Positions 1-64,000 of a DNA stretch of 64,000 nucleotides are shown piece by piece. This DNA is from an uncultured cyanobacterium. Lineage in GTDB: Bacteria; Cyanobacteriota; Cyanobacteriia; Phormidesmidales; Phormidesmidaceae. Location: positions 64,001 to 128,000 of the forward strand of contig CAWBZI010000002.1 in assembly GCA_963793265.1 (NCBI GenBank), given 5' to 3'. The notes beneath the pieces were generated by a model, which saw only the letters and a list, made by a program, of their open reading frames with translations, was not told where the DNA came from and made no database searches. The translations under genes and the position numbers were made by a program. Numbering within the stretch: the first letter of the stretch is position 1; the number at the start of each line of letters is the position of its first letter.

Positions 1-897
1 CACATCATTGCCTACAGGATCGCCATCTGGTGTTGTCTGGCCGCTAGCGCTTGGAAAGGGAAAGAGCAGTCCCCGATTGTCTACGCTGACTACATCTCGC
101 AGCGTCATGCCTTCGATAGTTTGTACCGCCAATGACTGGGGGACAGCCGCGATCTGTGCTTGGCCTGCTTTAGCTGCTGCAAAAGCGCTATCGTCATCTA
201 CAAACAGAAACACCAGTCTTTGAATACCTGGCGTTTCGCCATAGTAATTCGGATTAGCTTCTACAATTAACTGCTGGCCTTCGTCCCACTGCACCATTTG
301 GTAAGGGCCAGAGCCGATCGGATTGCGAGCATAGTCTTCTCCATGCGCATGTTCTGGCACAATTCCCAGCGTAATCAATCGGTTTACAAAGGTACTTTGA
401 GGCTGTTTTAGCGTCAGCTCCACTGTCTTATCGTCTACAGCTATTGCTTGCTCTAGCTGTGTAACATCAGTGAGTCCGCCGCTTTGAGCAGCCTGGTTAA
501 AGGTATAGGCAACATCTGTTGCCGTTACGGGTTCTCCATCGGAAAAGAGAGCATCTTCTCGCAGGGTCACTGTCCAAGTTTTACCGTCTTCGCTAACGGT
601 GTAATCAGTTGCTAAGTCGTTGATAATGTTTAGATTTTCATCACGCTTCAATAAAGTGCTTTGAAACAGCGCAGACCCATAGCGACCCCAGCCCGAGGTT
701 GGATCGTAGCCTTCCTCACTTTCTCCACCAATTGCCAACACGATTTGCTCGGCAGAACCCAATGGCGATGAATCTTGAGAATTGGTGCTGTCACCCGTAC
801 GCGTCGTTGTTGTCGTAGCGGTGCAGCTTGCAATGGCCCAGCTAGCTAGTAAAACGCTCAATCCTTCGACCAGACGCTTTCGTTTGAGTCTGTGCAT
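1..897 (-). CDS. ABC transporter substrate-binding lipoprotein, family 5 (NikA/DppA/OppA-like); runs off the window edge
   Basis: Missing from the ORF track because its stop lies outside the window. Manual translation from ATG at 897 gives MHRLKRKRLVEGLSVLLASWAIASC (lipobox)...DLATDYTVSEDGKTWTVTLREDALFSDGEPVTATDVAYTF...PIGSGPY, the SBP_bac_5 signature motifs. The frame is open to base 1. Confidence 0.9.
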   Translation of the reverse strand, partial: MHRLKRKRLVEGLSVLLASWAIASCTATTTTTRTGDSTNSQDSSPLGSAEQIVLAIGGESEEGYDPTSGWGRYGSALFQSTLLKRDENLNIINDLATDYTVSEDGKTWTVTLREDALFSDGEPVTATDVAYTFNQAAQSGGLTDVTQLEQAIAVDDKTVELTLKQPQSTFVNRLITLGIVPEHAHGEDYARNPIGSGPYQMVQWDEGQQLIVEANPNYYGETPGIQRLVFLFVDDDSAFAAAKAGQAQIAAVPQSLAVQTIEGMTLRDVVSVDNRGLLFPFPSASGQTTPDGDPVGNDV

Positions 898-970
898 ATT
901 AACAGTTAGAACCTATAAGTATGATTAACGCTTAGCCAAAACTAAGCCTATCGCCTTCAATCACTCGCAG

Positions 971-990
971 CAATCCGGGGGAGGGGGATA
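971..990. promoter_or_regulatory. Putative CsoR/RcnR/InrS-type operator (G-tract flanked by ATCC/GGAT)
   Basis: CAATCCGGGGGAGGGGGATA lies about 75 bp upstream of the NikA-like gene. It is 18/20 identical to the reverse complement of 35451-35470, which lies upstream of the cbiM-like gene. Confidence 0.6.
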
Positions 991-1020
991 CGTATCAAGC
1001 CACCCACTAGATTAAAAAAA

Positions 1021-1074
1021 TAAGGATACTTAGAAGCCGATAGAGAACTATCTTGCGGCTCTAAATATCCTTTA
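1021..1074 (-). terminator. Long imperfect hairpin downstream of the USP remnant
   Basis: TAAGGATACTTAGAAGCCG...CGGCTCTAAATATCCTTTA inverted repeat. The A-run at 1014-1020 gives a U-tract on the minus strand. Confidence 0.45.
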
Positions 1075-1094
1075 AGAAAAGTGCTAGCTAATCT

Positions 1095-1166
1095 CTACAC
1101 AGCAACAGCTTCTGAACGATCTGTCCTGGAAGCCGACGGCTGATATGCCTTAGGATGAACAACCGT
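1095..1166 (-). pseudogene. 3' remnant of a universal stress protein gene
   Basis: Translates TVVHPKAYQPSASRTDRSEAVAV*, matching the C-terminus TVVHPKANDRESSRTNLSEVVAV* of the intact USP at 34363-34878. Confidence 0.7.
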
Positions 1167-1199
1167 GTACTAGCGCTATAAGAACCCAGATGTATACAT

Positions 1200-1770
1200 G
1201 TATTGAATTTTGTATAAGCGATCTAGAATCCAATCAACTCACAGGACAATCGCACAATGGCCCGAAAGAAAAAAGAACCGAACCGCGTCGATGATCTGCT
1301 TGACGAACTGCTAGAAGACTGCCATAGCCCAGAGGATATCTTGGGCGAAGGTGGGCTGATGAAGCAGCTCAAGAAGCGCTTGGTCGAACGCGCACTGGCT
1401 GGAGAAGTCAACAGACAGAAAGGCCGTTTGCGCTGACCTCAAACCCATCTACCAAGCGGCAACGCTGGCAGAGTCAGAAGCTGCCTTGGATGCGTTTGCT
1501 GAAAAGTGGGACGAGACTTATCCAGCGGTCTCTCAGGTCTAGATTCGCAACTGGGAGAACGTTATCCCGATATTCGACTACCCGATGGAGATTCGTCGTG
1601 TGATCTACACCACGAACATTAAAAATTGCGGTGCGACCCCGCGTCGCTTTGCGGCGCTAGGGAACGCGCACCAAGACAGACGTGCAGCATTGTCACATTT
1701 TGCTATCCTGTTCCCAGAACGCTTTTCCGCTTAAGTTAAAAGCGCTTACACAAAAATTAGATCGCTCTCC
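1200..1770 (+). mobile_element. Degenerate IS256-family element (internally deleted transposase)
   Basis: MARKKKEPNRVDDLLDELL...GEGGLMKQLKKRLVERAL (N-terminus) joins DLKPIYQAATL...KWDETYP..*IRNWENVIPIFDYPMEIRRVIYTTN and then AALSHFAILFPERF*. It has an internal stop and deletions. Imperfect ends are AATTTTGTATAAGCG and CGCTTACACAAAAATT. Confidence 0.85.
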
Positions 1771-2002
1771 TGCTCTTGTCCGGTCAGCCTACAGTCACAA
1801 TCAACGCGCAAAACGATTCATCCTGTGCCCTTTTCGTTATTTACTTTTGCTGTCGTTGCTGGTTTAGCGATCACCATCCTACCCCTTATGCAGTCTGTCG
1901 GTATCTCACGCTCAGCCTGGTCATTGCTGTTTTGTCGATAAAGCGAGAGTAATCCCAGTAAGAGATATGTGAATATACAGCAGGCTCGTCGTCGAAAGAA
2001 TA

Positions 2003-2677
2003 TTAAGTTGCAAGAAACACACCGCCCGCGCCGCAGGCAATCAGTCCGGCGGCGCGAACCCAAGCTAGCTTTTTAATTGAGGTTGACCGTTCGCGAGCTA
2101 TCCAAAAGGCACCAGCCATGATAGCCCCTTGCGCGGCGGTAAAGCCGATTAGATAAGAGAACAGTGGCGTCATTTCAGCGCCGACAATGGCCTCGCCGTA
2201 AGCATAGCCATGAAATACGCCAGTTGCTGCGCTGAGTAAAACAGCAGTGCCCGCAGTCAGCTTCCTGCTGTAAGCGGTCAAGATGCCAATAAGAACAACC
2301 GATAGAGAGATGAAAAATTCAGATGCGGGCAGATTTAATCCTATGAGGTGAAGACCCGCGCCTACCAGGCTAGTAGCCAAGAAAGCAGCAGGAACTGTCC
2401 AGCCCAGTTTAACTCTGGTAGCTAAAAGACCAGTGACGATTATAAAAACAAGATGATCTATGCCAATAACCGGATGGCCTACGCCCGAGAGAAAGCCTTG
2501 CCCCCACGTGCTGGGTGTGGTGCCGCCGAATGGATGATGGGCTAAGGCGGGCGCGGCTAGTGAGAGTGTTAAAATGCTGGTAACAAGAGGAATCGCAATC
2601 CGTATTCTCTGATTGCAAGCGCTGTCGATCTTCAGCGAAGAGAACGTCATCATGGCTGGAGCATTTCTTGTTTTCAT
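2003..2677 (-). CDS. HupE/UreJ-family Ni/Co permease
   Basis: Signal peptide ending ALAH, GFLSGVGHPVIGIDHL motif, GVFHGYAYG motif and multiple TM helices. Confidence 0.9.
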   Translation of the reverse strand: MKTRNAPAMMTFSSLKIDSACNQRIRIAIPLVTSILTLSLAAPALAHHPFGGTTPSTWGQGFLSGVGHPVIGIDHLVFIIVTGLLATRVKLGWTVPAAFLATSLVGAGLHLIGLNLPASEFFISLSVVLIGILTAYSRKLTAGTAVLLSAATGVFHGYAYGEAIVGAEMTPLFSYLIGFTAAQGAIMAGAFWIARERSTSIKKLAWVRAAGLIACGAGGVFLAT

Positions 2678-2722
2678 GGCTTTAGATGGTTTCTAAATAC
2701 TGTTGGTTTTGAGCCTGTGCTG

Positions 2723-3079
2723 CTACGCGGCGGCTGATTTGCAGTCCAGAATCTGAGCAAGCTGCGTTTCTAACTCGCCCGATTCGATCACGCCGGAGGC
2801 GACGACAATTCTCTCTAAAGCCGTTAGCCAGCACTGATAATAGTCCCATTCCGGGTCATTTAATTCGTGCGTATCTTCCCACTCTTTGATAGTGGCCATT
2901 AGAGTTTGGCGAAAGTCTTCCCATTCGTAATAGCCTTGTTTAGAGAGCGAGATCGCCACTCCAAAGGCCATTTTTTCCCACGCTCTGTCAAACTGCAAGT
3001 GACCGTCCTGACGCGGCGGCGCTTCTTCAGGTGAGCCCATCAAGCTAGTTGCGGCAAAGTGCTCGAACTTAGTAAACAT
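2723..3079 (-). CDS. Nitrile hydratase accessory/activator protein (P14K/NhlE-like)
   Basis: PPRQDGHLQFDRAWE...WEDFRQTL...YYQCWLTALE motifs; directly downstream of the NHase alpha gene. Confidence 0.9.
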   Translation of the reverse strand: MFTKFEHFAATSLMGSPEEAPPRQDGHLQFDRAWEKMAFGVAISLSKQGYYEWEDFRQTLMATIKEWEDTHELNDPEWDYYQCWLTALERIVVASGVIESGELETQLAQILDCKSAAA

Positions 3080-3108
3080 ATTCTTAAAAAAACCTACTTC
3101 AGGATGTC

Positions 3109-3735
3109 CTATACTTTTACGACAGCTACGCCCATCATGGCCTCGGGCGTTATCAGCGCTGCTAAGTCTGCTTCACTCATGCCATCTGTTCCTTCTGGGC
3201 GCATCGGCAGCACCCACCAGCGAATCTGAGCGCTGGTATCCCAAATCCGAATTTCAACAGAATCGTCTAGCTTTACGCCAAATTCCGAGAGCACCACGCG
3301 CGGTTCTCTGGCAACCCGCGCCCTAAACGTCGGATCTTTAAACCAGTAGGGTGGCAGTCCTAGCGTAGGCCAAGGGTAGCAAGAACACAGGGTACATACA
3401 ATTACGTTGTGCACCGCTGGCGTGTTTTCAGCAATCCGCATGTGCTCGCCTTCTGCCCCTGACATGCCGTTTGGAAAGCCCAATTCCTCGCAGGCCGCAT
3501 TGCAGTCGGCAAGCAAACGCGCCTTAAAATCAGGATCTACCCAGGCTTTAGCGACGAGCTTAGCACCGTTAAATGGCCCCATTTTGGTTTCAAAGTGGCT
3601 CAGCACGGTGTCAACCGTCTTGCCTGTAAGAATGCCTTTTTCAATTAGCAAAGACTCTAGAGCTTTTACCTTTGCCTCGCTGGTTTTCTCGCGGTCTGCT
3701 GCTGGATACTTAAATCCAGGATAGTTACTGGGCAT
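3109..3735 (-). CDS. nthA: Cobalt-type nitrile hydratase alpha subunit
   Basis: Metal site VCTLCSCYPWP (Thr indicates Co-type), GAKLVAKAWVDPDFKARLL and REPRVVLSEFG. Confidence 0.95.
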   Translation of the reverse strand: MPSNYPGFKYPAADREKTSEAKVKALESLLIEKGILTGKTVDTVLSHFETKMGPFNGAKLVAKAWVDPDFKARLLADCNAACEELGFPNGMSGAEGEHMRIAENTPAVHNVIVCTLCSCYPWPTLGLPPYWFKDPTFRARVAREPRVVLSEFGVKLDDSVEIRIWDTSAQIRWWVLPMRPEGTDGMSEADLAALITPEAMMGVAVVKV

Positions 3736-3748
3736 AAGATTCTCTCTC

Positions 3749-4483
3749 CTAAAGCGCTTCTATGTACACTTCAAAAATGTCGTTGTAATAGACCATGTTC
3801 GAATCGGTCACTGTTTCCTCCCAAATATCTGTCGCCTTAATTGCGACGCTGTAAACGGGCATTGGCTCGCCCAAGCCATCTGTTGTGGGAAAAAAGTACG
3901 TGAATGCACCGTCGTATACTTTGACAATTTCGGCAACTTTGCCTCTGATGTGTCCGGGCAATCGGGTGTGTTCGCCTGAAGCGACGTTTTTGATTCTGAC
4001 GCGATCGCCTACTCCAAACTTAGGCTCACTATCCAAAGGCCGCTGCGGCGAATCCCCTTTCTCTAGGTACTTCACAATCTGCTCGTCGATAGCGCTCGCT
4101 TCTTTGTCTACTTGAACCTCGCTGCCCGAGAGATACGCCGCAGTCCTCTCATCTAGCTCAGCCTGCGTCATATAGCCTTCTCCGACAAAAAAGCCAGAAA
4201 TACCGCCCAGCCACTTTTCATAGTAGCGCAGCCGAAAGTACTCAAAAGGGTGCATTCCCTCAGCGCCCATGCGCAAGTGCCCCCAAGTCCAGAAGCTTTT
4301 GAACTCAGTAGGCACCTCATCAATTTTGTAGTCAGGAATGGAGTTGTCGAGATGGTTGCTGAGCGCCATCATCGCCGTATGAATGCCGAAAATGCGCTCT
4401 TCCCAAGGCTCAACAAACACTCTAGTTTCAAAGTTAACAGGATCGAGATTTTCTATACCCCCGATGTTGTGCTGTATTTTCAT
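3749..4483 (-). CDS. nthB: Nitrile hydratase beta subunit (divergent)
   Basis: FVEPWEERIF, YYEKWL and FGVGDRVRI...HTRLPGHIRGK (SH3-like C-domain). The N-terminus QHNIGG replaces the usual xHDxGG. Confidence 0.9.
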   Translation of the reverse strand: MKIQHNIGGIENLDPVNFETRVFVEPWEERIFGIHTAMMALSNHLDNSIPDYKIDEVPTEFKSFWTWGHLRMGAEGMHPFEYFRLRYYEKWLGGISGFFVGEGYMTQAELDERTAAYLSGSEVQVDKEASAIDEQIVKYLEKGDSPQRPLDSEPKFGVGDRVRIKNVASGEHTRLPGHIRGKVAEIVKVYDGAFTYFFPTTDGLGEPMPVYSVAIKATDIWEETVTDSNMVYYNDIFEVYIEAL

Positions 4484-4519
4484 AGTTCTTTTGGTATTGA
4501 AAGAGAGAATTGATTTTTT

Positions 4520-4549
4520 GTAGGGTGCATAGCAGTGCTATGCCCCTAC
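4520..4549. repeat. Solo GTAG-type REP palindrome
   Basis: GTAGGGTGCATAGCAGTGCTATGCCCCTAC; same core as the REPs inside the 162-bp MITE. Confidence 0.75.
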
Positions 4550-4592
4550 TCCGATATATTCTAGGTAAGGTTGTTCATTGTTGTTAGAATCT

Positions 4593-5573
4593 CTAAGCGT
4601 ATTCCAAAGCCTTTGCAAAGCAGCTCTGGAAACCTCTACGTAGCTCTGTTTCATCCAGATTTCGGCCAATAAATATCAGCTCATTCTGCCGAGCCTCACC
4701 TACTTTCCAAGGTTTTCCAGGCCGACCGTCTAGGGTCATATGCACCCCTTGAAACACAAATCGCCGGGGTTCATTGTCAGCATCTACGATGCCTTTCATT
4801 CGGAATATATCAGCGCCTTTTGCCTGCACTAGCTGGTAGAGCCAGCGGTTGAGCCGATCGCTATCTACCGAGCCCGCTTCTGTGATGGCAACAGAATGAA
4901 TAGTGCTGTCGTGGTCGTGCGCGTCTTCGTTGAGCAGCTCTGGATCGATGCTAAGCGCCTGCTGTAGATCGAAGGCTCCAACGCCGAGGATCTTATCTAA
5001 CGCAATGTTGCAGTTTTGCGTAGGGTGAATGGTAGAGATCGCATTCAGTCCTCTTACTTTCAAAGCCAGCGCCGCCAGCCGATCCGAGGAAATTAAATCT
5101 ATCTTGTTTAACAAAACAACATCGGCAAAAGCAATCTGCTCCTGCGCCTCACTGCTTCCCCAATGCGCGTCAATGTATTTAGCATCTATCACCGTAACCA
5201 CCGCATCTAGCTGCGTTTGCTTGGCCATTACCTCATCGACAAAAAATGACTGAATCACCGGAGCCGGATCGGCGAGGCCCGTCGTTTCAATCACGAGATG
5301 ATCGAAGCGATCGCCTCTGGCTATTAAATCGCTAATAATCCGAATCAGATCGCCCCTCACGGTACAGCAAATGCAGCCATTGTTCATTTCAAAAATCTCT
5401 TCATCGGCATCAATCACCAGTTGATGGTCGATGCCTACTTCTCCAAATTCATTGACAATCACCGCAATCTTTTTACCGTGTTCTTCAGTTAAGATGCGAT
5501 TTAATAGTGTTGTTTTGCCTGCTCCTAAGTATCCGGTGAGCACTGTAACCGGAATCTTTTGAGTCAATGCCAT
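4593..5573 (-). CDS. COG0523/CobW-family metallochaperone GTPase
   Basis: GYLGAGKT P-loop, NEFGE, GCICC metal motif, [13 protein letters not shown] and a CobW_C domain. Confidence 0.95.
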
Positions 5574-5628
5574 AGTAATACCCTTCTTTATTCGTAACAG
5601 ATTTTAAAGCGACAGTTTATAGCCCCTG

Positions 5629-6138
5629 TTAAACGCCGGGCGAAACTGACGTAGTGGTCATGGCCTTTCCCCAGGCTTCTGAGAGGTAGCCAAAAATAGC
5701 GCCCAGGATCATAGCTGCGATCGCAATCAAAATAGGATTATTCGGCAGCGCTGCGGTCACCGGCAAACCCGTCACCGCGACCGTTCCAACCGTCTGCGAA
5801 AACCCCCACACAATTGCAGGCGTAATACCATGAGTGAAAGGCAGCTTTGAGGCCTGAACCATCGCTGCGCTGCCGATGCCAACGCAAATAGCTGCAACTA
5901 TCGGACTGCTGCCAATTAAATCTATTGCCAGTAAAGATAGCGCGGCGATGACGATGCCTGTAATATTGCAGGCAACCGACTTGACGAAGCCTCGCTTACC
6001 CCCACCCACAACAAAGAAAGAAGCCCAAGCGGTAAACGTCACCCAGACCGGGACAAGAATAACGGTGGCCGTTAGCAAAACATCGACGCCACCTAGCACA
6101 CCAATACTAACGGTTAGAGCCTCAGATTGTTTCATCAC
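5629..6138 (-). CDS. DUF1097 (YcdZ-like) membrane protein
   Basis: Hydrophobic, about 5-6 TM; WVTFTAWASFF..GGG and GAIFGYLSE motifs; first gene of the NHase operon. Confidence 0.75.
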   Translation of the reverse strand: MMKQSEALTVSIGVLGGVDVLLTATVILVPVWVTFTAWASFFVVGGGKRGFVKSVACNITGIVIAALSLLAIDLIGSSPIVAAICVGIGSAAMVQASKLPFTHGITPAIVWGFSQTVGTVAVTGLPVTAALPNNPILIAIAAMILGAIFGYLSEAWGKAMTTTSVSPGV

Positions 6139-6394
6139 ACAGTTCCTTTTGTAGTTCCCTTTAATAGTCTCTTCGGAATTTTACTGGAAAGTTTTGCCTG
6201 AGAATAAAGACTTTCCTTACTGTTATGCACGACTTTATCACTCTTTCAAACAGAAAACAGTCTCTTTCAACACATTCTGTTTACTCAAGCCGTTACTCGG
6301 CTAGGGTTCAATACTATCTCTACAAAGTCCGATAAAAGAAATATATGAGTCAAATTAAAATCGCTATCTGTGAAACCACCTTAAGATAGATATC

Positions 6395-6410
6395 TGTATA
6401 TCTACTTACA
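6395..6410. promoter_or_regulatory. NtcA-binding site
   Basis: TGTA-TATCTACT-TACA is a perfect GTA-N8-TAC box, 58 bp upstream of the ATG at 6468, in the divergent NHase/ABC intergenic region. Confidence 0.7.
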
Positions 6411-6467
6411 GTTACAGCGTGGGTGGCGTGGATTAAATAGGGCAAATCGAAAGGAGTTCTCTCAGTT

Positions 6468-8069
6468 ATGAAACCAATTGTGATATCGCGTTATTCCTGG
6501 CTAAGAAGAGTTTCTATTGCCTGCGCGCTAACGCTTTCTACTACATTTGTTGCCAGTTGCTCTGGGCCGTCTTCAGTCTCAGAAGTCAGTACGACATCGG
6601 GCGAGACTGCTAGCGCTGAGTCTTTAGATGGCGAAACTATTCGTATCTCTATCGGAACTCAAGACCAAGTTATCAATACCGCTGTAGGCGGTGCCACTGT
6701 TAGAGAGTTAGATTTGTTAGAAAAGTATCTGCCTACAACCGGCAAATATGAGGGCGTGAAGTACGATATTGAGTGGTCTAGCTATACGTCCGGGCCACCT
6801 ATTACTAATAAAATGCTGGCCAACCAGATTGATATTGGCTTGATGGGAGACTTTCCTGCCGTTATCAATCTAATCAAGTTTCAAGAGGAAGTAGAAGGCG
6901 TCACCTCAACTTTTATTGGCACGCTAGCCTACAGTCCTAACGGTGCTGGGAACGCGGTAGTCGTTCCGAAAGATAGCGAAGTCACTTCTTTAGCCGATTT
7001 GAAAGGGGGGGCGGTATCAGTTCCCTTTGGTTCTGCCGCGCACGGCATGGTGCTAAAGGCGCTTACTGACGCAGGGATTGATCCAGAAACCGATGTAGAG
7101 CTAATTAGCCAAGCCCCAGAAGTAGGCGGCACTAGCCTTCGCACGGGGCAAATCGATGCCCATGCCGATTTTGTTCCCTTTGGCGAACTATTTCCATATA
7201 GAGGCTTTGCTAAAAAGATTTTTGACGGTGCACAAACTGGCGTGCCTACTCTACACGGAATTGTTGTTCGCTCCGACTTTAGCGAGAAATATCCAGAGAT
7301 TGTAGAAGCTTATCTCCAGGCGATGCTTGAAGCCAATCAGATGTTTCGAGATAATCCAGAAGAGATCTCTGCCCAAATTGAGGAGTGGTCTGGGATTGAG
7401 AAAGAAGTGGTGTACATGTTTTTAGGCCCTTCTGGTTTGCAGCCAATTAACCCTAGCATTGAGGAGGTTCAACTGTCGGCTCTAAAAAACAGTATTGCTA
7501 CGCTTATTAGCCTTGGGAAAATTGAATCGCCTGTCGATCCAGAGGATGTTACAGGATGGGTAGATGACGGCTTCTTAAAAGCTGCGATGGAAAACTCGGG
7601 GTTAGACTACGATGCAGTCATTGAAGAAGGTGAAAGCTATTTCATTACCGGACAAGATGCGCTGACAGGAGATGACATTGCAGAACCCAAGATGGCCGCT
7701 CAGCTATGGATTCAAGAAGAACCTACGGTGAGTAATTTTGCCTCTGTCCCTAACATGGTGACAAAGCTGAATGAGCTACAGGATGAGGGCAAAGCCGCCG
7801 ACGTGATTTTTGTACATGATCGTAACAAAGGATGGAAGCTGTTTGCGGAAAACGCTTACTATGTCACCAGCGGCGATGAGGTTTCTGCCTTTTTGCTAGA
7901 AGCTGACGCTACCGCGTTTGCATCTGAGTCTGGCGGGCAAGTTGTCTCTTTTAAGGATTTGCTCAAAACATACTCTGTTAGCGGCCCTCAGCCATCGCGC
8001 GTTAGTCGCATTACAGCAGATAACTTGCGACAGGCACTAAAGAAGGTCGTTCCTGCGCTGGCAGGATAG
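6468..8069 (+). CDS. SsuA/TauA/NMT1-type ABC substrate-binding lipoprotein with a C-terminal NosL-like extension
   Basis: Lipobox VASC; YTSGPP, IDIGLMGDFP, SLADLKG and PFGSAAH motifs; about 130 extra C-terminal residues. Confidence 0.85.
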   Translation: MKPIVISRYSWLRRVSIACALTLSTTFVASCSGPSSVSEVSTTSGETASAESLDGETIRISIGTQDQVINTAVGGATVRELDLLEKYLPTTGKYEGVKYDIEWSSYTSGPPITNKMLANQIDIGLMGDFPAVINLIKFQEEVEGVTSTFIGTLAYSPNGAGNAVVVPKDSEVTSLADLKGGAVSVPFGSAAHGMVLKALTDAGIDPETDVELISQAPEVGGTSLRTGQIDAHADFVPFGELFPYRGFAKKIFDGAQTGVPTLHGIVVRSDFSEKYPEIVEAYLQAMLEANQMFRDNPEEISAQIEEWSGIEKEVVYMFLGPSGLQPINPSIEEVQLSALKNSIATLISLGKIESPVDPEDVTGWVDDGFLKAAMENSGLDYDAVIEEGESYFITGQDALTGDDIAEPKMAAQLWIQEEPTVSNFASVPNMVTKLNELQDEGKAADVIFVHDRNKGWKLFAENAYYVTSGDEVSAFLLEADATAFASESGGQVVSFKDLLKTYSVSGPQPSRVSRITADNLRQALKKVVPALAG

Positions 8070-8248
8070 ATAGAAGAGATCTTGTTTGATACGCTTTGAT
8101 GAATACTTTTGCTACTTAGTCAGCACAACCTATCAAGCTTTTCTATTCGAGCCACAAAGCAATCTAAACTTAAGGACTGCTGTTTGAATAGATAAGCGCT
8201 TCGCACTTTTCCACCTTTTCCACGGATTCTTTTTCAAAGGTTTCTTCA

Positions 8249-9133
8249 ATGACAAACATCATCCCTACCAGCGGCGATGGCGAAATTACTCCCGTAGACT
8301 ATCGCGCGACTACCCAAAAACCCTCTAGGCTACTTCGCTTTCTACCAGCCAACTTATCTTCAAACCGCCCTGCCATGCGGCTATTGTCATTGGTTCTCTT
8401 TTTTGGCATCTGGCAATTTTTGTGCGTTATTGGCTTCGATTTCTTTATAAACTTTCAGCTAGTTCCCTCTCCAATGGAAGTTTCTAAAGCTACAGTTGAT
8501 TTTTTTCTAGACGCTCCGGGCGTACACATTCGCTCTAGTATTGTTCGGGTGCTAGCAGGTTTTGTCTTTGCCTCGGCCTTTGGTATTGTGATGGGAATGT
8601 TTATCGGCTGGTTTCAGCTAGCTGAAGACCTGATGATGCCTTGGCTAGAGCTGCTAAGACCGATTCCAGCAGTCGCGTGGATTCCGCTGGCAATTTTAAT
8701 CTTTCCAACTGCTGAAACGGGGATGATTTATATCACTTTTATCGGCGCGTTTTTTCCAGTTTTAATTAGCACCATTCGCGCGGTTGAAAACATCCTGCAT
8801 GACGTTGTGTTAATTCGCGTAGGCCAGTGCTTAGGTGCTAAACAATGGCATATATTTAAAGACATCGTGATACCGGGTTCGTTACCAGGTATTGCAGGCG
8901 GCTTAACTATTGGCATGGGAAATGCCTGGTTTTGCCTAGTTACCGCTGAGATTTTGGCAGGGCGATATGGCGTGGGCTACATCACTTGGGAGTCGTATGT
9001 AACCTCTAACTATCCGCCGATTGTGATGGGCATGTTATTGATTGGTCTGATGGGCGCGTTTAGCGCATGGGCAGTTGAGCGCGGAATGCAGGCCCTGATG
9101 CCTTGGCGAGTGATTAAAAAACAGAATGCGTAG
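8249..9133 (+). CDS. SsuC/TauC/NrtB-type ABC permease
   Basis: ELLRPIPAVAWIPLAI, EAA-like loop (GQCLGAKQW..FKDIVIP) and WFCLVTAEI. Confidence 0.92.
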   Translation: MTNIIPTSGDGEITPVDYRATTQKPSRLLRFLPANLSSNRPAMRLLSLVLFFGIWQFLCVIGFDFFINFQLVPSPMEVSKATVDFFLDAPGVHIRSSIVRVLAGFVFASAFGIVMGMFIGWFQLAEDLMMPWLELLRPIPAVAWIPLAILIFPTAETGMIYITFIGAFFPVLISTIRAVENILHDVVLIRVGQCLGAKQWHIFKDIVIPGSLPGIAGGLTIGMGNAWFCLVTAEILAGRYGVGYITWESYVTSNYPPIVMGMLLIGLMGAFSAWAVERGMQALMPWRVIKKQNA

Positions 9134-9226
9134 GTTAGGTTGAGCCCCAACCATCAACAGCCGTGCCCCGCCATCCCACCCGCGCGAAACCTAACATCTA
9201 TCAACACAACCGCAGGAGCGATCGCA

Positions 9227-10051
9227 ATGATTCAAAAAACACCTCCTAAGTTAAAAGCACCTGTAGAGCCAACTAAAGGCTCTGTGCAGGTAGAAGGGGT
9301 TTCGATGATCTTTGGGAAAAAAGGCCGAACAGCTCAGGTGCTAGACTCCGTTAATTTTCAAGTGAAGCCGGGTGAGTTTGTTTGTCTTTTGGGGCCTTCA
9401 GGCTGCGGAAAATCGACGCTGCTCAATATTATCGCTGGCTTTATCAAACCCTCAGCGGGCTATGTAATGGTAGATCGAAATCAGGTAGTCAAGCCAGGTG
9501 CGGATAGAGGTTTCGTTTTTCAGCAATACTCACTGCTGCCTTGGAAAACAACGTTTCAAAATGTGGAACTAGGTCTTAGAATCAAAGGAATGCCGAAGGC
9601 TGAACGAGAGGATATAGTCGGCGAATATTTAAACCTAGTTGGGCTAGGCAAGCATCGCGATGCGTATCCAGCGCAGCTCTCTGGCGGGATGAAACAGCGG
9701 GCAAGTATTGTTCGCGCATTGGTTAATTCGCCATCGGTGTTGCTGATGGATGAACCGTTTGCCGCGCTAGACGCGCAGACCCGACAGATGATGCAAGAAC
9801 TGCTGTTAAATATCTGGGAAACGCTGAAGACGACGATTGTATTTGTTACTCACGATATTGAAGAAGCGGTGTTTTTAGGCGATCGCATCTTCGTTATGGG
9901 CGTACAGCCAGGGCGCATCAAAGCCGAGATACCCATCTCTTTGAAACGGCCTCGCCATGTTGATGATATGCTTGCGCCAGAATTTACTCAGCTAAATCGG
10001 CAGGTCTTCAGTCTGATTCGAGAAGAAACGCTCAAAAGCATGGAGATATAA
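9227..10051 (+). CDS. SsuB/TauB/NrtD-type ABC ATPase
   Basis: [24 protein letters not shown] and VTHD. The ATG at 9227 follows AGGAG; the ORF track's TTG start at 9140 is less likely. Confidence 0.93.
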   Translation: MIQKTPPKLKAPVEPTKGSVQVEGVSMIFGKKGRTAQVLDSVNFQVKPGEFVCLLGPSGCGKSTLLNIIAGFIKPSAGYVMVDRNQVVKPGADRGFVFQQYSLLPWKTTFQNVELGLRIKGMPKAEREDIVGEYLNLVGLGKHRDAYPAQLSGGMKQRASIVRALVNSPSVLLMDEPFAALDAQTRQMMQELLLNIWETLKTTIVFVTHDIEEAVFLGDRIFVMGVQPGRIKAEIPISLKRPRHVDDMLAPEFTQLNRQVFSLIREETLKSMEI

Positions 10052-10133
10052 AAGGTTCTGTTACTTGTTCGCGAGAGAAGCAACCGGCTGCGAGCTTGAG
10101 ATCACTCAATGAGAGCAGCTTTAATACATTCTT

Positions 10134-12242
10134 CTACAGCGCAGACAAAGCCCTTTCCAAAAGCTCCGGCTGTATCCAGGTATCTAAGTTCAATTCACCT
10201 AACGCCTCGTTGCCTGCAATGGCTGAAAGCTGCTCGATATGCTCTGCAACCCAGTCCGTACGGATTTGGGTATCTGGGAAAAATAAACCTGTGCTATCCG
10301 AGCGCTGATGCGCCAGAGTTTTTATAACAATCTCGGGAGCGATTCCTGCCCAAGTACTCACCAAAGAAAGCGCGCTTGGCGTTGTCTCGTACCAATACTG
10401 TGCCGCTATGAGCGCCTTTAGGTAGGCAGTTACTAGCTCAGGGTGTTCCTCAGCTAGCGCTTCTCTGACCACAACGCCGTGGAACGTCGGCAGTCTATCG
10501 GCGTCACCCTCTAGCAAGCGCCGAAACTGTCCCTTATGGCTAGCGATATCGTGCAGCGGTGCAAAATATGCATAGCCATCGGCTTGTGGGTTGCGTGGCG
10601 TTAGCCGATGAATACTCAGATTATCAATAGAGGTAAGTGTCACCTCTGGCAGTAGATCTGCCCGCGCTAGCGATCGCATAATCATGCCGTGAGCCGCAGA
10701 GGCGAAAGGCACAGCGATTATCCGGTCGCGCAGGTCATCCCAACTCACCAGTGAAGAGCGATTGGGCACAATCACCGTATTCCCGGCACCGTCGGGGTTA
10801 CTAGCAATAAAGCTAACTAGCCGAGTTTTGGTCAGGTGCGTTTTTGACTGAGACAATTCTGTAGAGAAACTTTGTGAGTCTGTTGCTGAAGGCAGACCGC
10901 TGAGTAGTAGAGGATAGTCTCCCAATATGCCAATATCTAGCTGGTCAGACTGTAGCCCAGCGACAATGGGTGCTCCCGATGTAAAGTCGCGCCACTGAAC
11001 CTGATATTCAGCGCCCTGATATCGCCCACACCGAGGTAGAAAGTGTTCGAGCAGCCCTAAATGTTGAATGATTAAGCCTGCCGTTACCGTTTGAATGGTT
11101 CTATTTTGGGTGCCGATTGCGATCCTTAGCGTTTCAGATTTACGCTCGTCAGATCCGATATGCCTATGGTATGAGGTCTTAGAATGTACGGATGTCTGCC
11201 AGCGAACAGGTAGCTTAGGCGCTATCTGGGGGATCAAACCAGATTTTTTACCCTTGGTTGGAGAAGTTAATTTTTGACGGCGGCTGTATCCTGTTCTCTC
11301 GTAGACGAGCTGAACGAACTGCTGTAATGGTTTTTGAAAGCTACGCGTTTGAGACTGATAGTCGCGTTTGCCCTGTTGCTGGGGGTGCAGCATAAACAGC
11401 TCAAAATTCAGCGGGAATTCTTGTAGCGAAATTGCGGTGAGTATTTTGGCTTTTCGCTCCATCTGAAACTGGAAGCTAGATGCAAATCCCAGATAGTGCC
11501 CCTGACTGAGGAAGGTACTCATCAAACTAGGAGATTGTACAATCTCGCGGTTGGGAAAATCGGATAGCTGCAAACCCAGTTCGCTGAGCCGACTGGCTAG
11601 CACCATCGAGTCCGGCGTGGAAGCTTCTGGCAGTGCCCAAACTTCCTCAGTCAGTTCTCGCAGGCTTAACCACTCGCGAGTAGCCAACCGATGATCGGCT
11701 GCTACTACTAAAGAGTACTGAAAGCTATCAACCGGAATAGCCTCTATTGCTTCAAAGTCTTTTGTGTTATCCGAAAAGATATTTTCTGTAGCAAGCGATT
11801 CAGAGAAAGCAGCGTCAATATCGCCTGCTGCAACTGCCTGATAGATGTCTTGCACTGTTCTAAATGACACGCATTGCAAATTAACCTCAGGATACTTCTG
11901 CCGGTAGGCAAATACAATTTTGGGCAACCATCCGCTGGCAATATTTGGCGTACAGCCAATCTTTAGCTGGTTAAACTTCCTTTGTTTTATGGCTTCAATT
12001 TCTTTAGTTAGACGGCATTCTAAATCAATCAAACTAGGCCCAGCATTTAGCAAATAGTTTCCTGCTGCCGTAAGCTCTATTTTGCGACCAAGGCGGTTAA
12101 ACAAATCGGTTGATAGGCTTACCTCTAAAGACTTTATCTTAGCGCTGACTGCGGGCTGAGTCAGGCTGAGTTCGTCAGCAGCTTCTGTAAAGCTAAGCCG
12201 ACGAGCTACTGCTAAAAAAACCCTGAGCTGGTAGATTTCCAT
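10134..12242 (-). CDS. LysR-family regulator fused to an SsuA-like substrate-binding domain
   Basis: N-terminal LysR HTH (LSFTEAADELSLTQPAVSAKIKSLE) and effector domain. The C-terminal ~330 aa align by eye to the SBP at 6468 (IAIGTQ, FTSGAP, LDIGILGDYP, PFASAAHG, PTFHGVVVR). Confidence 0.9.
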   Translation of the reverse strand: MEIYQLRVFLAVARRLSFTEAADELSLTQPAVSAKIKSLEVSLSTDLFNRLGRKIELTAAGNYLLNAGPSLIDLECRLTKEIEAIKQRKFNQLKIGCTPNIASGWLPKIVFAYRQKYPEVNLQCVSFRTVQDIYQAVAAGDIDAAFSESLATENIFSDNTKDFEAIEAIPVDSFQYSLVVAADHRLATREWLSLRELTEEVWALPEASTPDSMVLASRLSELGLQLSDFPNREIVQSPSLMSTFLSQGHYLGFASSFQFQMERKAKILTAISLQEFPLNFELFMLHPQQQGKRDYQSQTRSFQKPLQQFVQLVYERTGYSRRQKLTSPTKGKKSGLIPQIAPKLPVRWQTSVHSKTSYHRHIGSDERKSETLRIAIGTQNRTIQTVTAGLIIQHLGLLEHFLPRCGRYQGAEYQVQWRDFTSGAPIVAGLQSDQLDIGILGDYPLLLSGLPSATDSQSFSTELSQSKTHLTKTRLVSFIASNPDGAGNTVIVPNRSSLVSWDDLRDRIIAVPFASAAHGMIMRSLARADLLPEVTLTSIDNLSIHRLTPRNPQADGYAYFAPLHDIASHKGQFRRLLEGDADRLPTFHGVVVREALAEEHPELVTAYLKALIAAQYWYETTPSALSLVSTWAGIAPEIVIKTLAHQRSDSTGLFFPDTQIRTDWVAEHIEQLSAIAGNEALGELNLDTWIQPELLERALSAL

Positions 12243-12489
12243 GGCGTGATCGCGAGCATTACAGCAACGCTTTAAGGGAACCTAAACAAACTGTAAACTG
12301 GCTTGAGATTGACTCACAAATAAGCCTCTACTTTGTCGGGAAAACAAAGCTTTTACTTATCAACATGCTTTGATAAAAATGGCTTGCCAATGATAGTCAC
12401 TTCAGCAGCCTATAGCTTCCACTGCTGTAAAAACTAGACTTGCTATTATCTGTTTTTATGAGTGTATAAGATAGATTGATTGCTAAACT

Positions 12490-12503
12490 GTGCGTTTTGA
12501 TAC
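12490..12503. promoter_or_regulatory. Possible variant NtcA site (GTG-N8-TAC)
   Basis: tGTGCGTTTTGATACa in the LysR/flavoprotein divergent region; one mismatch to consensus. Confidence 0.35.
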
Positions 12504-12774
12504 ACATCGTATAGGGTTTATTGCTGAGTCTATTAACATAGTCACATAAGAAATAAATCAGATTTGTTGTTCCAAGATTCCCTTGTCATCTATATCCAAT
12601 GCGTAGCTTCGCAAGCAACCTTTGTGTTTTTCGCTTCGATCCTTTGAAGAATTTGGAACTACAGAGATCGAGATTGTGTAGATCGAAATAGTCAAGAATC
12701 TGAGTTCTACAGTCGAGCTAAGCACTTCGTTTTGTTAAGGCCCGTATAGCCACCCTTACAACTGAGGATTTTGT

Positions 12775-14478
12775 GTGAATATTCAGCATCTACAAACAGA
12801 TTTTTTGGTGATTGGCGGCGGTACCGCAGGTACGATGGCTGGCATTAAAGCCAAGCAGGCTAATCCCGAGGCAGACGTGCTGATTCTAGAGAAAGCGAAC
12901 ATTCGCCGGAGTGGCGCGATCGCAATGGGTATGGACGGGGTTAACACCGCTGTTATTCCTGGTAACTCTACTCCTGAGCAGTACGTTCGAGAAATTACCA
13001 TCGCCAATGACGGCATTCTCAATCAAAAGTCGGTTTATCAAACCGGACGCTGGGGCTTTGAGGTGATTCAAGAGCTAGAAAGCTGGGGCGTAAAGTTTCA
13101 AAAAGACCGCGAAGGTAATTACGATCTTAAGCAGGTACACCGCGTAGGTAAGTATGTGCTTCCTATGCCCGAAGGCAAGGATCTCAAAAAGATTCTTGCT
13201 CGCCAGGTAAAACGCCATAAAGTGAGCGTTACCAACCGCGTTATGGCCACTCGCGTCATGGTAAAAGAGGGTCGCGCTATTGGAGCTGTCGGCTTTGACA
13301 CGCGCAAAGGAGACTTTGTGGTGATTCAAGCTAAGGCGGTAGTGCTCTGCACCGGAGCCTGTGGAAGACTGGGCCTACCCGCTTCAGGCTATCTGTATGG
13401 CACCTATGAGAACCCTACCAACGCGGGCGATGGCTACTCTATGGCTTACCACGCAGGAGCCGAACTCACAAATATTGAATGCTTCCAAATTAACCCCTTA
13501 ATTAAAGACTACAACGGCCCAGCCTGCGCCTACGTTGCTAGCCCCTTTGGAGCCTACACCGCTAATGCCGAGGGCAACCGCTTCATTAACTGCGACTATT
13601 GGAGCGGTCAAATGATGCTGGAAACCTGGAAAGAATTAAACTCAGGCAAAGGGCCGGTACACCTCAAGATGTATCATCTAGACGACGATACCATCTCAGA
13701 GATTGAGCGGGTATTGTGGGCTAACGAACGGCCTAGCCGCGAGCGGTTCCACGAAGGCCGAAAGCAGGACTATCGAAAACATGGCGTCGAGATGAATATC
13801 TCGGAGATCGGGCTTTGCAGCGGTCATAGTGCCTCCGGGGTTTGGGTAAATGAGAGGGCAGAAACAACAATACCCGGTCTGTATGCCGCTGGCGATATGG
13901 CCAGCGTACCGCATAACTATATGATTGGAGCCTTTGTCTCTGGGCGACTTTCAGGCATCAACGCCATGGACTACATTCAGACACTAGAGCATGTAGAGCC
14001 CGATGAGGATTTCCTTGCTGCGGAGAAAGCTCGCATTTACGCACCGCTGAGTCGCCCGGACGGGGTTCCACACACTCAGGTGGAATATAAGCTGCGTCGC
14101 TATGTGAATGACTATCTTCAGCCGCCAAAGTCTCCTACCAATATGGATATTGGTCTGGCTGCTTTTGAGAACTATCATGAAAGCTTAGACATGATGGGTG
14201 CAACAGACCCGCACGAGCTGATGCGCTGCATGGAAGTTCACTTTATTCGTGACTGCGCGGAGATGGCTGCTAGGGCTTCTCTTTACCGAAAAGAGAGCAG
14301 ATGGGGCCTGTATCACTATCGACTAGACTATCCTGAAAAGAATGATGAGGAGTGGTTTTGTCATGCGAACTTGAAGAAGAGCGCAACAGGCAATATGGAA
14401 ATGTTTAAGCGGGCAGTGGAGCCTTATATTGTGGACGTAAATATGGAGCAGGAGGTTTACGATGTGGCGGTAAGGTAA
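12775..14478 (+). CDS. AprA/AsfA-like FAD flavoprotein (fumarate reductase/APS reductase superfamily)
   Basis: IGGGTAG FAD motif; RSGAIAMG (AprA-like, without the covalent-FAD His of SdhA/FrdA); GHSASGVWV; PGLYAAGD; HELMRC..RKESRWG..HYRLDYP. Confidence 0.85.
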   Translation: MNIQHLQTDFLVIGGGTAGTMAGIKAKQANPEADVLILEKANIRRSGAIAMGMDGVNTAVIPGNSTPEQYVREITIANDGILNQKSVYQTGRWGFEVIQELESWGVKFQKDREGNYDLKQVHRVGKYVLPMPEGKDLKKILARQVKRHKVSVTNRVMATRVMVKEGRAIGAVGFDTRKGDFVVIQAKAVVLCTGACGRLGLPASGYLYGTYENPTNAGDGYSMAYHAGAELTNIECFQINPLIKDYNGPACAYVASPFGAYTANAEGNRFINCDYWSGQMMLETWKELNSGKGPVHLKMYHLDDDTISEIERVLWANERPSRERFHEGRKQDYRKHGVEMNISEIGLCSGHSASGVWVNERAETTIPGLYAAGDMASVPHNYMIGAFVSGRLSGINAMDYIQTLEHVEPDEDFLAAEKARIYAPLSRPDGVPHTQVEYKLRRYVNDYLQPPKSPTNMDIGLAAFENYHESLDMMGATDPHELMRCMEVHFIRDCAEMAARASLYRKESRWGLYHYRLDYPEKNDEEWFCHANLKKSATGNMEMFKRAVEPYIVDVNMEQEVYDVAVR

Positions 14479-14575
14479 TCGCCCGCTCTACGAAGAAATG
14501 CCAGTGCTCTTCATTCTCTGACTCACGCCCCTAGCTCGCACCCAAGCCTCTTAACCTTCATTCAAAACTCTCCTT

Positions 14576-14803
14576 ATGGCCTTAGCAACTCAGCGCGTCG
14601 ATGTTCCCGTTATTGTAGACGAATCTAAATGTCTTGAAAAATGCGTTGCCTGCATTGAGGTATGCCCGCTTGACGTCTTAGTGAAGAATCCAGAAACCGG
14701 CAAAGCCTACATGAAATACGACGAATGTTGGTTCTGCCTTCCTTGCGAAAAAGAATGTCCTACCAATGCCATCACCGTTCAAATTCCGTTTCTGTTGCGC
14801 TAA
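14576..14803 (+). CDS. AprB/AsfB-like 2x[4Fe-4S] ferredoxin
   Basis: CLEKCVACIEVCP and CWFCLPCEKECP cluster motifs. Confidence 0.92.
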   Translation: MALATQRVDVPVIVDESKCLEKCVACIEVCPLDVLVKNPETGKAYMKYDECWFCLPCEKECPTNAITVQIPFLLR

Positions 14804-14818
14804 GGAAAAGCTTCGACC

Positions 14819-15808
14819 ATGACTACAGATATCACTACCAGTCTCGATCCTGAAGTCGCGCAGTGGGTAGATATGTTGAGATCACAAGACCTCAGCGATC
14901 GCCTCGTTGCTGCTAAAGCGCTTCAGCACATGGGTGACGAGGACACCATTAACGCTCTTATTGATGTTCTTGATGATGAGAGCCCTGCGGTACAAGAAAT
15001 TGCTATTACAGCTCTATGGGAGATGGCAAACCCAGTTGTGGTCAAACCTTTGCTGAAATGCCTGGGCTCGGATCGCGAAGAAGCCGTCAGAGGAGAAGCA
15101 CTCTCTGCGCTAAAAGAGATTATCTCCCCAGACGATCTGCTCACGCTACTAGACGCAATTCATATAGACGATGAACAGATGCAGCTTAATGTGCTGATTC
15201 TACTACGAAAAATTCACGACGCCCAAGCACTTGCCTATGTTCTACCGTTCTTTAAGTCGGATAGTTCCGCCCTCAGAGAAGCGTCAATAGTCACCCTACG
15301 CTATCTTAATCAGGTCGTGCGCTGCGAGCCTGCTCTAGCGCTGACCAAAGACCCAGTTGAACAGGTTCGTCGTTCGGCAATGCTGACACTTGGCCACTTA
15401 ACCGACGATGCGGTAGTGCCTCTACTTTGCGAAGCGGCAACTGCTGATTTTGACTGGCAAGTGCGCCGTAACGCGGCCCAAGCTTTGGATCTTCACCACA
15501 CAACAGCCGCCCTGCCCGCGCTTATTAAGGCTATGGGAGACGAACATTGGCAGGTTCGTAAGTTTGCGGCTCGCGCCTTGCAAGCTGTTGCGAACCAGAC
15601 TGCCATACCCTGCATGATTAAAGCCCTTTCAGATGAATATTCTGATGTTCGGAAAGAAGCTGCGATCGCACTCGGAAAAATCGGCCATTCTGACGCCCTA
15701 CCCGCCCTACAGCAAACGCTAGACGACCCTGATAGGGACGTGCAAATCTTCTCTGGGCGCGCCATCCAATCTATTCAGAAGCAGCTAGCGGAAGTGCCCA
15801 ATGCCTAA
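14819..15808 (+). CDS. HEAT-repeat (PBS lyase-like) protein
   Basis: Repeated D..xxVRxxAAxAL...AxPxLxxAL units. Confidence 0.9.
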   Translation: MTTDITTSLDPEVAQWVDMLRSQDLSDRLVAAKALQHMGDEDTINALIDVLDDESPAVQEIAITALWEMANPVVVKPLLKCLGSDREEAVRGEALSALKEIISPDDLLTLLDAIHIDDEQMQLNVLILLRKIHDAQALAYVLPFFKSDSSALREASIVTLRYLNQVVRCEPALALTKDPVEQVRRSAMLTLGHLTDDAVVPLLCEAATADFDWQVRRNAAQALDLHHTTAALPALIKAMGDEHWQVRKFAARALQAVANQTAIPCMIKALSDEYSDVRKEAAIALGKIGHSDALPALQQTLDDPDRDVQIFSGRAIQSIQKQLAEVPNA

Positions 15809-16904
15809 TCATCCCTCTCCTTTGGTTTCTAACACCTATTCAGTGCCCGACGCTGCACCTGAAAATCTTGCTATAGAAGCCAGAAAACAACAGGTGACGG
15901 CGTACCTTAGAAAAGTCATTGAACCCACGCTTAACAACAATATTGTCGAACTGGGTATGGTTCGCAATCTACGCGTGACTGATGACTACGTTTATCTGAA
16001 ATTATATATTGGGGCTCATCAACACTTTCTTCAAGATGAAGCCCAGCGGGTTTTAGACAATCTGAGCTGGTGTAAGAAAGCCTATATTCAGCTTTGCACA
16101 ATTCCGGGCGTGCGCACAACGCTGGCCATTTCTAGCGGTAAAGGCGGCGTAGGCAAATCTACAACGGCGGTGAACCTGGCCGCTGCACTGACTAAAGCCG
16201 GAGCAAAAGTGGGCGTTCTAGATGCGGATATCTATGGCCCTAATGTCCCTCAGATGCTGGGATTAGGCCATGCCGAGGTAGAAGTTGTAGAGACAGCCCA
16301 AGGAAAAAGGTTTAAGCCGTTGGAGGCTCATGGTATCAAGGTGATGTCGGTGGGTTTGCTAGCCGGGCCTGACCACCCGCTGGCTTGGCGAGGGCCTGTG
16401 TTGCATAAAATTATCACACAGTTTATTCAAGAGGTGGATTGGGGGGAGCTAGATTATCTTTTAATTGATCTGCCGCCAGGGACAGGCGATGCTCAAATCA
16501 CAATTATTCAAGAGAGTCCTATATGCGGGGTGGTGATGGTGACAACGCCGCAGCAGGTTGCGGTATCTGACGTGCGGCGCAGCATTTATATGTTCCATCA
16601 GGTAGGGGTACCCGTGTTAGGAATGGTAGAGAATATGAGCTATTTAATCTGTGAATGCTGTGGCGATCGCACGTCTATTTTTGGCGAGGGCGGCGGCGAG
16701 CAGATAGCCAAAGAGCTGTCTGTTCCACTCTTGGGAAAAGTGCCAATCGACTCCAAAATTTGTCAGGGCGGTGATGATGGAAAACCGCTTCCGCTAGTAG
16801 ACGAAGCGGCACCGCTTTCCGTTGTCTTTGGCGCGATCGCCGCAGGCATCAATCAAACCTTTACGCCTAGCCTATTAAACCTGTCGTCTACGGCATCAGG
16901 CTAG
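15801..16904 (+). CDS. apbC: Mrp/ApbC (NBP35) Fe-S cluster carrier with N-terminal DUF59-like domain
   Basis: SGKGGVGKST, DADIYGP, WRGP, DLPPGTGD and ENMSY..CECC; overlaps the HEAT gene stop. Confidence 0.92.
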   Translation: MPNHPSPLVSNTYSVPDAAPENLAIEARKQQVTAYLRKVIEPTLNNNIVELGMVRNLRVTDDYVYLKLYIGAHQHFLQDEAQRVLDNLSWCKKAYIQLCTIPGVRTTLAISSGKGGVGKSTTAVNLAAALTKAGAKVGVLDADIYGPNVPQMLGLGHAEVEVVETAQGKRFKPLEAHGIKVMSVGLLAGPDHPLAWRGPVLHKIITQFIQEVDWGELDYLLIDLPPGTGDAQITIIQESPICGVVMVTTPQQVAVSDVRRSIYMFHQVGVPVLGMVENMSYLICECCGDRTSIFGEGGGEQIAKELSVPLLGKVPIDSKICQGGDDGKPLPLVDEAAPLSVVFGAIAAGINQTFTPSLLNLSSTASG

Positions 16905-16946
16905 GCTTCGTTCGGCTAAAGCTTGAAGTGAGATCAACCATTTGTA

Positions 16947-17963
16947 GTGCTACAGAGAATGAAGTCTTCAGGAGAATCTGAATTTAATTTAGCGATTCAA
17001 AAAGCGTTGCATCGTTCGGTAACAATACACTTCACGCTCCAACAAGTGCTATTTTTGAGCATTGCAAGCTGCTCCCTAACGCCTTGGGTTTCACCGCCCA
17101 TCGCTCTAACATCAGGAATGGGAGTGGCCTTGACCATTCAGAATCCTTTCCTGCACACCAGCCGATGGCTCGCTCGCCAGCTTTTACAGCTCTGCGTTAT
17201 CCTGCTCGGCTTTGGCATGGATTTAGCGATTGTGCTGCAAGCAGGTCAAACGGGCGCTACATTTGCGGCAATCAGTATTGGCATGACGTTAGCAATAGGG
17301 TACTGGCTTGGAGCGTGGCTCAAAATCCCAGTGAAGATTTCTATCTTAATTTCGGCAGGCACAGCAATCTGTGGCGGTTCTGCGATCGCAGCAGTCGCGA
17401 CCGTCGTTGGTGCGGCAGAGCAAGAGATTTCGATCGCAATAGGCACCGTTTTCTTACTCAATGCCGCAGCGCTCTACATTTTTCCGCTGCTGGGGCACGG
17501 TTTGCATCTATCTCCAGACCAGTTTGGTATTTGGGCAGGCATTGCTATTCACGATATTTCTAGCGTTGTCGGTGCTGCGTCGTATTTTGATACAGCGTCG
17601 TTGGATATCGCAACGGCGGTTAAACTCTCTCGGACGCTCTGGATTGTTCCTATCTCGCTCATTTTTTCATTTCTGTTTCAGCGCCAGCAGACTCGACGCA
17701 CAAGAGTACGTATCCCCTGGTTTATTGGTTTATTTCTATTGGCATCGCTCGCAAGGACGTTTGTGCCGAACGTCGTAAACTGGTCGCCTGCGCTAACGCA
17801 ATTTTCAGAAGCTGGATTGAAGCTGACATTATTTTTGATTGGAACAGGACTATCGCTACAGGCACTAAAGGCAGTGGGTTGGCGGCCCATTGCTCAAGGA
17901 ATAGTGCTATGGGTTGTTATCAGTATTAGCTCTCTTGGCACGATTTTGCAGTTAGTCCGCTGA
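16947..17963 (+). CDS. YeiH/UPF0324 putative sulfate exporter
   Basis: GTAICGGSAIAA, GIAIHDISSVVGA and ATAVKLSRTLW motifs; about 10 TM; start codon uncertain. Confidence 0.88.
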   Translation: MLQRMKSSGESEFNLAIQKALHRSVTIHFTLQQVLFLSIASCSLTPWVSPPIALTSGMGVALTIQNPFLHTSRWLARQLLQLCVILLGFGMDLAIVLQAGQTGATFAAISIGMTLAIGYWLGAWLKIPVKISILISAGTAICGGSAIAAVATVVGAAEQEISIAIGTVFLLNAAALYIFPLLGHGLHLSPDQFGIWAGIAIHDISSVVGAASYFDTASLDIATAVKLSRTLWIVPISLIFSFLFQRQQTRRTRVRIPWFIGLFLLASLARTFVPNVVNWSPALTQFSEAGLKLTLFLIGTGLSLQALKAVGWRPIAQGIVLWVVISISSLGTILQLVR

Positions 17964-18123
17964 GCAGTATGGGTAACAATGCTGCTTGAGTTATTCGCGC
18001 TTGAACTGAGCTTCAAATTCTCGATAGCTCTCTACTTTGCTATCCTACTCTTGAAACGCTTCTTTCACTATTGAGCAAAGTTAAGCAAAAAAGCGCTCAC
18101 ATAAATTTTGACCCCTTCTACTT

Positions 18124-18849
18124 ATGTCCACAGAATTAATTATTGTTTTGACCGTGGGCGTCGCTTCTTTTGTTCGAGGCGTTACTGGCTTCGGAGCCGC
18201 GCTAATTGCTATGCCGATTGTCTCTGGACTTACCGGCGTTTACACGGCGGCTCCTCTTATGGCAATCATTGGCCTGACTAACGATACGTTGCTATGTCTT
18301 TACTACCGACGTTCTTTTAACTGGGGCATCGTCGCCCATCTATGGATAGGGTCAGCTTTAGGTATCCCTGTTGGTTTTTTGATATTACGGGTTTTCCCAG
18401 GCGACTCTATGCTTTCAGCACTAGGTATTGTGATAGCGGCCTATGCTATCTATGCTTTGTTTGATCCGGTAATGCCTATTTTGAAGTCACGTCAGTGGGT
18501 ATATGCCACTGGTTTTTTGTGCGGTGCTTTGGGCAGCAGCTATAACTTACCAGGGCCACCGGTTATTTTGTATGGCAACAGCCAGCGATGGAGCCAGGAC
18601 AAGTTTAAAAGCAATCTTAGTATTTTCTTTTTGGGAAATGCTGTTTTGGTCGTGTTGGGCCATGTTGCTCAAGATAGGTTTTCTAGCGCTATTTTGCACC
18701 AATATATTATTGCAGTCCCCAGCATAGCGATTGGGCTATTTTCAGGTATTGTCCTCTCAAAATTTTTTAATCCGGTGCTATTTAGGAAAGTTGTCTTAGT
18801 GCTTCTAGTTGCAATCGGCATTCAACTGTTTCTTATAGAGCCCATTTAG
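18124..18849 (+). CDS. TauE/SafE-family sulfite exporter
   Basis: VRGVTGFGAALIAMP, GSALGIPVG and G.LGS...PGPP motifs; about 8 TM. Confidence 0.88.
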   Translation: MSTELIIVLTVGVASFVRGVTGFGAALIAMPIVSGLTGVYTAAPLMAIIGLTNDTLLCLYYRRSFNWGIVAHLWIGSALGIPVGFLILRVFPGDSMLSALGIVIAAYAIYALFDPVMPILKSRQWVYATGFLCGALGSSYNLPGPPVILYGNSQRWSQDKFKSNLSIFFLGNAVLVVLGHVAQDRFSSAILHQYIIAVPSIAIGLFSGIVLSKFFNPVLFRKVVLVLLVAIGIQLFLIEPI

Positions 18850-18899
18850 TGTCTTTAAAAAAAGCGATAGACTATGAATTATCGTCTATCGCAGTGCTT

Positions 18900-19092
18900 A
18901 TGGCCTATTCGAGCAGTCTGCCAGATTTGGAGTGGGAAGTTCTAGAACCGCTGCTGCCAAGCGTGTTGCCTCAGAAGAAGGTTACCGCCCCGACGAAGTA
19001 GAGTAAGCGCGACATCATAGATGGCTCTTCTACTAGCTGAAGAACGGCTGCAATTGGGAAGACCTGCCGGAAGACTTGCCACCGTATTCAGA
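18900..19092 (+). mobile_element. IS5-family transposase N-terminal remnant
   Basis: MAYSSSLPDLEWEVLEPLLP...*SKRDIIDG, then a frameshift to LKNGCNWEDLPEDLPPYS; stops and truncation. Confidence 0.8.
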
Positions 19093-19113
19093 GGCGAACG
19101 AGTTGATCCAAAT

Positions 19114-20013
19114 CTACGCTGCCGATGACTGGGCGGCTGATGACTGGGACAACCGCTGACTAATTTCGTTGATGCGAATTGTTTGCTGAAAGATCAGCGG
19201 CAGAGCATATATTCCTTCAGCGAATTCAAAAACGTAGGACAGCACAGCAAAGATGCCACCGGGTGTAGCGTTTTTGCCAGAGGCTGAGACAAACAAAGAG
19301 AACATTACCAACGCAAACAATAGCAGCTCGCTGAGTCCGAAGTTAACCGCTTCTAAGTTTGACAATTGAATACGGTGACCGGCTAGTCGCTGGAAATGAT
19401 TGAGAATCGTAGCGCTGGAGCCGGTTTCTATTACGCTAATCTGTTGCTCTAGCTCGTCATTGAGGTCGCGATTGAAGCGAAACGTCAGACGCTCGCTTTT
19501 TTGAAAGATGAAATAGACGCAGATCGCTGCTGATAAGCAGCCTGCGAATAAATAGCCGTTGTAAACCAACAGCATCAGTACCGCACCGATAACGCTAACA
19601 AACGCAGTAAAGCCTTGAGTGAGATGAACTTCAAAGAAGTCTATGAGTTCTTTGACGAGGCTGCTGCGCACGGAGATCGCAGATATCGGCGCGTTCAAAG
19701 CCGTCTGACGTTGAATCATATCAACCGCTGTCGCACTGTAGATTTTTGAATAGATACGGGTGTCGTATAGCCGTCGTCCAAATGATAGCAACAGCTTGGA
19801 GACATATAAAACAACTATCCAAATAGTCCCCCGCAGCGACTGCTCCAATAGATCGTTGATTGCCAAACCAAACGCGAACGGCTGCAAAACATTGAGCGCA
19901 TTTTCAATGAGTAATAGCCAAAAGGTTAACAGGAGTTGGCCTCGGAACCGTCGGAACATCTGTGCGAGGGAAAAAGGTGAGTTTTGAGAGGAACGGCTGC
20001 GGTCATTGAGCAT
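19114..20013 (-). CDS. Stand-alone ABC-exporter six-TM membrane domain protein
   Basis: PFAFGLAINDLL, RRLYDTR.YS.IY and LIDFFE motifs; no ATPase domain. The ATG at 20013 follows GGAGG and overlaps the devA-like stop; the ORF track start at 20142 lies inside devA. Confidence 0.75.
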   Translation of the reverse strand: MLNDRSRSSQNSPFSLAQMFRRFRGQLLLTFWLLLIENALNVLQPFAFGLAINDLLEQSLRGTIWIVVLYVSKLLLSFGRRLYDTRIYSKIYSATAVDMIQRQTALNAPISAISVRSSLVKELIDFFEVHLTQGFTAFVSVIGAVLMLLVYNGYLFAGCLSAAICVYFIFQKSERLTFRFNRDLNDELEQQISVIETGSSATILNHFQRLAGHRIQLSNLEAVNFGLSELLLFALVMFSLFVSASGKNATPGGIFAVLSYVFEFAEGIYALPLIFQQTIRINEISQRLSQSSAAQSSAA

Positions 20014-20752
20014 GAACTGGGCCTCCGGGCTGTGGCGGCTGAGTGAGGCGACCATCTTCCAAATAGACAATACGATCGGCGATATCAAGAATACGGTTGT
20101 CGTGGGTGACCAAGAGAATGGTGCAGTGCTGTTCTCTAGCAAGTTTTTGCATCAGTTCAACAACATCTCGGCCTGATTTTTTGTCCAGCGCGGCAGTGGG
20201 TTCGTCGGCGAGAAGGATTTTTGGATTGCTGACTAGGGCGCGAGCGATCGCAACCCGCTGCTTTTGTCCACCAGACAAACTCTCAGGATAGTAGTCAATC
20301 CGTTCGCCCAGTCCAACCTGATGGAGAATTGAGATCGCTCGTTGATCTAGATCTTCTGCAGTCACCTCGTCATGAAGCTCTAACGACATTCGCACATTCT
20401 GCTTTGCCGTTAGAAAGCTCATCAGGTTATGCGCCTGAAAAATATAGCCGATTTGCTTACGTAGTGCAGTCAGCTGCGGCTTCGTGGCACCTAGAATTTC
20501 TTTGTTCAAAATTTTTAAGCTGCCTTCTTGAGCTGAGCGCAAGCCGCCCATCAGCGTCAGCAGAGTTGTCTTACCCGAGCCAGAGGGCCCCGTCATAATC
20601 ACAATTTCCCCGGCTTCAATAGTCAGCGTGATGTTATGCAGAACCTGCTTTTTAAGTTCACCACTGCCAAAGCTATGGCTAAGCTGCGCGATAGAAATAA
20701 CTGACTGAGAGAGAGATTGAGGACTTTTGTGAGTAAGCGTAGTCGCGTTCAT
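20003..20752 (-). CDS. devA: DevA-family ABC exporter ATPase
   Basis: GPSGSGKTT, IGYIFQAHNL, LSGGQKQRVAIARAL and VTHDNRILD. Confidence 0.9.
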   Translation of the reverse strand: MNATTLTHKSPQSLSQSVISIAQLSHSFGSGELKKQVLHNITLTIEAGEIVIMTGPSGSGKTTLLTLMGGLRSAQEGSLKILNKEILGATKPQLTALRKQIGYIFQAHNLMSFLTAKQNVRMSLELHDEVTAEDLDQRAISILHQVGLGERIDYYPESLSGGQKQRVAIARALVSNPKILLADEPTAALDKKSGRDVVELMQKLAREQHCTILLVTHDNRILDIADRIVYLEDGRLTQPPQPGGPVHAQ

Positions 20753-20789
20753 AGTAAATTCAATCTGGAGTGTAGATTAGATTGATTCA

Positions 20790-21962
20790 TTAAAAAATGT
20801 CGGCAGGATCTGCCGAACGCAGTTTCCCCAGCGCAATCAAACCCGAACCGCTGCACATAACAAGTGTCAGAGAAAAAACAAAGACAGCTCTACCCGTTTT
20901 CATAACCACTGGTAGCGAGGTAGCCGCATAGGTGATTTGGTAGAGCCCAAGCGAGAGAACAAACCCTGGAATAAATCCTAAAACCGCGAGTACGAGAATT
21001 TCTTGAGCTAGAACGCTGGTGAGATAGCGATCGCTATAGCCCATCGCCTTGAGCGTTGCGTACTCAGGGAGATGATCGGAAACATCGGTATACAAGATCT
21101 GATAAACAATCACCGTACCGACAATAAAGCCGACCACAGCCCCTAAATTGAAGATGAATCCTGTACCGCCTTCTCCCCAGAACTTGCGTTCTAACGCAAT
21201 AAACTCAGCCTTAGTCAGCACTTTGACATCTGTGGTCAATCCTGTCTGAAGTTGGGCTTGAACTTCATGGACATCAACGCCAGAATTAAGTTGAATAATA
21301 CCGATATCTACTTGATTGGGCAAACGATCTGGGAAAAGAGTTAGAAAGCTAGAAACGCTAGTAATCAGATTGCCCTCTGCGCCAAACGATGCGCCTAGAG
21401 AGAACACGCCAACTGCCTCGAACTGTTTTCCGTCCACCTCTGTAGCAACTTTTCCCTGCTCTTTAATGAGGTTTGGAATCGGGCCAAATTTTTCATTCGA
21501 TAGCTGATCAAACAGTCCTCTGTTGAGAAGCTTGAGCTGTTTAAGCTGGTCTGAGTCCTGCAAAAAGGCAAAGGGTGGATGGCTCGGATCGATACCAAAA
21601 ATCTGAATCTCTCGGCTCAGGCGATTTTCTGGATTTCGCCATGCTCCCGTTCCGCTATACAACGCGCTGACAGTCGCAACCCCTTCGTACCCACTAGCCT
21701 GATAGAGCCGCTGGCGCGGGAAGCTGGGCATACCCAGGATGGATTTTGTCTGCGGATTTAGCAACACTAAATCCGTTTGGAGCAGACGATGGGGTTGCGT
21801 GGCACTGTCATAGAGGGCTTCGAGCATACCCATTTGAATGAACATTAAAATATCGGCGAAGGCAATGCCCGCTAGCGCTACGGCTAAGCGTGTCTTTTGC
21901 TTCATGATTTGGTGCCAGGCCAGCGGCGTCTTACGTCGAAAGCGCCTTAATATCGGGAGCAT
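20790..21962 (-). CDS. devC: DevC-family ABC exporter permease
   Basis: TPLAW..RLAVALAGIAFADILMFIQMG, YQILYTDVSDHLPEYATLKAMGY and ADPADIF. Confidence 0.92.
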   Translation of the reverse strand: MLPILRRFRRKTPLAWHQIMKQKTRLAVALAGIAFADILMFIQMGMLEALYDSATQPHRLLQTDLVLLNPQTKSILGMPSFPRQRLYQASGYEGVATVSALYSGTGAWRNPENRLSREIQIFGIDPSHPPFAFLQDSDQLKQLKLLNRGLFDQLSNEKFGPIPNLIKEQGKVATEVDGKQFEAVGVFSLGASFGAEGNLITSVSSFLTLFPDRLPNQVDIGIIQLNSGVDVHEVQAQLQTGLTTDVKVLTKAEFIALERKFWGEGGTGFIFNLGAVVGFIVGTVIVYQILYTDVSDHLPEYATLKAMGYSDRYLTSVLAQEILVLAVLGFIPGFVLSLGLYQITYAATSLPVVMKTGRAVFVFSLTLVMCSGSGLIALGKLRSADPADIF

Positions 21963-23140
21963 TACGGCACCTCAGTCACTTCTATTGCAGCTTCAACCTG
22001 AAGATTGCTAAGTTTAGCGACCTTTTGACTATCTTCCGCACTCAGCGCGATCCGAACTTCCACTACCCTGCTGTCTAGGTTGCTCCCTGGCTGATTGCTA
22101 AATACCGACTGCTTGCTGACTATCTGACCAATTTGTTCTACTGTACCTATCAGCTCGCTAGCAAAGGCATTGCCTGTAATAACAGCACTTTGACCTGTCT
22201 GAACCTGTTGAATATCTGATCCATCCACTTCTGCAACCACAACCATGCGCTGCGTTTGACCTAGTTCGGCAATGCCTTGACTGTCTACAGTCTCGCCGGG
22301 ATAGCTGTGAATTTTGAGTATCTGTCCAGCTATAGGGGCGCGAATCTGAGACTTTGATAGCTCGGTTCTGGCTACGGCTAACGCCTCTGCGGCGCTGTCA
22401 ACGTCCGCTTGAGCAACCGCAACATCTTCAGGGCGAATTTCTCTGAGCTGGTTCAAATTAGCTTGAGCAGAGGTAATCTGTGCCTGAAGGGCCTGTTGCG
22501 ATCTTCCTAACTCAGATGCAGCTTCTTCAACCTGAGCTTGCGCCGCGATCAGTGTCGTTTGTTTTTCATCGCGAGCAGAGGCTGAAACAGCACCTCGCTG
22601 ATATAGCTGCTCAAAGCGATCGAATTCTACCTGAGCGTTTTGCAGCTCGGCGCGAAGTCGAGTGAGTGTGGCGGACTGGGCCGAAACCGTGCCAGCCAAA
22701 TTAGCTTCTAGCTGCGTAATATCAGCTTCTTGAGCTGCAATAATTCCTTGCTTTTCGCCAGCTTGTACCAGTGCCAGCTTTTGTTGAGCGGCTCGCATCT
22801 GAGCTTCAGCTTGAGCAGCTAGCTGTTGCAGGCGAGTGCCGGAGTCCATGACTGCGATCACCTGCCCAGCGTCAACAGTCTCTCCTTCTGCAACTAAAAG
22901 TTCAGCAACGCGATCGCCATCCAGCGCTAGTGGCAAAGACAGGTTTACCACCCTTGAAGCAGGCTCTAGCCGACCTAGTGCGACAATCGTAGGCGGCAAC
23001 GTTTGAACAGCCATAGGCTTTGTCACTGAAGTCTCACGCAGCATCGGCACGACTGTGTACGTCGCAAGGCCACCTAAGACGGTGACAAGCAGTCCAAATC
23101 CTATTAACCATTCAGGTTTTGACCAGACTTTAATGGCCAT
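21962..23140 (-). CDS. devB: DevB/HlyD membrane fusion protein
   Basis: VALGRLEP, long coiled coil, IRAPIAGQILKI and DSRVVEVRI. Confidence 0.92.
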   Translation of the reverse strand: MAIKVWSKPEWLIGFGLLVTVLGGLATYTVVPMLRETSVTKPMAVQTLPPTIVALGRLEPASRVVNLSLPLALDGDRVAELLVAEGETVDAGQVIAVMDSGTRLQQLAAQAEAQMRAAQQKLALVQAGEKQGIIAAQEADITQLEANLAGTVSAQSATLTRLRAELQNAQVEFDRFEQLYQRGAVSASARDEKQTTLIAAQAQVEEAASELGRSQQALQAQITSAQANLNQLREIRPEDVAVAQADVDSAAEALAVARTELSKSQIRAPIAGQILKIHSYPGETVDSQGIAELGQTQRMVVVAEVDGSDIQQVQTGQSAVITGNAFASELIGTVEQIGQIVSKQSVFSNQPGSNLDSRVVEVRIALSAEDSQKVAKLSNLQVEAAIEVTEVP

Positions 23141-23150
23141 ACATACAAAG

Positions 23151-23168
23151 TGCGAACGTTCGTTCTCA
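23151..23168. promoter_or_regulatory. Putative TetR operator palindrome
   Basis: TGcGAACG-TT-CGTTCtCA in the 91-bp divergent gap between devB and tetR. Confidence 0.6.
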
Positions 23169-23231
23169 TAATAACATAAGGAGATGGATTGTCAAGCGCT
23201 ATGTTAGATTTACTCCCTGCCCAAGTGTTTT

Positions 23232-23831
23232 ATGTCTAGAACCCGAGACGAAGATAGTTTTCAGAAAAAACGCCAGGAAATTCTAGAGGTCGCCTCTCGG
23301 TGCTTCATCGAGTCTGGATTTCATGGCACTGGCATGGCCAAGATTTGTAAGGCGGCTGGGATGAGTCCTGGGGCGCTGTATCGCTACTTTCCTTCTAAAG
23401 AATCAATGATTGAAGCAGTTGTAGAGAAGGATCGCGCGGATGCGGCTTTATTCATAACAGAGTTAATGCAGGCCGAAAATAAAGCATTGGCCTTGGCTTC
23501 GCTGATGGCAAAGGTCATTTTATTTCTCTCTAAAGATCGCAGCTACTGCCAGCTTGCGGTAGAAATTTCAGCGGAGGTAGCGCGGAATGAGGCGATCGCA
23601 AAGTTGTATGCAGGAACCGACGCCGCACTTATTGCTGCACTGATCACAGCGGTGAAGCAGGGTCAGACGGCAGGGCAAATCGACAAAAAACTAAAGCCTG
23701 AAGTAACGGCACAGCTTTTTATAGTGATGATAGATGGTTTTATTGGGCGGCTGGCTATTGAAGCGGGCTGGGATGTAGAGGCGATCTCGAAACAAGCAGA
23801 AGCGGCTGTCTTCAAGCTGTTATCTCCATAA
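23232..23831 (+). CDS. TetR/AcrR-family regulator
   Basis: GFHGTGMAKICKAAGMSPGALYRYFPSKE HTH; divergent from devBCA. Confidence 0.92.
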   Translation: MSRTRDEDSFQKKRQEILEVASRCFIESGFHGTGMAKICKAAGMSPGALYRYFPSKESMIEAVVEKDRADAALFITELMQAENKALALASLMAKVILFLSKDRSYCQLAVEISAEVARNEAIAKLYAGTDAALIAALITAVKQGQTAGQIDKKLKPEVTAQLFIVMIDGFIGRLAIEAGWDVEAISKQAEAAVFKLLSP

Positions 23832-24019
23832 AGTAGTCATTCGACTGCTGTTCCATATGTCTCAAATTTCAGACTTTTTGAACCATAGAAAAGTAGTGTT
23901 TCTTTTGATGTCTCAAACTAACGTTCTCAAAGACCCTAGAGCATATGAGATAGTGCGCTTCTCTCAAAATGACCGTTAGCTATCTACGGATTGGCTATGA
24001 ACACGAGTAGCGAGGAGCT

Positions 24020-25501
24020 TTATATTGAAGGACGATAAGAGCCTTTCACCACGTCATCTATCTGCTGAGCGATCGCAATCAGCTCTATCTCTTTCCACCG
24101 CTTCCCTACGATCTGTAACCCCATCGGTAGTCCCTCAGCCGTTAGTCCTGCCGGAATGACAACCGCTGGGTGCCCACTCAAGTTGAAAGGCATTGCATAC
24201 GCGCCATTCGCGACTGCATAGGGATAGTCCGCCCCATCAATATTAATAGCTGTCCAGGAAGGACGATGCTTGAAGGCAGCGGTTGCAGCGACAGGCATGA
24301 TCCAAACATCCCAGGGGGCGAGAGCTTCGTCCATATAAGCGGTGAACTGATCGCGCTCTGTGAGTGCTTCAAAGTATCCTCTTAGGCTTGGACGTAGAAG
24401 CTCAGGTAGTACCTGACTGAAGTCGCCAAGCTGCCGTAATGCTTTGTCTCCCTGCGTAGCCGTTCTGAAGATCTGTGCGAGGCCAGTTTTAATAGTGTGC
24501 TTGTTTCTTGGCAGCGAACAGGTGCTGACGTACGCGGCTATGCGCATGTACAGGTTCAAGACCTTAGAAATATCAAACCCTTCTGGGCTCCATCTTTCAA
24601 GTTGAACATCGTAGCTAGAAAGCTGGTGCACGATAGCTTGAATCCGTTCGCGCAGAGGTGATGCAACTGGGACTTGCGGCCACTCATCTATCCAAGCGAT
24701 GTTCAGCGCTGATAAAGGCTTACCTGATGGCGTATCTAACGGAACAGGTGGCACGTCGGGCCTACGAGGGTCTGCGCCTGCGATCACAGAAAAAGATAGC
24801 TGAATATCTTCTAACGAGCTTGCTAAGCAGCCGACTGTCATCATCTGCCTTAAGCAAGTTGGCATCCCAGGCACCTCTGGGATGGTGCCTGCTAGCGAGA
24901 TTCTTCGGTCTGTAGGCTTCAAACCATAGACGCCACAGAAATGCGCAGGCTGTCGAATAGAGCCTGCAAAATCGTTACCGAAGTCTAACGGAGATAGCCC
25001 TGCGCTGACCGCCGCTGCGCTACCGCCAGAACTTCCACCAGGCGTATAGTCACCGTTCCAAGGATTGTTCACCGTTGGAAAAAGAGAATTACTACTTTGA
25101 TAGTCGCCTGCTAGCTCTGCCATATTAGACTTACCCAGCACGATTGCGCCTGCACTGCGCAATCTCGAAACAACCGTAGCGTCTTGCTTCGGCACATAGT
25201 CTTTCAACGGTATGTATCCCGCAGTTGTCCTAAGACCGGCTGTCTCAAACATATCTTTGAGCGTGATAGGGACACCATGTAGCACGCCCCAGCTCTCTCC
25301 TTTGCCGGTCGCCACGTCAGCTTCTTTTGCTTTCTCCAACGCACCTTCTGAATCTAGAGTGCAGATTGCATTCAGCGCAGGGTTATGTTTTTCAATCTTG
25401 TTTAGGTAAGCCGTGACGACCTCCGTAGAATCAAGCTCGCGATCTCGTATTTTCCTCGCCAGTTCGGACGCAGATAGAAAAGTGATATCAGCCATACGCA
25501 A
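24020..25501 (-). CDS. Amidase-signature family amidase (cytoplasmic)
   Basis: LHGVPITLKD, TPGGSSGGS, GNDFAGSIRQPA and GLPMGLQ. Confidence 0.93.
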   Translation of the reverse strand: MRMADITFLSASELARKIRDRELDSTEVVTAYLNKIEKHNPALNAICTLDSEGALEKAKEADVATGKGESWGVLHGVPITLKDMFETAGLRTTAGYIPLKDYVPKQDATVVSRLRSAGAIVLGKSNMAELAGDYQSSNSLFPTVNNPWNGDYTPGGSSGGSAAAVSAGLSPLDFGNDFAGSIRQPAHFCGVYGLKPTDRRISLAGTIPEVPGMPTCLRQMMTVGCLASSLEDIQLSFSVIAGADPRRPDVPPVPLDTPSGKPLSALNIAWIDEWPQVPVASPLRERIQAIVHQLSSYDVQLERWSPEGFDISKVLNLYMRIAAYVSTCSLPRNKHTIKTGLAQIFRTATQGDKALRQLGDFSQVLPELLRPSLRGYFEALTERDQFTAYMDEALAPWDVWIMPVAATAAFKHRPSWTAINIDGADYPYAVANGAYAMPFNLSGHPAVVIPAGLTAEGLPMGLQIVGKRWKEIELIAIAQQIDDVVKGSYRPSI

Positions 25502-25551
25502 CTACCTCTAAGAGTAGGCTCGTAAGTTGTTAAGCTCAATCATAAGCGCTT

Positions 25552-25572
25552 TTAGTTAATAGTGTTAACTAA
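25552..25572. promoter_or_regulatory. Putative TetR operator palindrome
   Basis: Perfect TTAGTTAA-N5-TTAACTAA immediately upstream of tetR and divergent from the amidase. Confidence 0.7.
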
Positions 25573-25578
25573 CTTGAT

Positions 25579-26175
25579 ATGGGCCGACCTAAGAAGGAAA
25601 ATTCGCTGACGCCGCAAGCTGTTGTGATAGCTGCGATCGCCTGCATTGATAAAGAAGGCGTAGGTGCGCTAGGCGTGAACCGAGTCGCCCGCGAGCTGGG
25701 CATCAAGCCCCCGGCTATCTATAAGCATGTGAAAGGAAATGCAGGACTAAAAAGAGCGGTGGCGATCGCTATTTGGAAAGACTATCTTGACTACTTCGAC
25801 GACCAAACCGCAGCCGTTACCGATCTCAGCTCGATGATGTTTTTAGGCGCACAGGCGACACGTCGCTATGCCAAGCAGCACTTTGCTCGCTACAGCGTCA
25901 TGATGGGCTATCGGATGAAACCAACCGACTCTGAAGAAGCCACTATTATTGAGCGATCGCTACAGCCCTTTCGCGTCTGCCTCAGTTCTGAAGACTACGC
26001 TGAAAGTACGCTGATCGACATTATGCGTATGGTCAACGCAGCTATCTATGGTTTCATTATGAGAGAGCAAATGGACTTGATGACGCTGAAGCGGTCTGCC
26101 GATGAGAGCTATGACGTGATGTTGAAGTTGTTGCTTATAGCCATTCAACATATAGATAATCTAAAGGAAGACTAG
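25579..26175 (+). CDS. TetR-family regulator
   Basis: MGRPKK..., GVNRVARELGIKPPAIYKH HTH. Confidence 0.9.
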   Translation: MGRPKKENSLTPQAVVIAAIACIDKEGVGALGVNRVARELGIKPPAIYKHVKGNAGLKRAVAIAIWKDYLDYFDDQTAAVTDLSSMMFLGAQATRRYAKQHFARYSVMMGYRMKPTDSEEATIIERSLQPFRVCLSSEDYAESTLIDIMRMVNAAIYGFIMREQMDLMTLKRSADESYDVMLKLLLIAIQHIDNLKED

Positions 26176-26318
26176 CCGTAGGTGTCCTATTCTATTTTGG
26201 TGCAGCCTAGTTGCCCAGGGGCACAACCATTCAAAGATAGCCCTATAGCCCTAATGCTACTAACCCTATACTCAAACAAGCTGCTTCAACCTTAACTGTC
26301 TGGTGGAGAACCCTCCTT

Positions 26319-26651
26319 ATGCCCGAAGAACTTGTTCCGGTCTTTCGCGTTGCGAATGCACATGAAACTGCAAAATGGTACGCTCGGCTTGGGTTTATCA
26401 TTGAGGGTGAACACCGATTCGCTTCGGAGCTGCCGCTATATCTGCTGCTTCGTCGTGGTTCAAATGCACTTCATCTGTCTGAACATGAAGGCGACGCTCG
26501 ACCCAACACGCTCGTATATCTATACGTCAATAATATTGATGAAATTGCTGCCGAGTTCAGCGTTGAAATTAAGGATCAACCGTGGGCACGCGAAGTGTCG
26601 CTGACCGATCCTGATGGCAATCGATTGCGCATTGGACAGTTGAAGGACTGA
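26319..26651 (+). CDS. VOC/glyoxalase (bleomycin-resistance-like) protein
   Basis: PVFRV..WYARLGF, LHLSEH and QPWAREV..TDPDGNRLRI. Confidence 0.88.
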   Translation: MPEELVPVFRVANAHETAKWYARLGFIIEGEHRFASELPLYLLLRRGSNALHLSEHEGDARPNTLVYLYVNNIDEIAAEFSVEIKDQPWAREVSLTDPDGNRLRIGQLKD

Positions 26652-26816
26652 CTAATTGCTGGATATGCATCGGGGGTTTTATCTACTCTTATTGTCCCAA
26701 TGCATAAGGCAACGATTTAAGGTGATGACTTCAGCATGTGACAGTTGCTTTACCTGAACCAAACTTGGCTGCTACACCAGCACCAAAGCTGACAGCTCAC
26801 ATACAATGCAGCCATA

Positions 26817-27221
26817 ATGATTGGAGAAAAACCGATGCCCTTAACCTCTATCAGGCGCAGCCTTGGCTTTGGTTGGTTCTGTCTACTCTCAATGCTGATA
26901 GCAGGTGTCATCGTCTCAATGGACTACGAAATTGGAAGCTTGAAAAGCGCTCTAACCACTCACTTTGGGTCTACGGTCATGGTAGCGACTGCTATCGCGC
27001 TGATAGCAGTATGGCCGCTTATGGTATTCAAGAGAAAGCGGTGGATGCGTGGACTGCTTACTGCTTTCGGGATGGGAATCATTTCTCATATGGTGCTACA
27101 GATATGGGCCGCCTCATCATCATTACCAACTATCCAAGAGTCTCTATTATTTGTCGTCGTAGCAGGTACCTGTTGGATTCTGATCGCTCTACCGTCAGCA
27201 CTATTTCTCAGTAGACCCTAA
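26817..27221 (+). CDS. Hypothetical membrane protein (about 4 TM)
   Basis: Four hydrophobic segments; preferred over the overlapping frame at 26738. Confidence 0.55.
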   Translation: MIGEKPMPLTSIRRSLGFGWFCLLSMLIAGVIVSMDYEIGSLKSALTTHFGSTVMVATAIALIAVWPLMVFKRKRWMRGLLTAFGMGIISHMVLQIWAASSSLPTIQESLLFVVVAGTCWILIALPSALFLSRP

Positions 27222-27284
27222 TGCAGTCTCACCAGACTCAAAATGTTGACTTGTTTCTCTTTATTCTAAGGAAAAATAGCGCCG

Positions 27285-27557
27285 ATGATAGTACGACCTT
27301 CTGCTACGACGAAATCGTTCATGCTTAGTGCTGCTAGTCTAACCGTTGCGGTGTTCTCGGTGCTGATAGGTCAGCAAGTAGATTACTTGAGCTACCTAGC
27401 ACTGTTTAATAGTATGGCTCTATTGATGCTGTCGTTTGCAATCGCAGCACTTCTGCTGAGCATTATCGGTATATGGCGACAGCCAGAAAACAACCTATGG
27501 GGCTGGTCAGCTAGCGGGTTAGCGCTCTGCGTACTGCTTCTGTATGTATTCGACTAA
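27285..27557 (+). CDS. Small hypothetical membrane protein (about 3 TM)
   Basis: Three hydrophobic segments; AAGGA upstream. Confidence 0.55.
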   Translation: MIVRPSATTKSFMLSAASLTVAVFSVLIGQQVDYLSYLALFNSMALLMLSFAIAALLLSIIGIWRQPENNLWGWSASGLALCVLLLYVFD

Positions 27558-27988
27558 GCTGCAATAACTCAATCAGCCTGTTAGCGAGGATGACTTAGCC
27601 TTTAGCTGTGAAGCCACCTGCTAATAGTAAATAGAGCGCTCATAAGCTTCTTGGTAAAGGTGCGAAACTGGCGCACTAGCTCTTCAGGTTTCTCAGGTTT
27701 CTGTTGCGAGGAGAACTAGCCAGGGCGAGGTCGCTATCGATGTACGACGCTAAACAAGTCCCTTCTATCTCAGAACTGTTGATGCCTTGGCCGCTATCAA
27801 TGTATTGCTGCACCGTATTGCTGCACCAAAAAGGGAGGCAGCTCAGTCACGCAGGCACCTGCTAAAGCAAGGTCTAATAGCTAACATATTGGAACCTATT
27901 CCTCCACAAACAAATCCGACTTTTGCCTCATTTCATAGCCATTGCCGTCAGAATAGGTAAACAAGCCGACCTATAAGGACAAACCAGA

Positions 27989-29416
27989 ATGACGCTAGAA
28001 CCTGCTGAGATAGCTGCTCAAAACAATGCTTTATCTGGGAAGCTGAGCGATCGCACCATCGACGGCCCTAAAGCGAAAGGACTGCGCCGCTTGCTGCGAG
28101 TGCTCTACCTTATTTTGCAGCCGACAAACTACATGGACGACAACGTTCGGCGGTATGGCCCAACGTTCCAAATTGGCGCTGATAGCGAGTCGCCGCTGGT
28201 GTATGTGGGCGATCCAGAGATGGTACGAGAGATTTTTACGCTAGATGCTAGCACCGCTGAAACGGGAAGTCGCAACCGGGTGCTTCAGCCGATGGTAGGC
28301 GATCGCTCTATTCTGCTGCTAGATGGCGATCCTCACCGCAAGCAGCGTAAGCTGCTAATGCCCCCTTTTCATGGCGATCGCCTGCGCGCTTATGGCGAGC
28401 TAATTTGTGAGATCACTCGCCAGGTGAGCGCCGATTGGCGAGTAGGGCAATCAGTTGTAGCGCGGCCTCCAATCCAGTCGTTGACGCTGGGCGTGATATT
28501 ACAGGCTGTTTTCGGCTTAAGAGAAGGGCCAAGGCTTTCTAAACTACAGCAGCAAATGGGTACTTTGCTAGACTTCTTTTCATATCCGATTAGCGCTAGC
28601 TTCTTGTTCTTCCCAGCGCTACAAAAAGATTGGAGACTTTGGAGCCCGTGGACAAAGTTCACTCATCTACGAGAAGAGGTGCGTACGCTACTCTACGCCG
28701 AGATTCGAGAGCGACGTCTGTCTCTTCAAAGCGCAGATGGCACTCAAACAAAAAGGACTGACATTCTCACGCTCTTGCTTCAATCAAGAGATGAACATGG
28801 CGAAGCGATGAGTGATGAAGAACTTCATGATGAGCTGGTCACGCTACTGCTAGCTGGGCATGAAACTACCGCATCTGCCATCGTTTGGGCGCTCTATTGG
28901 ATTCACTACCTGCCAGAGGTTCACAGTAAGCTACGCGCTGAACTAACCGCGCTTGGCCCTAATTCTGAACCGGTAGCGATTCTCCAGCTTCCCTACCTGA
29001 ATGCGCTATGCCTGGAAACCCTACGCATATATCCAATTACGCCAACGACATTTGTGCGGGTGTTGCGATCGCCGCGTACCATTGCCGGTCATCACTTCAA
29101 AGCTGGGACGGCCTTAATGCCTGCAACCTACATTATTCATCAACGCCCAGACATCTACCCAGCACCTAAACAATTTCGCCCCGAGCGGTTTCTAGAACGC
29201 CAGTTTGCCCCTCATGAGTTCCTGCCTTTTGGCGGCGGTCATCGCCGCTGTATCGGCTCGGCCCTAGCGATGATGGAACTCAAGCTCAGCGTCGCTACGC
29301 TGCTACAGGACTTCGAGTTAGCGCTCGTACGACCTCGCTCGCTACGGCCTGCTCGCCGAGGACTGACCATGGCCCCACCTGCTGCTATGACGTTCAAAGT
29401 GCGAAGGCACAAGTGA
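27989..29416 (+). CDS. Cytochrome P450 (CYP110-like)
   Basis: LLAGHETT, ETLR, PERF and FGGGHRRCIG heme motif. Confidence 0.95.
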   Translation: MTLEPAEIAAQNNALSGKLSDRTIDGPKAKGLRRLLRVLYLILQPTNYMDDNVRRYGPTFQIGADSESPLVYVGDPEMVREIFTLDASTAETGSRNRVLQPMVGDRSILLLDGDPHRKQRKLLMPPFHGDRLRAYGELICEITRQVSADWRVGQSVVARPPIQSLTLGVILQAVFGLREGPRLSKLQQQMGTLLDFFSYPISASFLFFPALQKDWRLWSPWTKFTHLREEVRTLLYAEIRERRLSLQSADGTQTKRTDILTLLLQSRDEHGEAMSDEELHDELVTLLLAGHETTASAIVWALYWIHYLPEVHSKLRAELTALGPNSEPVAILQLPYLNALCLETLRIYPITPTTFVRVLRSPRTIAGHHFKAGTALMPATYIIHQRPDIYPAPKQFRPERFLERQFAPHEFLPFGGGHRRCIGSALAMMELKLSVATLLQDFELALVRPRSLRPARRGLTMAPPAAMTFKVRRHK

Positions 29417-29488
29417 ATGACAGCGCTCGACTAATACCGGAAGATAATTAGGCGGCTAAGCCTTAATATTTCTTATTGACTGAAAGGG

Positions 29489-29519
29489 TTGACCTTCAAG
29501 TGGCTTAAAACTTTAGAGT
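29489..29519 (+). promoter_or_regulatory. MerR-type promoter with 19-bp spacer
   Basis: TTGACC-N19-TAGAGT with the dyad TTCAAG-tgg-CTTAAA inside the spacer. Confidence 0.65.
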
Positions 29520-29547
29520 TGCAAAGTGTCAAGTCAAAGGCAAATGC

Positions 29548-30387
29548 ATGTTTCGGATTGGTGAGTTTTCTAAAATTGCGCAGGTGCCTGCTAGCGTGCT
29601 GCGCTACTACAACGATATCGGATTATTTGTGCCAGTTCAGAGTGATCGCAACACAGGCTATCGATATTACAGCGTAGAGCAGCTCAGTCAGCTTAACCGG
29701 ATACTGGCGCTTAAAGAGCTAGGGCTAACGCTTGACCAAATCAAGCAGCTGATCAAAGAAGACGTTTCTACTGAAGAAATTCGGGGAATGCTCTTTCTTC
29801 GTAAAGCTCAAATAGAGCAAACACTTCAGGCGGAAGCCGTTCGCCTACGCGCTGTAGAATCGCGTCTGCAACAGCTAGAGAAAGCGGGCGGCTTTCAGGA
29901 CGACGACGTGGTGTTGAAAGCCTTATCTGCCCAGCCGTTTCTTTCGCTGCGATGTCAGTGCGAGGGGCTCGCACAAACGCTAGCCCTTATCGGCCAAATC
30001 AACACAGCGGTGGCTAAACAGGTCAGCGCTAAAGCACTAGGGCGCTTTACGGCAGTCATTCATAGCGAGCTGTACGAAGACAGTAACTGGGATTTGGAGT
30101 TTGGCTTTTGTCTTAGCCAGTCTCTTAATCCGGCTGTCTTGCTAGATAACAGTTTGATAATGAATGTCCGGGAGCTAGAGCCGGTTGATATGGCGGTCAC
30201 GGCAGTACGCTTTGGCGGGCCAGAAAACGGCCATCTTTCCTACAGTGCCATTGGCACCTGGGCCGAGAGGCACCAATATGAGCTAGTTGGGCCAGGACGG
30301 GAGGTCTTTATTGTGCCACCGAAACCTGGACACGAAGCTGAGATGGTCGTTGAGATTCAGTTTCCGGTTAAAGCCTCTCCCTTTTAG
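29548..30387 (+). CDS. MerR-family regulator with GyrI-like effector domain
   Basis: MFRIGEFSKI..LRYY..TGYRYYS; C-terminal GPGREVF..EIQFPV. Confidence 0.92.
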   Translation: MFRIGEFSKIAQVPASVLRYYNDIGLFVPVQSDRNTGYRYYSVEQLSQLNRILALKELGLTLDQIKQLIKEDVSTEEIRGMLFLRKAQIEQTLQAEAVRLRAVESRLQQLEKAGGFQDDDVVLKALSAQPFLSLRCQCEGLAQTLALIGQINTAVAKQVSAKALGRFTAVIHSELYEDSNWDLEFGFCLSQSLNPAVLLDNSLIMNVRELEPVDMAVTAVRFGGPENGHLSYSAIGTWAERHQYELVGPGREVFIVPPKPGHEAEMVVEIQFPVKASPF

Positions 30388-30510
30388 TTAGCCGCCAAAA
30401 CAAAATCACGCCTTGCCTGTGACTTAGGAAATAGGCATTCCAATCACCCTGGCTATCTAGCGAAAGCTAGCATCGCAATATTTCTGACGAACCTCAAAAG
30501 AGAGAACATT

Positions 30511-30915
30511 ATGACAATTGAACTTTGGACTTTACTGGGCGCAACTTTACTTTTGTGGATTGCTATTTTTGCTCAACAGATTGCGCTTGATAAGGCGGTT
30601 GGCGCTAAGTACGCCCTGTCCAACCGGGAGCAGGATCATAGTTTTGAGGGGGCAACCCTTCTACATGGTCGTTTAACACGTACGGTTCGCAACCATGTAG
30701 AAGGACTGTCGTTATTTACACCACTTATCCTCATAGCTTCAATCGCAGGCATATCAAATGTATGGACGCAATATGCAGCGATCGCATTCTTCATCACTCG
30801 GCTGCTTCACTTTGCATTTTACGCCGCTGGAATCATACCCTTCCGCAGCTTTGCTTGGGGCATCGGATTCTTCTTTGCGCTAGGTAGCTTTGTCTTTGGC
30901 TTGGTGACAGGATAA
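30511..30915 (+). CDS. MAPEG-family membrane protein
   Basis: R..R...NHVE.L..F and FFITRLLH motifs. Confidence 0.85.
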   Translation: MTIELWTLLGATLLLWIAIFAQQIALDKAVGAKYALSNREQDHSFEGATLLHGRLTRTVRNHVEGLSLFTPLILIASIAGISNVWTQYAAIAFFITRLLHFAFYAAGIIPFRSFAWGIGFFFALGSFVFGLVTG

Positions 30916-30926
30916 TAGATTCCACC

Positions 30927-31310
30927 CTACTTACGCATTGCCTCAATAGCCTCTGCACTGGCGTTTTCCGCAGACTGGAGCGCACCTTCTATGTAGCTTT
31001 GCCATACCGTCGCGGTTTTGGTACCTGCTATGTGAATAGGTGAGCTGAAGTTGGTCAGCAGGCTTTTGCTTTCTATTTGCAGATGTTGCCAAGGTGCGTC
31101 AACAAAAATCTGTTTGGCTAAACGCTTGATTCGCCAGCTTAGCTGCCAAACGTCAAACAATCCAAACCAGGACAGCGGCGGCACGTTTTCAGACATTTTC
31201 TGCAACTGCCCGCGCACCTGGACAACTGGTTTTCTGCTTTCCCCGAAGTATTTATCTCAACCTTTTTAAGCCTCAATTCTTCTGTCAAAGCCCAGATGCG
31301 ATCGCTTTCG
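30927..31310 (-). pseudogene. Flavin amine oxidase remnant (internal deletion)
   Basis: C-terminal IHIAGTKTATVWQSYIEGALQSAENA resembles the monoamine oxidase FAGTET..GYMEGA motif. It is fused to an N-terminal-like piece, DRIWALTEEL. Confidence 0.65.
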
Positions 31311-31652
31311 TTTTAGTCAAAGCAATCGGCACAGTACTATGGTTGTCTTTAAGAGAACAACCGCTTTTCGGCAGCGCTGAGTTGTAGAAACTAAGCGGTT
31401 GGCATCGACTTACCTAAACAGCTATCACAGACAAGACGAATAGTCATCCAGACGATTGCATCGCGTTTACGAAGCATGAGTGAAGCTCATTAATTCAAAG
31501 CTCTGTTGATTGAAGTTTATGTGAAGTCTGTTCATAACGTATGCAAAGCCACATTTTTGATTGCGAGGGCGATCGCAGTATGTTCATAAGTACCCTAGTG
31601 ACTATACGCAGTACAAATTACGCAATCTAGATTCTAGCAATTAAGTATTTAA

Positions 31653-31814
31653 GGGACATGCGTCTAAATAAAGTACCGCTGATAGCGCTGTTCATTGCCT
31701 CGGGCATAGCAGTGCTAAGCCCCTACAGAAATTGACGGTGACGTAGGGGCATAGCACGCTATGCCCAGGGCAATATTTGTCGGTTTGCCGGTACTTTTTT
31801 TGAGCGCAGCTCCC
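31653..31814 (+). mobile_element. 162-bp MITE, copy 1 (26-bp imperfect TIRs, TAA target duplication, internal REP doublet)
   Basis: TAA[GGGACATGCGTCTAAATAAAGTACCG...CGGTACTTTTTTTGAGCGCAGCTCCC]TAA; near-identical to copies 2 and 3. Confidence 0.9.
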
Positions 31815-31888
31815 TAAGCCCGTATAAAACATCGTTTTTCGACTAAATCGGCCTTATCGATCAAGACTTCCTCGAGAAGTTTCTACTC

Positions 31889-33583
31889 ATGCTGAACTTT
31901 GCTAAAAAGATTGCTTTCTACACAGCGCTGCCCACGGCAACACTCTTTTGCGCAGCTGATGCAGCGCTATCTGCTGGTTTCAATTTTAATGAGGCTACAG
32001 TTGATAGCATTCAGGCAGGTCTAAGCTCAGGGGCTACGACCTGCTCGGGTATTGCTCAGCAGTATCTAGACCGCATTGATGCCTACGACGACCAAGGCCC
32101 GTCACTCAATGCGATCATCGCCACGAATCCTAATGCGCTTGGTATTGCCGCCGAGTTAGACGCAGCCTATGCGGCATCTGGCCCGATAGGTTCACTGCAC
32201 TGTGTCCCTGTCGTTTTAAAAGACAACTACGACACCTTTGATATTCCTACAACAGCAGGCGCGCTGGCGTTAGAAGGCTTTCAGCCTGATGCCGATGCTT
32301 TCCAGGTCGCTAAGCTCAAAGAAGAAGGCGCGCTAATCCTAGCAAAATCCAATCTCTCCGAGTTTGCGTTCTCCTTTACTAGCACCAGCTCTCTTGGTGG
32401 CACGACCCTTAACCCCTATGACACCTCTCGCAACGCAGGTGGCTCTAGTGGTGGCACGGGCGCAGCGATCGCGGCCAACTTTGGTGTTCTAGGGTTCGGC
32501 ACTGATACAGGCGGCTCCATTCGAGTGCCCGCTTCATTCAATAGCTTAGTAGGCGTTCGTCCTACGATTGGCCTGTCTAGTCGTTCAGGCATCATCCCGC
32601 TGGCGCTTTCTCAAGACGTTGGCGGGCCAATGACTCGTACGGTTAAAGATGCCGCTTTAGCACTCAACGCCACCGTTGGCTTCGACCCAGACGATCCGGT
32701 CACCGCAGGCAGCGTCGGCAACGTTCCAGAAGACTATACTGATTTTCTCAAGGTCGATGGGTTATCTAATGCCAAAATCGGTCTAGTCAGCGAGCTGTTT
32801 GGCTCGGATGACAATGCTGAAAGTGCCAAAACAACCTCGGTCATCAACAAAGCCGTTGATGCCCTTGTAGCGCTAGGGGCAACGGTAAAAGAGGTCACAA
32901 TTCCAAATCTAGAGGAAATTATCTCTTTTCCTAGTCTTAGCTCATTTGAGTTCAAAAGAGATCTCAACAACTATCTAGCCGAAAGGCCCGTACCGCCTTC
33001 AGGTGTCAGAACCTTAGAAGATATCATCGAAAGTGGCCTCTTCTTAGAAGATTTTGAAGCCGCTTATATCTCTCGTAATGAGCGCCCTAATCCAGAAGAT
33101 GACCCCGACTATATTCGCATTCTCTCCGAGCGCCCAGCGCTAACGCAGTCCTCACTGCTTACCGCATTAACTGGACTTGATGCGCTTATCTATCCGTCAG
33201 TGGCAAGCCCACCTAACATCTTTGGCGAACCTTTAGCGTCAGGTTCTGGTAACCGCCTAAGCCCGTTCTCAGGATTTCCTGCTATCACAGTTCCTGCTGG
33301 CTTTACAGACGACGGTTTACCCGTAGGGCTAGAGTTTCTAGGCCGGGCCTACGACGAATCAACCCTGTTAGGGCTCACCTATGCCTTCGAGCAGGGTACG
33401 CTCTTTCGCCGCCCGCCTGGGAGTACGCCGCCGCTGGATGGCGAGTCGATACCTGAGCCTAGCATCGCCATTGCTTTGATAGTCTTTGCGTCGGGTGCAC
33501 TGTTGATGCTCCGAAAGCAGCCTTTTACAGCATCAGGCGACACTGTAATCGTCAGCGTCAGTGAAGTATCGATATTCCCATAA
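31889..33583 (+). CDS. Secreted amidase-signature amidase with PEP-CTERM sorting signal
   Basis: N-terminal signal peptide; LHCVPVVLKD, GGSSGG and GTDTGGSIRVPA; C-terminal IPEPS followed by a TM helix and RK. Confidence 0.88.
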   Translation: MLNFAKKIAFYTALPTATLFCAADAALSAGFNFNEATVDSIQAGLSSGATTCSGIAQQYLDRIDAYDDQGPSLNAIIATNPNALGIAAELDAAYAASGPIGSLHCVPVVLKDNYDTFDIPTTAGALALEGFQPDADAFQVAKLKEEGALILAKSNLSEFAFSFTSTSSLGGTTLNPYDTSRNAGGSSGGTGAAIAANFGVLGFGTDTGGSIRVPASFNSLVGVRPTIGLSSRSGIIPLALSQDVGGPMTRTVKDAALALNATVGFDPDDPVTAGSVGNVPEDYTDFLKVDGLSNAKIGLVSELFGSDDNAESAKTTSVINKAVDALVALGATVKEVTIPNLEEIISFPSLSSFEFKRDLNNYLAERPVPPSGVRTLEDIIESGLFLEDFEAAYISRNERPNPEDDPDYIRILSERPALTQSSLLTALTGLDALIYPSVASPPNIFGEPLASGSGNRLSPFSGFPAITVPAGFTDDGLPVGLEFLGRAYDESTLLGLTYAFEQGTLFRRPPGSTPPLDGESIPEPSIAIALIVFASGALLMLRKQPFTASGDTVIVSVSEVSIFP

Positions 33584-33849
33584 GTCACTAGATCTATTTT
33601 GAAGTGCGCGAGCGTAGCTTTGGCATATCTGTTTTGCCAAAGCTATAGCGGTCGTGCGATCAGGATGTAGTAGCAACTGAAATTCCATACGTAGAGAGAT
33701 CGTTGATCTTGTCTAAGATTTCTCTGTGCAAAAGATAAGAGCAACAACTGACACCACTCAACGACTCGATGTTGTTGCAGCGATTGTTCTAATTATCTTT
33801 GTCATTGTCGCCAAAATCGCGCGTACCGTTATCTGACGAACGTGCCTGC

Positions 33850-34056
33850 TTTAGACAACATGGCGAGGTTTTTAGCTGTAAAACGCCCAATGCTGACGTG
33901 TTGGGCCGAGTTGTTTCGAGAATCACCCGTCAGTCGGTAGCGCAACTGCTTTCTGAGAGAGTTTGGAGTTATATTGGGATGGAGCAAGACGACTACTATC
34001 AGATAGACGGCTTAGGAATTCCTTTTGCTGGTGGGGGCTTAAGCGCTTCGCTAAGT
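33850..34056 (+). pseudogene. Serine hydrolase (beta-lactamase class C/NylB-like) internal fragment
   Basis: HGEVFSCKTPNADVLG..QLLSERVWS.IGMEQD..DGLGIPFAGGGLSASL; the N-terminal SxxK region and the C-terminus are missing. Confidence 0.65.
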
Positions 34057-34362
34057 AGGAATAAGCAGTATGAACACTTTCGTCAAGCGCGTTGGCGGTC
34101 GGGGTTCTTGGCTAGCAGTACCTTTGTTTCTGCTAGTCTCTATGCTGGCCGTAGATAGGCCCAACAAAAAGAAACCAACAGTGACGCTCATCTCTCCCAT
34201 GAGAAGGTTTCATAATAATATTTTACATTTAAGAAGGCTATACCTAAAGAAAGATGTTTTTAAAAATCGTAAAAAATAGAAGTTTCTCGCTTGCTATTTC
34301 GTGGATGTCTCCTATAATCGGTAGCGTACTATACAGAAATCATTTCAAAACAGGAGTCTTGC

Positions 34363-34878
34363 ATGTTGAATAAAATTCTAGTCGCTATAGACGAGTCAGC
34401 TTCTAGTGAATGGGCTTTCGATGAGGCTTTAACATTGGCTAAAGCTCTCGAAGCTGAATTGCTTTTGGTTCATGTACTAGAGGCATTTGCATCCGACAGT
34501 CCAAAGCAGCCCCTGGTTTCTGCCGCCATTTTTTCAAGAGGTGTAGATAGCCCTGCCCAAAAGGAGTACGAACAGGAGTGGCAACAGTTTGAAAACCGCT
34601 ATGTTACCTTGCTCAAACAGAGACAAGCACAGGCGGAAGCTACTGGCATTACCGCCAACTATTTACAGGCTCAAGGCGCACCAGAACGGCAGATTCGCGA
34701 AATTGCGAAGACGCATGACATCGACTTGATTGTGCTCGGCAATCGCGATCGCACAAATCCTAACAGCATTAGCAACTATCTAGTTCATCATGCACCCTGT
34801 TCGGTCACCGTCGTCCATCCCAAAGCTAACGACCGGGAATCTTCAAGAACAAACCTTTCAGAGGTAGTTGCTGTATAG
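34363..34878 (+). CDS. Universal stress protein
   Basis: KILVAIDES, LLLVHV, DLIVLG and SISNYLVHHAPCSVTVV; TTGCTA-N16-TATAAT upstream at 34291-34318. Confidence 0.92.
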   Translation: MLNKILVAIDESASSEWAFDEALTLAKALEAELLLVHVLEAFASDSPKQPLVSAAIFSRGVDSPAQKEYEQEWQQFENRYVTLLKQRQAQAEATGITANYLQAQGAPERQIREIAKTHDIDLIVLGNRDRTNPNSISNYLVHHAPCSVTVVHPKANDRESSRTNLSEVVAV

Positions 34879-35257
34879 CAGCAGCGAACGGCTTTTTGAG
34901 CAGTAACGAGGTATCTCTTGGAAAAGCTGCTCGAAGCCGTAGGCGCGATGAGCAATAGGGTAGGTAGCAAAGTAAGTAGCTTGCTCTACTTAATTACCAA
35001 AAACTTCAAGGCTTTTCAAAGGTTCTGTTGCAAAGTTTCGCTATAGACCACTCTCTTGCGAGTTGCCCAAATAAGCTTGCCGTCGCGCTTCAGTAAATTT
35101 AGCAAACGAGTAGCTGTCATCCTCATGGAGATAATAGACATTGAACAAATCGAGGCATCGCTATAATGAGGAACCGTAAGACCTTTGGCAGATGAAGCTA
35201 AAAAGTTTGTTCGATGAGTTCGGTGAGAATTAAGAATTCAATTCGTCTTTAACTTTT

Positions 35258-35365
35258 ATCAAACCGAAGAACAGAAAGCACTAGCAAAGCAAATTGCTCA
35301 GCAGACCGCCCCGAATGTTCCTATTGTTAATCAGATCACCTATTGTTAATCAGATCAAAGTTTAA
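35258..35365 (+). pseudogene. Possible BON-domain C-terminal remnant with 19-bp tandem duplication
   Basis: QTEEQKALAKQIAQQTAPNVPIVNQI; CCTATTGTTAATCAGATCA occurs twice at 35320-35357. Confidence 0.4.
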
Positions 35366-35450
35366 TCATTATTCTCCATCTTCTGAGATATAGGCGACCC
35401 GTTCCCTCCTCCAGCTAAAAAGCAGCCGCATCTGCTAACTGCCGACGAAA

Positions 35451-35470
35451 TATCCCCTCCCCCCGGATTG
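35451..35470. promoter_or_regulatory. Putative InrS/CsoR-type operator
   Basis: TATCCCCTCCCCCCGGATTG; matches 971-990 in the same orientation relative to the downstream gene. Confidence 0.6.
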
Positions 35471-35521
35471 TTATTAAACCCCCAAGCCACTAAGCTGCTC
35501 CAAAAGAGACAATTATTGCTT

Positions 35522-36269
35522 ATGTGGTTTCAAGGTCTTTTTGGGTTTACCAGCGCTTCTTCAGTCTCGCTTCAGCCTATTTTGGGCCTGCATATTCCCG
35601 ATGGCTTCTTAAGTTTGCCGGTTAGCCTGTTTGGCTGGATCGTGGCTATCGGGTTAACTGCGGTTTCACTCAAGCGGGTAGAGTCCGTTTATGGCGATCG
35701 CACCGTCTCTCTTATGGGTGAAGGAAGGATCACTAAACTTATGGCGAATTTTCGCTTCGATATTGACAGCCAAAAATCGACCTTTTGGCATTCTCTAGCG
35801 CCGCGTACGCGGGTGCTATGCGTGTGTTTGTGGGTATTGGCGATCGCCTTTACGCCCAACGCTCACTGGTGGAGCTGGGCCACTTATGGAGCAACCATCT
35901 TTGGTTTGGGCCTCATCAGCCGAGTCACCTGGAGCGCGCTCCTAAAGCGACTAGCCGTAGAATTCTCTTTTATCGGCACGGTTTTAGTTGGAACTTTGTT
36001 TCAAGGGGGTGGCGACGTTGCACCATAATCCGATCTCTATTGCCAATTTGAGCTATACCTATGAAGACGGCACTCAGGCGCTCAACAGCATCAACTTCAA
36101 CGTGAAGCCTACCGAGCAGGTGCTAGGCGACCCTGATTTTTTGCACCGCCATGCGCTAGAGCCACCTCTTTGCTACAGTCGCCCGTACTGTCAGATCGAC
36201 CATGCGCCTACACCGCTGCATAAAGTCTCTTTTGGTACACTGTCCCCTCAACTGGCCGAGGTGACATGA
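35522..36269 (+). pseudogene. Collapsed cbiM-cbiQ-cbiO (nikMQO-type ECF Ni/Co transporter) operon
   Basis: CbiM N-terminus (LHIPDGFLSLPVS) fused to CbiQ N-terminus (STFWHSLAPRTRVL..LKRLAVEF), then CbiO N-terminus (ISIANLSYTYEDGTQAL) fused to its C-terminus (LGDPDFL..HALEPP); Walker motifs absent. Confidence 0.8.
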
Positions 36270-36399
36270 CTGTCCTCATTCAGCTTTACTGAACGGTTGT
36301 TCTCACAAATTTCACTACCATATCTCTTTAAAATGACACTAAAGACCTTACGTTTATTAGCTGACACAGCAGCCTTCTACCTTCATCTCAAGTGATTCA

Positions 36400-36750
36400 A
36401 TGAAACCTCCCTCAGCAGATCATCGAGCTGCACCAGCAGGTAACCATCCGCACGAGCACGATCATAGCCAAAGCGCAGCCCACGTTCATAGCGAGGCTTC
36501 TAAAAAGCAGCTAATCAACCGTCTCTCTCGGATCGAAGGGCATCTGCGCGGTATTAAATCTATGGTTGAAAGCGATCGCGCCTGCCCCGATGTTTTAATC
36601 CAGATTGCGGCTGTTCGAGGCGGATTAGACCGGGTTGCTCGGCTTATCTTAGACGAGCATTTGAGTGAATGTATCACCAGGGCCGTCGATGACGGCAATA
36701 TTGAAGTAGAAGTAGAGGCCCTAAAAGCCGCTCTTGACCGATTTATCTAG
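36400..36750 (+). CDS. inrS: CsoR/RcnR-family Ni-responsive repressor, InrS-like
   Basis: His-rich N-terminus, HVHS, NRLSRIEGHLRGI, CPDVLIQIAAVRG and LILDEHLSEC; closely follows Synechocystis InrS as I recall it. Confidence 0.8.
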   Translation: MKPPSADHRAAPAGNHPHEHDHSQSAAHVHSEASKKQLINRLSRIEGHLRGIKSMVESDRACPDVLIQIAAVRGGLDRVARLILDEHLSECITRAVDDGNIEVEVEALKAALDRFI

Positions 36751-36825
36751 ATCCTAAGTAAAACCTCTTGCAGTTTCGGCCTAGAACGCTGCCAGTGAAG
36801 GCGGCGTTTTAAACCCTTCAAATAA

Positions 36826-36987
36826 GGGAGCTGCGCTCAAATAAAGTACCGGCAAATCGACAAATATTGCCCTGGGCATAGCGTGCTATGCCCCTACGTT
36901 ACCGTCAATTTCTGTAGGGGCTTAGCACTGCTATGCCCGAGGCAATGAACAGCGCTATCAGCGGTACTTTATTTAAACGCATGTCCC
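36826..36987 (-). mobile_element. 162-bp MITE, copy 2 (inverted)
   Basis: TAA[GGGAGCTGCGCTCAAATAAAGTACCG...GCATGTCCC]TAA. Confidence 0.9.
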
Positions 36988-37100
36988 TAAAGTCTTAATA
37001 GAACTGGTGATGGGCACCGCTACAATTAAGCCCAGAACGCCAGCAATTTTAGTCGCTACAGGCCAATCTGCATGTCAACGTAATTCTAGAGGTAATTTAC

Positions 37101-38279
37101 TTACAGCGATCGCTTCGGCCAGGTAAAGCAGAACTTACTGCCAGCTGTCGTTTTTTCGTCTAGCCACAGCTTACCCCCTTCAGCTTCGACAATCTTTTTA
37201 ACCAAAGCTAGGCCAAGACCTGTATTCGCCCCGTCCTCGCTATCTTTGATCGTTCGGAACATCTCAAATATCTGATGACGGTAGCTCATTGGAATGCCTG
37301 GGCCATCATCAATGATGGCAAACTCGTACTGATGTCCACAACTAGAAGCGGTAACTTCTATCTTTCCACGAGCTTTGTCGTGGTGTTTTATAGCATTGCT
37401 AATGAGGTTTGACATCACCTGATTTAGCAGCACGCGCTTAGCTAAAAGTTTGGGAAGCGGTGTAGAGGGTGAGATTGTGAACCCTGCAGGCGGTGAAATT
37501 AAATCAATAACTTCACTGAGTAGCTCAGCGGTATCAACTTCTTCTGCGGATAGGTCTTCTCTACCGACCTTTGAAACTTGCAGCAGACCTTCTACAAGCA
37601 AATGCATTCTAGCGACTCGCTGCTGTAGAAGCGCAAGATGTGACTTCGTTTCCTCTGGAGCTTTGTCCTCTAAGTCTTCTCCAATCCATCTTGCTAAGTT
37701 AGAAATACCGCGCAGCGGCGCTTTAAGATCGTGTGATACAACGCTAGCAAAATCATCTAGCTCTTGGTTGCGCTGTTCAAGGTCTATCTGCGCCTTCTTC
37801 CGCTTCGTTATGTCGCGCGAGACGGATAAGATCTCGCGAATATGGTTGTCATCATCAAAAATAGGTGTGACCACAACTTCCCACCATCGAGGGTTGCCCT
37901 TAGCCGTTGCGCAGTAGCCATCGAAGCGGCCTGTCTCGCCGCAACAAGCCCGCTCAAAAGCAGCTTTTGCAGCATCCTTATCCGCACCACACCAAAAAGA
38001 CAGCCAGCGCTGATGCCGCACCTGCTGGGCGAAGTTGTCTACTTCCATAATGCGCTGCCCTTCATGGTTCATATAAAGCAGCCTGCCGTGCAGATCGAGC
38101 ACCTTAACACAGTCCTGACTGCTCTCAAGCAAACGCTGCAAGAATTTAGCATCTTGACAGCGATAGTCATCTTCTCGTTTTTCATTCAGTGAACTAGCTG
38201 AAGGTGGCATAGCTGCATAGCTTGGCAGACCAGATTCTGTATGTGTGCGGCTTTGATTATCAATAGAGTTCTCTGGCAT
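37101..38279 (-). CDS. PAS-domain sensor histidine kinase
   Basis: PAS (DCVKVLDLHGRLLYMN), H-box SHDLKAPL, NLISNAIKH, DDGPGI and GLGLALVKK. ATG at 38279 preferred over the ORF track start at 38387. Confidence 0.9.
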   Translation of the reverse strand: MPENSIDNQSRTHTESGLPSYAAMPPSASSLNEKREDDYRCQDAKFLQRLLESSQDCVKVLDLHGRLLYMNHEGQRIMEVDNFAQQVRHQRWLSFWCGADKDAAKAAFERACCGETGRFDGYCATAKGNPRWWEVVVTPIFDDDNHIREILSVSRDITKRKKAQIDLEQRNQELDDFASVVSHDLKAPLRGISNLARWIGEDLEDKAPEETKSHLALLQQRVARMHLLVEGLLQVSKVGREDLSAEEVDTAELLSEVIDLISPPAGFTISPSTPLPKLLAKRVLLNQVMSNLISNAIKHHDKARGKIEVTASSCGHQYEFAIIDDGPGIPMSYRHQIFEMFRTIKDSEDGANTGLGLALVKKIVEAEGGKLWLDEKTTAGSKFCFTWPKRSL

Positions 38280-38561
38280 TGGAGTCGCTGTAGCAGATGT
38301 AAGCAATGTGACAGGGGTAAATATCGCTTCTCCTAAAGACGTATGCTTATTGTATAGTTTTTTATACCGAAGGTATAGGTTACACAAACGATGATACCGC
38401 TTATGTCTATCTAAAGGCGGAGCATATGGAATAGACCATCTTCAAGTTTCGTTTAAATGAATTAAAGTCAAAGAGCACTCTACTTTCACGCGGCACCTTC
38501 TACGGCCTGCACCCGATGCGATCGCAAAAGCAGTGAAAAGCTAAAAAGCGTAAGAATTACC

Positions 38562-39215
38562 TCAACCAAGCACAAAATCAAAGTAAGCCTGCTTGCCCTC
38601 AGCAGTATCTTGAACCGCCATCAGTAGCGCTCTCTGGAAGAGAAAGTCTTGTTCGTTCAGCGGCTCATCAGGAAGATAGATCTGGGTAGTCAGCGCTAGG
38701 CGATCTGAAGCCTGCACCTTGATATGTAGGTGACGAGTACGCCCCGGATATAGTCCAGGGACAATCGTTTCAATCCGGTAGCGGCCTTCAGCATCTGTGA
38801 ACTGGTGCCCGCGCAGATTGTTCCCTTCGTTGTCATACGCCCCTTGCGCGTCTGTTTGCCAAACGTCGATCAGGCTGTTAGCAAGCGGCACGCACGCTGT
38901 TGTAAGGACTTGCCCGGTTACGACAAGCCGAGTGCCTGTTGTTTCTGGCGTTAGTAGCGACTGCCGCTGAGGCGAATTAGGAGAATAGAACGGGCCTGGC
39001 GTCTGGCTAGGCGTGAGCGTGTAGTCTCCGCAAGCGGGCGTCGGCGGCAGTTGCAGGGGTGAGCCTTGGGCTTGAGCCTTACCTGGGCTTGAGCGCTGAG
39101 CAGCTTGACCACAGGCACTGAGGCTCACGGCGGCAAAGAAATAGGGCGATCGCCTCAGAAAGCGGCGACGACTGGTGCGAGCTATCCAAGATCTTTTTGT
39201 TAAATCAGTACTCAT
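38562..39215 (-). CDS. Tat-exported lipoprotein of the intradiol ring-cleavage dioxygenase family
   Basis: SRRRFL, lipobox LSAC, GPFY, DVWQTDAQGAYD, TIVPGLYPGRTRHLH and TTQIY. Confidence 0.85.
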   Translation of the reverse strand: MSTDLTKRSWIARTSRRRFLRRSPYFFAAVSLSACGQAAQRSSPGKAQAQGSPLQLPPTPACGDYTLTPSQTPGPFYSPNSPQRQSLLTPETTGTRLVVTGQVLTTACVPLANSLIDVWQTDAQGAYDNEGNNLRGHQFTDAEGRYRIETIVPGLYPGRTRHLHIKVQASDRLALTTQIYLPDEPLNEQDFLFQRALLMAVQDTAEGKQAYFDFVLG

Positions 39216-39424
39216 AGCGCAGTGAAAAAGGGCCGTCTCTATTGTGTCTCAACAGCCAGCCGAATTGCTTGATTCCTCTAGAACAAACCGGATGCTGCTG
39301 TGCCAGTAGACGATATGTTGACGAAGGCACTGAAGCGTTACGAACCAACATTTGTACCAGTTAGAGCCTAAGGATAATAGTGCTCAAGGCGATGTACAAC
39401 TAAAGTGAAGACAGCCTGAATGCG

Positions 39425-39895
39425 CTAAGCAGGCGAATCGATCAATCCAGGATGATCGTCTGGTCTATCTCCAGGCGCAGACCAGTAGAAGCGGCGGTCT
39501 TCTGGTTTAATCGGCATGTCGTTGATACTGGCCTCACGCCTTCGCATTAAGCCTTCGTCATCAAACTCCCAATTTTCGTTGCCATAAGCGCGATACCACT
39601 GCCCAGAATCATCATGCCACTCATACTGAAACCGCACGGCAATCCTATTATCTCCAAATGTCCACATCTCTTTTGTTAGGCGATAGTCTAATTCTTTATC
39701 CCACTTGCGCTGTAAGAATTCTCGAATGTTGTCTCTGCCTTGAAACACTTCGGATCTGTTTCGCCAGTGGCTATCTTCAGAGTAGGCCATCGAAACGCGT
39801 CGGGCATCTCTGCTGTTCCAGGCATTTTCAGCCATGCGCACTTTTTGCATGGCCGTCTCATAGGTAAAAGGTGGCACAAGCTTTGCAGGTGGCAT
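39425..39895 (-). CDS. DUF1348 / SnoaL-like (NTF2 fold) protein
   Basis: [41 protein letters not shown] and RREASIND. Confidence 0.88.
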
Positions 39896-39929
39896 ATAGC
39901 GATAACTCCAATAGTAGATAGGTGTTCAC

Positions 39930-39988
39930 ATTTAATCAGATCGACCACGGTCGATATTAGGACATTTTTTCTAAGAAATAGGATTTTT
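39930..39988 (-). promoter_or_regulatory. Direct-repeat promoter (AAAAATCCTA-N16-TCCTA) upstream of DUF1348
   Basis: Same architecture as 42184-42249 upstream of cynA. Confidence 0.55.
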
Positions 39989-40007
39989 GCAAGGAGCCTT
40001 GAGCCTA

Positions 40008-41195
40008 TTAGCTTCGGTACGATAGCGGCAGCATGATCCGAAAGGTGGTGCCTATACCCAGTTCACTCTCTACTTTGATGTCTCCCTGCTGTAGTTCTAC
40101 AAACTGCTTCACAATGCTCAAACCTAGCCCTGTGCCCGGAATGTTACTGACATTCTTACCGCGATGAAAGGGCTCAAACAGGTAGGGGTAATCTTCTGGC
40201 AAGATGCCGATGCCCTGATCTTTTACCTGAAAGACTGCCTGGTGCTTGCGCTGAGAGAGCGATAGCTGCACCTTACTGCTTTCTGGACTGTAGCGAATCG
40301 CATTCGACAAAATGTTGATAAGAATAGAGCGCAGCAGCGTTTGATCGCTTTGAGCCATCAGCGCTTTGAACCTGCCCGTGAACTCTATACGCCTTTCGTG
40401 CGGCTGCATTTCTTGCAATAGCTTACGACAAAAATCGACCAGATCAATGGGCTCTAGGGTCAATACAAGGCGCTTGGCCTCAATCTTCCCGAGTACTAAA
40501 ATGTCGTCGATCATGTGCGTCATTCGATCAACGTTGGCAGCAATGCCCTGAAGATACTGATGTTTTTGGCCTGCAGAAAGCTGTTTGTCGTAGCGTTCTA
40601 ACGAGGATACAGACAGGGCGATGTTGTTGAGCGGATTGCGAAACTCGTGGCAGACCATAGAGACGAAGCGAGACTTTAGGGCGCTCAGCTCTTTGAGGTG
40701 TTCGTTGGCGGTATATAGTTCAGCCGCGCGCGATCGCACTTTCTCTTCTAAGTCCTCATTGGTCTGATGCAGCACGCTCTCGGCCCACTTTTGCTGCGTG
40801 ATATCTCGAAACGTCACCACCGCTCCAATCACGCTGCCTCGTTCATCTCGCATTGGCGTACTGATATATTCCACCGGAAAGCTCGTGCCATTTTTTCGCC
40901 AAAACACTTCATCGGTGACCCGATGCGTGCTGCCATCTTGGAGAGCCGCGTAAATAGGACAGCGATCGCGCTGGTAGTGCGTGCCATCACGATGAGAATG
41001 GTGCAGCACCTTATGCATTGACTGGCCAACTAGCTCACCGACTTCCCAGTCGATCATTTTTGCAGCAGCTGGATTGGCAAAAGTCACCTGTCCCTGCAAG
41101 TCCAGGCCATACACACCTTCGCCTACAGCTTGGAGAATAAGCTGATGCTGGCGTTGAAGCGCCTCTAGCTCTTTTTGATTAGACTGGTTACTCAA
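40008..41195 (-). CDS. Cytoplasmic PAS-domain histidine kinase
   Basis: PAS (EGVYGLDLQG..FANPAA...FWRKNGTSFPVEY), H-box CHEFRNPL, NAIRYS, DQGIGI and GTGLGL; no TM helix. Confidence 0.92.
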   Translation of the reverse strand: MSNQSNQKELEALQRQHQLILQAVGEGVYGLDLQGQVTFANPAAAKMIDWEVGELVGQSMHKVLHHSHRDGTHYQRDRCPIYAALQDGSTHRVTDEVFWRKNGTSFPVEYISTPMRDERGSVIGAVVTFRDITQQKWAESVLHQTNEDLEEKVRSRAAELYTANEHLKELSALKSRFVSMVCHEFRNPLNNIALSVSSLERYDKQLSAGQKHQYLQGIAANVDRMTHMIDDILVLGKIEAKRLVLTLEPIDLVDFCRKLLQEMQPHERRIEFTGRFKALMAQSDQTLLRSILINILSNAIRYSPESSKVQLSLSQRKHQAVFQVKDQGIGILPEDYPYLFEPFHRGKNVSNIPGTGLGLSIVKQFVELQQGDIKVESELGIGTTFRIMLPLSYRS

Positions 41196-41352
41196 GTGGC
41201 TCTGCTCCTTGAATAGGATCGATACTGTAATGAATTACACCACAAGCTACGGAGTAAACCCGATAGGTATAGAAAGGTGAGCCGTTTGAGCATCGCGGCG
41301 CATAGCTCGAGATATGAGCGTACCTGAAAACAGTAAAGAGGTGGTGTAAGCG

Positions 41353-42159
41353 ATGGTGACTAAAATTCTTGTCATTGAAGATGAGGCTGAAACAAGAGGT
41401 ATTTTTCTTCGCTGCCTGGCCTTTGAGAACTTTAGCGCAATTGGGGCAAGCGATGGTGAAACGGGAGTTAGGCTAGCCGCTCAGCATCAGCCTGATTTGA
41501 TCGTTTGCGATATTATGATGCCGCAGATGGATGGCTACGGCGTGCTGACGGCGCTTAGAGCACAAGAAACCATGCGGGCTATTCCGTTTATCTTTTTGAC
41601 AGCAAAGGTGACGATGGAAGACTTGCGGCGAGGGATGGGATTAGGCGCAGATGACTATTTGACTAAGCCCTGTACCGTCGAGCAGTTTTTGAAGGCGATC
41701 GCAACTCGCCTCAAGCGCCATAAAGAAATTCAAAGCAGCCATCCGCTCAGCATAGACGCTGCTTCAAACAGCATCTTTCCTCACTGCCCTAAGCTTGAAT
41801 CTGCCTTTCAATTTATCGACAACCACTACCGCCAAGCCATATATCTCAACGACATAGCGCAGGCCGTAGGCTATTCGCCCGCCTACTTGACCAATCTCTC
41901 ACAAAGCCACACCGGACGCACGGTGAAACAGTGGATTACCGAACGACGCATGGCCCAGGCCCATCATTTGCTAAAAAATACGGCTTATTCTGTTCGGAAG
42001 ATTGCTGAAGAGATCGGCTACACCGACGCTGGCTATTTTACTCGTCAGTTTCGTAAGCTGTACGGCACGACCCCTAGAGCGTGGCGAAATCAGCTCACGC
42101 CCCAATCGGTAACAATTACAACAAAACAAACAAGCTCTGTAGCAACCGTAACTAAATAA
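41353..42159 (+). CDS. Response regulator with C-terminal AraC DNA-binding domain
   Basis: REC domain (IEDE, DLIVCDIMMP, TAK, YLTKP) plus AraC domain (IAEEIGYTDAGYFTRQFRK.YG.TP). Confidence 0.93.
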   Translation: MVTKILVIEDEAETRGIFLRCLAFENFSAIGASDGETGVRLAAQHQPDLIVCDIMMPQMDGYGVLTALRAQETMRAIPFIFLTAKVTMEDLRRGMGLGADDYLTKPCTVEQFLKAIATRLKRHKEIQSSHPLSIDAASNSIFPHCPKLESAFQFIDNHYRQAIYLNDIAQAVGYSPAYLTNLSQSHTGRTVKQWITERRMAQAHHLLKNTAYSVRKIAEEIGYTDAGYFTRQFRKLYGTTPRAWRNQLTPQSVTITTKQTSSVATVTK

Positions 42160-42183
42160 CTACAGCGTTCTTAAGAGATCGTC

Positions 42184-42249
42184 AAAAAGTCCTAGTTTAT
42201 TGTAGATATTGTCCTATCTGGCTATCTCTGCGTACCTGTATAAGTGTGA
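42184..42249 (+). promoter_or_regulatory. Direct-repeat promoter (AAAAAGTCCTA-N17-TCCTA) upstream of cynA
   Basis: TCCTA at 42190 and 42212, followed by CTGTATAAGTGTGA. Confidence 0.55.
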
Positions 42250-42299
42250 TAGCAACAGCGGTAAAGGTGTTTTTTGTACGCCTGTAGGAGAATTATTTT

Positions 42300-43934
42300 A
42301 TGGCTTCAGCATACCGTCAGCCCGCAAGTCTCGATCGCGGCGGCAGCCTTTTAACCAGCCCTCAAGCAACCTGCACTCAGGCTAACTGCGGCTGTGGGGG
42401 AACCCACTTCGCCCGCGACCATTGGGAATTTATGCAAACGATGCCTACCGATCCGCTGGATATGGTGGGCGATCTGTCCAGGATGGGCCTTTATAAAGAT
42501 CAACAGTTTCAGGCCGCCGATAAAGTGAATGCGTATGAGCTGCGTAAGGCGCTATTGCTCAAGGTCGCTGGCAAAGGCGACCCCAAAAGAGAGAAGCTTG
42601 TGCTGGCACTATCTAAGCAGGCAGGCGGTATTGAAAACGCATTTGCTGCGGCCTTTGGCCCTGAATCGGGGTTGTTTTTTGCAGATACAATTCGCGGCAG
42701 CGGCGCAACCCGCCGGGAGTTTTTGAGAAACTTGGCAATTGGCGCGGCGATGGTTGCACTCACCAACTGCGCGAAAAGCGAAGAGCCAGTTGCCGGTGAT
42801 AGCGCAGCGTCAGTGGATGTTTCCAGCTTAGAAAAAACAGATCTGAAAATTGGATTTATTCCAATCACCTGTGCGACACCCATTATTATGTCTGAGCCTT
42901 TGGGCTTTTATAAAAAGTATGGGTTTAACGCAGAAGTGGTGAAAATGCCAAGCTGGGGCGCGGTCAGAGATAGTGCGATCGCAGGAGAACTCGACGCCTA
43001 TCATATGCTCGCCCCTATGCCTATCGCCATGACACTTGGCTTGGGTTCAGGTGCCTTTGGCGTTAAGCTCGCCAGCGTTGAAAATATCAACGGCCAGGCG
43101 ATCACCATCGCCAACAAGCACCAGGGCAATGTCAATGGCCCCGGCGACTTTAAAGGTTTCACCATCGGCGTACCCTTCCCGTATTCGATGCACAACCTGC
43201 TGCTGCGCTACTACCTAGCTACCGGTGGAATTGACCCAGACGTAGACGTAAAAATTCGGCCTGTTCCGCCCCCAGACAGTATCGCTCAGCTCATCGCAGG
43301 AGACATCGACGCCTACCTCATGCCCGATCCGTTCAACCAAAGAGCAGTGTACGAAGACGCGGGCTTTATCTTCAAGCTTACTAAAGACATCTGGCCGGGT
43401 CATCCCTGCTGCGCCTTTGCCGCTAGCGACCAGTGGATAGACGCCAATCCCAACACGTTTAGAGCCCTCAACAAATCTATTATTGAAGCCGCAGGCTATG
43501 CCAGCGACCCTGCCAATCGCCCCGAAATTGCCAAAGCGATTTCCGAGCGAGCCTTCCTTAATCAGCCAGTAGAAGTCGTGGAGGCTGTTTTGACAGGCAA
43601 GTTTGATGACGGCTTGGGCAACACGTTAGATGTTCCCGACCGGATCGATTTTGACCCCTATCCCTGGCAGAGCTTTGCCAACTGGATTTCTTCTCAGCTC
43701 GTGAGATGGGATTTGCAGGGTGATGGTAAAGCCGCCCAAGAAATCACAGATGATAGCTACAACGAAGTCGGAGAAACCGTTTTTCTTACCGACCTGGCCA
43801 GAGAGCTTTCTGAAGAAGTCGGCTTAAACCCGCCTACAGACATTTATCGCACCGAAAAGCTTGAGTTTGATACATTCGATCCAGCAGCACCCGGCGCTTA
43901 CGTCAAAGAACAGATTGATAAGTACGGCGTTTAG
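42300..43934 (+). CDS. cynA: Cyanate ABC transporter substrate-binding protein (CmpA/NrtA family) with N-terminal extension
   Basis: KIGFIPITCATPIIM, ENINGQAI, PFPYSMHNLLLRYYLA and GHPCC; Tat motif TRREFL at residue 137; lipobox C157; operon with cyanase. Confidence 0.9.
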   Translation: MASAYRQPASLDRGGSLLTSPQATCTQANCGCGGTHFARDHWEFMQTMPTDPLDMVGDLSRMGLYKDQQFQAADKVNAYELRKALLLKVAGKGDPKREKLVLALSKQAGGIENAFAAAFGPESGLFFADTIRGSGATRREFLRNLAIGAAMVALTNCAKSEEPVAGDSAASVDVSSLEKTDLKIGFIPITCATPIIMSEPLGFYKKYGFNAEVVKMPSWGAVRDSAIAGELDAYHMLAPMPIAMTLGLGSGAFGVKLASVENINGQAITIANKHQGNVNGPGDFKGFTIGVPFPYSMHNLLLRYYLATGGIDPDVDVKIRPVPPPDSIAQLIAGDIDAYLMPDPFNQRAVYEDAGFIFKLTKDIWPGHPCCAFAASDQWIDANPNTFRALNKSIIEAAGYASDPANRPEIAKAISERAFLNQPVEVVEAVLTGKFDDGLGNTLDVPDRIDFDPYPWQSFANWISSQLVRWDLQGDGKAAQEITDDSYNEVGETVFLTDLARELSEEVGLNPPTDIYRTEKLEFDTFDPAAPGAYVKEQIDKYGV

Positions 43935-43948
43935 GAGACTATCCATTC

Positions 43949-44788
43949 ATGACGACCAGCAATTCAACAATTGATAAGCTAAAAACCACAGACAGCGAGT
44001 CTCCGTGGCTAAATGAAAACGTCAAAGCGATAGGTCTTTTCCTCCTGTCCCTAGCGCTGTTCTTAGCCTTTTGGGAGATGGGGGCAAGCATGAAGTGGTT
44101 TGCCAAAGGAATGCCTACAGCCTCTAAGACCCTTCAGGAATTATGGTGGTGGTCAACCCATCCCTTCTTCGACAACGGGCCAAACGACCTCGGCATTGGC
44201 TGGAACTTGCTTATTAGCCTGCGTCGCGTCGCGATTGGCTACACCCTAGCCTCTATTATTGCCGTGCCATTAGGCATCCTGATCGGTATTTCTCCAATTG
44301 CGTACAAGGCGTTTAATCCCTACGTACAGTTGCTCAAACCAGTTTCTCCGCTAGCCTGGCTACCGCTAGGTCTGTACATTTTTAGAGACTCTGAGATTAC
44401 AGGAATATTCATTATTCTTATCTCTAGCATCTGGCCAACGCTGACAAATACAGCCTTTGGCGTCGCGAATGTCAGCCCCGAGTATCTGGATGTTTCAAAG
44501 ACGCTGGGCGCATCTAAGCTGCGCACCATTTTCAAAATCATCATCCCAGCAGCGCTGCCTAACATTGTTTCGGGCCTGCGCATTAGCATGGGTATTTCAT
44601 GGCTGGTTATTGTCGCGGCTGAAATGCTCTTAGGCACGGGATTAGGCTACTTTATTTGGAACGAATGGAACAATCTCTATATTCCGAATATATTAGTCGC
44701 TATCTTTATTATTGGGCTAGTTGGGCTAATTTTAGACAGCATTTTTGCAGCGCTTGAGAAGTTTGTTGAGTTTGGGCGTAAAACATGA
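43949..44788 (+). CDS. cynB: Cyanate ABC permease (NrtB family)
   Basis: [23 protein letters not shown] and [10 protein letters not shown]. Confidence 0.9.
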
Positions 44789-45711
44789 AAATCACCTCTG
44801 TTGATTCTACCTATCAACCCACTCGTCGTACTGTGTCACCAGAACCTATCGCCTCACCAACGCCTTCACCAGAGATTCCTTCGGCTCAGCTTTCTATTCG
44901 GAATGTCACCAAGGTATTTAAAGGCAAAAAAGATCTCTTTAGCAAGCTATCGCGTAAAACAACTCGCAATTTTACAGCCATTGAAAACATCAGCCTAGAC
45001 ATTGAGCCCAATACCTTTGTCTCTATCATTGGCCCGTCCGGCTGCGGTAAATCTACCCTGCTCAATATGATTGCGGGCCTTTCTGATATTACGAGCGGAG
45101 AGATTCTGCTCAATAACAATCCGATTCAGGGGCCAGGGCCAGATCGGGGTATGGTGTTTCAAAACTATGCGCTGATGCCCTGGATGAGCGTAGAAGAGAA
45201 CATTCGCTTTGCCGTTGAGACGGTTTATCCTAAGCTGCCGCCAAAGCAGATGGCCCGACGCATTAAAGAGAACATTCATCTTGTCGGGCTTGAGGGTGCC
45301 GAAAAAAAGCATCCTCATGAGCTTTCAGGGGGTATGCGCCAGAGGGTAGGCATTGCTCGAGCGCTGGCGATTGATCCTCAAATTTTGCTGATGGATGAGC
45401 CTTTTGGCGCGTTAGACGCGCTAACGCGGGGCTTTTTGCAAAGCGAAGTTGAGCGCATCTGGGAGCAGCAGCGAAAGACGGTGATTATGATTACGCACAG
45501 CATTGAAGAGGCGCTGCTGCTGTCTGATCGAATTGTGATGATGACGCGGGGGCCAGCCGCTCAAGTCAATGAGATTTTAGAGGTGCCGTTTCCCAGACCC
45601 CGCAATCGCGAAACAATCGATCAGCATCCGGCTTACCACCGGCTCAAAACTGAAATGGAGCGTCATTTATTTCGTGAGACACAGGCAGTAGAAGCCTCTC
45701 GCATTCGCTAG
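44785..45711 (+). CDS. cynD: Cyanate ABC ATPase
   Basis: [17 protein letters not shown] and [12 protein letters not shown]. Confidence 0.9.
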
Positions 45712-45759
45712 CTTTTTCAGATCGCTTTCAACATTTACTTACTTTAAGAGGTATTGATA

Positions 45760-46203
45760 ATGACCGTGCCAGAAATCACCGCAAAACTCTTGGCTGCGAA
45801 AAAAGAGAAAGGTATCAGCTTTGCAGATTTAGAAGAGAAGCTAGGCTTTGATGAAGTGTGGATTGCCTCTGTTTTTTACCGCCAGGCGAGTGCTTCTCAA
45901 GAAGAAGCTAATAAGATGGTTGAGATTCTGGGTCTGGGGCCAGAAGTTGCCGATGCGCTCACCGATTGTCCAATGAAAGGCAGCTTAGATCCGGTGATTC
46001 CAACCGATCCGCTAATCTATCGCTTTTACGAAATTATGCAGGTGTATGGCGCGCCGATTAAGGCGGTGGTGCACGAGAAGTTTGGCGATGGCATTATGAG
46101 CGCAATTGACTTTTCGGTGGACGTAGAAAGAGAAGAAGATCCAAAAGGCGATCGCGTTAAGATCATCATGTGTGGCAAATTTTTGCCCTATAAGAAGTGG
46201 TAG
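45760..46203 (+). CDS. cynS: Cyanase (cyanate hydratase)
   Basis: [24 protein letters not shown] and GKFLPY; ATG at 45760 follows GAGG. Confidence 0.97.
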
Positions 46204-46239
46204 CACCTTAGCCGTTCAGCTATGCTTCTTTGGCTCTCC

Positions 46240-46270
46240 AGCTCAGGCAAATCGTCTGAGCTTTATTTAT
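46240..46270 (+). terminator. Rho-independent terminator after cynS
   Basis: AGCTCAGGC-aaatc-GTCTGAGCT followed by TTATTTAT. Confidence 0.6.
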
Positions 46271-46472
46271 GAAATGGGTGAAATAAGCAAGCTTCAAGTA
46301 TAAAGCTTTAGCGACGGTACTCAACGCGTGAAAATATAGTGATCTTTGGAGATAATTTGCTTTAGGGCCTGCGTGAAGTAGAAGCAAAACAAAAGATCTA
46401 ATCCTATCGCGTTTTAGTGTTCTACTATGCAGAGGCTACGGATTGTAAAAGCCACTTAGTTGAGGTGTTCTT

Positions 46473-47951
46473 ATGAGCGCGATCGCCCAATCACCCGCCC
46501 TGACCGTTCCAGGCCCGGCCCCTACCCCGATTTTGGGGGCCGTGCCTAACACGCTTCAGTTTGCGAAAGATCCGATTGCCTACACGCGCCAGCTTTTCAA
46601 CGACTATGGCAATCTAGTTGCCTTAGCACAGGGCGGTGGCACCCGGCTTTACTCACCGTATCCTGAGTGTCCTGGTACGGTTTTTGCCTGTGGCCCAGAG
46701 ATTATCCGTCAGGTGGCGACTCAGCCAGAGGTGTATTACAAGTGTCCGTTGACGGGGCCGATCTATCGCTTTCGTGACGAGTCGGCGCGGGCAAAGCCGC
46801 TGAATCATTTTTTGGTGGGTATTTTTGGCGACAATGAGGCGGCGCATAAAAAACAGCGCAAGCTGATGATGCCAGCTTTTCACCATCAGCGGCTGGGTAG
46901 CTATGCCCAGGACATGATTGCGATTACTGAAGATGAGCTGAACCAGCTAGCGGTAGGGCAGGTGCATAACCTGTCGGCTGTGATGCAACAGGTGACGCTG
47001 CGAATTGCGGCAAAGTCTCTTTTTGGTGAAGATATTGGCCCGGCGGGGGCGAGTACGGGAGAGATTTTGCATGAGGCTTTGGCCTTGCAGGGAAGCCTGG
47101 CGATGAAGCTGATGCGATATGATTTGCCGGGGCTACCGTGGCGGCGTTATTTGAACTTAGTGGCGCAGTATGAGCAGGCGATGAAGGGGCTACTGGCGGC
47201 GAAAAGAGAACGCGGCTGTGATGAGGCTGACGTGCTTTCTATGCTGATGCAGGTGCAAGATGAGGAGACTCAGGAAAAGCTGAGTGAGGAGGAGCTGTTG
47301 GGGCATGTCGGCGTGATCTTTATTGCGGGTCATGAGACGAGTGCGAATGCGCTGACCTGGACGTTGTTTTTGCTGTCGCAGCATCCGCAGGTGATGGCTG
47401 ATTTGCTAGATGAGTTAGACGGCGTTTTGCAGGGAGATGCGCCGACTTTAGAACAGCTCAAAAGTCTGCCGCTGTTGGAGCGGGTGGTGAAGGAGAGTAT
47501 GCGGGTGCTTGCGCCTGTGCCCTGGAATGGGCGGGTGACGGCTAAGGAAACGGAGCTGGGCGGCTACAGTTTGCCGAAGGGGACGGAGGTATTTGTGAGT
47601 ATTTCTCAAACGCATCATATGAGCGATTTGTTCCCTAATCCTGAAGCGTTTGATCCGAGCCGGTGGGAGACGATTACACCAACTGCTTACGAATATAATC
47701 CGTTTAGTGCGGGGCCTCGAATTTGCATTGGTGCGGGTTTTGCGATGATGGAGATTAAGATAATTTTAGCGATGTTGTTGCAGCGATACCGGCTAGAGTT
47801 TGTGCCTGAAAATCCGATTGACCGGGCGGGGACGATCGTGATGAGGCCCAAGCATGGGATGACGATGAGAGTGCATAAGCAGGATCGTCAGTTTGATGCG
47901 GGGGTGGGCTCGGTTACGGGTAATATTCGCGATATGGTTAATTTGCCTTGA
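46473..47951 (+). CDS. Cytochrome P450
   Basis: IAGHETSA, ESMR, FDPSRW and FSAGPRICIG. Confidence 0.95.
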   Translation: MSAIAQSPALTVPGPAPTPILGAVPNTLQFAKDPIAYTRQLFNDYGNLVALAQGGGTRLYSPYPECPGTVFACGPEIIRQVATQPEVYYKCPLTGPIYRFRDESARAKPLNHFLVGIFGDNEAAHKKQRKLMMPAFHHQRLGSYAQDMIAITEDELNQLAVGQVHNLSAVMQQVTLRIAAKSLFGEDIGPAGASTGEILHEALALQGSLAMKLMRYDLPGLPWRRYLNLVAQYEQAMKGLLAAKRERGCDEADVLSMLMQVQDEETQEKLSEEELLGHVGVIFIAGHETSANALTWTLFLLSQHPQVMADLLDELDGVLQGDAPTLEQLKSLPLLERVVKESMRVLAPVPWNGRVTAKETELGGYSLPKGTEVFVSISQTHHMSDLFPNPEAFDPSRWETITPTAYEYNPFSAGPRICIGAGFAMMEIKIILAMLLQRYRLEFVPENPIDRAGTIVMRPKHGMTMRVHKQDRQFDAGVGSVTGNIRDMVNLP

Positions 47952-48032
47952 GCTGTATAGAATTTAGCAAGTAAGTTTTCTGCTTTTACGCGATTGCTTC
48001 TATTAGCTGTAAATACAAATAGATTCAAAACT

Positions 48033-48434
48033 ATGAGCGAAACAGTCACCCTTCAACTTCCTGAACGATTGCACCAGCGACTGGTTAAAACGGCTGAGGC
48101 AACGCAGCGAACTCTAGAGTCTGTCATTATTCATGCGCTCACGGTGGGTAGTCCACCAGATTGGGATGACGCCCCCGAAGAATTCCAGGCTACCTTAGCA
48201 GCGTTGGATCGATTAGAAGATAGTGCATTGTGGGAGATTGCTCGGAGCCGAAAACCTGTCGCTGATATGGAGCGCTACGACAAATTGCTAGAGCTTAATC
48301 AGGCGAACACTATAACTGACTCTGAACGCTTAAAGCTGTTTGACTTAAGAGAAGAGTCTGAACATTTTATGTTGAAAAAAGCCCATGCAGCAGCGATTTT
48401 AAAATGGCGGAGGCATCAAATAGCTGCGGCCTAA
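48033..48434 (+). CDS. Hypothetical protein with N-terminal ribbon-helix-helix-like region
   Basis: MSETVTLQLPERLHQRL.. followed by a helical acidic C-terminal part; ATG at 48033 preferred. Confidence 0.65.
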   Translation: MSETVTLQLPERLHQRLVKTAEATQRTLESVIIHALTVGSPPDWDDAPEEFQATLAALDRLEDSALWEIARSRKPVADMERYDKLLELNQANTITDSERLKLFDLREESEHFMLKKAHAAAILKWRRHQIAAA

Positions 48435-48483
48435 TCAGGCGTAGACTGTGGAGAAAGATATGTGAGGATATCTTGTCAAAAAA

Positions 48484-48513
48484 TTGACACGATTAAAAGA
48501 ATACTGATACGCT
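48484..48513 (+). promoter_or_regulatory. Sigma70-type promoter for the 48735 gene
   Basis: TTGACA-N18-(TGa)TACGCT; implies a leader of about 215 nt. Confidence 0.55.
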
Positions 48514-48562
48514 AATACACAGTGCTGTTGTTCTCACGTAGAACTTGCAGCCAAACGCCCCG

Positions 48563-48642
48563 AAAAATTTAGCCACTGACGATGACTGCTCCAACAGTCA
48601 CCGCCAGCTAGCCCCTAAACTGCGTTAACCAGTTCAGAGGTT
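48563..48642 (-). ncRNA. Predicted ~80-nt cis-antisense RNA (two hairpins plus U-tract)
   Basis: All four stem mismatches of the two hairpins are A-C on the plus strand, which is G-U on the minus strand. A minus-strand promoter TTGCCA-N19-(TGt)CATCAT lies at 48679-48649, and a U-run follows the second hairpin. Confidence 0.5.
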
Positions 48643-48734
48643 GTGTCCATGATGACACAGCCACCCTGACCTTTGGCAAGTTAGGGCGGGCTTCCTTTTT
48701 CGCGGGTTTTCTTCCACCCTCATCGGAGAAACCC

Positions 48735-49037
48735 ATGAAAACGACCAGCTTCACCACTGATCGGCCTTTGCCCGGTCAGCCTCTCTCGCCTACGCTCTTA
48801 CTGCCAACTACACCCAATCCGCTGCCTCAGCTCACCCCAGTCGGTGCCAGGCCCAAAGAACATATCCGTCATATTCTTTTAGGCTCGCCCGCCGCCGTCC
48901 GCCAAACGATTCACCTCTTCCATACGCTTCACTATGCTGAAACAGTTCTGTGGAGCCCCATACTCATGATTGAGGAGCCGCTGATAATTACGCCAGCGCA
49001 AGGGGAGGCGATGAGTTTGTTGCGTAAGTCGCTTTAG
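48735..49037 (+). CDS. Conserved-looking small cyanobacterial hypothetical protein
   Basis: Core IRHILLGSPAAVRQTIHLFHTLHYAE..WSP..GEAMSLL; SD GGAG sequestered in a hairpin. Confidence 0.7.
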   Translation: MKTTSFTTDRPLPGQPLSPTLLLPTTPNPLPQLTPVGARPKEHIRHILLGSPAAVRQTIHLFHTLHYAETVLWSPILMIEEPLIITPAQGEAMSLLRKSL

Positions 49038-49078
49038 TGCTTGCCTGCAATCCAGTAGCGCTGCTCAAACCATCCTAA

Positions 49079-49231
49079 GGGACATGCGTCTAAATAAAGT
49101 ACCGCTGATAGCGCTGTTCATTGCCTCGGGCATAGCAGTGCTAAGCCCCTACAGAAATTGACGGTGACGTAGGGGCATAGCGTGCTATGCCCAGGGCAAT
49201 ATTTGTCGGTTTGCCGGTACTTTATTTGAGC
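49079..49231 (+). mobile_element. 162-bp MITE, copy 3 (right end truncated by about 9 bp)
   Basis: TAA-GGGACATGCG...TACTTTATTTGAGC, then unrelated sequence. Confidence 0.88.
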
Positions 49232-49465
49232 CCATAGGAGAAAGCTATTAGCGCTGCCATGTAGGGTTAAAAAGAAGACCATCTGTCGCCATGCGTAGGC
49301 TGAGTTTTTGAGGTGAATAAGAGAAGCGTGCCAGGTGGGCGTGTTCATTTGCATCCGCTGAACAATCCACACAAAGCAGTCTTGGGCGAGCTGCTGATAG
49401 CTGCCGTCAAAGGCTTCGAAGATTTGGGCTGCGATCGCCTCAGAAGTATAGAGAATGAGTTCCTA
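49232..49465 (-). pseudogene. Fragment of a larger unknown gene cut by the MITE
   Basis: Protein-like frame ELILYTSEAIAAQIFEAF..QLAQDCFVWI..LKNSAYAWRQMVFFL with no start; it runs into the MITE end. Confidence 0.45.
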
Positions 49466-49500
49466 TAGAGAAGAGGTACTACCAGCGACTTTCTAGCTTT

Positions 49501-50463
49501 TTAACCGCCACCGCCACCGCCACCGCCGCCACCGCCACCGTCAGAGATTTTAGGAATAACAAATTGCTTTTCAGCATGATAAGAACAGCTTCCGCAGTGG
49601 CTGACCGTCGCCCCTAGCCCTCTTCTATAGCGGGTTGCACTTTGTATGTCTCTACGCGATCGCTTCAATTTATACTCGCTGCAGTTAGGACAGCGAGCGC
49701 TTCTCACCTTTGCAACAATAATAAGCGTCACGATTGCAACTGCGCCCACTGCCCAGCCATTCAAAGCGCTAACAAACTTCGAGGTTTTTTCTCCAAAAGA
49801 CAGCTCGGGTAAATTGAGGATACCAGTTGGGAAGGCAACTCGAATCTCTAACTCTCGCTGCGGATGGATGGGCCTGGAAGCAACGAACTCGAAGGTTCTA
49901 GGATCTACCTGACGAGAGGTTGCTGCTGTGTCAAAGCTAGTGAAATTGGTCGCTTTGCCAGATAAAGCCTCTGGCAGAGTAACTAGCACCTTCGCGTTTT
50001 GAATGGGTGCTTTACGATCAGCAAAGATAGCTTTCCAGTAAACCTGCGTGTTCTGGCTACGTTTTTGTAATCCCCCCACGACTCGGTACTTCAAAACAAA
50101 TGTATGCGTTTCTGGTGGATTCAGTTCGTGCTGCCAGCGAATCCAAAGCTGATTATTCTCAATTCCAGTTACACTCTCAACAACCTGGCCGTTTTCCTCG
50201 ACCGCGACATCTCTAATGTCATCTACTTTGGCCAGGGGAATATAGCGATACCTTTGATTAGTATGCTCTCGGTTAAATACATATTCTTGCTCTTCTGTGA
50301 TCAGCATATCGCCGTTCGACTGAACGTCTATATTGACGTCAATACGCTCCCAGTAGAACGGGCTCGACTGAGCTGAAGAGGCGATCACAACCGTCTTAGC
50401 AGAAAAGACAAAAAGTAAAGCAATCAATGCGAGGATAGTTCACGTGATCCATTTTTTGGTCAT
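49501..50463 (-). CDS. DUF2207-like exported domain with TM helix, Cys4 zinc ribbon and poly-Gly tail; premature TGA in the signal peptide
   Basis: ATG at 50463 reads MTKKWIT*TILALIALL.. in frame with the 50427 ORF; CPNC..CGSC; (GGY)n tail. Confidence 0.7.
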
Positions 50464-50706
50464 GTAATGTCCCTATAGGGCGTCTTTGTGTTTATCTCAT
50501 CAATGAGCTATGGCGTTCTGGAAACAGAAACAACAAAGCTGTAACATTCCTTAACCTTTCTGCTTTTCCGCAATAGGCACACCTTTTCTGTATGTAAGAA
50601 TGCTCCGGGTGAAATGAGCGTAATTCAGGAAATTCTCAGGAAAGCTTGCCATAATAAAAAAGCTAAACAACAACTTTTCAAGCACGTCTGGAAGCCCCCT
50701 TCAGCT

Positions 50707-51786
50707 ATGCCTAATTTTCCGTTTCTTCCCGCTCGCCGCAAGCTACTAAAACGACTCGGCCTGCTCGGCGGTGCGGCCATGCTACCCCCTATCTTTCGTG
50801 CTCTGGGCTCCTCATCTCCAGTGGCTACGTCTGCCATGCCATTACGTGCGATCGCTCAGTCCGCACCGTTGGCCGCTGACGGGCTCAATCCTCATCGGGT
50901 TGTTTTAGTCAGCACAACTGACCGCGCCGCGGGCGTACGCAGAGCCCTGGAACTTTTACAGCCGCCTAGCTTTCAAGGCCAGCGAGTTTTTATCAAGCCA
51001 AATTACAACACGGGCGATCCGGCTCCTGCGGCGACTGATCCTGCGGTACTTGAGGCTTTGGTGCAGGTGATACAAAGCGACGGGGCGAGCCAGATTACGG
51101 TGGGCGATCGCTCAGGTATGGTCGAGACTCGCAGCGCCATGCAGCAGATGAAAGTGTTTGACTTAGCAGAGCGCTATGGCTTCACGCCCATGGTATTCGA
51201 TGAGCTAGGCCGTGATGACTGGCAGTATTTCGATAGCGAGGGCACGAACTGGTCAAGAGGGTTTGCCGTGGCGCGTCCTGTTTTAGACGCCGATGCGGTT
51301 GTCAACGTTTGCTGCTTAAAAACGCATCGCTTTGGTGGCCACTTTACCCTCTCGCTGAAGAACACGATTGGCATGGTGGCTCGCCGCGTGCCTGGCGACG
51401 GGCACGACTACATGCAGGAGCTACACCGCTCTAATAACCAGCGGCTCATGATTGCTGAGGTTAACCGGGCCTATCGCCCGACGCTTAATTTGATTGATGG
51501 GGTGGATGCTTTTGTTGGCGGTGGCCCTGAGCAGGGAGAACGGGTAAGGGCAGGGGTGATGCTGGCGAGTAGCGATCGCATTGCCATTGATGCGGTTGGC
51601 ATTGCCATACTCCGAATGCTGGGTACGACCTCAGAAGTGTCTACCGGATCAATTTGGCAGCAGGCTCAGATTCGCCGCGCCGCTGATTTGGGCCTGGGTG
51701 CTATTAACAGTGAGCAAATAGAGCTATTAGCGGCTGATAGTGAAAGCGCTCAGATGATTGATAAGCTGCGGCCCTTTCTGAGCTAG
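50707..51786 (+). CDS. DUF362-family protein with Tat signal
   Basis: ARRKLL followed by a hydrophobic stretch; IKPNY, TDP, VGDRSG and LKTH..FTLSLKN. Confidence 0.85.
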   Translation: MPNFPFLPARRKLLKRLGLLGGAAMLPPIFRALGSSSPVATSAMPLRAIAQSAPLAADGLNPHRVVLVSTTDRAAGVRRALELLQPPSFQGQRVFIKPNYNTGDPAPAATDPAVLEALVQVIQSDGASQITVGDRSGMVETRSAMQQMKVFDLAERYGFTPMVFDELGRDDWQYFDSEGTNWSRGFAVARPVLDADAVVNVCCLKTHRFGGHFTLSLKNTIGMVARRVPGDGHDYMQELHRSNNQRLMIAEVNRAYRPTLNLIDGVDAFVGGGPEQGERVRAGVMLASSDRIAIDAVGIAILRMLGTTSEVSTGSIWQQAQIRRAADLGLGAINSEQIELLAADSESAQMIDKLRPFLS

Positions 51787-52781
51787 CGCAGCGAAAAATC
51801 AACGACAATCGGGAGGTGATCTGATCCAACGTCATCGCCTGTGTGCATTCCAACGACATCAAGCGAAGGACTTGCCAGGCACTGATCAATCGGAATTTGG
51901 AACAGTTTAGTAAAGACGCCTAGCTTAGGTGTGAAAAAATACGACGTGTTCGCAGGCCAGGTAGGAAAGGTGCCGAGCCCTTTTCGTGTGTTCTTTAGAC
52001 CCGTTTCATCAGCGAGGATTCGGTAAAAAGGCGACCACATGGTCGTGTTGAAGTCACCAATTAATACAACCGGATCGGTTTGCTGCTGTACATAGTCGCT
52101 GACGGCCCTGAACACTCTGTTTCGGCTATCAAGAAACGATCTCTTAAGGGGCGGTAGCGGATGGATAGCAACAATTGATAGCTGCTGATTTTGAGTTTGA
52201 ACGCGCGCGGTTAGATTGACCGCGTTGTTGGTATCGAACTTTCTGATTTCAAAGTCTGTCAGTGGGTTTTTGCTGTAGAGGACAGCGCCGGGCTGATATG
52301 GCGTTAGTTGGTTAGAGTTGTAGGGTAAAAATGCTTTTAAGACTTCTAGCTGTTCTGCCATAGCGTCGTTGACTTCTATGAATATAGCCAGGTCAGGTTG
52401 TTCCTGTTCAGTGAGCTTTATAATCTCGGCAGCGTTGTTGTTGGCAACGTTTAGATTCGTGCTCATCACCCGGTAGTTTGAGACTGTGTTGCTTTGAAAA
52501 GACGGAAAGTACCAGGGAATAATTTGAGCTGAGAGGAGTGCTGTGCAGAAAAGTGTGAGCAGGATGAGAGGCGATCGCTTCAGACAGATAGCGATCGCAC
52601 TTACAAGAAGCATTGCTCCAAAATACTGCATTTGAAAGTGGCACAGAATCTCAAACAGCAGTGGGCCACGAATACGGCTGCTGAGTATTGCTATGGTCGT
52701 GACACCCAGCGCTAGCAAAGCGCATCCGATAGACACAAAGGCAGAGAATCGTTTGAGAGCAGTGCCTTCTTTCATAATCAT
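51783..52781 (-). CDS. Membrane-anchored endonuclease/exonuclease/phosphatase-family protein
   Basis: N-terminal TMs, GDFNTT, PIDQ and GSDHLP. Confidence 0.88.
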   Translation of the reverse strand: MIMKEGTALKRFSAFVSIGCALLALGVTTIAILSSRIRGPLLFEILCHFQMQYFGAMLLVSAIAICLKRSPLILLTLFCTALLSAQIIPWYFPSFQSNTVSNYRVMSTNLNVANNNAAEIIKLTEQEQPDLAIFIEVNDAMAEQLEVLKAFLPYNSNQLTPYQPGAVLYSKNPLTDFEIRKFDTNNAVNLTARVQTQNQQLSIVAIHPLPPLKRSFLDSRNRVFRAVSDYVQQQTDPVVLIGDFNTTMWSPFYRILADETGLKNTRKGLGTFPTWPANTSYFFTPKLGVFTKLFQIPIDQCLASPSLDVVGMHTGDDVGSDHLPIVVDFSLR

Positions 52782-52796
52782 GCAGACCTCTACGGG

Positions 52797-53720
52797 TTAG
52801 TGACTTTCCTTACCGTAGGGTATTCCTAGCGCAGCCGGGGGGGTTGATCTACCAGTAAAACCTGCTAGTGCAAAGAGGGCGCTCAGGTAGGGCAGCATGG
52901 CCAATAGCTGATAGGGAATATCCAGGTCAAAGGCTTGAACGCGAAGCTGTATGGCTTCTGTTGCGCCAAATAGTAAGCAGGCTAGAGTGGTGAATACCGG
53001 ATGCCAGCGGCCAAAGATGAGCGCGGCTAGCGCGATGAACCCTTTGCCAGCGCTCATGTTTTCGGTGAAGAAGCCGACGTGGACAAGTGCGAGGTAGGCT
53101 CCTGCAAGGCCGCAAAGCCCGCCGCACACAACAACGCTTAAATAGCGCACTTGGGTGACTGAAACACCGGCTGTATCGGCAGCTTTAGGCGCATTGCCGA
53201 CTGCGCGTAGGGATAGGCCCCACTGGGTATAGAACAGTCCATAGGTACTCACGGCAACCAGTACCAACAACAGATAAAAAAGTGGATCTTGCTGAAAGAG
53301 AACGCCAACAATGGGGAGCGCTTGCAGGCCCGGAATCTTCAGCGGCTCAATGCCGGGTAGGGCGACGGTGCCCGTTTCAAAGAGCAGTCTTGCGCCGTAG
53401 GTGGTGAGTCCGGCGGCGGTGAGATTGATAGCAAGGCCGGAGACGAGCTGATTGACTGATAGGCTAACGCAGAGGTAAGCGTGGAGTAAGCCGACTAGGG
53501 CGCTTGCTATGAAGGCCGCGCCGACAGCTAGCCAGGCTTGATCTGATGCGATCGCTACGCCTGCACTCACAAACGCCCCGGTGAGAATCATTCCTTCGAG
53601 CCCAATGTTTAACACGCCCGAGCGCTCAGAGATTAATCCGCCTAGTGCGGCAAAAGCTAACGGTACCGTCAGCCGGAGGCACGCGGCGAGAAAATCGGAG
53701 AGGAAATTAACAGGTGGCAT
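52797..53720 (-). CDS. Nucleoside (BMP-type) ABC permease
   Basis: SERSGVLNIGLEG and GKGFIALAALIFGRW. Confidence 0.92.
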   Translation of the reverse strand: MPPVNFLSDFLAACLRLTVPLAFAALGGLISERSGVLNIGLEGMILTGAFVSAGVAIASDQAWLAVGAAFIASALVGLLHAYLCVSLSVNQLVSGLAINLTAAGLTTYGARLLFETGTVALPGIEPLKIPGLQALPIVGVLFQQDPLFYLLLVLVAVSTYGLFYTQWGLSLRAVGNAPKAADTAGVSVTQVRYLSVVVCGGLCGLAGAYLALVHVGFFTENMSAGKGFIALAALIFGRWHPVFTTLACLLFGATEAIQLRVQAFDLDIPYQLLAMLPYLSALFALAGFTGRSTPPAALGIPYGKESH

Positions 53721-53740
53721 AGGCTTTTCTATTCAACGGC

Positions 53741-54799
53741 TTATATTGTGGGATCTACGGACTTTTGAGCACGATTTTCCAAGGTCAGGCTAATTGCAAC
53801 AAACAGTACGATGAGCCCTTGAATGGCATAGATAATGGAGACAGGAACAGCGGCACTGCGCTGCATGACATTCGCGCCGCTGCGCAGGGCTCCGAAGAAG
53901 AAGGCGGTGAGAATAACAACCGCAGGATTGCCACGACTAAGCAGCGCGATCGCCAGCGCATCAAACCCATATCCGGGCGAAAAGTTCTCAAAGAGGCGGC
54001 GCTTTAGACCCAGAACTTCACTGCTGCCCGCTAAGCCCGCAAGTCCGCCGGAAAGAGCCATGACGCTAAGCACTGTACGATTGACGGAAATGCCTGCATA
54101 GCGAGCGGCGATTGAGTTTTGGCCCACCGTATCGATGCGGTAGCCCCAGGCGGTGACGGCAAAGGCGAGCGTGAGGATGAGGGCAATCGTCAGTCCCACA
54201 AAGATACCGGCGTGGGCCTGCGTCTTCGGCAGAATGGTCGGTAGATAGGCAGAGGCCGCCACCAGTTCAGAAAAGGGGCTAGGCGCACCGGCTGCTTTGA
54301 GCGGGCCGTTGACTAAGTAGCTAATCAGGTTTTGCGCGACGTAGTTTAGTAGTAGCGTGGTCAGCACTTCATTCAGGCCACGGGCAACTTTTAGATAGCC
54401 AGCGATCGCACCCCAAGCCGCACCAAAGCCAAAGCCGCCCAACAGCGCCAGCGGCAAATGGATCACCATCGGCAAAGCCGGGAAGGCTAGCCCCACCAGC
54501 AAACTGCCCAGTCCGCCCATATAGATTTGCCCTTCTGCGCCCAGATTAAACTGTCCGGCCCTGAGCGCAACGAGAACGCCTAAGCTAGCAAGCAGCAAAG
54601 GCGTTGTTTTTGTCAGGGTGTCGGCAAAGCCAAAGTAGGTGGTTAGCGACTGACGAAATAGGGCACCGTAGGCGGCAATTGGACTGGCCCCAGCGATCAG
54701 CATTAGCAGGGCACCGACCAGTAGCGCGGCAAGAACGGCAAGAACAGGCGGCAGGGCGCTGCGCAGTGAAGTTTGGAAGTCGCGCTGGGAAACGTTCAC
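53741..54799 (-). CDS. Nucleoside (BMP-type) ABC permease
   Basis: FNLGAEGQ, NEVLTTLLLNY and GYGFDALAIALL. Confidence 0.92.
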   Translation of the reverse strand: MNVSQRDFQTSLRSALPPVLAVLAALLVGALLMLIAGASPIAAYGALFRQSLTTYFGFADTLTKTTPLLLASLGVLVALRAGQFNLGAEGQIYMGGLGSLLVGLAFPALPMVIHLPLALLGGFGFGAAWGAIAGYLKVARGLNEVLTTLLLNYVAQNLISYLVNGPLKAAGAPSPFSELVAASAYLPTILPKTQAHAGIFVGLTIALILTLAFAVTAWGYRIDTVGQNSIAARYAGISVNRTVLSVMALSGGLAGLAGSSEVLGLKRRLFENFSPGYGFDALAIALLSRGNPAVVILTAFFFGALRSGANVMQRSAAVPVSIIYAIQGLIVLFVAISLTLENRAQKSVDPTI

Positions 54800-56277
54800 T
54801 CGACTTCCCCTACCGGATGACCTGCCATCAGCAGGCTAATTTGCTCTGGGGTAGCGTCTTTGACACTTGGAACTTCGACGAGCTGCCCGCGGTAGAGGAC
54901 GGTGAGGCGATCGCTCATTGCCATTACTTCTTCTAGCTCGGTGGAAATATACAAGACTGCTGCGCCACGTGATCGCTGTGCCAACAAACTCTGCTGTACC
55001 GCCGCTGTCGCCCCAATATCTAGCCCTCTAGTCGGCTGCATAGCCACGATCAAATCCGGTTCGCCCGCCAGTTCTCGCGCCAAGATTACCTTTTGCTGGT
55101 TGCCACCGGAGAGTTGATCGGCCTGTAAGCGGTGGTCTGTTGCTCGAATGTCAAAGGACTGGATAGCGTGAGTGGCGTTGGTTGCGATCGCGTCTTGCTG
55201 CAACACCCACCGCCGACAGAAAGGCAGCTTAGAAAACGCCTTAAGAATGAGATTACGAGCGATTGAAAAGCTCAGCACTAATCCCTGCTGCTGTCGGTCT
55301 TCAGGAATGTAGGCAATCTGTTTAGAAGATTTGGCAGAGACTATTTCAATAGAACCTTGCTGAATCGGTAACAGGCGCGAAATCGCATCCGCTAATTCTC
55401 TTTGTCCGTTCCCATCTACACCTGCAATTCCCAAAATCTCACCTGCGCGCACCTGCAAAGACAGCCCTTGTACAGCAGCTACCCGACGATTTTTCACCCA
55501 TAAATCTTGAACATCAAGAACAACATCTCCTGCTGTCTGCGGCGACCAGCGAGCGTTAGTCTCTACAGCTTTATCGACCATCAGCCGGGCGAGAGCGGTA
55601 GGATTTGTCTGCTCAGCAGGCAGTGAGGCTACCACTTGGCCACGCCGTAGAACCGTAATGCGATCGCACACAGCCATAATCTCATTCAGCTTATGACTAA
55701 TAAAGACAATCGTATGATTGCGAGCGGCAAGCTGTCGCAAAATCTCTAAAAAGGACTTGATTTCAACTGGCGTTAGCACAGCCGTTGGCTCATCTAAAAT
55801 CAAAATGCGAGCCTGACGATACAGCACCTTCAAGATTTCAACCCGCTGCTGAATACCTACCGGGAGATCTTCTACGCGGGCCATCGGCGGCACAATTAAG
55901 CCGTAGTCTTCACCAAGCTGCGCGATCTCTGCTGCCTTAGCCTTCAAATTCAATCGCAGCCCACCCGCTTGCCCCAAAACGACATTCTCTACAACCGTAA
56001 GCTGCGGCACCAGCATAAAGTGCTGATGAATCATGCCGATGCCACAGCGAATCGCATCCGCAGGCGAATTGATCTGCACCGGCTGTTCATCCAGCCAAAT
56101 TTGTCCTGCATCCGGCTGATACAGCCCTGAGAGAATATTCATCAGCGTCGACTTACCGGCTCCATTCTCTCCTAAAAGCCCGTGAATAGATCCGCTGCCA
56201 ATCTCCAGGCTGATATTGTCATTGGCTGCAAACGTACCGAACCGCTTGGTCATACCTGCCAGGCGCAAATTGCTCAT
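54796..56277 (-). CDS. Nucleoside ABC ATPase (two fused NBDs)
   Basis: GENGAGKST, ILDEPT, LSGGNQQK and QPTRGLDIG. Confidence 0.93.
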   Translation of the reverse strand: MSNLRLAGMTKRFGTFAANDNISLEIGSGSIHGLLGENGAGKSTLMNILSGLYQPDAGQIWLDEQPVQINSPADAIRCGIGMIHQHFMLVPQLTVVENVVLGQAGGLRLNLKAKAAEIAQLGEDYGLIVPPMARVEDLPVGIQQRVEILKVLYRQARILILDEPTAVLTPVEIKSFLEILRQLAARNHTIVFISHKLNEIMAVCDRITVLRRGQVVASLPAEQTNPTALARLMVDKAVETNARWSPQTAGDVVLDVQDLWVKNRRVAAVQGLSLQVRAGEILGIAGVDGNGQRELADAISRLLPIQQGSIEIVSAKSSKQIAYIPEDRQQQGLVLSFSIARNLILKAFSKLPFCRRWVLQQDAIATNATHAIQSFDIRATDHRLQADQLSGGNQQKVILARELAGEPDLIVAMQPTRGLDIGATAAVQQSLLAQRSRGAAVLYISTELEEVMAMSDRLTVLYRGQLVEVPSVKDATPEQISLLMAGHPVGEVE

Positions 56278-57332
56278 GAAGTAACAACTTTGACCGACGC
56301 CTTACCGTTTTCTTCGGCATCTTCAAACACCAGCTTATTGGCCACCATATCAGCAGCCACCTGATCCACTTTCGCTCGTAAATCTGCCGGTACCGCCTCA
56401 TTAAAAGTGCCAAACCTCACCAGCTCAGGCGTCTCTAGCCCAATCACGTATCTCTTTCCTTCAATCTCATCAGTTGCCGCTAGCGCTGCTACCATCGTTA
56501 TTGCCCCGCCAATATCTTGAATGGCACTGGTCAAAATTGCTTTCGGCGCTAGCTCAAACTGATCGACATTGTTGCCAAACGCATAAATACCGGCTTCTTC
56601 ACAAGCCTGCAACACTGCCGGAGCCGAATTGTCCAAGTTATGAAAAATCACATCAACCCCGCTGGCAATCAGCGCTAGCGCCGACTCCTTAGCCTTGGCA
56701 ATATCGTTAAAATCTCCCACAAAGCTCGACACTACCTCAGCACTTGGATCCATCGCTTTTGCCCCCAAATCCATCGCCGCCCCCTGCTGCTGAGTTGATT
56801 TAAACTCCATCCCGGCTAAGTAAGCCAGCTTCTTTGTCTTACTCATTGCCGCACCCATCATCCCACTGAGATACAGCATTTGGTTGTAGTTTGTACGCAC
56901 GCAGGCATAGTTATCTCCTGCAATGTCTCCATTCACACCCAAGAAAAAGGTTTCTGGAAACTCAGCCGCCACCTGCTCAATGGCCGCATCAAACTGGCCG
57001 CCGTGTCCAACCACTAAACCATATCCCTCTCTCGCAAACCCAGCCAAAGATTCTGTCTGGTCGGCATTATCGACCTGTTCTACATAGGCTACTTCTACGC
57101 CCAGCTCATCGCCCGCTTGCTTTACGCCCTCGTAGCCAAGCTGATTCCAGCCGCCGTCAGTAATCGTGCCCGGTAGCGCGATCGCTAGCCTAGTCTCTAG
57201 CGGCGTTTCACTGGCCGCATCGTCCGCGCCACCCTCTGCTGTTGGCGACGCGCAAGCCTTGAGCAAAACGCTGCTGAGCGCCGTTGCCATACCATAGCCA
57301 AGAAATTGACGACGATTGAAAGGATTCGCCAT
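56274..57332 (-). CDS. BMP-family (purine nucleoside) substrate-binding lipoprotein, Tat-exported
   Basis: NRRQFL, lipobox LKAC, DGGWNQ and GDFND..KAKE.A..LI..GVDVI. Confidence 0.9.
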   Translation of the reverse strand: MANPFNRRQFLGYGMATALSSVLLKACASPTAEGGADDAASETPLETRLAIALPGTITDGGWNQLGYEGVKQAGDELGVEVAYVEQVDNADQTESLAGFAREGYGLVVGHGGQFDAAIEQVAAEFPETFFLGVNGDIAGDNYACVRTNYNQMLYLSGMMGAAMSKTKKLAYLAGMEFKSTQQQGAAMDLGAKAMDPSAEVVSSFVGDFNDIAKAKESALALIASGVDVIFHNLDNSAPAVLQACEEAGIYAFGNNVDQFELAPKAILTSAIQDIGGAITMVAALAATDEIEGKRYVIGLETPELVRFGTFNEAVPADLRAKVDQVAADMVANKLVFEDAEENGKASVKVVTS

Positions 57333-57442
57333 GAGTTACATCCTGAGTCAAACTCTCTAATATTATTTCTAATTTAGAGGGTAAGTGAATTTGGTCACGT
57401 CATTCGGTGATTAAATTTACTAAACCTTTTGCTTTCGCACCT

Positions 57443-57925
57443 ATGTCTGCATCGCCTCAAACCATCCGCCATCTTCAGTACGCCAATCAAATCGCCCTGC
57501 GCGCGCAATCCTTTGGCCATCACCCCTTTGGCGCAATCCTGGTCGCCCCAGATCGTGAAACGGTGCTGCTCACACAGGGCAATGTCGATACGGTTAATCA
57601 CGCCGAATCTGTACTCATTCGGACGGCGGTGACTAACTTTAGCGCTGACTATCTTTGGGACTGTACGCTCTACACAACCGTCGAGCCCTGCGCGATGTGT
57701 GCGGCCACCCAGTACTGGGCCAATATCGGGCGGCTGGTGTATGGCCTTTCTGAATTACAGTTGCTAGCGCTTACGGGCGATCATCCCGAGAATCCTACGC
57801 TGAATCTGCCTTGCCGGGAAGTGTTTAGTCGGGGGCAAAAGGCGATCGCTATTCAAGGGCCCATTCTTGAAGTAGAAGCTGAAATTGCTGCTGTTCATCA
57901 GCGCTTCTGGCAACAAAAACTATAA
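57443..57925 (+). CDS. Zn-dependent nucleoside/nucleobase deaminase (GuaD/TadA-like)
   Basis: HPFGAILV, HAE and EPCAMC; divergent from the nucleoside ABC operon. Confidence 0.9.
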   Translation: MSASPQTIRHLQYANQIALRAQSFGHHPFGAILVAPDRETVLLTQGNVDTVNHAESVLIRTAVTNFSADYLWDCTLYTTVEPCAMCAATQYWANIGRLVYGLSELQLLALTGDHPENPTLNLPCREVFSRGQKAIAIQGPILEVEAEIAAVHQRFWQQKL

Positions 57926-58013
57926 GACAACTATAAGACGGCTATCTACACGCAACGCCTTTGCTCGTCCATTATAGAGACACTAGCTTGCAGGTTTTGC
58001 AAGAATGGCAACG

Positions 58014-59237
58014 CTATACGTCCAGCTTTCTGTATTCTCTAGCAATTTGCCACTCTTCTTGAGTGTGAATAACCATCACAGCAACGTTAGAGGATGGGGC
58101 CGATACGTTTTTGTCTTGGCCCTCCTCAATCTCAGCGTTTTTCTCTTTAGAAATATCAACGCCCAAAAAAGCAAGCCCCTCACAGGTGCGATCGCGCAAA
58201 GCCGCCGTATGCGACCCGGCCCCACCCGAAAATACCAGCACATCAAGCCCGCCCAAACTAGCCGTCATCGCCGCAATGCTAGCGCGCAGGCGGTAAATAT
58301 ACATCTCGAGAGCGAGTTTGGCTTGAGCATTGCCAGCAGCAATCGCCCGCATTAATTCTCTCATATCACCTGAAATCTCCGAGATCCCCTTCAAACCAGA
58401 CTGCTTATTCAGCATCTCATCCAACTGCTGATGGCCGTAGCCTTTCTCTCGCATTAAATAGATCAAAATACCTGGATCGACGCTGCCGGACCGCGTGCCC
58501 ATCATCACCCCATCCATAGGCGTAAAGCCCATGGTCGTATCAATGCTATGGCCCGATTTAATCGCGGCTAAAGAACAGCCATTGCCTAGATGACAGGTCA
58601 CCAGGCGCAAATCTTCTAGTGGCTGATCCAACAGCTCGGCAGCGCGATGAGCGCAGTACTGATGGCTAATGCCATGAAAACCGTAGCGGCGAATGCCCTG
58701 ATCTATCCAATCTTGCGGCACGGGATAAAGCGCAGCGACTTCGGGCATTTGGCTATGAAATGCCGTATCGAAAACCGCGTACTGGGGCATGTCATGCCAT
58801 ATCTCTTCTATGAGCTGAATGCCCGCTAGGCTAGCAGGATTGTGGGCAGGTGCAAGTGGGATTAAGTTAGCGATCGCAAGCTTCACCACGTCATCTATCC
58901 GCACACTCTGCCGATAATCTTGGCCTCCATGCACCACCCGATGCCCCACCGCCGCAATCTCTTCTACACCCGAGATGACAGCAGTTTTACCCTCATAGAG
59001 AGTTTTTAGCATTTGAGCAATGTCTTGGGAGCGGTCACGTTCAGGCAAATCAACTTTTACCGTCTGCCCCGCTCCGGTCGCTATTAGCAACGGCGGCGAC
59101 TGCTGCTGGTCAATTTGCGCTTGCCATAGCGGTGCTGGCGGTGCCACCGAATCGGATCGGCCCAGTTCATACAAACCGCTTTTATGCCCGCTCGATCCGG
59201 CGTTGAGCACCAGTATTTTATCGCCCATAGTCTTCAC
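58014..59237 (-). CDS. ackA: Acetate kinase
   Basis: LNAGSS, GHRVVHGG, FDTAFH, RRYGFHGISH and HLGNG. Confidence 0.95.
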   Translation of the reverse strand: MKTMGDKILVLNAGSSGHKSGLYELGRSDSVAPPAPLWQAQIDQQQSPPLLIATGAGQTVKVDLPERDRSQDIAQMLKTLYEGKTAVISGVEEIAAVGHRVVHGGQDYRQSVRIDDVVKLAIANLIPLAPAHNPASLAGIQLIEEIWHDMPQYAVFDTAFHSQMPEVAALYPVPQDWIDQGIRRYGFHGISHQYCAHRAAELLDQPLEDLRLVTCHLGNGCSLAAIKSGHSIDTTMGFTPMDGVMMGTRSGSVDPGILIYLMREKGYGHQQLDEMLNKQSGLKGISEISGDMRELMRAIAAGNAQAKLALEMYIYRLRASIAAMTASLGGLDVLVFSGGAGSHTAALRDRTCEGLAFLGVDISKEKNAEIEEGQDKNVSAPSSNVAVMVIHTQEEWQIAREYRKLDV

Positions 59238-59255
59238 CTTACCTAATTGCGATCG

Positions 59256-61673
59256 CTAATAAGGCCATACCCAGTTAGTAATCTCCGACTTATCTTCTCC
59301 ATGCAGGTGAGCATAGTTCACATTATCAATAATCGCATTCTCCATTCTCTCTTTTACATAAGCCGCCGCCGAGCCCAATGTCGGCACCCGATTAATCACT
59401 TCAATCACCAGATGAAACCGATCGATTTCATTGTTAATAGCCAGCTCCAAAGGCGTATTGATATTGCCTTTCTCCTTATAGCCGCGAACGTGAATCCGAC
59501 TCTGATTCGAGCGACTATAGACCAGCTTATGAATCAGCCAGGGATAGCCATGGAAGTTGAAGATAACCGGCTGATCGGTCGTAAAAAGAGTATCAAAATC
59601 TTTATCCGAAAGGCCATGCGGATGATCCTTCGGGTGAATGAGCTTGTACAAATCTACAACGTTAATAAAGCGAACGCGCAGGTCGGGAAGTTCCTCTCGC
59701 AAAATGGCCGTAGCGGCCAGCGCTTCCATAGTAGGAATATCACCACAGCAGGCGATCACCACATCTGGCTTATCTGGCGCTTTGCCCTGGTCGTCATTAC
59801 TCGCCCAGTCCCAAATGCCAATGCCCTTTGTGCAGTGCCGCACCGCCTCATCCATCGTCAAAAATTGCAGATGCTTCTGCTTATCAGAGACAATCACGTT
59901 GATGTAGTCCGTGCTTTTCAAGCAGTGATCGACCACTGAGAGCAGGCAGTTCGCATCGGGCGGCAGGTAAATGCGCGTGACATCCGGGCTTTTGTTCGTT
60001 ACCAGATCAATAAAGCCAGGATCTTGATGGCTAAAGCCGTTGTGGTCTTGTCGCCACACCACCGAAGAGAGCAAAATGTTGAGCGAGGCGACAGGCGCAC
60101 GCCAGGGCACTTCTTTTTTGCACACTTCTAGCCACTTGGCATGTTGATTAAACATCGAGTCGATGACGTGGGCAAAGGCTTCGTAGGTATGAAAAAATCC
60201 ATGCCGACCCGTAAGCAAATAGCCCTCTAGCCAGCCTTGCAGCGTGTGCTCGCTCAGCATTTCCATCACCCGGCCCGTTTGCGACAAATAGCCGCCGTCT
60301 TCATCTTCAGGCAAATAGTCGGCCATCCAAGCGCGCTCGGTCACTTCAAAAACTTCTCCTAGCCGATTAGAAAGCGTTTCGTCTGGGCCGAACAGCCGAA
60401 AGTTTGTTGGATTTTTCGCAATCACGTCTTTGAGAAAGCGGCCCATTAGCCGAGTGTTTTCTACCTGAGTTTTACCCGGTGCGTCTATGGGTACCTCGTA
60501 GTCTCTAAAATGGGGCAGCTTTAGCTGTTTGCGCAGTCTTCCACCATTGGCCATCGGGTTAGCGCTCAAGCGGCGATCGCCCTCAGGCGGCAAATCTCTC
60601 AGTTCTTCAATCAGCCGACCGCTCTCGTCAAACAGTTCCTCGGGCCGGTAGCTGCGCAGCCAGTCTTCTAGCAGCCGAATGTGTTCTGGATCATTTTTTA
60701 GACCGGATAGAGGTACCTGGTGCGATCGCCAAAAATCTGACACCTTATGCCCATCTACTGACTCAGGCCCTGTCCAGCCTTTGGGTGATCGCAGCACAAT
60801 CATCGGCCAGCGCGGACGCTCCAATCTGCCATCACCATCTTTACTACGAGCCCGCGCCTGAATAGCGCGAATCTGACTCACGCACTCTTCCATCACCGCC
60901 GCCATCTTTTGATGCATCGGCATGGGGTCATCGCCTTCTACAAAGTAAGGCGTATAGCCATAGCCCTTGAACAAACACTCCAATTCCTCGTGCGAAATGC
61001 GAGAGAGAATCGTGGGGTTAGCAATTTTGTAGCCATTCAGGTGCAAAATCGGCAGCACGGCCCCGTCCTGCGCCGGGTTCAAAAACTTATTAGAATGCCA
61101 GGATGTCGCCAGCGGCCCAGTCTCCGCCTCACCATCACCAATTGCAACTAGCGTAATGAGATCGGGATTATCAAACACCGACCCATACGCATGAGAAAGG
61201 CTGTAGCCCAGCTCGCCGCCCTCATGAATCGATCCAGGCAGTTCCGGCGTGCAGTGGCTACCAATGTGTCCTGGAAAAGAAAAATGCTTGAAAAACTTCC
61301 GCAGTCCTTCTACATCCTGGCTTTTCTCAGGATAAACCTCCGAGTACGTTCCCTCCAGATAAGTAGGCGCTAATATACCCGGTGCCCCGTGCCCCGGCCC
61401 CGCCATAAAAATCGCGTTGAGGTCGTATTTTTTAATCAGCCGACTAAAGTGCACATACATAAAGCTGAGCCCTGGGCTCGTGCCCCAGTGCCCCAGCAGG
61501 CGAGGCTTAATATGCTCTAGGGTCAGCGGCTCGCGCAGCAGCGGATTATCCTTAAGATAAATCATGCCGATAGCCAGATAGTTACAGGCTCGCCAGAAGG
61601 CGTTTATTTTACGCAGCTCTTCTTCAGAAAGCGACGCGTCGGTGACGTTGAGCTGAGGAATAGAGGCAGTCAT
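59256..61673 (-). CDS. xfp: Xylulose-5-phosphate/fructose-6-phosphate phosphoketolase
   Basis: [28 protein letters not shown] and [15 protein letters not shown] at 61673 preferred. Confidence 0.95.
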
Positions 61674-61856
61674 AGTTATCTGTGGCAATTGGTAACAATT
61701 GAAACATGTCAGCAAAAGACGATGAGTAATGTTAGACGCGATCGCCTAAAAATTCAAAACCTATTTGATAGACCGACTTGTCTTGCCTGTGTTCAATACC
61801 CTCGTAGAACTTAACTTAAATTTAGAGAAAAGAGCTTTGCGCTATCAAAGCCTCTA

Positions 61857-63521
61857 TCACAGTGTAGTCATCGCTTCGCTCGGATCTCTAATCTCTGCGA
61901 CCATCGCTTGAATCTCAGCCGGTGGCGGCGGCGTCAGTCTCGATACAGCCAAGACGACGACAAAGTTAATCAGCATTCCAAGGGTGCCAATACCCTCTGC
62001 TGAGACGCCAAAGAACCAGGGGCTCATGCCGTAGAACTTGACGCCTACAATGTAAAAAATGGTGAAGCTGAGCCCAGCGATCATGCCCGCGATCGCCCCT
62101 TCCTTATTCGCGCGCTGATCAAAAATGCCTAAAACAAGAACAGGGAAAAAGCTCGCTGCCGCTAGTCCAAAGGCAAAGGCAACCACCTCAGCAACAAACC
62201 CTGGCGGATTGATACCAAAATATCCAGCGACCACAATCGCAAAACCCACCATCACTCGGCCGATCGCTAATCGCTGCGACTCAGTGGCCGCAGGGTTAAT
62301 CATTCGATAGTACAGGTCGTGAGCGATCGCACTAGACACCACCAGCAGCAGACCCGAGGCCGTCGAAAGCGCAGCGGCCAGTCCACCCACCGCGACCAGT
62401 GCCACAATAAAGGGAGAAAGACTCGCCACCTCTGGGGTTGCCAGCACAATAATATCGCGGTCTACCGTAATTTCGTTCGTGGCCTCATCGGGCGTAAACT
62501 GTAGCCTGCCATCTCCACTCTTATCTTCAAAGCTCAGCAGTCCGGTATTTTCCCACTTAGTCGCCCAGTTTAGCTGCTGAACCTCAGCAGGCGTTTTATC
62601 TTGCAAACTCTCGACTAGGTTATAGCGAGCAAAGCCTGCAAGGGCAGGGGCAGTCGTGTACAAAATTGCAATAAATAATAGCGCCCAGCCCGCTGAATAC
62701 CTGGCAGCGCGTACGTTTGGCACCGTATAGAATCGGACAATTACATGAGGAAGCCCAGCAGTGCCGACCATGAGCGCGATGGTGATAAACAGTACATCGA
62801 GCATAGACTTGCTGGCAAAAGGCTGAGTGTAAGCCGCAAACCCCAGATCAAGCTGTAGGCCGTCTAGTCGCCCGACAATATCGCTAAAGGTAAAGCCCAA
62901 CTGAGGGACTAAGGTATTGGTGAGTAGCAGTGAGATTGCAAACGCGGGAATGAGGTAGGCCACAATTAGCACGCAGTACTGAGCGACCTGAGTCCAGGTG
63001 ATGCCTTTCATGCCACCGATAATGGCGAAGAAGGCTACAATCACCATGCCAATCGCCACGCCAGTGCCAACGTCCACCTGCAAAAAGCGGCTAAACACAA
63101 TGCCAACCCCGCGCATTTGCCCGGCGACATAGGTCATCGAGACAAAAATAGCAGCCACCACGGCCACCCCGCGCGCAGCGTTAGAGTAATATCTATCGCC
63201 TACAAAGTCAGGAACGGTGTATTTGCCAAACTTACGCAGGTAGGGCGATAGCAGCAGCGCTAAGAGCACGTAGCCGCCCGTCCATCCCATTAAGTAAATA
63301 GAGCCGTCGTAGCCCAAAAAAGAGATCAGGCCAGCCATGGAAATAAACGAGGCGGCTGACATCCAATCGGCAGCAGTCGCCGCGCCGTTGGCAATCGAGG
63401 GCACGTCTTGATCGGCGACGAAAAAGCCTTTGGTGTCTTTTACGCGCGATCGCCACCCGATGTAGGTGTAGGCGACAAAAGACAAAATTGCTAGCGTAAT
63501 TGTCCAAGATTCGATAGACAT
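61857..63521 (-). CDS. Sodium/cation:solute symporter (ActP-like)
   Basis: AADWMSAASF, GGMKGITWTQ, GTAGLPHV and LAAASFFP. Confidence 0.9.
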   Translation of the reverse strand: MSIESWTITLAILSFVAYTYIGWRSRVKDTKGFFVADQDVPSIANGAATAADWMSAASFISMAGLISFLGYDGSIYLMGWTGGYVLLALLLSPYLRKFGKYTVPDFVGDRYYSNAARGVAVVAAIFVSMTYVAGQMRGVGIVFSRFLQVDVGTGVAIGMVIVAFFAIIGGMKGITWTQVAQYCVLIVAYLIPAFAISLLLTNTLVPQLGFTFSDIVGRLDGLQLDLGFAAYTQPFASKSMLDVLFITIALMVGTAGLPHVIVRFYTVPNVRAARYSAGWALLFIAILYTTAPALAGFARYNLVESLQDKTPAEVQQLNWATKWENTGLLSFEDKSGDGRLQFTPDEATNEITVDRDIIVLATPEVASLSPFIVALVAVGGLAAALSTASGLLLVVSSAIAHDLYYRMINPAATESQRLAIGRVMVGFAIVVAGYFGINPPGFVAEVVAFAFGLAAASFFPVLVLGIFDQRANKEGAIAGMIAGLSFTIFYIVGVKFYGMSPWFFGVSAEGIGTLGMLINFVVVLAVSRLTPPPPAEIQAMVAEIRDPSEAMTTL

Positions 63522-63557
63522 AAGCCTGTAGGAGAATTTTACATAAGAGAAGTGATG

Positions 63558-63899
63558 CTATTTTTGTTCGCTGCTATCGATGACGGCTGCTGGGTTAGCT
63601 TGAGAGAATGCACTGTCTTTTTGGACGCGATCGCTTTGAATGCGATCGCGTTGTGCATACTTACGATCTAACCTATCCATCTGAACAGCGTAGGCAAAAA
63701 TCAGAACGACAAACACATAGATCGACCCTTGCTGAGCCATCCAAAATCCAAAGGGCACATCGCCCAGTTGAAAGTTGTTTAAGGGCTCTACCAGTAAAAT
63801 ACTCATCACGAGAGAAACCAAAGCCCAAATGATTAGTAAACTGCGAATCAGGGCTTTGTTCGCTCGCCAGTAAGCGCTGCGAGACTCTAGATTGTTCAT
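63558..63899 (-). CDS. DUF4212 small membrane subunit of the symporter
   Basis: YWRAN, PFGFWMAQQGSI and MDRLD. Confidence 0.88.
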   Translation of the reverse strand: MNNLESRSAYWRANKALIRSLLIIWALVSLVMSILLVEPLNNFQLGDVPFGFWMAQQGSIYVFVVLIFAYAVQMDRLDRKYAQRDRIQSDRVQKDSAFSQANPAAVIDSSEQK

Positions 63900-64000
63900 T
63901 AGTATTAGCTGCTTATTGTTTCTACTCTCTTCTCACCATTAATCAAGCAATATTATGCAGCCTCTTATGAAAAGGTATAAAATCCAACAGGCTAATGAAA

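Follow-up and report, generated by a model that had tools for sequence, protein, structure and literature searches.

A cobalt nitrile hydratase operon and a candidate N-S cleavage module meet at an NtcA-type box in an uncultured cyanobacterium

Gene content of the locus

The window, the whole analyzed stretch of 64,000 nucleotides, carries between positions 2003 and 18849 a block of genes in which two divergent operons are separated by a palindromic NtcA-type box (TGTA-N8-TACA, 6395-6410, pattern match). ORF, Pfam, and NCBIfam checks of the window confirmed all 16 genes in their places, among them one that the initial annotation did not name, encoding a DUF1097 membrane protein (5629-6138, minus strand; PF06496, 102 bits). 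This is the first gene of the nitrile hydratase (NHase) operon, which continues on the minus strand with a CobW/COG0523 metallochaperone GTPase (4593-5573; PF02492 and PF07683), an unsplit NHase beta subunit (3749-4483; TIGR03888, 200 bits against a cut-off of 152), a Co-type NHase alpha subunit with the motif CTLCSCYPW (3109-3735; TIGR01323, 290/250), an NHase accessory protein (2723-3079; TIGR03889, 76 bits, cut-off 46), and a HupE/UreJ-family Ni/Co permease (2003-2677; PF04955, 130 bits).

To the right of the box, on the plus strand, lie the genes of an importer: an SsuA/TauA-fold substrate-binding lipoprotein (SBP) of the module's own type (6468-8069; C-terminal NosL-like domain PF05573 at 407-500), an ABC permease (8249-9133; PF00528), and an ABC ATPase (9140-10051; PF00005) whose true start is probably the ATG at 9227. 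The minus strand encodes a LysR regulator to which a cytoplasmic SBP-domain copy is fused (10134-12242), and an imperfect NtcA-type box (TGTG-N8-TACA, 12489-12504, pattern match) separates lysR from the flavoprotein gene. The remaining genes, all on the plus strand, encode an AprA-like FAD flavoprotein (12775-14478), a tail-less AprB-like 2x[4Fe-4S] ferredoxin that keeps the CW Trp (ECWFC; 14576-14803), a HEAT-repeat partner (14819-15808; NF010374 profile positions 607-896), an Mrp/ApbC Fe-S cluster carrier (15801-16904; PF10609, 318 bits), a YeiH-family exporter (16947-17963), and a TauE/SafE anion exporter (18124-18849; PF01925, 76 bits).

The initial annotation reported no adjacent amidase; genes with the amidase signature follow on the right at distances of 5 kb and 13 kb (24020-25501 and 31889-33583). 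In line with the lack of SsuD and TauD that it noted, tblastn of the whole genome (99% complete) found neither gene, using a single cyanobacterial query for SsuD (E 1e-8) and a single query for TauD. The host genome encodes nifH, a separate cyanase and, apart from the NHase, a nitrilase, which we take from a sequence motif to be of the Nit1C type. A homology search of this genome did not find M20 or allophanate-hydrolase genes.

The nitrile hydratase operon

In profile searches the alpha, beta, and accessory proteins all exceeded their NCBIfam cut-offs. The alpha subunit carries the cobalt motif CTLCSC and has Co-NHases as its best solved relatives, and beta is one 244-aa protein with both Pfam domains. 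DUF1097 adjoins NHase in most relatives, and the DUF1097-NHase operon has its own perfect NtcA core in 12 of 29 of them. The best explanation of 2003-6138, judging from gene content, is a self-contained cobalt NHase operon with its own cobalt supply. Its substrate would be a separate small nitrile or cyano compound; as a guess, this may be cyanamide-like and be converted to urea for the genome's urease. The alpha, beta, and accessory genes and the CTLCSC motif are common to the nthAB systems of Arthrospira PCC 8005 and marine Synechococcus, in which nitrile use has been tied to nitrogen stress (PMC4509649 and PMC13753778, respectively). Unlike known Co-NHase operons, that of the window is led by DUF1097 and has no internal amidase.

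The NHase fold is also found in thiocyanate hydrolase (ScnABC), in whose metal subunit the Arg after CSCYP has a functional role. The window alpha subunit matches ScnC with 150-156 bits but has Trp in place of this Arg (CYPW, not CYPR), fails the gamma subunit model TIGR03887 (194/291), and is paired with an unsplit beta; identity with thiocyanate hydrolase was rejected.

Importer, regulator, and exporters

The SBP shares its fold and the fold-level oxyanion positions Q65, G109, G127-D128, S189, and H192 with SsuABC and TauABC importers, and SsuA and TauA are its nearest solved proteins, but it falls below the cut-offs of both models (TIGR01728, 125/164; TIGR01729, 78/304). It is 44-47% identical to the SBPs of proteobacterial modules. 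The extra domain of the LysR protein (residues 369-639) is, as initially described, a copy of the SBP (34% identity, E 2e-59), and has Q65, G109, G127, D128, S189, H192, F235, T261, and H263 in common with the SBP family.

The palindrome at 6395-6410 is one of 57 such sites in the genome, about 0.005 being expected per 330 bases from base composition, and the only one within 400 bases of DUF1097. Its earlier description as a perfect NtcA box held, and the box is conserved: among 25 cyanobacterial regions, the window's included, 23 have a perfect GTA-N8-TAC ahead of the SBP gene, where shuffled sequences give 3.0. With a relaxed pattern, 37 of the 39 upstream regions from window-type loci had a site similar to the box at 12489-12504. 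From these conserved boxes we infer that the module is under NtcA control.

The YeiH-family protein, which passes PF03601 and scores below the TIGR00698 cut-off (103 bits against 233), probably exports sulfite. In Salmonella, YeiH drives sulfite resistance (10.1101/2025.07.27.662810). Exporter genes stand beside a LysR regulator in the YeiE/YeiH and TauE systems as in the window; what differs from YeiE/YeiH is that the window exporter is tied to a putative sulfite-producing enzyme. Exporters of different lineages were recruited to the module, identities to the window YeiH being 24-37% on the one hand and 57% and 83% on the other.

A flavoenzyme related to APS reductase

The flavoprotein passes NF006131 (PRK08275) with 999 bits against a cut-off of 587, and its ferredoxin, HEAT, and long-SBP ABC neighbors follow the pattern of that family. 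In PRK13800 proteins HEAT is fused to the flavoprotein, which in the window corresponds to NF010374 positions 10-568. The family holds at 58% identity or more and then falls to 29%. It is present in three phyla; at E 1e-20, at least 6,664 of 8,000 candidates scored were related clusters, with more distant relatives among those counted. A literature search found no characterization of the PRK08275/PRK13800 flavoenzymes.

The best solved full-length match is MtPAPSR, the PAPS reductase of Methanothermococcus thermolithotrophicus (8A8O; 243 bits, against 150 for AprA and 66 for SdhA). MtPAPSR (PMC10322725) and the dissimilatory APS reductase AprAB (1JNR/2FJA) share with the window system a FAD subunit and a 2x[4Fe-4S] subunit in which the CW Trp is present; the window system differs in that its beta subunit is short and that it has a HEAT partner, an importer of its own, and NtcA boxes. 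In pairwise sequence alignments, with His398 mapped through 8A8O only, AprA Asn74 corresponds to N57 (109 of 109 sequences) and the GH-motif His to H351 (107 of 109, two gaps), while Arg265 is replaced by L242 in all 109. The roles of Asn74, Arg265, and His398, and in part the numbering of Arg265, Tyr95, and Gln145, are those that we take AprA to have. The Asn and His beside flavin N5 are kept, as is the partner with the CW Trp. Relative to AprA and MtPAPSR, Tyr95 is changed to E73 and Gln145 to V128, the PAPS-specific Arg121/Ser122 of MtPAPSR are Tyr/Val, and a five-residue insertion with an invariant V121-H122 lies in the loop on which the nucleotide specificity of MtPAPSR depends. The residues D54, E212, N240, C251, and C348 are new and do not vary among the 109 sequences. 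With nucleotide-sulfate residues lost and the AprA models failed (TIGR02061, 184/642; NF005331, 318/557), we rejected an APS/PAPS reductase.

The initial description of an AprA-like enzyme with an AprB-like ferredoxin stands, and the link to AsfAB weakens to a distant relationship. The arylsulfonate desulfonation system AsfAB of Pseudomonas putida S-313 and Cupriavidus metallidurans also combines an Sdh/Frd/Apr-type flavoprotein with ferredoxin and a binding protein of the sulfonate type, but it acts together with SsuD (PMC4267179), which the single query did not find in the window genome. AsfA orthology was rejected at 24% identity over 387 residues (ferredoxin 32%) to the C. metallidurans AsfA, taken to be Rmet_4334/5 from position and gene order as the one flavoprotein-ferredoxin pair found on the CH34 megaplasmid.

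Separate inheritance of NHase and flavoenzyme

NHase had been annotated as a step of the flavoenzyme pathway, and the co-occurrence check proposed for this spoke largely against it. Co-NHase and flavoenzyme were together in none of 350 other cyanobacterial genomes sampled, where 18 had the flavoenzyme (0/18 with NHase), and NHase was absent from the flanks of all 31 non-cyanobacterial flavoenzyme loci examined. Within the host's own family both occurred in 34 of 120 genomes, NHase alone in 13 of the 47 that have NHase (9 of these 13 at least 96% complete), and flavoenzyme alone in 31 of the 65 that have the flavoenzyme. The two lay within 15 kb of each other in 2 of the 34 genomes having both, against 18 of 30 for M20 and allophanate-hydrolase genes. 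In relatives these amide hydrolases, M20 and allophanate-hydrolase-like, are nested in flavoenzyme genomes (24/27 and 30/34, respectively, the misses being 70-85% complete); the M20/BiuH-like/allophanate-hydrolase set, not NHase, is the closest genomic partner of the flavoenzyme there. Plasmid records, in sets of 57 and 56, had one in common, with the genes more than 100 kb apart. The window NHase is sister to that of genome G466, which has no flavoprotein match, and G445, of the same genus and 96% complete, has a flavoprotein 96% identical and no NHase match. Since the nearest relative of each module is without the other, two modules are indicated rather than one pathway.

Some of the evidence favors a connection. 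Flavoenzyme is more frequent in the NHase genomes of the family (34/47 versus 31/73; Fisher P = 0.0015, kinship ignored), and in genus g1 NHase adjoins the flavoenzyme module in the window and in three other genomes, with four gene orders among them (between importer and lysR in G468, after the importer on the same strand in G410). The tree apparently gives two independent joinings in this genus. Co-induction would not discriminate in favor of one pathway, because a single palindromic box lies between both divergent operons. The block probably consists of two independently inherited modules arranged head to head on either side of one NtcA box, and the NHase link would be ordinary clustering of nitrogen-scavenging genes.

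Nitrogen-type and sulfur-type loci

Cyanobacterial loci were divided into N-type (40 loci with the LysR-SBP regulator, as in the window) and S-type (22 loci with the same enzyme behind SsuA). YeiH or TauE was found in 25 of the 40 N-type loci, nitrogen-scavenging neighbors in 16, and SsuD, TauD, MetY, or MetX in none, whereas S-type loci had no exporters (0/22), no nitrogen genes (0/22), and sulfur-scavenging genes in 13 of 22; as the loci are kin and many contigs short, there are fewer independent cases than these counts suggest, and no exporter is seen on the available sequence of 15 of the 40 N-type loci. The NtcA core preceded S-type SsuA in 3 of 16 regions (1.7 shuffled). Because the host has nifH, the split is not one of diazotrophs versus non-diazotrophs. 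For a flavoenzyme family that is very widespread, with a nearly invariant active site, the new clue is this contrast between a nitrogen-regulated look with sulfite exporters in one cyanobacterial group and sulfur islands without exporters in another, which would narrow the substrate to a compound yielding both nitrogen and sulfur.

Two Prochlorococcus single-cell genomes (L046 and L047) and the sulfur oxidizer Acidithiobacillus caldus also carry the module. It includes FdxA with a ferredoxin-NADP reductase (FNR) in Methylobacterium, where the M20/BiuH-like/allophanate-hydrolase set follows, and FdxA with a large FAD oxidoreductase in A. caldus; such partners suggest a reductive direction. No catabolic enzyme beyond the flavoenzyme recurs in the module across the three phyla, so its products should need no further pathway.

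Proposed reaction and alternatives

Our best explanation, two modules of which one is an NtcA-driven reductive N-S module, has as a whole about even odds (roughly 0.5). Under nitrogen shortage, NtcA and the SBP-domain LysR would turn on the importer for a small oxyanion containing N and S. Electrons would pass from reduced ferredoxin through the 2x[4Fe-4S] subunit to FAD, and, as in APS reductase, the reduced flavin N5 would attack the sulfur of X-SO3-, so that X departs and sulfite is then set free from the flavin-sulfite adduct. X would be a small nitrogenous group: most simply, sulfamate would give NH3 and sulfite, or an N-substituted sulfamate would be cleaved. Ammonia would be assimilated and sulfite leave via YeiH/TauE, with HEAT as a partner and ApbC as the Fe-S loader. 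Nostoc-type loci, which have an SsuA-type gene and no exporter or NtcA box, would run the same reaction to gain sulfur. We infer the direction, the sulfite product, and the identity of the substrate. It is likely that the module at 6468-18849 retains nitrogen and exports sulfur; that the flavoenzyme cleaves the N-S bond of a sulfamate is more tentative, the substrate being argued from parsimony. The original idea that nitrogen is kept and sulfur excreted survives for importer, flavoenzyme, and exporters (NtcA boxes, exporters, nitrogen neighbors) and lapses for NHase; sulfamate-type compounds fit best among the substrates first suggested, and thiocyanate is disfavored by CYPW and by YeiH, which points to sulfite, not sulfide.

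Counted against this explanation are the host genome's lack of M20/allophanate-hydrolase genes, the family association of NHase with flavoenzyme, and sulfamate use in Mycobacterium sp. CF1, which Fulton and Cooper are said to have reported in 2005 as hydrolysis to sulfate, not reduction.

Unlikely by comparison is a substrate in which sulfur is bonded to carbon, an amino- or amidino-sulfonate such as a taurine-like compound, aminomethanesulfonate, or formamidinesulfonate. Its amine would be oxidized as by L-aspartate oxidase, or its activated C-S bond would be cut, to give ammonia or urea and sulfite. The SsuA/TauA likeness of the SBP would suit it, the new acidic D54 and E212 could bind the amine, the M20 and TauA-like genes of relatives could supply N-acyl or N-carbamoyl taurine, and TauE and YeiH/TauZ accompany taurine pathways. 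However, aminotransferase, Xsc, and aldehyde-handling genes do not recur in the module, SsuD/TauD for alkanesulfonates are already in S-type loci, the FdxA/FNR supply suggests reduction, and 57 of 60 SBP sequences have Ala where SsuA has Ser and TauA has Thr. The carboxylate-binding His/Arg of Frd/NadB are also missing, N240 and Y382 standing at what we take to be their positions.

It is improbable that the enzyme handles a sulfur oxyanion without nitrogen (as thiosulfate or an S-sulfonate, or by oxidizing sulfite), with the NtcA boxes only tying sulfur handling to carbon/nitrogen status. S-type loci do lie in sulfur-scavenging islands, the two invariant Cys close to the site would fit a thiosulfonate chemistry, and sulfur assimilation was proposed for the AprAB-like group of DiSCo (PMC8477390), but ATP-driven import with sulfur export at one locus, the 16-to-0 split of nitrogen-gene neighbors, and the fact that Prochlorococcus and A. 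caldus have the module would be left unexplained. Least probable is a single pathway in which thiocyanate or a cyano-sulfur anion is imported, the flavoenzyme cuts C-S, and NHase hydrates the cyano product: beyond the adjacency, joinings, and association in the family, cyanase and CYPR-type thiocyanate-hydrolase-like genes in the NHase islands of relatives favor it, but besides the separate inheritance, the CYPW alpha subunit that failed TIGR03887 and the separate nitrilase and cyanase speak against it.

More speculatively than sulfamate cleavage itself, the PRK08275 family might be a ferredoxin-driven sulfamate reductase from an APS-reductase ancestor, NtcA-run for nitrogen in marine cyanobacteria including some Prochlorococcus and rewired for sulfur in Nostoc-type loci, with the M20/BiuH-like/allophanate-hydrolase set feeding in larger N-sulfo ureas or amides. 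If true, the APS-reductase fold would gain a new chemistry, that of a reductive N-S lyase, sulfamate would have a route, and the nitrogen cycle would hold a natural pool of N-sulfo compounds that has gone unrecognized; the sulfamate reading presupposes a natural supply large enough to keep the family in three phyla. Release of sulfamate from an N-acyl sulfamate by an amidase is known, and acesulfame degraders leave the sulfamate unused (PMC10413263).

Gene content of the locus

All the genes named in the initial annotation were recovered by gene calls and domain or profile matches. The left arm, a cobalt nitrile hydratase (NHase) module, lies on the minus strand from 6138 down to 2003 in the order DUF1097, CobW, NHase beta, NHase alpha, accessory protein, and HupE/UreJ. 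The right arm comprises an SBP-permease-ATPase importer (6468-10051), a LysR regulator fused to an SBP-like domain (LysR-SBP; 10134-12242, minus strand), and genes for a flavoprotein, a ferredoxin, a HEAT protein, ApbC, a YeiH-like protein, and TauE (12775-18849). There are two NtcA-type boxes, TGTA-N8-TACA (6395-6410) and TGTG-N8-TACA (12489-12504). The description of the extra LysR domain as a copy of the importer SBP was accurate: it is 34% identical to the SBP and retains its pocket residues, and therefore probably senses the same ligand. The C-terminus of the SBP is a NosL-like domain (PF05573; 7686-7967) with invariant W414 and D451, and this domain is missing from the LysR copy.

GC and GC3 showed little difference between the two modules, whose junction bore neither a repeat nor an IS remnant. 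Scans of sigma-70 promoters and terminators were at chance level (15 versus 21.3 and 23 versus 20.0, respectively). Nothing tied the modules to the genes at 19114-25501, which encode a DevBCA-type exporter, TetR regulators, an amidase, and an ABC_membrane_3 protein. Amidases are encoded at 24020-25501 and 31889-33583, and a cyanate-type ABC importer with the cyanase cynS is encoded 23 kb away from the modules (42300-46203).

The two modules are inherited separately

NHase and the flavoprotein (12775-14478; the flavoenzyme) had been proposed to act in one joint pathway, for which co-occurrence in other genomes was the suggested check. In a sample of 350 other genomes from the phylum, NHase beta was matched in full in 4 and the flavoprotein was present in 18, with no genome holding both; one further genome had a weak partial NHase beta match. 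Since only about 0.2 genomes with both were expected by chance, this refutes obligate coupling and does not show avoidance. Within the family, the genes were associated: of 120 genomes, NHase beta was encoded in 47 and the flavoprotein in 65, and 34 had the two together (Fisher test, P = 0.0015, among kin that are not independent). Nine of the 13 NHase-only family genomes were at least 96% complete. The two genes were within 15 kb of each other in 2 of the 34 genomes, at 232 and 249 kb in 2 more, and on different contigs in the remainder. Of 591 confirmed flavoprotein loci, the best 80 were inspected, and 1 had NHase in its flank (flanks of up to 10 kb, many shorter). Of the 43 NHase neighbourhoods examined (of 50 found), 2 contained right-arm genes, 2 cyanase, and 2 urease accessory genes. 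In plasmid records, the flavoprotein occurred in 57 and NHase beta in 56, with a single record common to both and >100 kb between the genes.

A tree of 45 NHases grouped the window's enzyme with that of G466 (100/95), a genome without a flavoprotein match, and placed the other three linked NHases (G451, G468, and G410) in a separate clade (100/100). The G410 NHase genes come after the importer. Genome G445, from the same genus as the window's genome, carries the whole right arm (flavoprotein 96% identical) and has no NHase match. Perfect NtcA cores of their own are present in 12 of 29 related NHase operons; for the window's NHase operon, the shared box is the only such site. Taken together, these results indicate that the arms were inherited separately and came together on at least two occasions within a single genus. 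This repeated joining lends genuine, if weak, support to a link between the arms, and is equally expected from the clustering of nitrogen-scavenging genes. A joint pathway of NHase and flavoenzyme is improbable.

Identity of the flavoenzyme

The flavoenzyme belongs to NCBIfam PRK08275 and failed the AprA models; with the HEAT gene it spans the PRK13800 fusion profile. Family members on plasmids are 58 to 87% identical to it, after which identity drops to 29%. Among solved structures, it is closest to the AprA-type PAPS reductase 8A8O, whose authors propose that N5 attacks sulfur and call loop 104-123 the specificity loop (PMC10322725). Compared with 8A8O, the flavoenzyme has five extra residues inserted in this loop. 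Of the residues with catalytic roles in Archaeoglobus fulgidus AprA, pairwise alignments match Asn74 with N57, the GH His with H351, Arg265 with L242, and Tyr95 with E73. Across 109 cyanobacterial, actinobacterial, and proteobacterial sequences, residues D54, N57, V121, H122, Y211, E212, N240, L242, and C251 never vary, and C348 and H351 are present in all 107 that cover those positions. This pattern points to a single, specific reaction whose substrate is small and not a nucleotide. A structure prediction from a 35-sequence alignment had a mean pLDDT of 59, with residues 194-355 below 50.

The label AsfA was ruled out, since the Cupriavidus metallidurans CH34 megaplasmid pair is only 24% identical. 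This was the one flavoprotein-ferredoxin pair found on that megaplasmid, and we infer that it corresponds to asfAB, reported as Rmet_4334/5 (PMC2864759). This locus (L163:23389-29862) also holds an ABC importer of the SsuA type and an amidohydrolase on the opposite strand. AsfAB is described with SsuD as working partner (PMC4267179), whereas a single query did not find SsuD in the window's genome. AsfA-like genes also lie near the window-type enzyme at two loci (L027 and L034). The DiSCo AprAB-like group is reported as mostly clostridial and beside sat/asr genes (PMC8477390). Our literature search, which reached few subscription journals and no supplements, turned up no work on the PRK08275 enzyme. 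Pseudomonas aeruginosa PA2298/PA2299, possible orthologues, appeared as table rows only, in two papers.

Nitrogen-type and sulfur-type loci

After merging duplicates, we classified 66 cyanobacterial loci into 40 with LysR-SBP (nitrogen type), 22 with the enzyme behind an SsuA-type gene (sulfur type, as in Nostoc), and 4 unclassified. The nitrogen-type loci carried YeiH or TauE (25), the window-type importer (24), and nitrogen-scavenging neighbours (16), and none had SsuD, TauD, MetY, or MetX. The sulfur-type loci had one of the latter in 13 cases and none of the former three. In 23 of 25 regions (versus 3.0 after base shuffling), the window-type SBP was preceded at 39 to 77 bases by a perfect NtcA core; the remaining two, from Prochlorococcus, were one base off. 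A relaxed NtcA pattern preceded the flavoprotein in 37 of 39 nitrogen-type regions; a pattern looser than this one matched 31.6 of 64 shuffled regions. Upstream of the sulfur-type ssuA, the core was present in 3 of 16 regions (1.7 shuffled). The window-type SBP was absent from all 5 flavoenzyme genomes of family f7 and present in 4 of 5 from other families.

The flavoenzyme is about 82% identical between the two groups. Given this similarity and the split in neighbours, exporters, and NtcA boxes, one enzyme appears to be wired in two ways, for nitrogen use with sulfur export in nitrogen-type loci and for sulfur use in the others. In Salmonella, YeiH is reported to drive sulfite resistance (10.1101/2025.07.27.662810). 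The proposal that the cell keeps nitrogen and excretes sulfur probably holds for the right arm alone, on the basis of its NtcA boxes, exporters, and neighbours, and not with NHase as part of the pathway. At the level of gene context, a nitrogen-regulated, sulfite-exporting form of this uncharacterised APS-reductase relative is real, and this context makes its reaction directly testable.

The idea that sulfur-type loci mark nitrogen fixers was ruled out because the window's genome, of nitrogen type, has nifH; the split is thus not about diazotrophy and could rather reflect sulfate-rich versus sulfate-poor habitats. What looked like a motif before the flavoprotein gene at Nostoc-type loci fell within the ssuA coding sequence and was discarded. 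About half of 16 sulfur-type promoters upstream of ssuA share a motif around TATCTATGTGAATAT (L021, L027, L029-L045), a possible sulfur-regulon site. Two Prochlorococcus single-cell genomes (L046 and L047) carry the entire module with YeiH and near-perfect NtcA boxes, adjoined by a TauA-like/allophanate-hydrolase set.

Proteobacterial modules have GntR or Crp regulators, a long SBP (44 to 47% identical), and DUF971, implicated in Fe-S maintenance (10.1101/072470). An extra ferredoxin and reductase in 2 of 8 proteobacterial plasmid regions (7 annotated) suggest that electrons run towards the substrate.

A candidate reaction and its upstream partners

No catabolic gene besides the flavoenzyme recurs across phyla in the module neighbourhoods, so its single step should yield products usable by central metabolism. 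By analogy with known AprA chemistry, the enzyme may cleave sulfamate (H2N-SO3-) reductively into ammonia and sulfite, products that would satisfy both the nitrogen-type and sulfur-type regimes. Loss of the phosphate-binding Arg would fit sulfamate in place of a nucleotide-sulfate substrate, and the gained acid groups could protonate the leaving amine.

In relatives, a set of amide hydrolases appears to be a better partner of the flavoenzyme than NHase. An M20 amidohydrolase was found in 27 of 120 family genomes (24 also with the flavoenzyme) and an allophanate-hydrolase-like amidase, mostly N-domain only, in 34 (30 with the flavoenzyme); the genomes lacking a flavoenzyme match were all 70 to 85% complete. 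One of the two genes lay within 15 kb of the flavoenzyme in 18 of 30 genomes having either together with it. Among 72,556 plasmid records, only Methylobacterium pMRAD01 had M20 at E 1e-60, with the module followed by M20, a TauA-like importer, and allophanate hydrolase. Module genes were present at 3 of 18 metagenome M20 loci. The set itself consists of a TauA-like ABC importer, M20, a BiuH-like cysteine hydrolase, and an allophanate-hydrolase N-domain (L141:2-5922; L168:1867-7299; L173-L190).

Judging from gene neighbourhoods, this set is a candidate pathway upstream of the flavoenzyme. Its BiuH-like gene lacks the MQGG loop of biuret hydrolase. An amidase is reported to free sulfamate from acetoacetamide-N-sulfonate, and acesulfame degraders leave the sulfamate unused (PMC10413263). 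The set could trim N-sulfo ureas or amides to sulfamate; ordinary biuret-type substrates are an alternative. The set is absent from the window's genome.

Nitrile hydratases and genome background

Besides nifH (C1:377258-378079), the window's genome carries urease, cyanase, and a nitrilase (C4:759619-760437) resembling Nit1C NitC. One query each found no SsuD, TauD, AmiE, allophanate hydrolase, or second NHase-fold enzyme in it, extending the noted lack of an SsuD or TauD oxygenase to the whole genome, and the FmdA family was not found either. By its sequence, the window's NHase is of the ordinary cobalt type and carries Trp at the position of the Arg of thiocyanate hydrolase. Cyanobacterial nthAB are reported to increase in Arthrospira when nitrogen is limiting (PMC4509649), and in marine Synechococcus the proteins for nitrile use follow nitrogen stress (PMC13753778).

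In 5 of 43 neighbourhoods, the main NHase adjoins a CYPR-type (thiocyanate-hydrolase-like) NHase-fold alpha with an unusual beta (L099:1650-5980, L098, L103, L106, and L119), which fails TIGR03887 (191/291) and, in L099, L103, and L106, comes with an ABC importer of its own. A second NHase, with beta split over two genes, occurs in 15 of 43 (e.g., L107:1701-7921) with a BiuH-like hydrolase, an ABC importer, and an Lrp-like regulator; a dicyandiamide/guanylurea route would be a guess. The slot before CobW/NHase holds either DUF1097 (5629-6138 in the window) or a Tat-type FGE/sulfatase-modifying-domain protein (L093:11314-12237), and the type of gene tracks NHase subclades.

Follow-up and report, generated by a model that had tools for sequence, protein, structure and literature searches.

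Transcriptional regulators of the LysR type (LTTRs) are typically proteins of about 300 residues made of a helix-turn-helix domain and an effector domain, and the effector domain normally binds a ligand. Cytoplasmic relatives of binding proteins can also govern transcription: in the AmiC-AmiR and NasS-NasT pairs, a separate sensor resembling a substrate-binding protein (SBP) is partnered with a regulator acting on antiterminators. As would be the case in the protein described here, a binding-protein fold serves in these pairs to sense the ligand inside the cell and thereby to govern a regulator of transcription. However, they consist of two proteins, whereas here a single chain carries the SBP relative and a LysR DNA binder with a binding-protein-like effector domain of its own.

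The LysR protein NtcB co-activates the nirA promoter (PnirA) together with NtcA, and this promoter is described as having an NtcA box centred at -41.5 and a 37-bp NtcB box from -100 to -64 (bioRxiv 10.1101/2022.10.10.511513). NrtC carries a cytoplasmic SBP-like domain that shares about 30% identity with NrtA and is reported to bind nitrate in its cleft (PMC10945777). Like NrtC and CmpC, the regulator studied here is cytoplasmic and belongs with its importer, and it ends in a signal-less SBP relative with 34% identity to the neighbouring SBP, compared with the approximately 30% of NrtC. In NrtC and CmpC, however, the domain is attached to the nucleotide-binding subunit, where it regulates transport activity post-translationally through PII, whereas here it is attached to a DNA-binding regulator and the importer ATPase is without one (no SBP-type Pfam family was matched in 9140-10051). 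Furthermore, the nearest structures are TauA and SsuA, not NrtA and CmpA.

The regulator gene lies in a 64,000-nucleotide stretch of cyanobacterial DNA (the window; Table 1), where its reading frame is open throughout; it is present as a single copy in the genome. The protein has a winged helix-turn-helix (wHTH; HTH_1, 73.1 bits against a Pfam cut-off of 26.6), in which 45% of columns 1-65 are invariant across 38 homologs, and a two-lobed effector domain after a linker helix (LysR_substrate, 84.9 bits against a cut-off of 28), both of which characterise LTTRs. It exceeds their usual two-domain make-up by an additional domain of 334 aa and is an atypical member of the family rather than a non-member. 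The unusual size and the basic, low-complexity linker noted in a preliminary description of this DNA were both seen again. The linker (residues 291-368) has a computed pI of 10.9, with K, Q, S and R as the commonest residues, and in the 38 homologs it ranges from 59 to 149 aa with zero invariant columns. An AlphaFold2 (AF2) model of the full-length protein, based on 38 close homologs, had a mean pLDDT of 66.8 and a pTM of 0.39, with pLDDT below 50 at residues 325-367 and no fixed packing of the domains. In the C-terminal domain (C-domain), NMT1_2 was matched at residues 506-623 (27.5 bits against a Pfam cut-off of 24.7), and the NCBIfam SsuA_fam profile at residues 478-646.

Table 1. Positions of the regulator, its domains, the neighbouring operons and candidate regulatory elements in the window
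Feature	Position	Strand	Basis or remark
LysR-SBP fusion regulator, whole gene including stop codon	10134..12242	-	ORF list and translation; 702 aa
wHTH DNA-binding domain, residues 5-61	12060..12230	-	Pfam HTH_1, E 1.8e-20
LysR effector-binding domain, residues 91-290	11373..11972	-	Pfam LysR_substrate, E 6.7e-24
Interdomain stretch, residues 291-368	11139..11372	-	Predicted helix ~303-325, then basic low-complexity tether of variable length
Binding-protein domain of the SsuA/TauA type (NitT/TauT family) without signal peptide, residues 369-702	10137..11138	-	Similarity to neighbouring SBP; fold
ABC importer operon, convergent to regulator	6468..10051	+	Pfam, NCBIfam
SBP (lipoprotein) with C-terminal NosL-like domain	6468-8069	+	Importer operon
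Permease	8249-9133	+	Importer operon
ATPase, 303 aa	9140-10051	+	Pfam: only P-loop ATPase families, ABC_tran best
Consensus NtcA box GTA-N8-TAC 5' of SBP gene	6396..6409	+	TTAAAT at 6433-6438 after 23 nt
Conserved 36-bp block ATAAAAGAAATcTATgaGTC...AAtc.TtAT, candidate second operator	6332..6367	+	5' of NtcA box
18-bp palindrome TTTTAT-N6-ATAA(G/A)A, predicted operator	12454..12471	.	Divergent intergenic region
GTG-N8-TAC box (NtcA-like), flavoprotein side	12490..12503	+	34 nt centre-to-centre from palindrome
TAnnnT (-10-like) element	12534-12539	+	30-31 nt downstream of GT[A/G]N8TAC box in 24/24 regions
APS-reductase-like FAD flavoprotein, 567 aa, first operon gene	12775..14478	+	NCBIfam PRK08275, 999 bits
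2x[4Fe-4S] ferredoxin, 75 aa, between flavoprotein and HEAT genes	14576..14803	+	ORF list; Pfam Fer4_7, Fer4
HEAT-repeat protein	14819-15808	+	Pfam, NCBIfam
Mrp/ApbC-type Fe-S carrier ATPase	15801-16904	+	Pfam, NCBIfam

The fusion is real, conserved and rare, and occurs in a small group of cyanobacteria. Among the matches listed, all 120 relatives are 588-780 aa long and carry HTH_1 and LysR_substrate, 119 cover at least 95% of the query, and 102 (counted by hand) also carry an SBP-type Pfam family; every named source organism is a cyanobacterium, among them Synechococcus sp. PCC 7335 and strains of Nodosilinea and Leptolyngbya. The full-length fusions form about 12 clusters at the 50% level, with identity down to 27-32%, and two cyanobacterial ESM Atlas clusters (58 and 112 members) combine HTH_1 with NMT1 or NMT1_2. 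A single unbroken match to the regulator was found in each of 25 related loci, and in a census of 401 sampled cyanobacterial genomes the fusion was present in five, none with an internal stop. At the nucleotide level, a contig from another study (X3, record 13; 11061-12125, 0 differences) runs from the effector domain through the linker into the SBP domain. None of the four sequencing runs had an insertion, a deletion or a joint recorded, and contigs from two studies bridge the fusion junction. The preliminary description, which proposed a LysR protein fused to a cytoplasmic binding-protein relative, is therefore borne out by domain architecture, listed relatives, loci and contigs alike; homologs encoded as two separate genes, which would have spoken for a lost stop codon, are not what these relatives, loci and census genomes contain. 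Its remark that no such fusion had been characterised also agrees with the full-text literature searched (subscription journals lie outside it) and with one LysR review, in which no LysR-SBP fusion is described.

The kinship of the C-domain with the importer SBP was established by BLASTP, in which residues 369-639 of the regulator aligned with residues 55-315 of the SBP (93/273 identical, 34%; E 3e-59), a similarity far beyond chance. The alignment begins past the N-terminal hydrophobic stretch of the SBP (...FVASC), judged by eye to be a lipoprotein signal, and the regulator has no counterpart either of this stretch or of the NosL-like domain (SBP residues 407-500). The absence of a signal peptide from the C-domain, as had been noted, thus holds. 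Being internal to a DNA-binding protein and without an export signal, the domain is SBP-derived but not a transport SBP. Its best sequence matches are of the TauA/SsuA type (phmmer E 2.6e-11; family profile E 4.2e-15), although its SsuA_fam score of 62.9 bits lies below the NCBIfam cut-off of 163.5. Modelled alone by AF2 on a 52-row alignment, it gave a pLDDT of 90.1 and a pTM of 0.91, and Foldseek returned as best matches TauA (6ssy, E 1.6e-18) and SsuA (3ksj, E 2.3e-18); regulatory domains of the NrtC/CmpC kind, namely that of CmpC (9uak, E 1.8e-14; 9uai was also matched) and 8wm7_C (E 6.5e-11), scored lower. It is also the most conserved large domain of the regulator, with 93 of 334 columns invariant in the 38 homologs (28%) against 17 of 200 (9%) in the effector domain.

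The TauA ligand is described as being contacted by Ser60, Gly61, Gly79, Glu106, Thr132, Trp176 and Asp205 (PMC6906117). These residues align with S422, G423, G441, N488, A516, F560 and H588 of the regulator and with S108, G109, G127, N162, A190, F235 and H263 of the transporter SBP (A190 being assigned by reading the aligned PFGSAAHG motif), so that regulator and transporter are identical at all seven. Across the 38 regulators, six of the seven are invariant or nearly so (H588 in 37), the exception being A516, where S also occurs. In addition, Q379 of the regulator and Q65 of the SBP occupy the place of TauA Gln30, an equivalence that rests on motif position because the HMMER alignments begin at chain residue 26-31. 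The strictest conserved motifs of the domain are IGTQN, SGAP, GDYP, NPDGxGN, PFxSxAHG, DGYAYFAP and PTFHG. Positions that hold the oxyanion in TauA and SsuA persist in the Ser-Gly pair, a Gly and the N-terminal end of the helix at PFxSxAHG, whereas the amine-holding Glu106 and Asp205 of TauA are replaced by Asn and His, so taurine itself is not implied as the ligand. To judge from these residues, the C-domain is a likely cytoplasmic receptor for the imported compound, and the earlier suggestion that it senses the imported substrate fits their identity; the compound is probably of the sulfonate type.

The gene divergent from the regulator encodes an APS-reductase-like flavoprotein, whose best solved relative is the alpha subunit of PAPS reductase (8a8o, E 3.5e-71). 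This arrangement was found in 23 of 23 loci (87-96% identity) and in all five census genomes, and the HEAT and Mrp genes trail the flavoprotein wherever the contig extends in related loci. Downstream genes for a TauE sulfite exporter and a YeiH-family protein place the locus in a sulfur context. LTTRs characteristically lie divergent from the operon that they control, with an operator dyad between the two. A divergent operon and a dyad are both present here, the operator being a prediction. The palindrome occurs in all 24 orthologous intergenic regions, with complementary arms at 6/6 positions in 16 and 5/6 in eight, and it is the sole match in the window (0.05 expected); it is the predicted operator of the fusion regulator. 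Its 15-mer core has one exact site in the genome, and matches with two mismatches number seven, as do those of a reversed-pattern control, so there is no sign of further regulator targets. A GT[A/G]N8TAC box (GTG in 20 of the 24 regions, GTA in four) stands 34 nt from the palindrome in every region. The 30-31 nt between this box and the -10-like element is non-canonical when compared with the 22 nt of NtcA promoters, and thus the box may belong to the LysR site instead of being an NtcA site. A leader of about 230 nt precedes the flavoprotein gene. Rfam gave no match over 5500-15000 at E up to 1, and a generic sigma-70 and terminator scan of 9900-12900 gave fewer hits than the shuffled expectation.

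The importer promoter follows the canonical NtcA geometry, in which about 22 nt separate the box from the -10 element (PMC3898017; bioRxiv 10.1101/2022.10.10.511513). In 13 of 13 orthologous regions upstream of the SBP gene, GTA-N8-TAC precedes TTAAAT at a distance of 22-23 nt (one locus has TTCAAT instead), and the 36-bp block is conserved in all 13. The SBP orthologs are 73-88% identical, and the cognate ABC genes, with an identity of at least 75%, were present in 16 of the 25 related loci. The block has ATAAAA.AAATC and TATGAGT in common with the flavoprotein-side consensus. The shared 12-mer ATAAAANAAATC was tried as a regulon probe and rejected, since its two matches in the window are no excess over the 1.66 expected by chance. 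The boxes at the two promoters point to nitrogen status, conveyed by a separate protein, as a further input, which the preliminary description had not anticipated.

In this respect the locus resembles that of NtcB, another cyanobacterial LysR protein dedicated to one nutrient locus with a NitT/TauT-family ABC importer, and in both cases a conserved block (36 bp here; 37 bp reported for the NtcB box at PnirA) lies upstream of an NtcA box. The two regulators nevertheless differ in several ways. NtcB is a protein of about 310 residues that lacks a third domain, and the fusion regulator is not its ortholog, since among the full-length structures matched by a family profile RbcR (5y2v, E 7.1e-37) and BenM score higher than NtcB (8h3v, E 4.2e-30). 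The operator is ATGC-N7-GCAT for NtcB and TTTTAT-N6-ATAAAA for the fusion regulator, and block and NtcA box are 28 bp apart at the SBP promoter (our own count) as against 15 bp at PnirA.

The explanation we lean towards, with modest confidence, is that of a conserved LysR regulator whose fused SBP-like domain likely binds the imported compound, and which is predicted to switch on the divergent flavoprotein operon, and probably the importer operon, likely in concert with NtcA. Under this model, the wHTH would bind the palindrome as an ordinary LysR tetramer, and the tethered SBP domain would close on its ligand, so that the ligand-bound and ligand-free states alter the LysR core through reversible docking. 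Rigid coupling is unlikely given the long and variable tether, and the path of the signal from the C-domain is one that we infer, because the tether is unconserved and the full-length model lacks a fixed packing (pTM 0.39). NtcA would supply the nitrogen-status signal, such that transcription requires both nitrogen shortage and the compound, as with NtcA and NtcB at the nirA promoter. The ligand may be a nitrogen-yielding organic oxyanion, of either the sulfonate or the sulfate-ester kind. That all the more specific elements hold together, namely a receptor docking on its tether in response to ligand, an AND gate with NtcA and a pathway taking nitrogen from organosulfur compounds, is a speculative proposal that we hold to be rather doubtful. 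If true, it would constitute a new mode of LysR control, in which a transporter-derived in-cell receptor docks on and off the LysR core, as well as a 'nitrogen-poor AND compound-present' gate. It would also imply an undescribed cyanobacterial pathway that obtains nitrogen from an organosulfur compound with an APS-reductase-like flavoenzyme and exports sulfite.

A tentative alternative is that the regulator receives two small-molecule inputs, the imported substrate through the SBP-like domain and another metabolite, e.g., a product such as sulfite, through the effector domain. Ligand binding is normal for LysR effector domains, and the one found here is a full Pfam match (84.9 bits) with polar and aromatic residues that are invariant or nearly so (W105, H184, R218, E221, H249, Y250, E262 and E275); with its conserved motifs (W105 and GHYLGF at 248-253) it could itself be the true sensor, which counts against the favoured explanation. 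However, it is less conserved than the SBP-like domain (9% against 28% invariant columns), and the usual LysR pocket loops, which we take to lie at about 98-104 and 128-132, vary within the fusion family (column identity 0.26-0.71 and 0.34-0.45, respectively). Furthermore, no candidate ligand of the effector domain emerged from the analysis. A second small-molecule input is a variant of the favoured explanation and does not exclude it.

It is less probable, and in our view unlikely, that the SBP-like domain responds not to the imported substrate itself but to a derivative or product of it in the cytoplasm, or to a metabolite related to it. Among non-fused proteins, the SBP-NosL family stands closest to this domain. 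In favour of such sensing, the regulator domains form one old clade apart from all transporter SBPs (support of 100 in two trees), and 64 positions that are conserved within both groups differ between them. Several adjoin contact residues (transporter/regulator D66/N380, F129/Y443, N158/D484, H232/Y557, D234/Y559 and L262/F587), and the ligands of regulator and transporter could therefore differ. The same data qualify the preliminary description, which had called the domain a duplicate of the transporter's own binding protein: it is a relative of the same family, but its separate clade and the 64 positions show that it did not arise recently by duplication of the neighbouring gene. A parallel is offered by the CmpC regulatory domain, reported to have been crystallised with nitrate present though its transporter carries bicarbonate (PDB 9uai; PMC13287603). 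Against derivative sensing, regulator and transporter carry the same residue at each of the seven aligned TauA-contact positions, and the differences between the groups could just as well adjust affinity to the concentrations found in the cytoplasm.

Still less probable is an SBP-like domain that binds no small molecule and acts as a docking, oligomerisation or autoinhibitory module, e.g., for an enzyme complex, the transporter or PII. There is precedent in the NrtC regulatory domain, whose physiological effect is described as exerted through PII binding, with uptake in a nitrate-site mutant equal to that of the wild type (PMC10945777), and a long flexible tether would suit a module that reaches and docks. 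However, conservation is strictest at the TauA-type contact positions and adjoining motifs, which is the pattern expected of a working cleft. Finally, a join of a LysR gene and an SBP gene by sequencing error, lost stop codon or gene-calling error has next to no probability and is ruled out by the full-length relatives (120 of 120 listed), the 25 unbroken loci, the five census matches without internal stop, the indel-free contigs of two studies across the junction and the lack of the signal peptide expected of a separate SBP gene. Nothing was found in favour of such a join; one unrelated run-on-like protein exists elsewhere (P0145; HEAT, lipobox and SBP).

P0145 (HEAT and SBP, 779 aa) was itself considered as a Rosetta-stone clue and dropped, its SBP part being a transporter SBP or the product of a run-on call. 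A hydrophobic segment, a lipobox-like LGGC and 49% identity to the transporter SBP indicate that this part is not a cytoplasmic domain.

The fusion is a natural and conserved example of a LysR protein to which a second, transporter-derived sensor has been added, and it would show how an extra ligand-binding module can steer a LysR tetramer. It would also supply a matched pair for one ligand, the importer SBP and a cytoplasmic sensor, of use in biosensor design. In addition, it offers a handle on the substrate of a widespread cyanobacterial flavoprotein operon, which was found in 24 of the 401 sampled genomes, and the C-domain of the regulator should serve as a soluble cytoplasmic reagent to fish out this substrate.

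The flavoprotein operon occurs without the fusion in 19 of those 24 genomes, from which 10 loci were taken as stretches of 19 kb each. Within these stretches there was no plain LysR match at E 1e-8 and no split LysR/SBP version, and NtcA-type boxes were inconsistent across the 10 loci. A gene for an SsuA-like SBP (25-28% identical) lies directly 5' of the flavoprotein in nine of the 10; the one such ORF scanned has no NosL domain, and two of these ORFs (356 and 362 aa) have, on reading, a lipoprotein-like N-terminus.

Both domains that define the LysR family, HTH_1 (residues 5-61, 73.1 bits; Pfam) and LysR_substrate (residues 91-290, 84.9 bits; Pfam), are present in the 702-aa regulator, which is thus a family member but carries in addition a domain outside the family definition. 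Its C-terminal third matches NMT1_2 (residues 506-623, 27.5 bits against a cut-off of 24.7; Pfam), while the NCBIfam SsuA model aligns to residues 478-646 with 62.9 bits, below its cut-off of 163.5. By BLASTP, residues 369-639 align with residues 55-315 of the transporter SBP, the binding protein of the adjacent convergent ABC importer operon (34% identity, E 3e-59). The stretch joining the effector domain to this SBP-like domain (C-domain, residues 369-702) is basic (residues 291-368, pI 10.9), with abundant K, Q, S and R, and the C-domain has neither the lipoprotein-like signal stretch nor the NosL-like domain of the transporter SBP. Thus, the preliminary description of a LysR-SBP fusion with a basic linker and no signal was correct in every particular. 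Judged by its sequence, the C-domain is SBP-derived but would not qualify as a transport SBP with respect to export.

On balance, we favour a role in which the tethered SBP domain senses the imported compound, in combination with a nitrogen signal from NtcA. The regulator would bind the palindrome region between the divergent genes as a LysR tetramer, and its SBP domain would take up the imported compound in the cytoplasm. The length, variability and predicted disorder of the tether speak against rigid coupling: most likely, the domain in its closed or open form would dock on the LysR core depending on ligand and thereby pass the signal. With NtcA bringing the nitrogen signal, induction of the importer and flavoprotein operon would require both nitrogen shortage and availability of the compound. 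This compound is probably an organic sulfonate, sulfate ester or N-sulfo compound, whose sulfur would exit as sulfite (through the APS-reductase-like enzyme, TauE and YeiH) and whose remainder would yield nitrogen.

Constraint was measured as the fraction of invariant columns among 38 homologs. It reached 45% in the wHTH (residues 1-65), 9% in the effector domain (residues 91-290), 0% in the tether (residues 291-368; 59-149 aa in homologs) and 28% in the SBP-like domain (residues 369-702), where the invariant residues cluster in IGTQN, FTSGAP, GDYP, NPDGxGN, VPFxSxAHG, DGYAYFAP and PTFHG. The idea, put forward in the preliminary description, that the effector domain receives a second small-molecule input is compatible with sensing by the tethered domain, but is unsupported and fairly unlikely: the effector domain is less conserved than the SBP-like domain, and the loops that we take to form the usual LysR pocket vary within the family. 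The predicted C-domain fold (pLDDT 90.1, pTM 0.91; 52-row alignment) has TauA (E 1.6e-18), SsuA (E 2.3e-18), DszB, CmpC in its cytoplasmic regulatory domain (9uak, E 1.8e-14), NrtA, and NrtC within NrtBCD among its best structural matches. A semi-conserved tether motif, [VI]-[YH]-[LF]-[QK]-[SA]-P (residues ~348-360), lies ~15-20 residues N-terminal of the SBP-like domain in an alignment read by eye and could be a docking element.

In TauA, the sulfonate is bound by Gln30 and the main-chain NH of Gly61, Gly79 and Thr132, the amine by Glu106, Thr132 and Asp205, and Trp176 and Ser60 line the taurine site (PMC6906117). These contacts were mapped through HMMER alignments; the numbering of the paper and that of the chain differ by 21, an offset that fits seven residues. 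Ser60, Gly61 and Gly79 correspond to S422, G423 and G441 in the regulator (S108, G109 and G127 in the transporter SBP), Glu106 to N488 (N162), Thr132 to A516 (A190, read off the aligned PFGSAAHG motif), Trp176 to F560 (F235) and Asp205 to H588 (H263). Q379 of the regulator and Q65 of the SBP stand at the end of strand 1, the expected place of Gln30, by motif position only, as the alignments stop short. The two proteins agree at every mapped contact: both keep the oxyanion cradle, and both have Asn and His in place of the amine-binding acids of TauA, which supports a common, non-taurine, anionic ligand. However, 64 positions are conserved within regulators and within transporter SBPs yet differ between the groups, several adjoining contacts (transporter SBP/regulator: D66/N380, F129/Y443, N158/D484, H232/Y557, D234/Y559, L262/F587). 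These differences argue against a simple same-ligand reading and may reflect affinity tuning or a specificity shift to a derivative. Sensing of a derivative instead of the imported compound itself would account for them, but is unlikely given the identical contacts; it is more improbable still that the C-domain has become a docking module without a ligand.

The closest non-fused relatives of the C-domain are P0137 and P0139, two SBPs with the same NosL-like tail (34-36% identity). Unrooted trees (FastTree and IQ-TREE quick search) were built on 62 domain sequences, all rows being retained. In both, every one of the 31 regulator domains falls into a single clade with support 100, and the 11 cognate cyanobacterial SBPs form a separate clade (99-100) nested among other transporter SBPs. 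On these trees, the C-domain apparently branched once, and long ago, from the SBP family of the transporter. The proposed duplication of the transporter's own SBP stands as kinship to that family, while a recent copy of the neighbouring gene is ruled out by the separate clades. Cognate SBPs change far more slowly than the regulator (73-88% against 51-77% identity across loci).

The fusion itself held in reads and homologs. Among 5.8 billion proteins searched within a length limit of 386-1229 aa, 376 matched; the best 120 are 588-780 aa long with 49-100% identity, and 119 cover at least 95% of the query. HTH_1 and LysR_substrate occur in all 120 and an SBP-type Pfam family in 102 (hand count), and all those listed with a source organism name are cyanobacteria (Phormidesmis, Leptolyngbya, Nodosilinea, Synechococcus sp. 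PCC 7335, Crinalium and others). HMMER, run exhaustively over 1.84 billion representatives, gave ~12 full-length clusters at the 50% level; these include distant ones at 27-32% identity, one of which is named Cyanobium sp. Among the best 150 HMMER matches, other long LysR proteins were of the tandem LysR-LysR type and not SBP fusions. Short high-identity matches look like fragments from short contigs, and no stand-alone close relative of the C-domain was found in this search. The regulator gave a single uninterrupted match in 25/25 loci from species-representative genomes. A public-run contig, X1 (6812 nt), spans 10061-12900; as it may derive from the source sample, independent read support comes from X3 and X4. 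X3, from a separate study, covers 11061-12125 with 0 differences and bridges effector domain, linker and SBP domain, and no indel or joint was listed in four public runs. With full-length relatives, uninterrupted loci and contigs from two studies bridging the junction, an artefactual fusion has a negligible probability. The gene is rare: an even sample of 401 cyanobacterial genomes yielded it in 5, counting that of the window itself, and it was not found in the two other sampled genomes of the same family.

No description of a LysR-SBP fusion was found in full-text literature searches or within a LysR review, in agreement with the preliminary description, which knew of no characterised example; database labels for the relatives listed are 'LysR family transcriptional regulator' or 'NitT/TauT ... 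substrate-binding protein'. The regulator is a real, conserved, uncharacterised variant of LysR regulator and cytoplasmic SBP-type domain, relevant to work on LysR regulators and cyanobacterial nitrogen control. The regulatory domains of NrtC (PMC10945777) and CmpC are likewise cytoplasmic SBP paralogs, but theirs are borne on an ABC ATPase and this one on a DNA-binding regulator. At PnirA, NtcA at -41.5 and the LysR protein NtcB (37-bp box, -100 to -64) co-activate via DNA looping (bioRxiv 10.1101/2022.10.10.511513). The proposed partnership with NtcA resembles that of NtcB, although the regulator is not an NtcB ortholog, and the promoter layout here is analogous, not identical, to PnirA.

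One block is common to 24/24 divergent intergenic regions (153-593 nt). The arms of its palindrome are fully complementary in 16 regions and at 5/6 positions in 8, an AAAT.AATCGA stretch is conserved between palindrome and flavoprotein-side box, and the box begins with GTG in 20 regions and GTA in 4. The palindrome is unique in the window (0.05 matches expected), and its 15-mer core has a single exact genome match. Many regions hold a TTGAGG-like -35 element between this box and the TAnnnT element, and the putative transcription start lies ~20 nt ahead of the flavoprotein ATG in four species, which supports the promoter assignment. If the -10 assignment is right, the leader here would be ~230 nt, against ~20 nt in those species; no Rfam family matched it. 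Upstream of the SBP gene, the NtcA-type box and TTAAAT occur in 13/13 regions (TTCAAT in one locus), a layout with the canonical NtcA-activated geometry (PMC3898017; bioRxiv 10.1101/2022.10.10.511513). The 36-bp block and the flavoprotein-side consensus both hold ATAAAA.AAATC and TATGAGT; within this window alone ATAAAA.AAATC is not above chance, so the evidence for it is cross-species conservation.

Window coordinates of the genes and of the observed and predicted regulatory elements
Feature	Position	Strand	Remarks
Nitrile hydratase cluster	2003-5573	-	alpha, beta, accessory, CobW-type GTPase, HupE/UreJ metal transporter; abuts importer operon
Conserved 36-bp block	6332-6367		upstream of NtcA-type box, SBP gene side
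GTA-N8-TAC box	6396-6409		NtcA-type; upstream of SBP gene
TTAAAT	6433-6438		22-23 nt past GTA-N8-TAC box; upstream of SBP gene
Transporter SBP	6468-8069	+	533 aa
Regulator ORF	10134-12242	-	702 codons open
Tether motif	~11160-11200	-	within regulator
Palindrome TTTTAT-N6-ATAAAA	12454-12471		18 bp; divergent intergenic; predicted operator
GT[G/A]-N8-TAC box	12490-12503		flavoprotein side; exactly 34 nt centre-to-centre from palindrome
TAnnnT element	12534-12539		flavoprotein side; 30-31 nt past GT[G/A]-N8-TAC box; putative -10
Flavoprotein leader	12546-12774	+	predicted
Flavoprotein	12775-14478	+	NCBIfam PRK08275, 999 bits
2x[4Fe-4S] ferredoxin ORF	14576-14803	+	75 aa; between flavoprotein and HEAT genes
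YeiH-family membrane protein	16947-17963	+	PF03601; downstream of Mrp gene
TauE/SafE sulfite exporter	18124-18849	+	PF01925, 75.9 bits; downstream of Mrp gene

The APS-reductase-like flavoprotein gene is divergent in 23/23 loci that extend upstream of the regulator, and the next genes, where contigs are long enough, encode the HEAT-repeat and Mrp/ApbC proteins. The flavoprotein is 87-96% identical across loci where the regulator is only 51-77%. Its closest solved structure is 8a8o (E 3.5e-71), the alpha subunit of a dissimilatory-type PAPS reductase from the methanogen Methanothermococcus thermolithotrophicus (PMC10322725), followed by AprA. All five census genomes with the regulator repeat this divergent arrangement, and an SBP paralog lies ~2.5 kb off. 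The flavoprotein occurs in 24/401 sampled genomes, 19 of them without the regulator. At ten such loci (L034-L043; from G041, G020, G370 and others), an SsuA-type SBP gene lies directly upstream on the same strand in 9/10 (the two ORFs read, of 356 and 362 aa, are lipoprotein-like, and the one scanned has no NosL domain), and no LysR gene was detected near the flavoprotein in the 19-kb stretches. The fused regulator therefore belongs to one sub-lineage of the flavoprotein system. In 8 related loci, a YeiH-like gene (24-33% identity) stands between regulator and importer.

In 16/25 loci, cognate ABC genes are present no more than 10 kb from the regulator; none were found in three whose downstream sequence extends for 9-10 kb, and six further contigs end too early. 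The N-terminal hydrophobic stretch of the transporter SBP ends in ...FVASC, a putative lipoprotein signal (by eye). Its residues 407-500 are NosL-like (PF05573, 29.8 bits against a cut-off of 24; Pfam); full length is kept in 12/12 cyanobacterial orthologs, and the non-fused P0137 and P0139 also have this domain. Nitrile hydratase genes occur at only 2/25 related loci, in one between regulator and importer, and are outside the conserved core. In one further protein, P0145 (779 aa; two sources), a single frame encodes HEAT repeats, a hydrophobic segment bearing LGGC, and SBP-NosL, its SBP part being 49% identical to the transporter SBP. It would represent a fusion anchored to the membrane, or else a run-on gene call; whichever reading holds, HEAT and SBP genes adjoin in another organism.

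Follow-up and report, generated by a model that had tools for sequence, protein, structure and literature searches.

A multi-copy cyanobacterial cassette with a small soluble protein, a structured leader and a predicted cis-antisense RNA encoded in the same DNA

In the window, a 64,000-nucleotide stretch of DNA from an uncultured cyanobacterium, positions 48484-49037 represent one copy of a stand-alone multi-copy cassette of Phormidesmis/Leptolyngbya-type cyanobacteria, which is present in about 20 copies in this genome. Leptolyngbya sp. BC1307 and cf. Phormidesmis sp. LEGE 11477 are cultured relatives that also have it. Based on aligned homologous leaders, adjoining helices of the leader prefer opposite strands in a family-wide and covarying manner, which supports the view that a sense leader and an antisense RNA are encoded in the same DNA. 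The cis-antisense RNA is, judging from these sequences, likely to be made and to repress the gene. On balance, the explanation that appears to fit best is a leader with an attenuator and a hidden Shine-Dalgarno (SD) sequence, placed under the control of a cis-antisense RNA of about 80 nt. The original prediction had proposed an antisense-controlled small gene; the DNA shared by sense leader and antisense RNA, the promoter and the hairpin H5 stood up to analysis, whereas a proposed upstream ORF (uORF) did not. All of the promoters, hairpins, SD sequence, uORF and U-runs described there were located at the positions given for them (Table 1).

Table 1. Features of the cassette copy, numbered from the first nucleotide of the window.
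Feature	Position	Strand	Basis or remark
Conserved upstream promoter region (GTGAGGAT..TGTCAAAnAA, A-rich, UP-like)	48463..48483	+	consensus of 73 promoters
Sense promoter: -35 TTGACA 48484-48489, 18-nt spacer, -10 TACGCT 48508-48513	48484..48513	+	family-wide pattern
Variable 5' part of sense leader with predicted terminal stem-loop	48520..48555	+	length varies by 26-76 nt among copies
Predicted antisense RNA, about 80 nt: H2' 48640..48612, H1' 48607..48576, spacer GGCUAAA, U-run 48567..48563	48563..48642	-	strand-biased folding, covariation, R1
H1: 48576-48588 with 48595-48607	48576..48607		mismatches A48579·C48604 and A48582·C48601 on the plus strand
H2: 48612-48622 with 48630-48640	48612..48640		mismatches C48614·A48638 and A48617·C48635 on the plus strand
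H3, sense-strand hairpin: 48641-48647 with 48654-48660	48641..48660	+	108 G·U(+) vs 6 A·C(+)
uORF MMTQPP* of the original prediction	48649..48669	+	judged non-conserved
Predicted antisense promoter: -35 TTGCCA 48679..48674, extended -10 TGtCATCAT 48657..48649	48649..48679	-	conservation
H4 and U-run, terminator-like putative attenuator: 48660-48670/48680-48691, TTTTT 48696-48700	48660..48700	+	pairing, covariation
H5: anti-SD TTTTCTTCC 48707-48715 with SD region GGAGAAA 48725-48731	48704..48734	+	pairing model; SD is GGAG 48725-48728
ORF, 100 aa	48735..49037	+	disordered variable N-terminal 40 residues; conserved beta-alpha-beta domain, residues 43-100

The 100-aa ORF has at least 12 close and at least 8 distant paralogs in its own genome, each with a homologous leader. 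Together with the homolog searches, these paralogs bear out the earlier description as a multi-copy cyanobacterial hypothetical family. The protein family was found in 51 of 401 sampled genomes. The linkage between leader and ORF is apparent from the sequences, as the leader is present at 79 of 88 family loci and all 20 leader matches in the own genome lie directly upstream of a family ORF. A covariance model of the antisense region, denoted as R1 (91 positions), has 20 copies in the own genome and was found in 11 of 151 sampled cyanobacterial genomes. Its matches run opposite to the ORF strand in all 12 strong own-genome copies and in the 5 foreign copies that were inspected by hand, and in the leader and R1 searches the minus-strand RNA region was never found apart from a family ORF. 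The antisense regions of different copies are at most 82% identical to one another. Considering that no neighbour or partner gene recurs among 100 family loci, control must reside within the cassette. When positions 47500-50000 were scanned on both strands with Rfam release 15 (E<=10), a comparison suggested along with the original prediction, the leader was left without a match and no score reached a gathering threshold; the only three matches were sub-threshold and all lay outside the leader. Both the RNA family described by model R1 and the protein family are newly defined here.

The protein family comprises 278 homologs (215 clusters at 50% identity), and the differences at the three codon positions of the ORF are 0.29, 0.175 and 0.563. 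The AF2 model (pLDDT 71.7) presents a soluble beta-alpha-beta domain with a disordered N-terminus and without a membrane helix, in line with the earlier description of a soluble protein unlike the small membrane toxins. In a homodimer model, which scored 0.79 against 0.00 for the best control, the subunits share a beta ribbon; according to these models, the protein is probably soluble and dimeric. The ORF had no match in Pfam (E<=0.1), NCBIfam, PADLOC or PHROGs, and none of 87 family members matched Pfam at E<=0.01; as such, none of Pfam's type I toxin families was matched. The family was absent from a phage collection. A sequence profile search of the PDB gave one chance match only (E=0.19), Foldseek against pdb gave no match at E<=0.001, the best hit of a VIA wide fold search was to MinE (Z 4.5), and a protein atlas search returned cyanobacterial hypotheticals only. 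Neither Pfam nor the fold search at E<=0.001 revealed a likeness to SymE or AbrB, a result that does not exclude a fold unlisted there, and no known toxin was matched by sequence or fold in Pfam, PADLOC, Foldseek or the VIA wide search. Three peptide motifs of the family were not found in a literature text search. A match to a 2180-aa histidine kinase (P0183) was rejected, as it is a repeated fragment resembling the kinase N-box with a BLASTP E of 0.25 or worse.

Upstream of the ORF, the pattern TTGAC[AG]-N16-18-TAnnnT is found at 73 of 77 homologous loci examined, and the promoter also aligns across 12 paralogs. The predicted transcription start near 48520 gives a leader of about 215 nt. The sigma70-type promoter and leader proposed for this copy hold across the family. 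The fold of the leader exceeds chance: for this copy, the plus strand has -78.3 kcal/mol (z -3.67) and the minus strand -103.6 kcal/mol (z -6.25).

To compare the two strands, we counted pairs in a set of 78 homologous leaders, all of them distinct. H1 gives the better fold on the minus strand in 78 of 78 leaders, as does H2 in 75 of 78; for H4, it is the plus strand that gives the better fold, in 64 of 78. H1 contains 826 Watson-Crick, 13 G·U(+) and 152 A·C(+) pairs, and H2 650, 7 and 102, respectively; the corresponding numbers are 391, 108 and 6 in H3 and 713, 119 and 14 in H4. Thus, the A·C mismatches that had been noticed in H1 and H2 of a single copy, and that become G·U on the minus strand, are a property of the family (254 A·C(+) vs 20 G·U(+)), and the bias is reversed in H3 and H4 (227 G·U(+) vs 20 A·C(+)), which confirms the plus-strand preference proposed for these two hairpins. 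The reversal takes place over no more than 40 nt of the very same leaders, which excludes a general bias of composition or mutation. Since the leaders are related paralogs and orthologs, the cell counts are higher than the number of independent events. On the minus strand, H1 is 97.8% paired (82.6% on the plus strand) and H2 87.6% (74.7% on the plus strand); H3 is 90.3% paired on the plus strand. Covariation exceeded shuffled alignments on both strands, as had been anticipated for homologous leaders: it was 0.516 vs 0.223 for H2'/H1' on the minus strand and 0.291 vs 0.134 for all four helices on the plus strand, and none of 500 shuffles reached either value. Of the 13 pairs of H1', 12 have changed on both sides, and RNAalifold gave -47.1 for the minus strand vs -19.1 for the plus strand. 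In a distant subfamily, the minus strand is better for H1 in 8 of 9 copies and for H2 in 10 of 10, and the plus strand for H4 in 9 of 10.

The predicted antisense promoter, which points into H2 and H1, overlaps the sense hairpins: the loop of H4 contains the -35 box, and the extended -10 box occupies the 3' arm and loop of H3. Within this promoter region, TTGGCAAG is conserved at >=90%. In the H3 3' arm, the A (78/78) and C (76/78) that read TG on the minus strand are nearly fixed, and the pair adjoining them covaries (GC 39, AT 28, GT 10), so that the minus-strand promoter of the original prediction is upheld by conservation of its elements. In the distant subfamily, whose sequence differs, 10 of 10 copies have a minus-strand TAnnnT within H3. 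The spacer between the -35 box and the -10 hexamer is long in the present copy (19 nt). Since the minus-strand U-run lies 7-12 nt past the H1' stem, a larger distance than a canonical intrinsic terminator would have, it is uncertain where the predicted antisense RNA ends on its 3' side.

The 11-12 bp stem of H4 is GC-rich and 97.1% paired, the pair 48663:48687 covaries (AU 44, CG 15, GC 10), and a T5 tract that starts 3-4 nt past the stem follows in at least 76 of 78 leaders; a simple terminator scan did not call H4. When the antisense target was blocked in a folding model of the 78 leaders, P(H4) increased from 0.70 to 0.94, a direction that follows from the method, as blocking of any competitor can only raise P(H4), and the leaders with P(H4) <0.5 decreased from 20 to 2. 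For the copy in the window, P(H4) changed from 0.07 to 0.44. Compared with shuffled targets, natural targets gave a lower P(H4) (0.70 vs 0.85), being lower in 59 of 78 leaders and below all 8 shuffles in 34 of 78. Even with no antisense RNA in the model, 58 of the 78 leaders formed H4 (P(H4) >=0.5), and a refolding switch is therefore not general. An antiterminator formed by the E0/upstream CCGCCYY element with the H2 3' arm was rejected, because the cognate pairing (-6.25 kcal/mol) was no better than the non-cognate one (-6.60 kcal/mol), and in the 78 leaders no covariation supporting a specific antiterminator helix was found. As such, the modelling lends partial support to attenuation at H4, and attenuation as the main step can be suggested only tentatively.

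Downstream of H4, the pairing probability of the SD window is 0.62 on average, with 46 of 56 leaders above 0.5, in agreement with the proposal that H5 buries the SD of the 100-aa ORF. H5 has an MFE z of -2.9 relative to shuffles, and 52 of 56 leaders have the anti-SD motif. The uORF did not hold up: its ATG is found in 65 of 78 leaders, and the peptide has 2-3 aa in 31, 5-6 aa in 19 and varied lengths in the others. Coupling through the uORF was rejected on account of this lack of conservation, and the presence of the ATG is more readily accounted for by its complementarity to the antisense -10 box.

Based on these features, we propose that the conserved sigma70-type promoter would produce the leader of about 215 nt followed by the mRNA for the soluble, probably dimeric protein, and that the convergent promoter within the leader would produce an antisense RNA of about 80 nt. 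This RNA would consist of the two stem-loops H2' and H1' and would fully complement 48563-48642 of its own copy, not of the others. H3, H4 with its U-run close before the ribosome binding site, and H5 lie in the 3' half of the leader. By pairing with the nascent leader, the antisense RNA may remove the competitors of H4, H4 would then form, and transcription would end before the ORF, which would be a countertranscript-driven attenuation. The sense/antisense duplex may also trigger decay, and transcripts that escape would be poorly translated due to the SD hidden by H5. In PMC2879508, RnaG is described as promoting an intrinsic terminator on the nascent icsA mRNA, which provides a precedent.

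The same antisense RNA could also act post-transcriptionally, through a duplex that leads to RNase III/E cleavage and mRNA decay or through a block of a ribosome standby site, with H4 as a constitutive partial terminator or a stabilising hairpin. IstR-1 blocks the standby site of tisB, and standby-site control is used where the target is far upstream and the SD is sequestered. In the present cassette, the distance from the target to the downstream start codon is 95-170 nt, H5 sequesters the SD, and the formation of H4 without antisense RNA in 58 of 78 models makes a switch unneeded. We nevertheless regard a purely post-transcriptional action as rather unlikely, considering that natural targets compete with H4 more than shuffled ones and that no single-stranded standby site was identified. 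A different explanation would dispense with the antisense RNA, in that a plus-strand riboswitch or protein-binding leader controls the H4 terminator, with the encoded protein itself possibly being the ligand and the A·C pairs in H1 and H2 being tolerated or protonated. Riboswitch or autoregulatory leaders have the same order of elements (promoter, structured leader, terminator, SD, ORF), H1 and H2 still form on the plus strand, and the predicted dimer with its inter-subunit beta ribbon would suit nucleic-acid binding. This explanation appears improbable, as it accounts neither for the excess of A·C in H1/H2 and its reversal in H3/H4 nor for the conserved minus-strand promoter elements in two sequence-divergent subfamilies, and the leader had no match in Rfam. 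The two predicted start sites face each other at a distance of about 120 nt, an arrangement that would also be compatible with an independent trans-acting sRNA opposite the leader or with a pure collision of convergent promoters without RNA pairing; interference of convergent promoters was demonstrated for RnaG/icsA, according to PMC2879508. However, in the leader and R1 searches the RNA never occurred separately from the ORF, and a mechanism of interference only would exert no selection for an antisense RNA fold in which 12 of 13 H1' pairs covary, so that both appear very improbable.

The cassette might also be a strict type I toxin-antitoxin module, in which the 100-aa protein inhibits growth and every copy has its antisense RNA as an unstable antitoxin. 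A stand-alone gene with a predicted cis-antisense RNA and without a partner gene, three stacked putative locks on expression, and many divergent copies per genome with dissimilar antisense regions are all consistent with such a module. Distant homologs on 8 Nostocales plasmid records likewise speak for it, as does a distant plasmid copy in which the RNA of the leader folds back in another way but just as extensively. Type I toxins are typically hydrophobic membrane peptides of <60 aa or belong to the Hok, Ldr, Fst, TisB, Ibs, ShoB, TxpA, SymE and RalR families. The present protein does not have this form, with its 100 aa, soluble AF2 model without a membrane helix, and 87 members without a Pfam match (E<=0.01); PADLOC and the phage collection likewise gave nothing, and antisense RNAs are found on many tightly regulated non-toxic genes as well. 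Since no Pfam toxin family is matched and the protein is not a small membrane peptide, it is the layout of the locus that would place it among type I modules. The strict module is thus doubtful to us, toxicity of the protein seems equally doubtful, and "type I toxin-antitoxin" is only a possible label. We also consider unlikely, taken as a whole, a wider type I-like reading, in which an undescribed lineage-expanded family of filamentous cyanobacteria would combine a soluble intertwined-dimer effector that is toxic or otherwise dangerous with about 20 cis-antisense RNAs in each genome, orthogonal to one another and each silencing its own copy by attenuation, the antisense promoter would be built into the loops of the sense attenuator hairpins, and the homologs on Nostocales plasmids and in other genera would have swapped the leader for other RNA locks. 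If so, the need for an RNA-level lock would be a property of the protein itself.

In comparison with known systems, the layout had been likened to symE/SymR and hok/mok/sok. The cassette shares with these, and with tisB/IstR-1, a small stand-alone gene, a short (here predicted) antisense RNA and an SD in structure; its target is far upstream of the start codon as in tisB, and its protein is soluble as is SymE. The parallel fails in that the predicted antisense RNA, unlike SymR, leaves the SD uncovered and in that the proposed uORF, the analogue of mok, is not conserved; the protein of the cassette is without homology to any Pfam family and hence to Pfam's type I toxin families. Considering that 95-170 nt separate the target from the downstream start codon and that the SD stays uncovered, countertranscript attenuation fits at least as well as hok/sok or symE/SymR. 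The pT181 RNAI/II-repC and pIP501 RNAIII-repR systems are regulated by countertranscript-driven transcription attenuation. The cassette resembles these and RnaG-icsA in a stem-looped antisense RNA that would arise from a leader-internal promoter and is complementary to the 5' part of the leader, in a terminator-like hairpin with a U-run just before the ribosome binding site, and in convergent promoters. It differs from them in that the regulated product is a 100-aa protein instead of a Rep or virulence protein, the cassette is chromosomal with about 20 copies, the antisense promoter boxes lie in sense-hairpin loops, and the model shows a refolding switch for no more than about a quarter of the copies. 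The R1 CopA/CopT-tap-repA and pMV158 CopG/RNAII-repB systems control plasmid copy number. Like them, the cassette has a predicted two-stem-loop antisense RNA of about 80-90 nt, a leader target well upstream of the regulated start codon and a small protein, here predicted to be dimeric, whereas it has no downstream rep gene and no conserved leader peptide, and its small protein is the regulated product, not a known repressor. The order of promoter, structured RNA, terminator (here putative) and protein gene is also that of type III toxIN; the RNA of the cassette, however, is without tandem repeats, its structured part is selected on the opposite strand, and the protein is unrelated to ToxN-type endoribonucleases, with no match in Pfam or PADLOC.

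According to PMC12390103, type I toxin-antitoxin systems are barely documented in cyanobacteria, and MsoT1/MsoA1 of Microcystis aeruginosa is the first candidate; MsoT1, of 63 aa, is predicted to contain membrane helices, and the target of MsoA1 consists of the 3' UTR plus the adjoining end of the coding region. MsoT1/MsoA1 resembles the cassette as a cyanobacterial small gene with a cis-encoded antisense RNA (here predicted) of two hairpins, and differs from it in that the protein of the cassette is soluble with 100 aa and the predicted RNA pairs with the 5' leader. A type I family with about 20 copies per genome would alter this picture, and even if the protein is non-toxic, twenty paralogs with private antisense RNAs would be ready-made orthogonal RNA regulators. 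If the antisense RNA is real, the same 130 bp would encode one RNA on each strand, both with a signature of their own (G·U vs A·C) in adjoining helices, and the locus would be a clean case of this kind in nature. It would also be a rare chromosomal multi-copy case of a leader/countertranscript design known mainly from plasmid copy control.

Several minor elements were also observed in the leader and its promoter. An all-against-all covariation scan gave, beyond the four helices, isolated noisy pairs only, and YUNR loop motifs were not enriched on either strand of the 78 leaders (33/33 for H1, 19/35 for H2). A long-range GAAAAA/UUUUUC helix is invariant on both sides and is therefore uninformative. 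A TGTCA-N6-TGACA palindrome was rejected as a general operator, since it is exact in only 14 of 73 promoters and the operator reading is thus not established; in the copy described here, the conserved upstream region forms the palindrome together with the -35 box.

When the region 48000-49500 was read, every element listed in the original prediction was present, namely a sense promoter, a leader of ~215 nt with the five hairpins H1-H5 on the sense strand, and an ORF of 100 residues, and H1 as well as H2 of the window copy showed its two A·C mismatches on the plus strand. The window leader folds with -78.3 kcal/mol (z -3.67) as plus strand and with -103.6 (z -6.25) as minus strand, and an Rfam search of both strands at E<=10 gave no match in the leader.

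Features of the cassette, with pairing cells counted over 78 leaders for H1-H4; since the rows are paralogs and orthologs, the cell counts exceed, and so overstate, the number of independent events
Feature	Position	Strand	Remark	Watson-Crick	G·U on plus	A·C on plus
Sense -35	48484-48489	+	TTGACA, then 18 nt to -10			
Sense -10	48508-48513	+	TACGCT			
H1	48576-48588 with 48595-48607	+		826	13	152
H2	48612-48622 with 48630-48640	+		650	7	102
H3	48641-48647 with 48654-48660	+		391	108	6
H4	48660-48670 with 48680-48691	+	then TTTTT 48696-48700	713	119	14
H5	48707-48715 opposite 48725-48728	+	pyrimidine stretch opposite SD GGAG			
100-aa ORF	48735 (ATG) to 49037 (end)	+				

We extracted and aligned 78 distinct leaders, and RNAalifold gave -19.1 for the plus and -47.1 for the minus strand of this alignment. 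When each helix segment was folded separately on both strands, H1 was more stable on the minus strand in 78/78 leaders and H2 in 75/78; H4 was more stable on the plus strand in 64/78, H3 was divided (plus 41, minus 23, equal 14) and H5 had no strand preference (plus 32, minus 44, equal 2). Considering that A·C on the plus strand is G·U on the minus strand, the mismatch bias changes sign between H1/H2 and H3/H4, within 40 nt of sequence in the same molecules, and a general base-composition or mutation bias is therefore excluded. The direction of the asymmetry was the same in every subgroup inspected. This pattern means that selection favours pairing of H1 and H2 in a minus-strand RNA and pairing of H3 and H4 in a plus-strand RNA. 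Counts of pairing with shuffle controls agree with it; they cover 71 of the 78 leaders, after omission of three rows with H4-loop insertions, two long rows and the two most divergent ones. The paired cells on the plus strand were 82.6% in H1, 74.7% in H2, 90.3% in H3 and 97.1% in H4, and those of the same helices read on the minus strand were 87.6% in H2' and 97.8% in H1', where 12/13 pairs change on both sides. Minus-strand covariation was 0.516 vs 0.223 in shuffles, with 0/500 shuffles as high.

Read as minus strand, the loop of H4 is CTTGCCAA, and the TTGGCAAG columns of this loop are at least 90% conserved. The 3' arm and loop of H3 read TGnCATnAT on the same strand; the A and C of the arm (minus-strand TG) are kept in 78/78 and 76/78 leaders, and a neighbouring pair covaries (GC 39, AT 28, GT 10), as would be expected of an extended -10 box inside a hairpin. 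TTGCCA and CATCAT are separated by a long spacer in the window copy (19 nt) and by a shorter one where the H3 loop is shorter, for instance 17 nt in leader L042 as counted by eye in the alignment. In three foreign leaders (L061, L062, L056), 15-25 nt are inserted into the H4 loop and duplicate the motif TTGGCA/TTGCCA; should an antisense promoter indeed lie here, the insertion would double its -35 box. A distant subfamily of 10 copies in the own genome has another sequence and the same plan, with the minus strand better for H1 in 8/9 and for H2 in 10/10, the plus strand better for H4 in 9/10, and a minus-strand TAnnnT within H3 in 10/10 (such as TACAGT, TAAAGT, TATCTT).

The predicted antisense RNA (~80 nt, minus strand) would extend from ~48642 to a U-run at 48567..48563, and its 3' end is insecure because the U-run starts 7-12 nt past the H1' stem. 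R1, a covariance model of this RNA with 91 positions and 24 pairs, matched 20 places in the own genome (E<=0.01), and the 12 matches of at least 72 bits were all antisense to their respective ORF. In a phylum-wide sample, R1 was found in 11/151 genomes and 7/80 genera; five foreign matches compared by hand with the protein matches all lay 5' of the ORF and on the strand opposite to it, and two weak matches in one genome were ambiguous. Among the 12 close paralogs in the own genome, antisense regions are at most 82% identical (H1 mean 56%), so that full complementarity of each antisense RNA would be restricted to the leader of its own copy. A cis-antisense RNA made from the minus strand likely represses the gene.

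The sense promoter (TTGAC[AG], 16-18 nt, TAnnnT) was present in 73/77 loci, with TACGCT as the -10 in 41 of the 73. The -10 core is GC-rich and conserved, other forms being TAGGGT, TAGGCT and TAGTCT, and we presume by analogy that it might indicate a particular sigma factor. H4 and its U-run lie ~35 nt 5' of the start codon, and the ORF would therefore be expressed only via read-through. In thermodynamic modelling of the leader as far as H4, making the antisense target (48563-48641) unavailable raised the mean probability of H4 pairing from 0.70 to 0.94, reduced the leaders below 0.5 from 20/78 to 2/78, and shifted the window copy from 0.07 to 0.44; 58/78 leaders form H4 in the model regardless of blocking. 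With the natural target the probability was 0.70 vs 0.85 with shuffled targets, being lower in 59/78 leaders and under all 8 shuffles in 34/78. No covarying antiterminator helix was found in the leaders. The model thus lends partial support to antisense control of H4 by attenuation, and that attenuation at H4 is the main mode of the antisense RNA is put forward tentatively. As predicted, H5 hides the SD, with a mean pairing probability of 0.62 in the SD window and >0.5 in 46/56 scorable leaders; compared with folds in which the upstream part was shuffled, the natural one is better by 2.9 sd, and a pyrimidine anti-SD motif occurs in 52/56 leaders. The proposed uORF, MMTQPP*, is not conserved among the 78 leaders, the peptide having 2-3 residues in 31, 5-6 in 19 and varied lengths in the rest. 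An ATG at its position is present in 65/78 leaders and is the complement of the putative antisense -10 box.

In the own genome (5.68 Mb, 7 contigs), the protein gave 27 six-frame matches at E<=10, of which 12 were close paralogs (E<=1e-16); a second, more distant group of the 'AEPNDWS' type had E ~1e-5 to 4e-3. A collection of 5.8 billion proteins held 278 homologs at E<=0.001, and the named sources among the 120 listed were Phormidesmis/Leptolyngbya-type cyanobacteria. The 12 close copies, together with annotations that are unnamed or 'hypothetical' in 120/120 listed homologs, bear out the multi-copy cyanobacterial hypothetical family that had been proposed. Searched with a profile, 1.84 billion representatives gave 215 clusters, GTDB species genomes contained 171 stretches encoding a relative (80 were taken into analysis), and the protein was present in 51/401 sampled genomes of the phylum and 25/156 genera. 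When the 12 close paralogs were aligned, the promoter and ~190 nt of leader were kept as far as the start codon, and on the 3' side conservation ended at the stop codon. A profile from these 12 leaders placed the leader directly 5' of the ORF in 79/88 loci (8/8 own, 71/80 foreign). At E<0.01 it gave 12 strong and 8 weaker matches in the own genome, all of them directly 5' of an ORF of the family; no leader occurred on its own. Clustering of 998 ORFs from 100 loci recovered the family itself in 98 loci and, in 15, an ORF on the strand opposite the gene; all remaining clusters occurred in at most 7 loci, so that the cassette stands alone, with no recurrent neighbour gene.

R1 matched only 3/17 distant loci, and in some more distant lineages the leader is of another kind, shorter and with a U-run besides alternative hairpins (6/10 loci listed). 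In one genus of the sample, g5, such a leader lies ~130 nt 5' of the ORF (L103, L105, L107, L111, L119, L120), where a hairpin, ACAGCAC...GTGCTGT, and an alternative pairing, GACAGCA...TGCTGTC, overlap; TTTTCTTC comes next. It looks like a terminator/antiterminator pair without an obvious antisense module, and the same genomes also hold R1-type copies. Distant homologs, 38-47% identical in the C-terminal 60 residues, occur on 8 plasmid records of Nostocales, and none was found in the phage records searched. On plasmid D of Trichormus variabilis ATCC 29413, the homolog (L132:1264-1611) lies between parG-like and replication-related genes. Its leader has a 99-nt inverted repeat (71% complementary, arms 150 nt apart) in which ~23 bases directly 5' of the start are perfectly complementary, and is a different RNA lock for the same protein family.

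Codon-position differences in the C-terminal domain were 0.29, 0.175 and 0.563 (67 of 78 CDS), a pattern that, on this measure, is that of a real coding region. The AlphaFold2 model with 87 relatives (pLDDT 71.7) has a disordered N-terminal stretch of 40 residues and a core of strand 43-50, helix 52-64 and strand 92-99. A model of two copies of residues 38-100 supports a homodimer in which strand 43-50 is paired across the interface, with a score of 0.79 vs 0.00 for the best control, a pLDDT of 86 and at least 97% of contacts shared between runs; in the calibration of the method, its mark was reached by 20/30 proteins solved as pairs of one chain and by 1/23 solved as single chains. These figures are model confidence and not measurement. 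The protein is predicted to be soluble and probably dimeric. Searches for a family (Pfam, NCBIfam, PADLOC, PHROGs), a PDB sequence or a fold (Foldseek vs pdb) gave no match. A toxic action of the protein is rated as rather unlikely. One close paralog with leader (L089, G000:C2:476307-476663) lacks the conserved C-terminal 20 residues, continues instead for ~50 unrelated residues and is perhaps frameshifted or decaying.

By analogy, the layout of the cassette is that of a putative countertranscript control. It agrees with pT181/pIP501, the attenuation type of such control, and resembles the type I module tisB/IstR-1 in that the 5' UTR is targeted far from a structured SD; the soluble protein resembles SymE, a soluble toxin of a type I module. 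The layout also agrees with RnaG-icsA, where on the nascent mRNA the heteroduplex creates an intrinsic terminator, and convergent promoters interfere too (PMC2879508). MsoT1/MsoA1, the only cyanobacterial candidate found in print, differs in design, MsoT1 being described as 63 aa with predicted membrane helices and the MsoA1 antisense RNA as pairing at the 3' end (PMC12390103). In sequence, the cassette has the layout of the attenuation class, and its protein is not of the typical toxin type of type I toxin-antitoxin systems. The observation behind the original prediction was thus confirmed and extended to the family, and its interpretation was supported in part. The predicted RNA and the protein each form a new family; the principle of control is already known.

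Just 3' of the ORF lies a 116-nt palindromic element (49100-49215, hairpin -56.3 kcal/mol). The first 15 of 33 BLAST rows contain at least 6 further full-length places of this element at 96-98% identity, 31674-31789 and 36851-36966 of the window being two of them; it looks like a MITE-like repeat. A sub-threshold Rfam match to MIR5387 (49118-49203, 32.6 bits vs a gathering score of 69) is the hairpin of this element. Upstream of the cassette, a 133-aa ORF (48033-48434, plus strand) matched no Pfam or NCBIfam family and is not conserved beside other copies; we take its N-terminus to resemble a ribbon-helix-helix antitoxin-type motif. Downstream, a DUF2207 membrane protein (49501-50427, minus strand; Pfam E 1.8e-18) is encoded by an ORF that ends in a run of 13 glycines.
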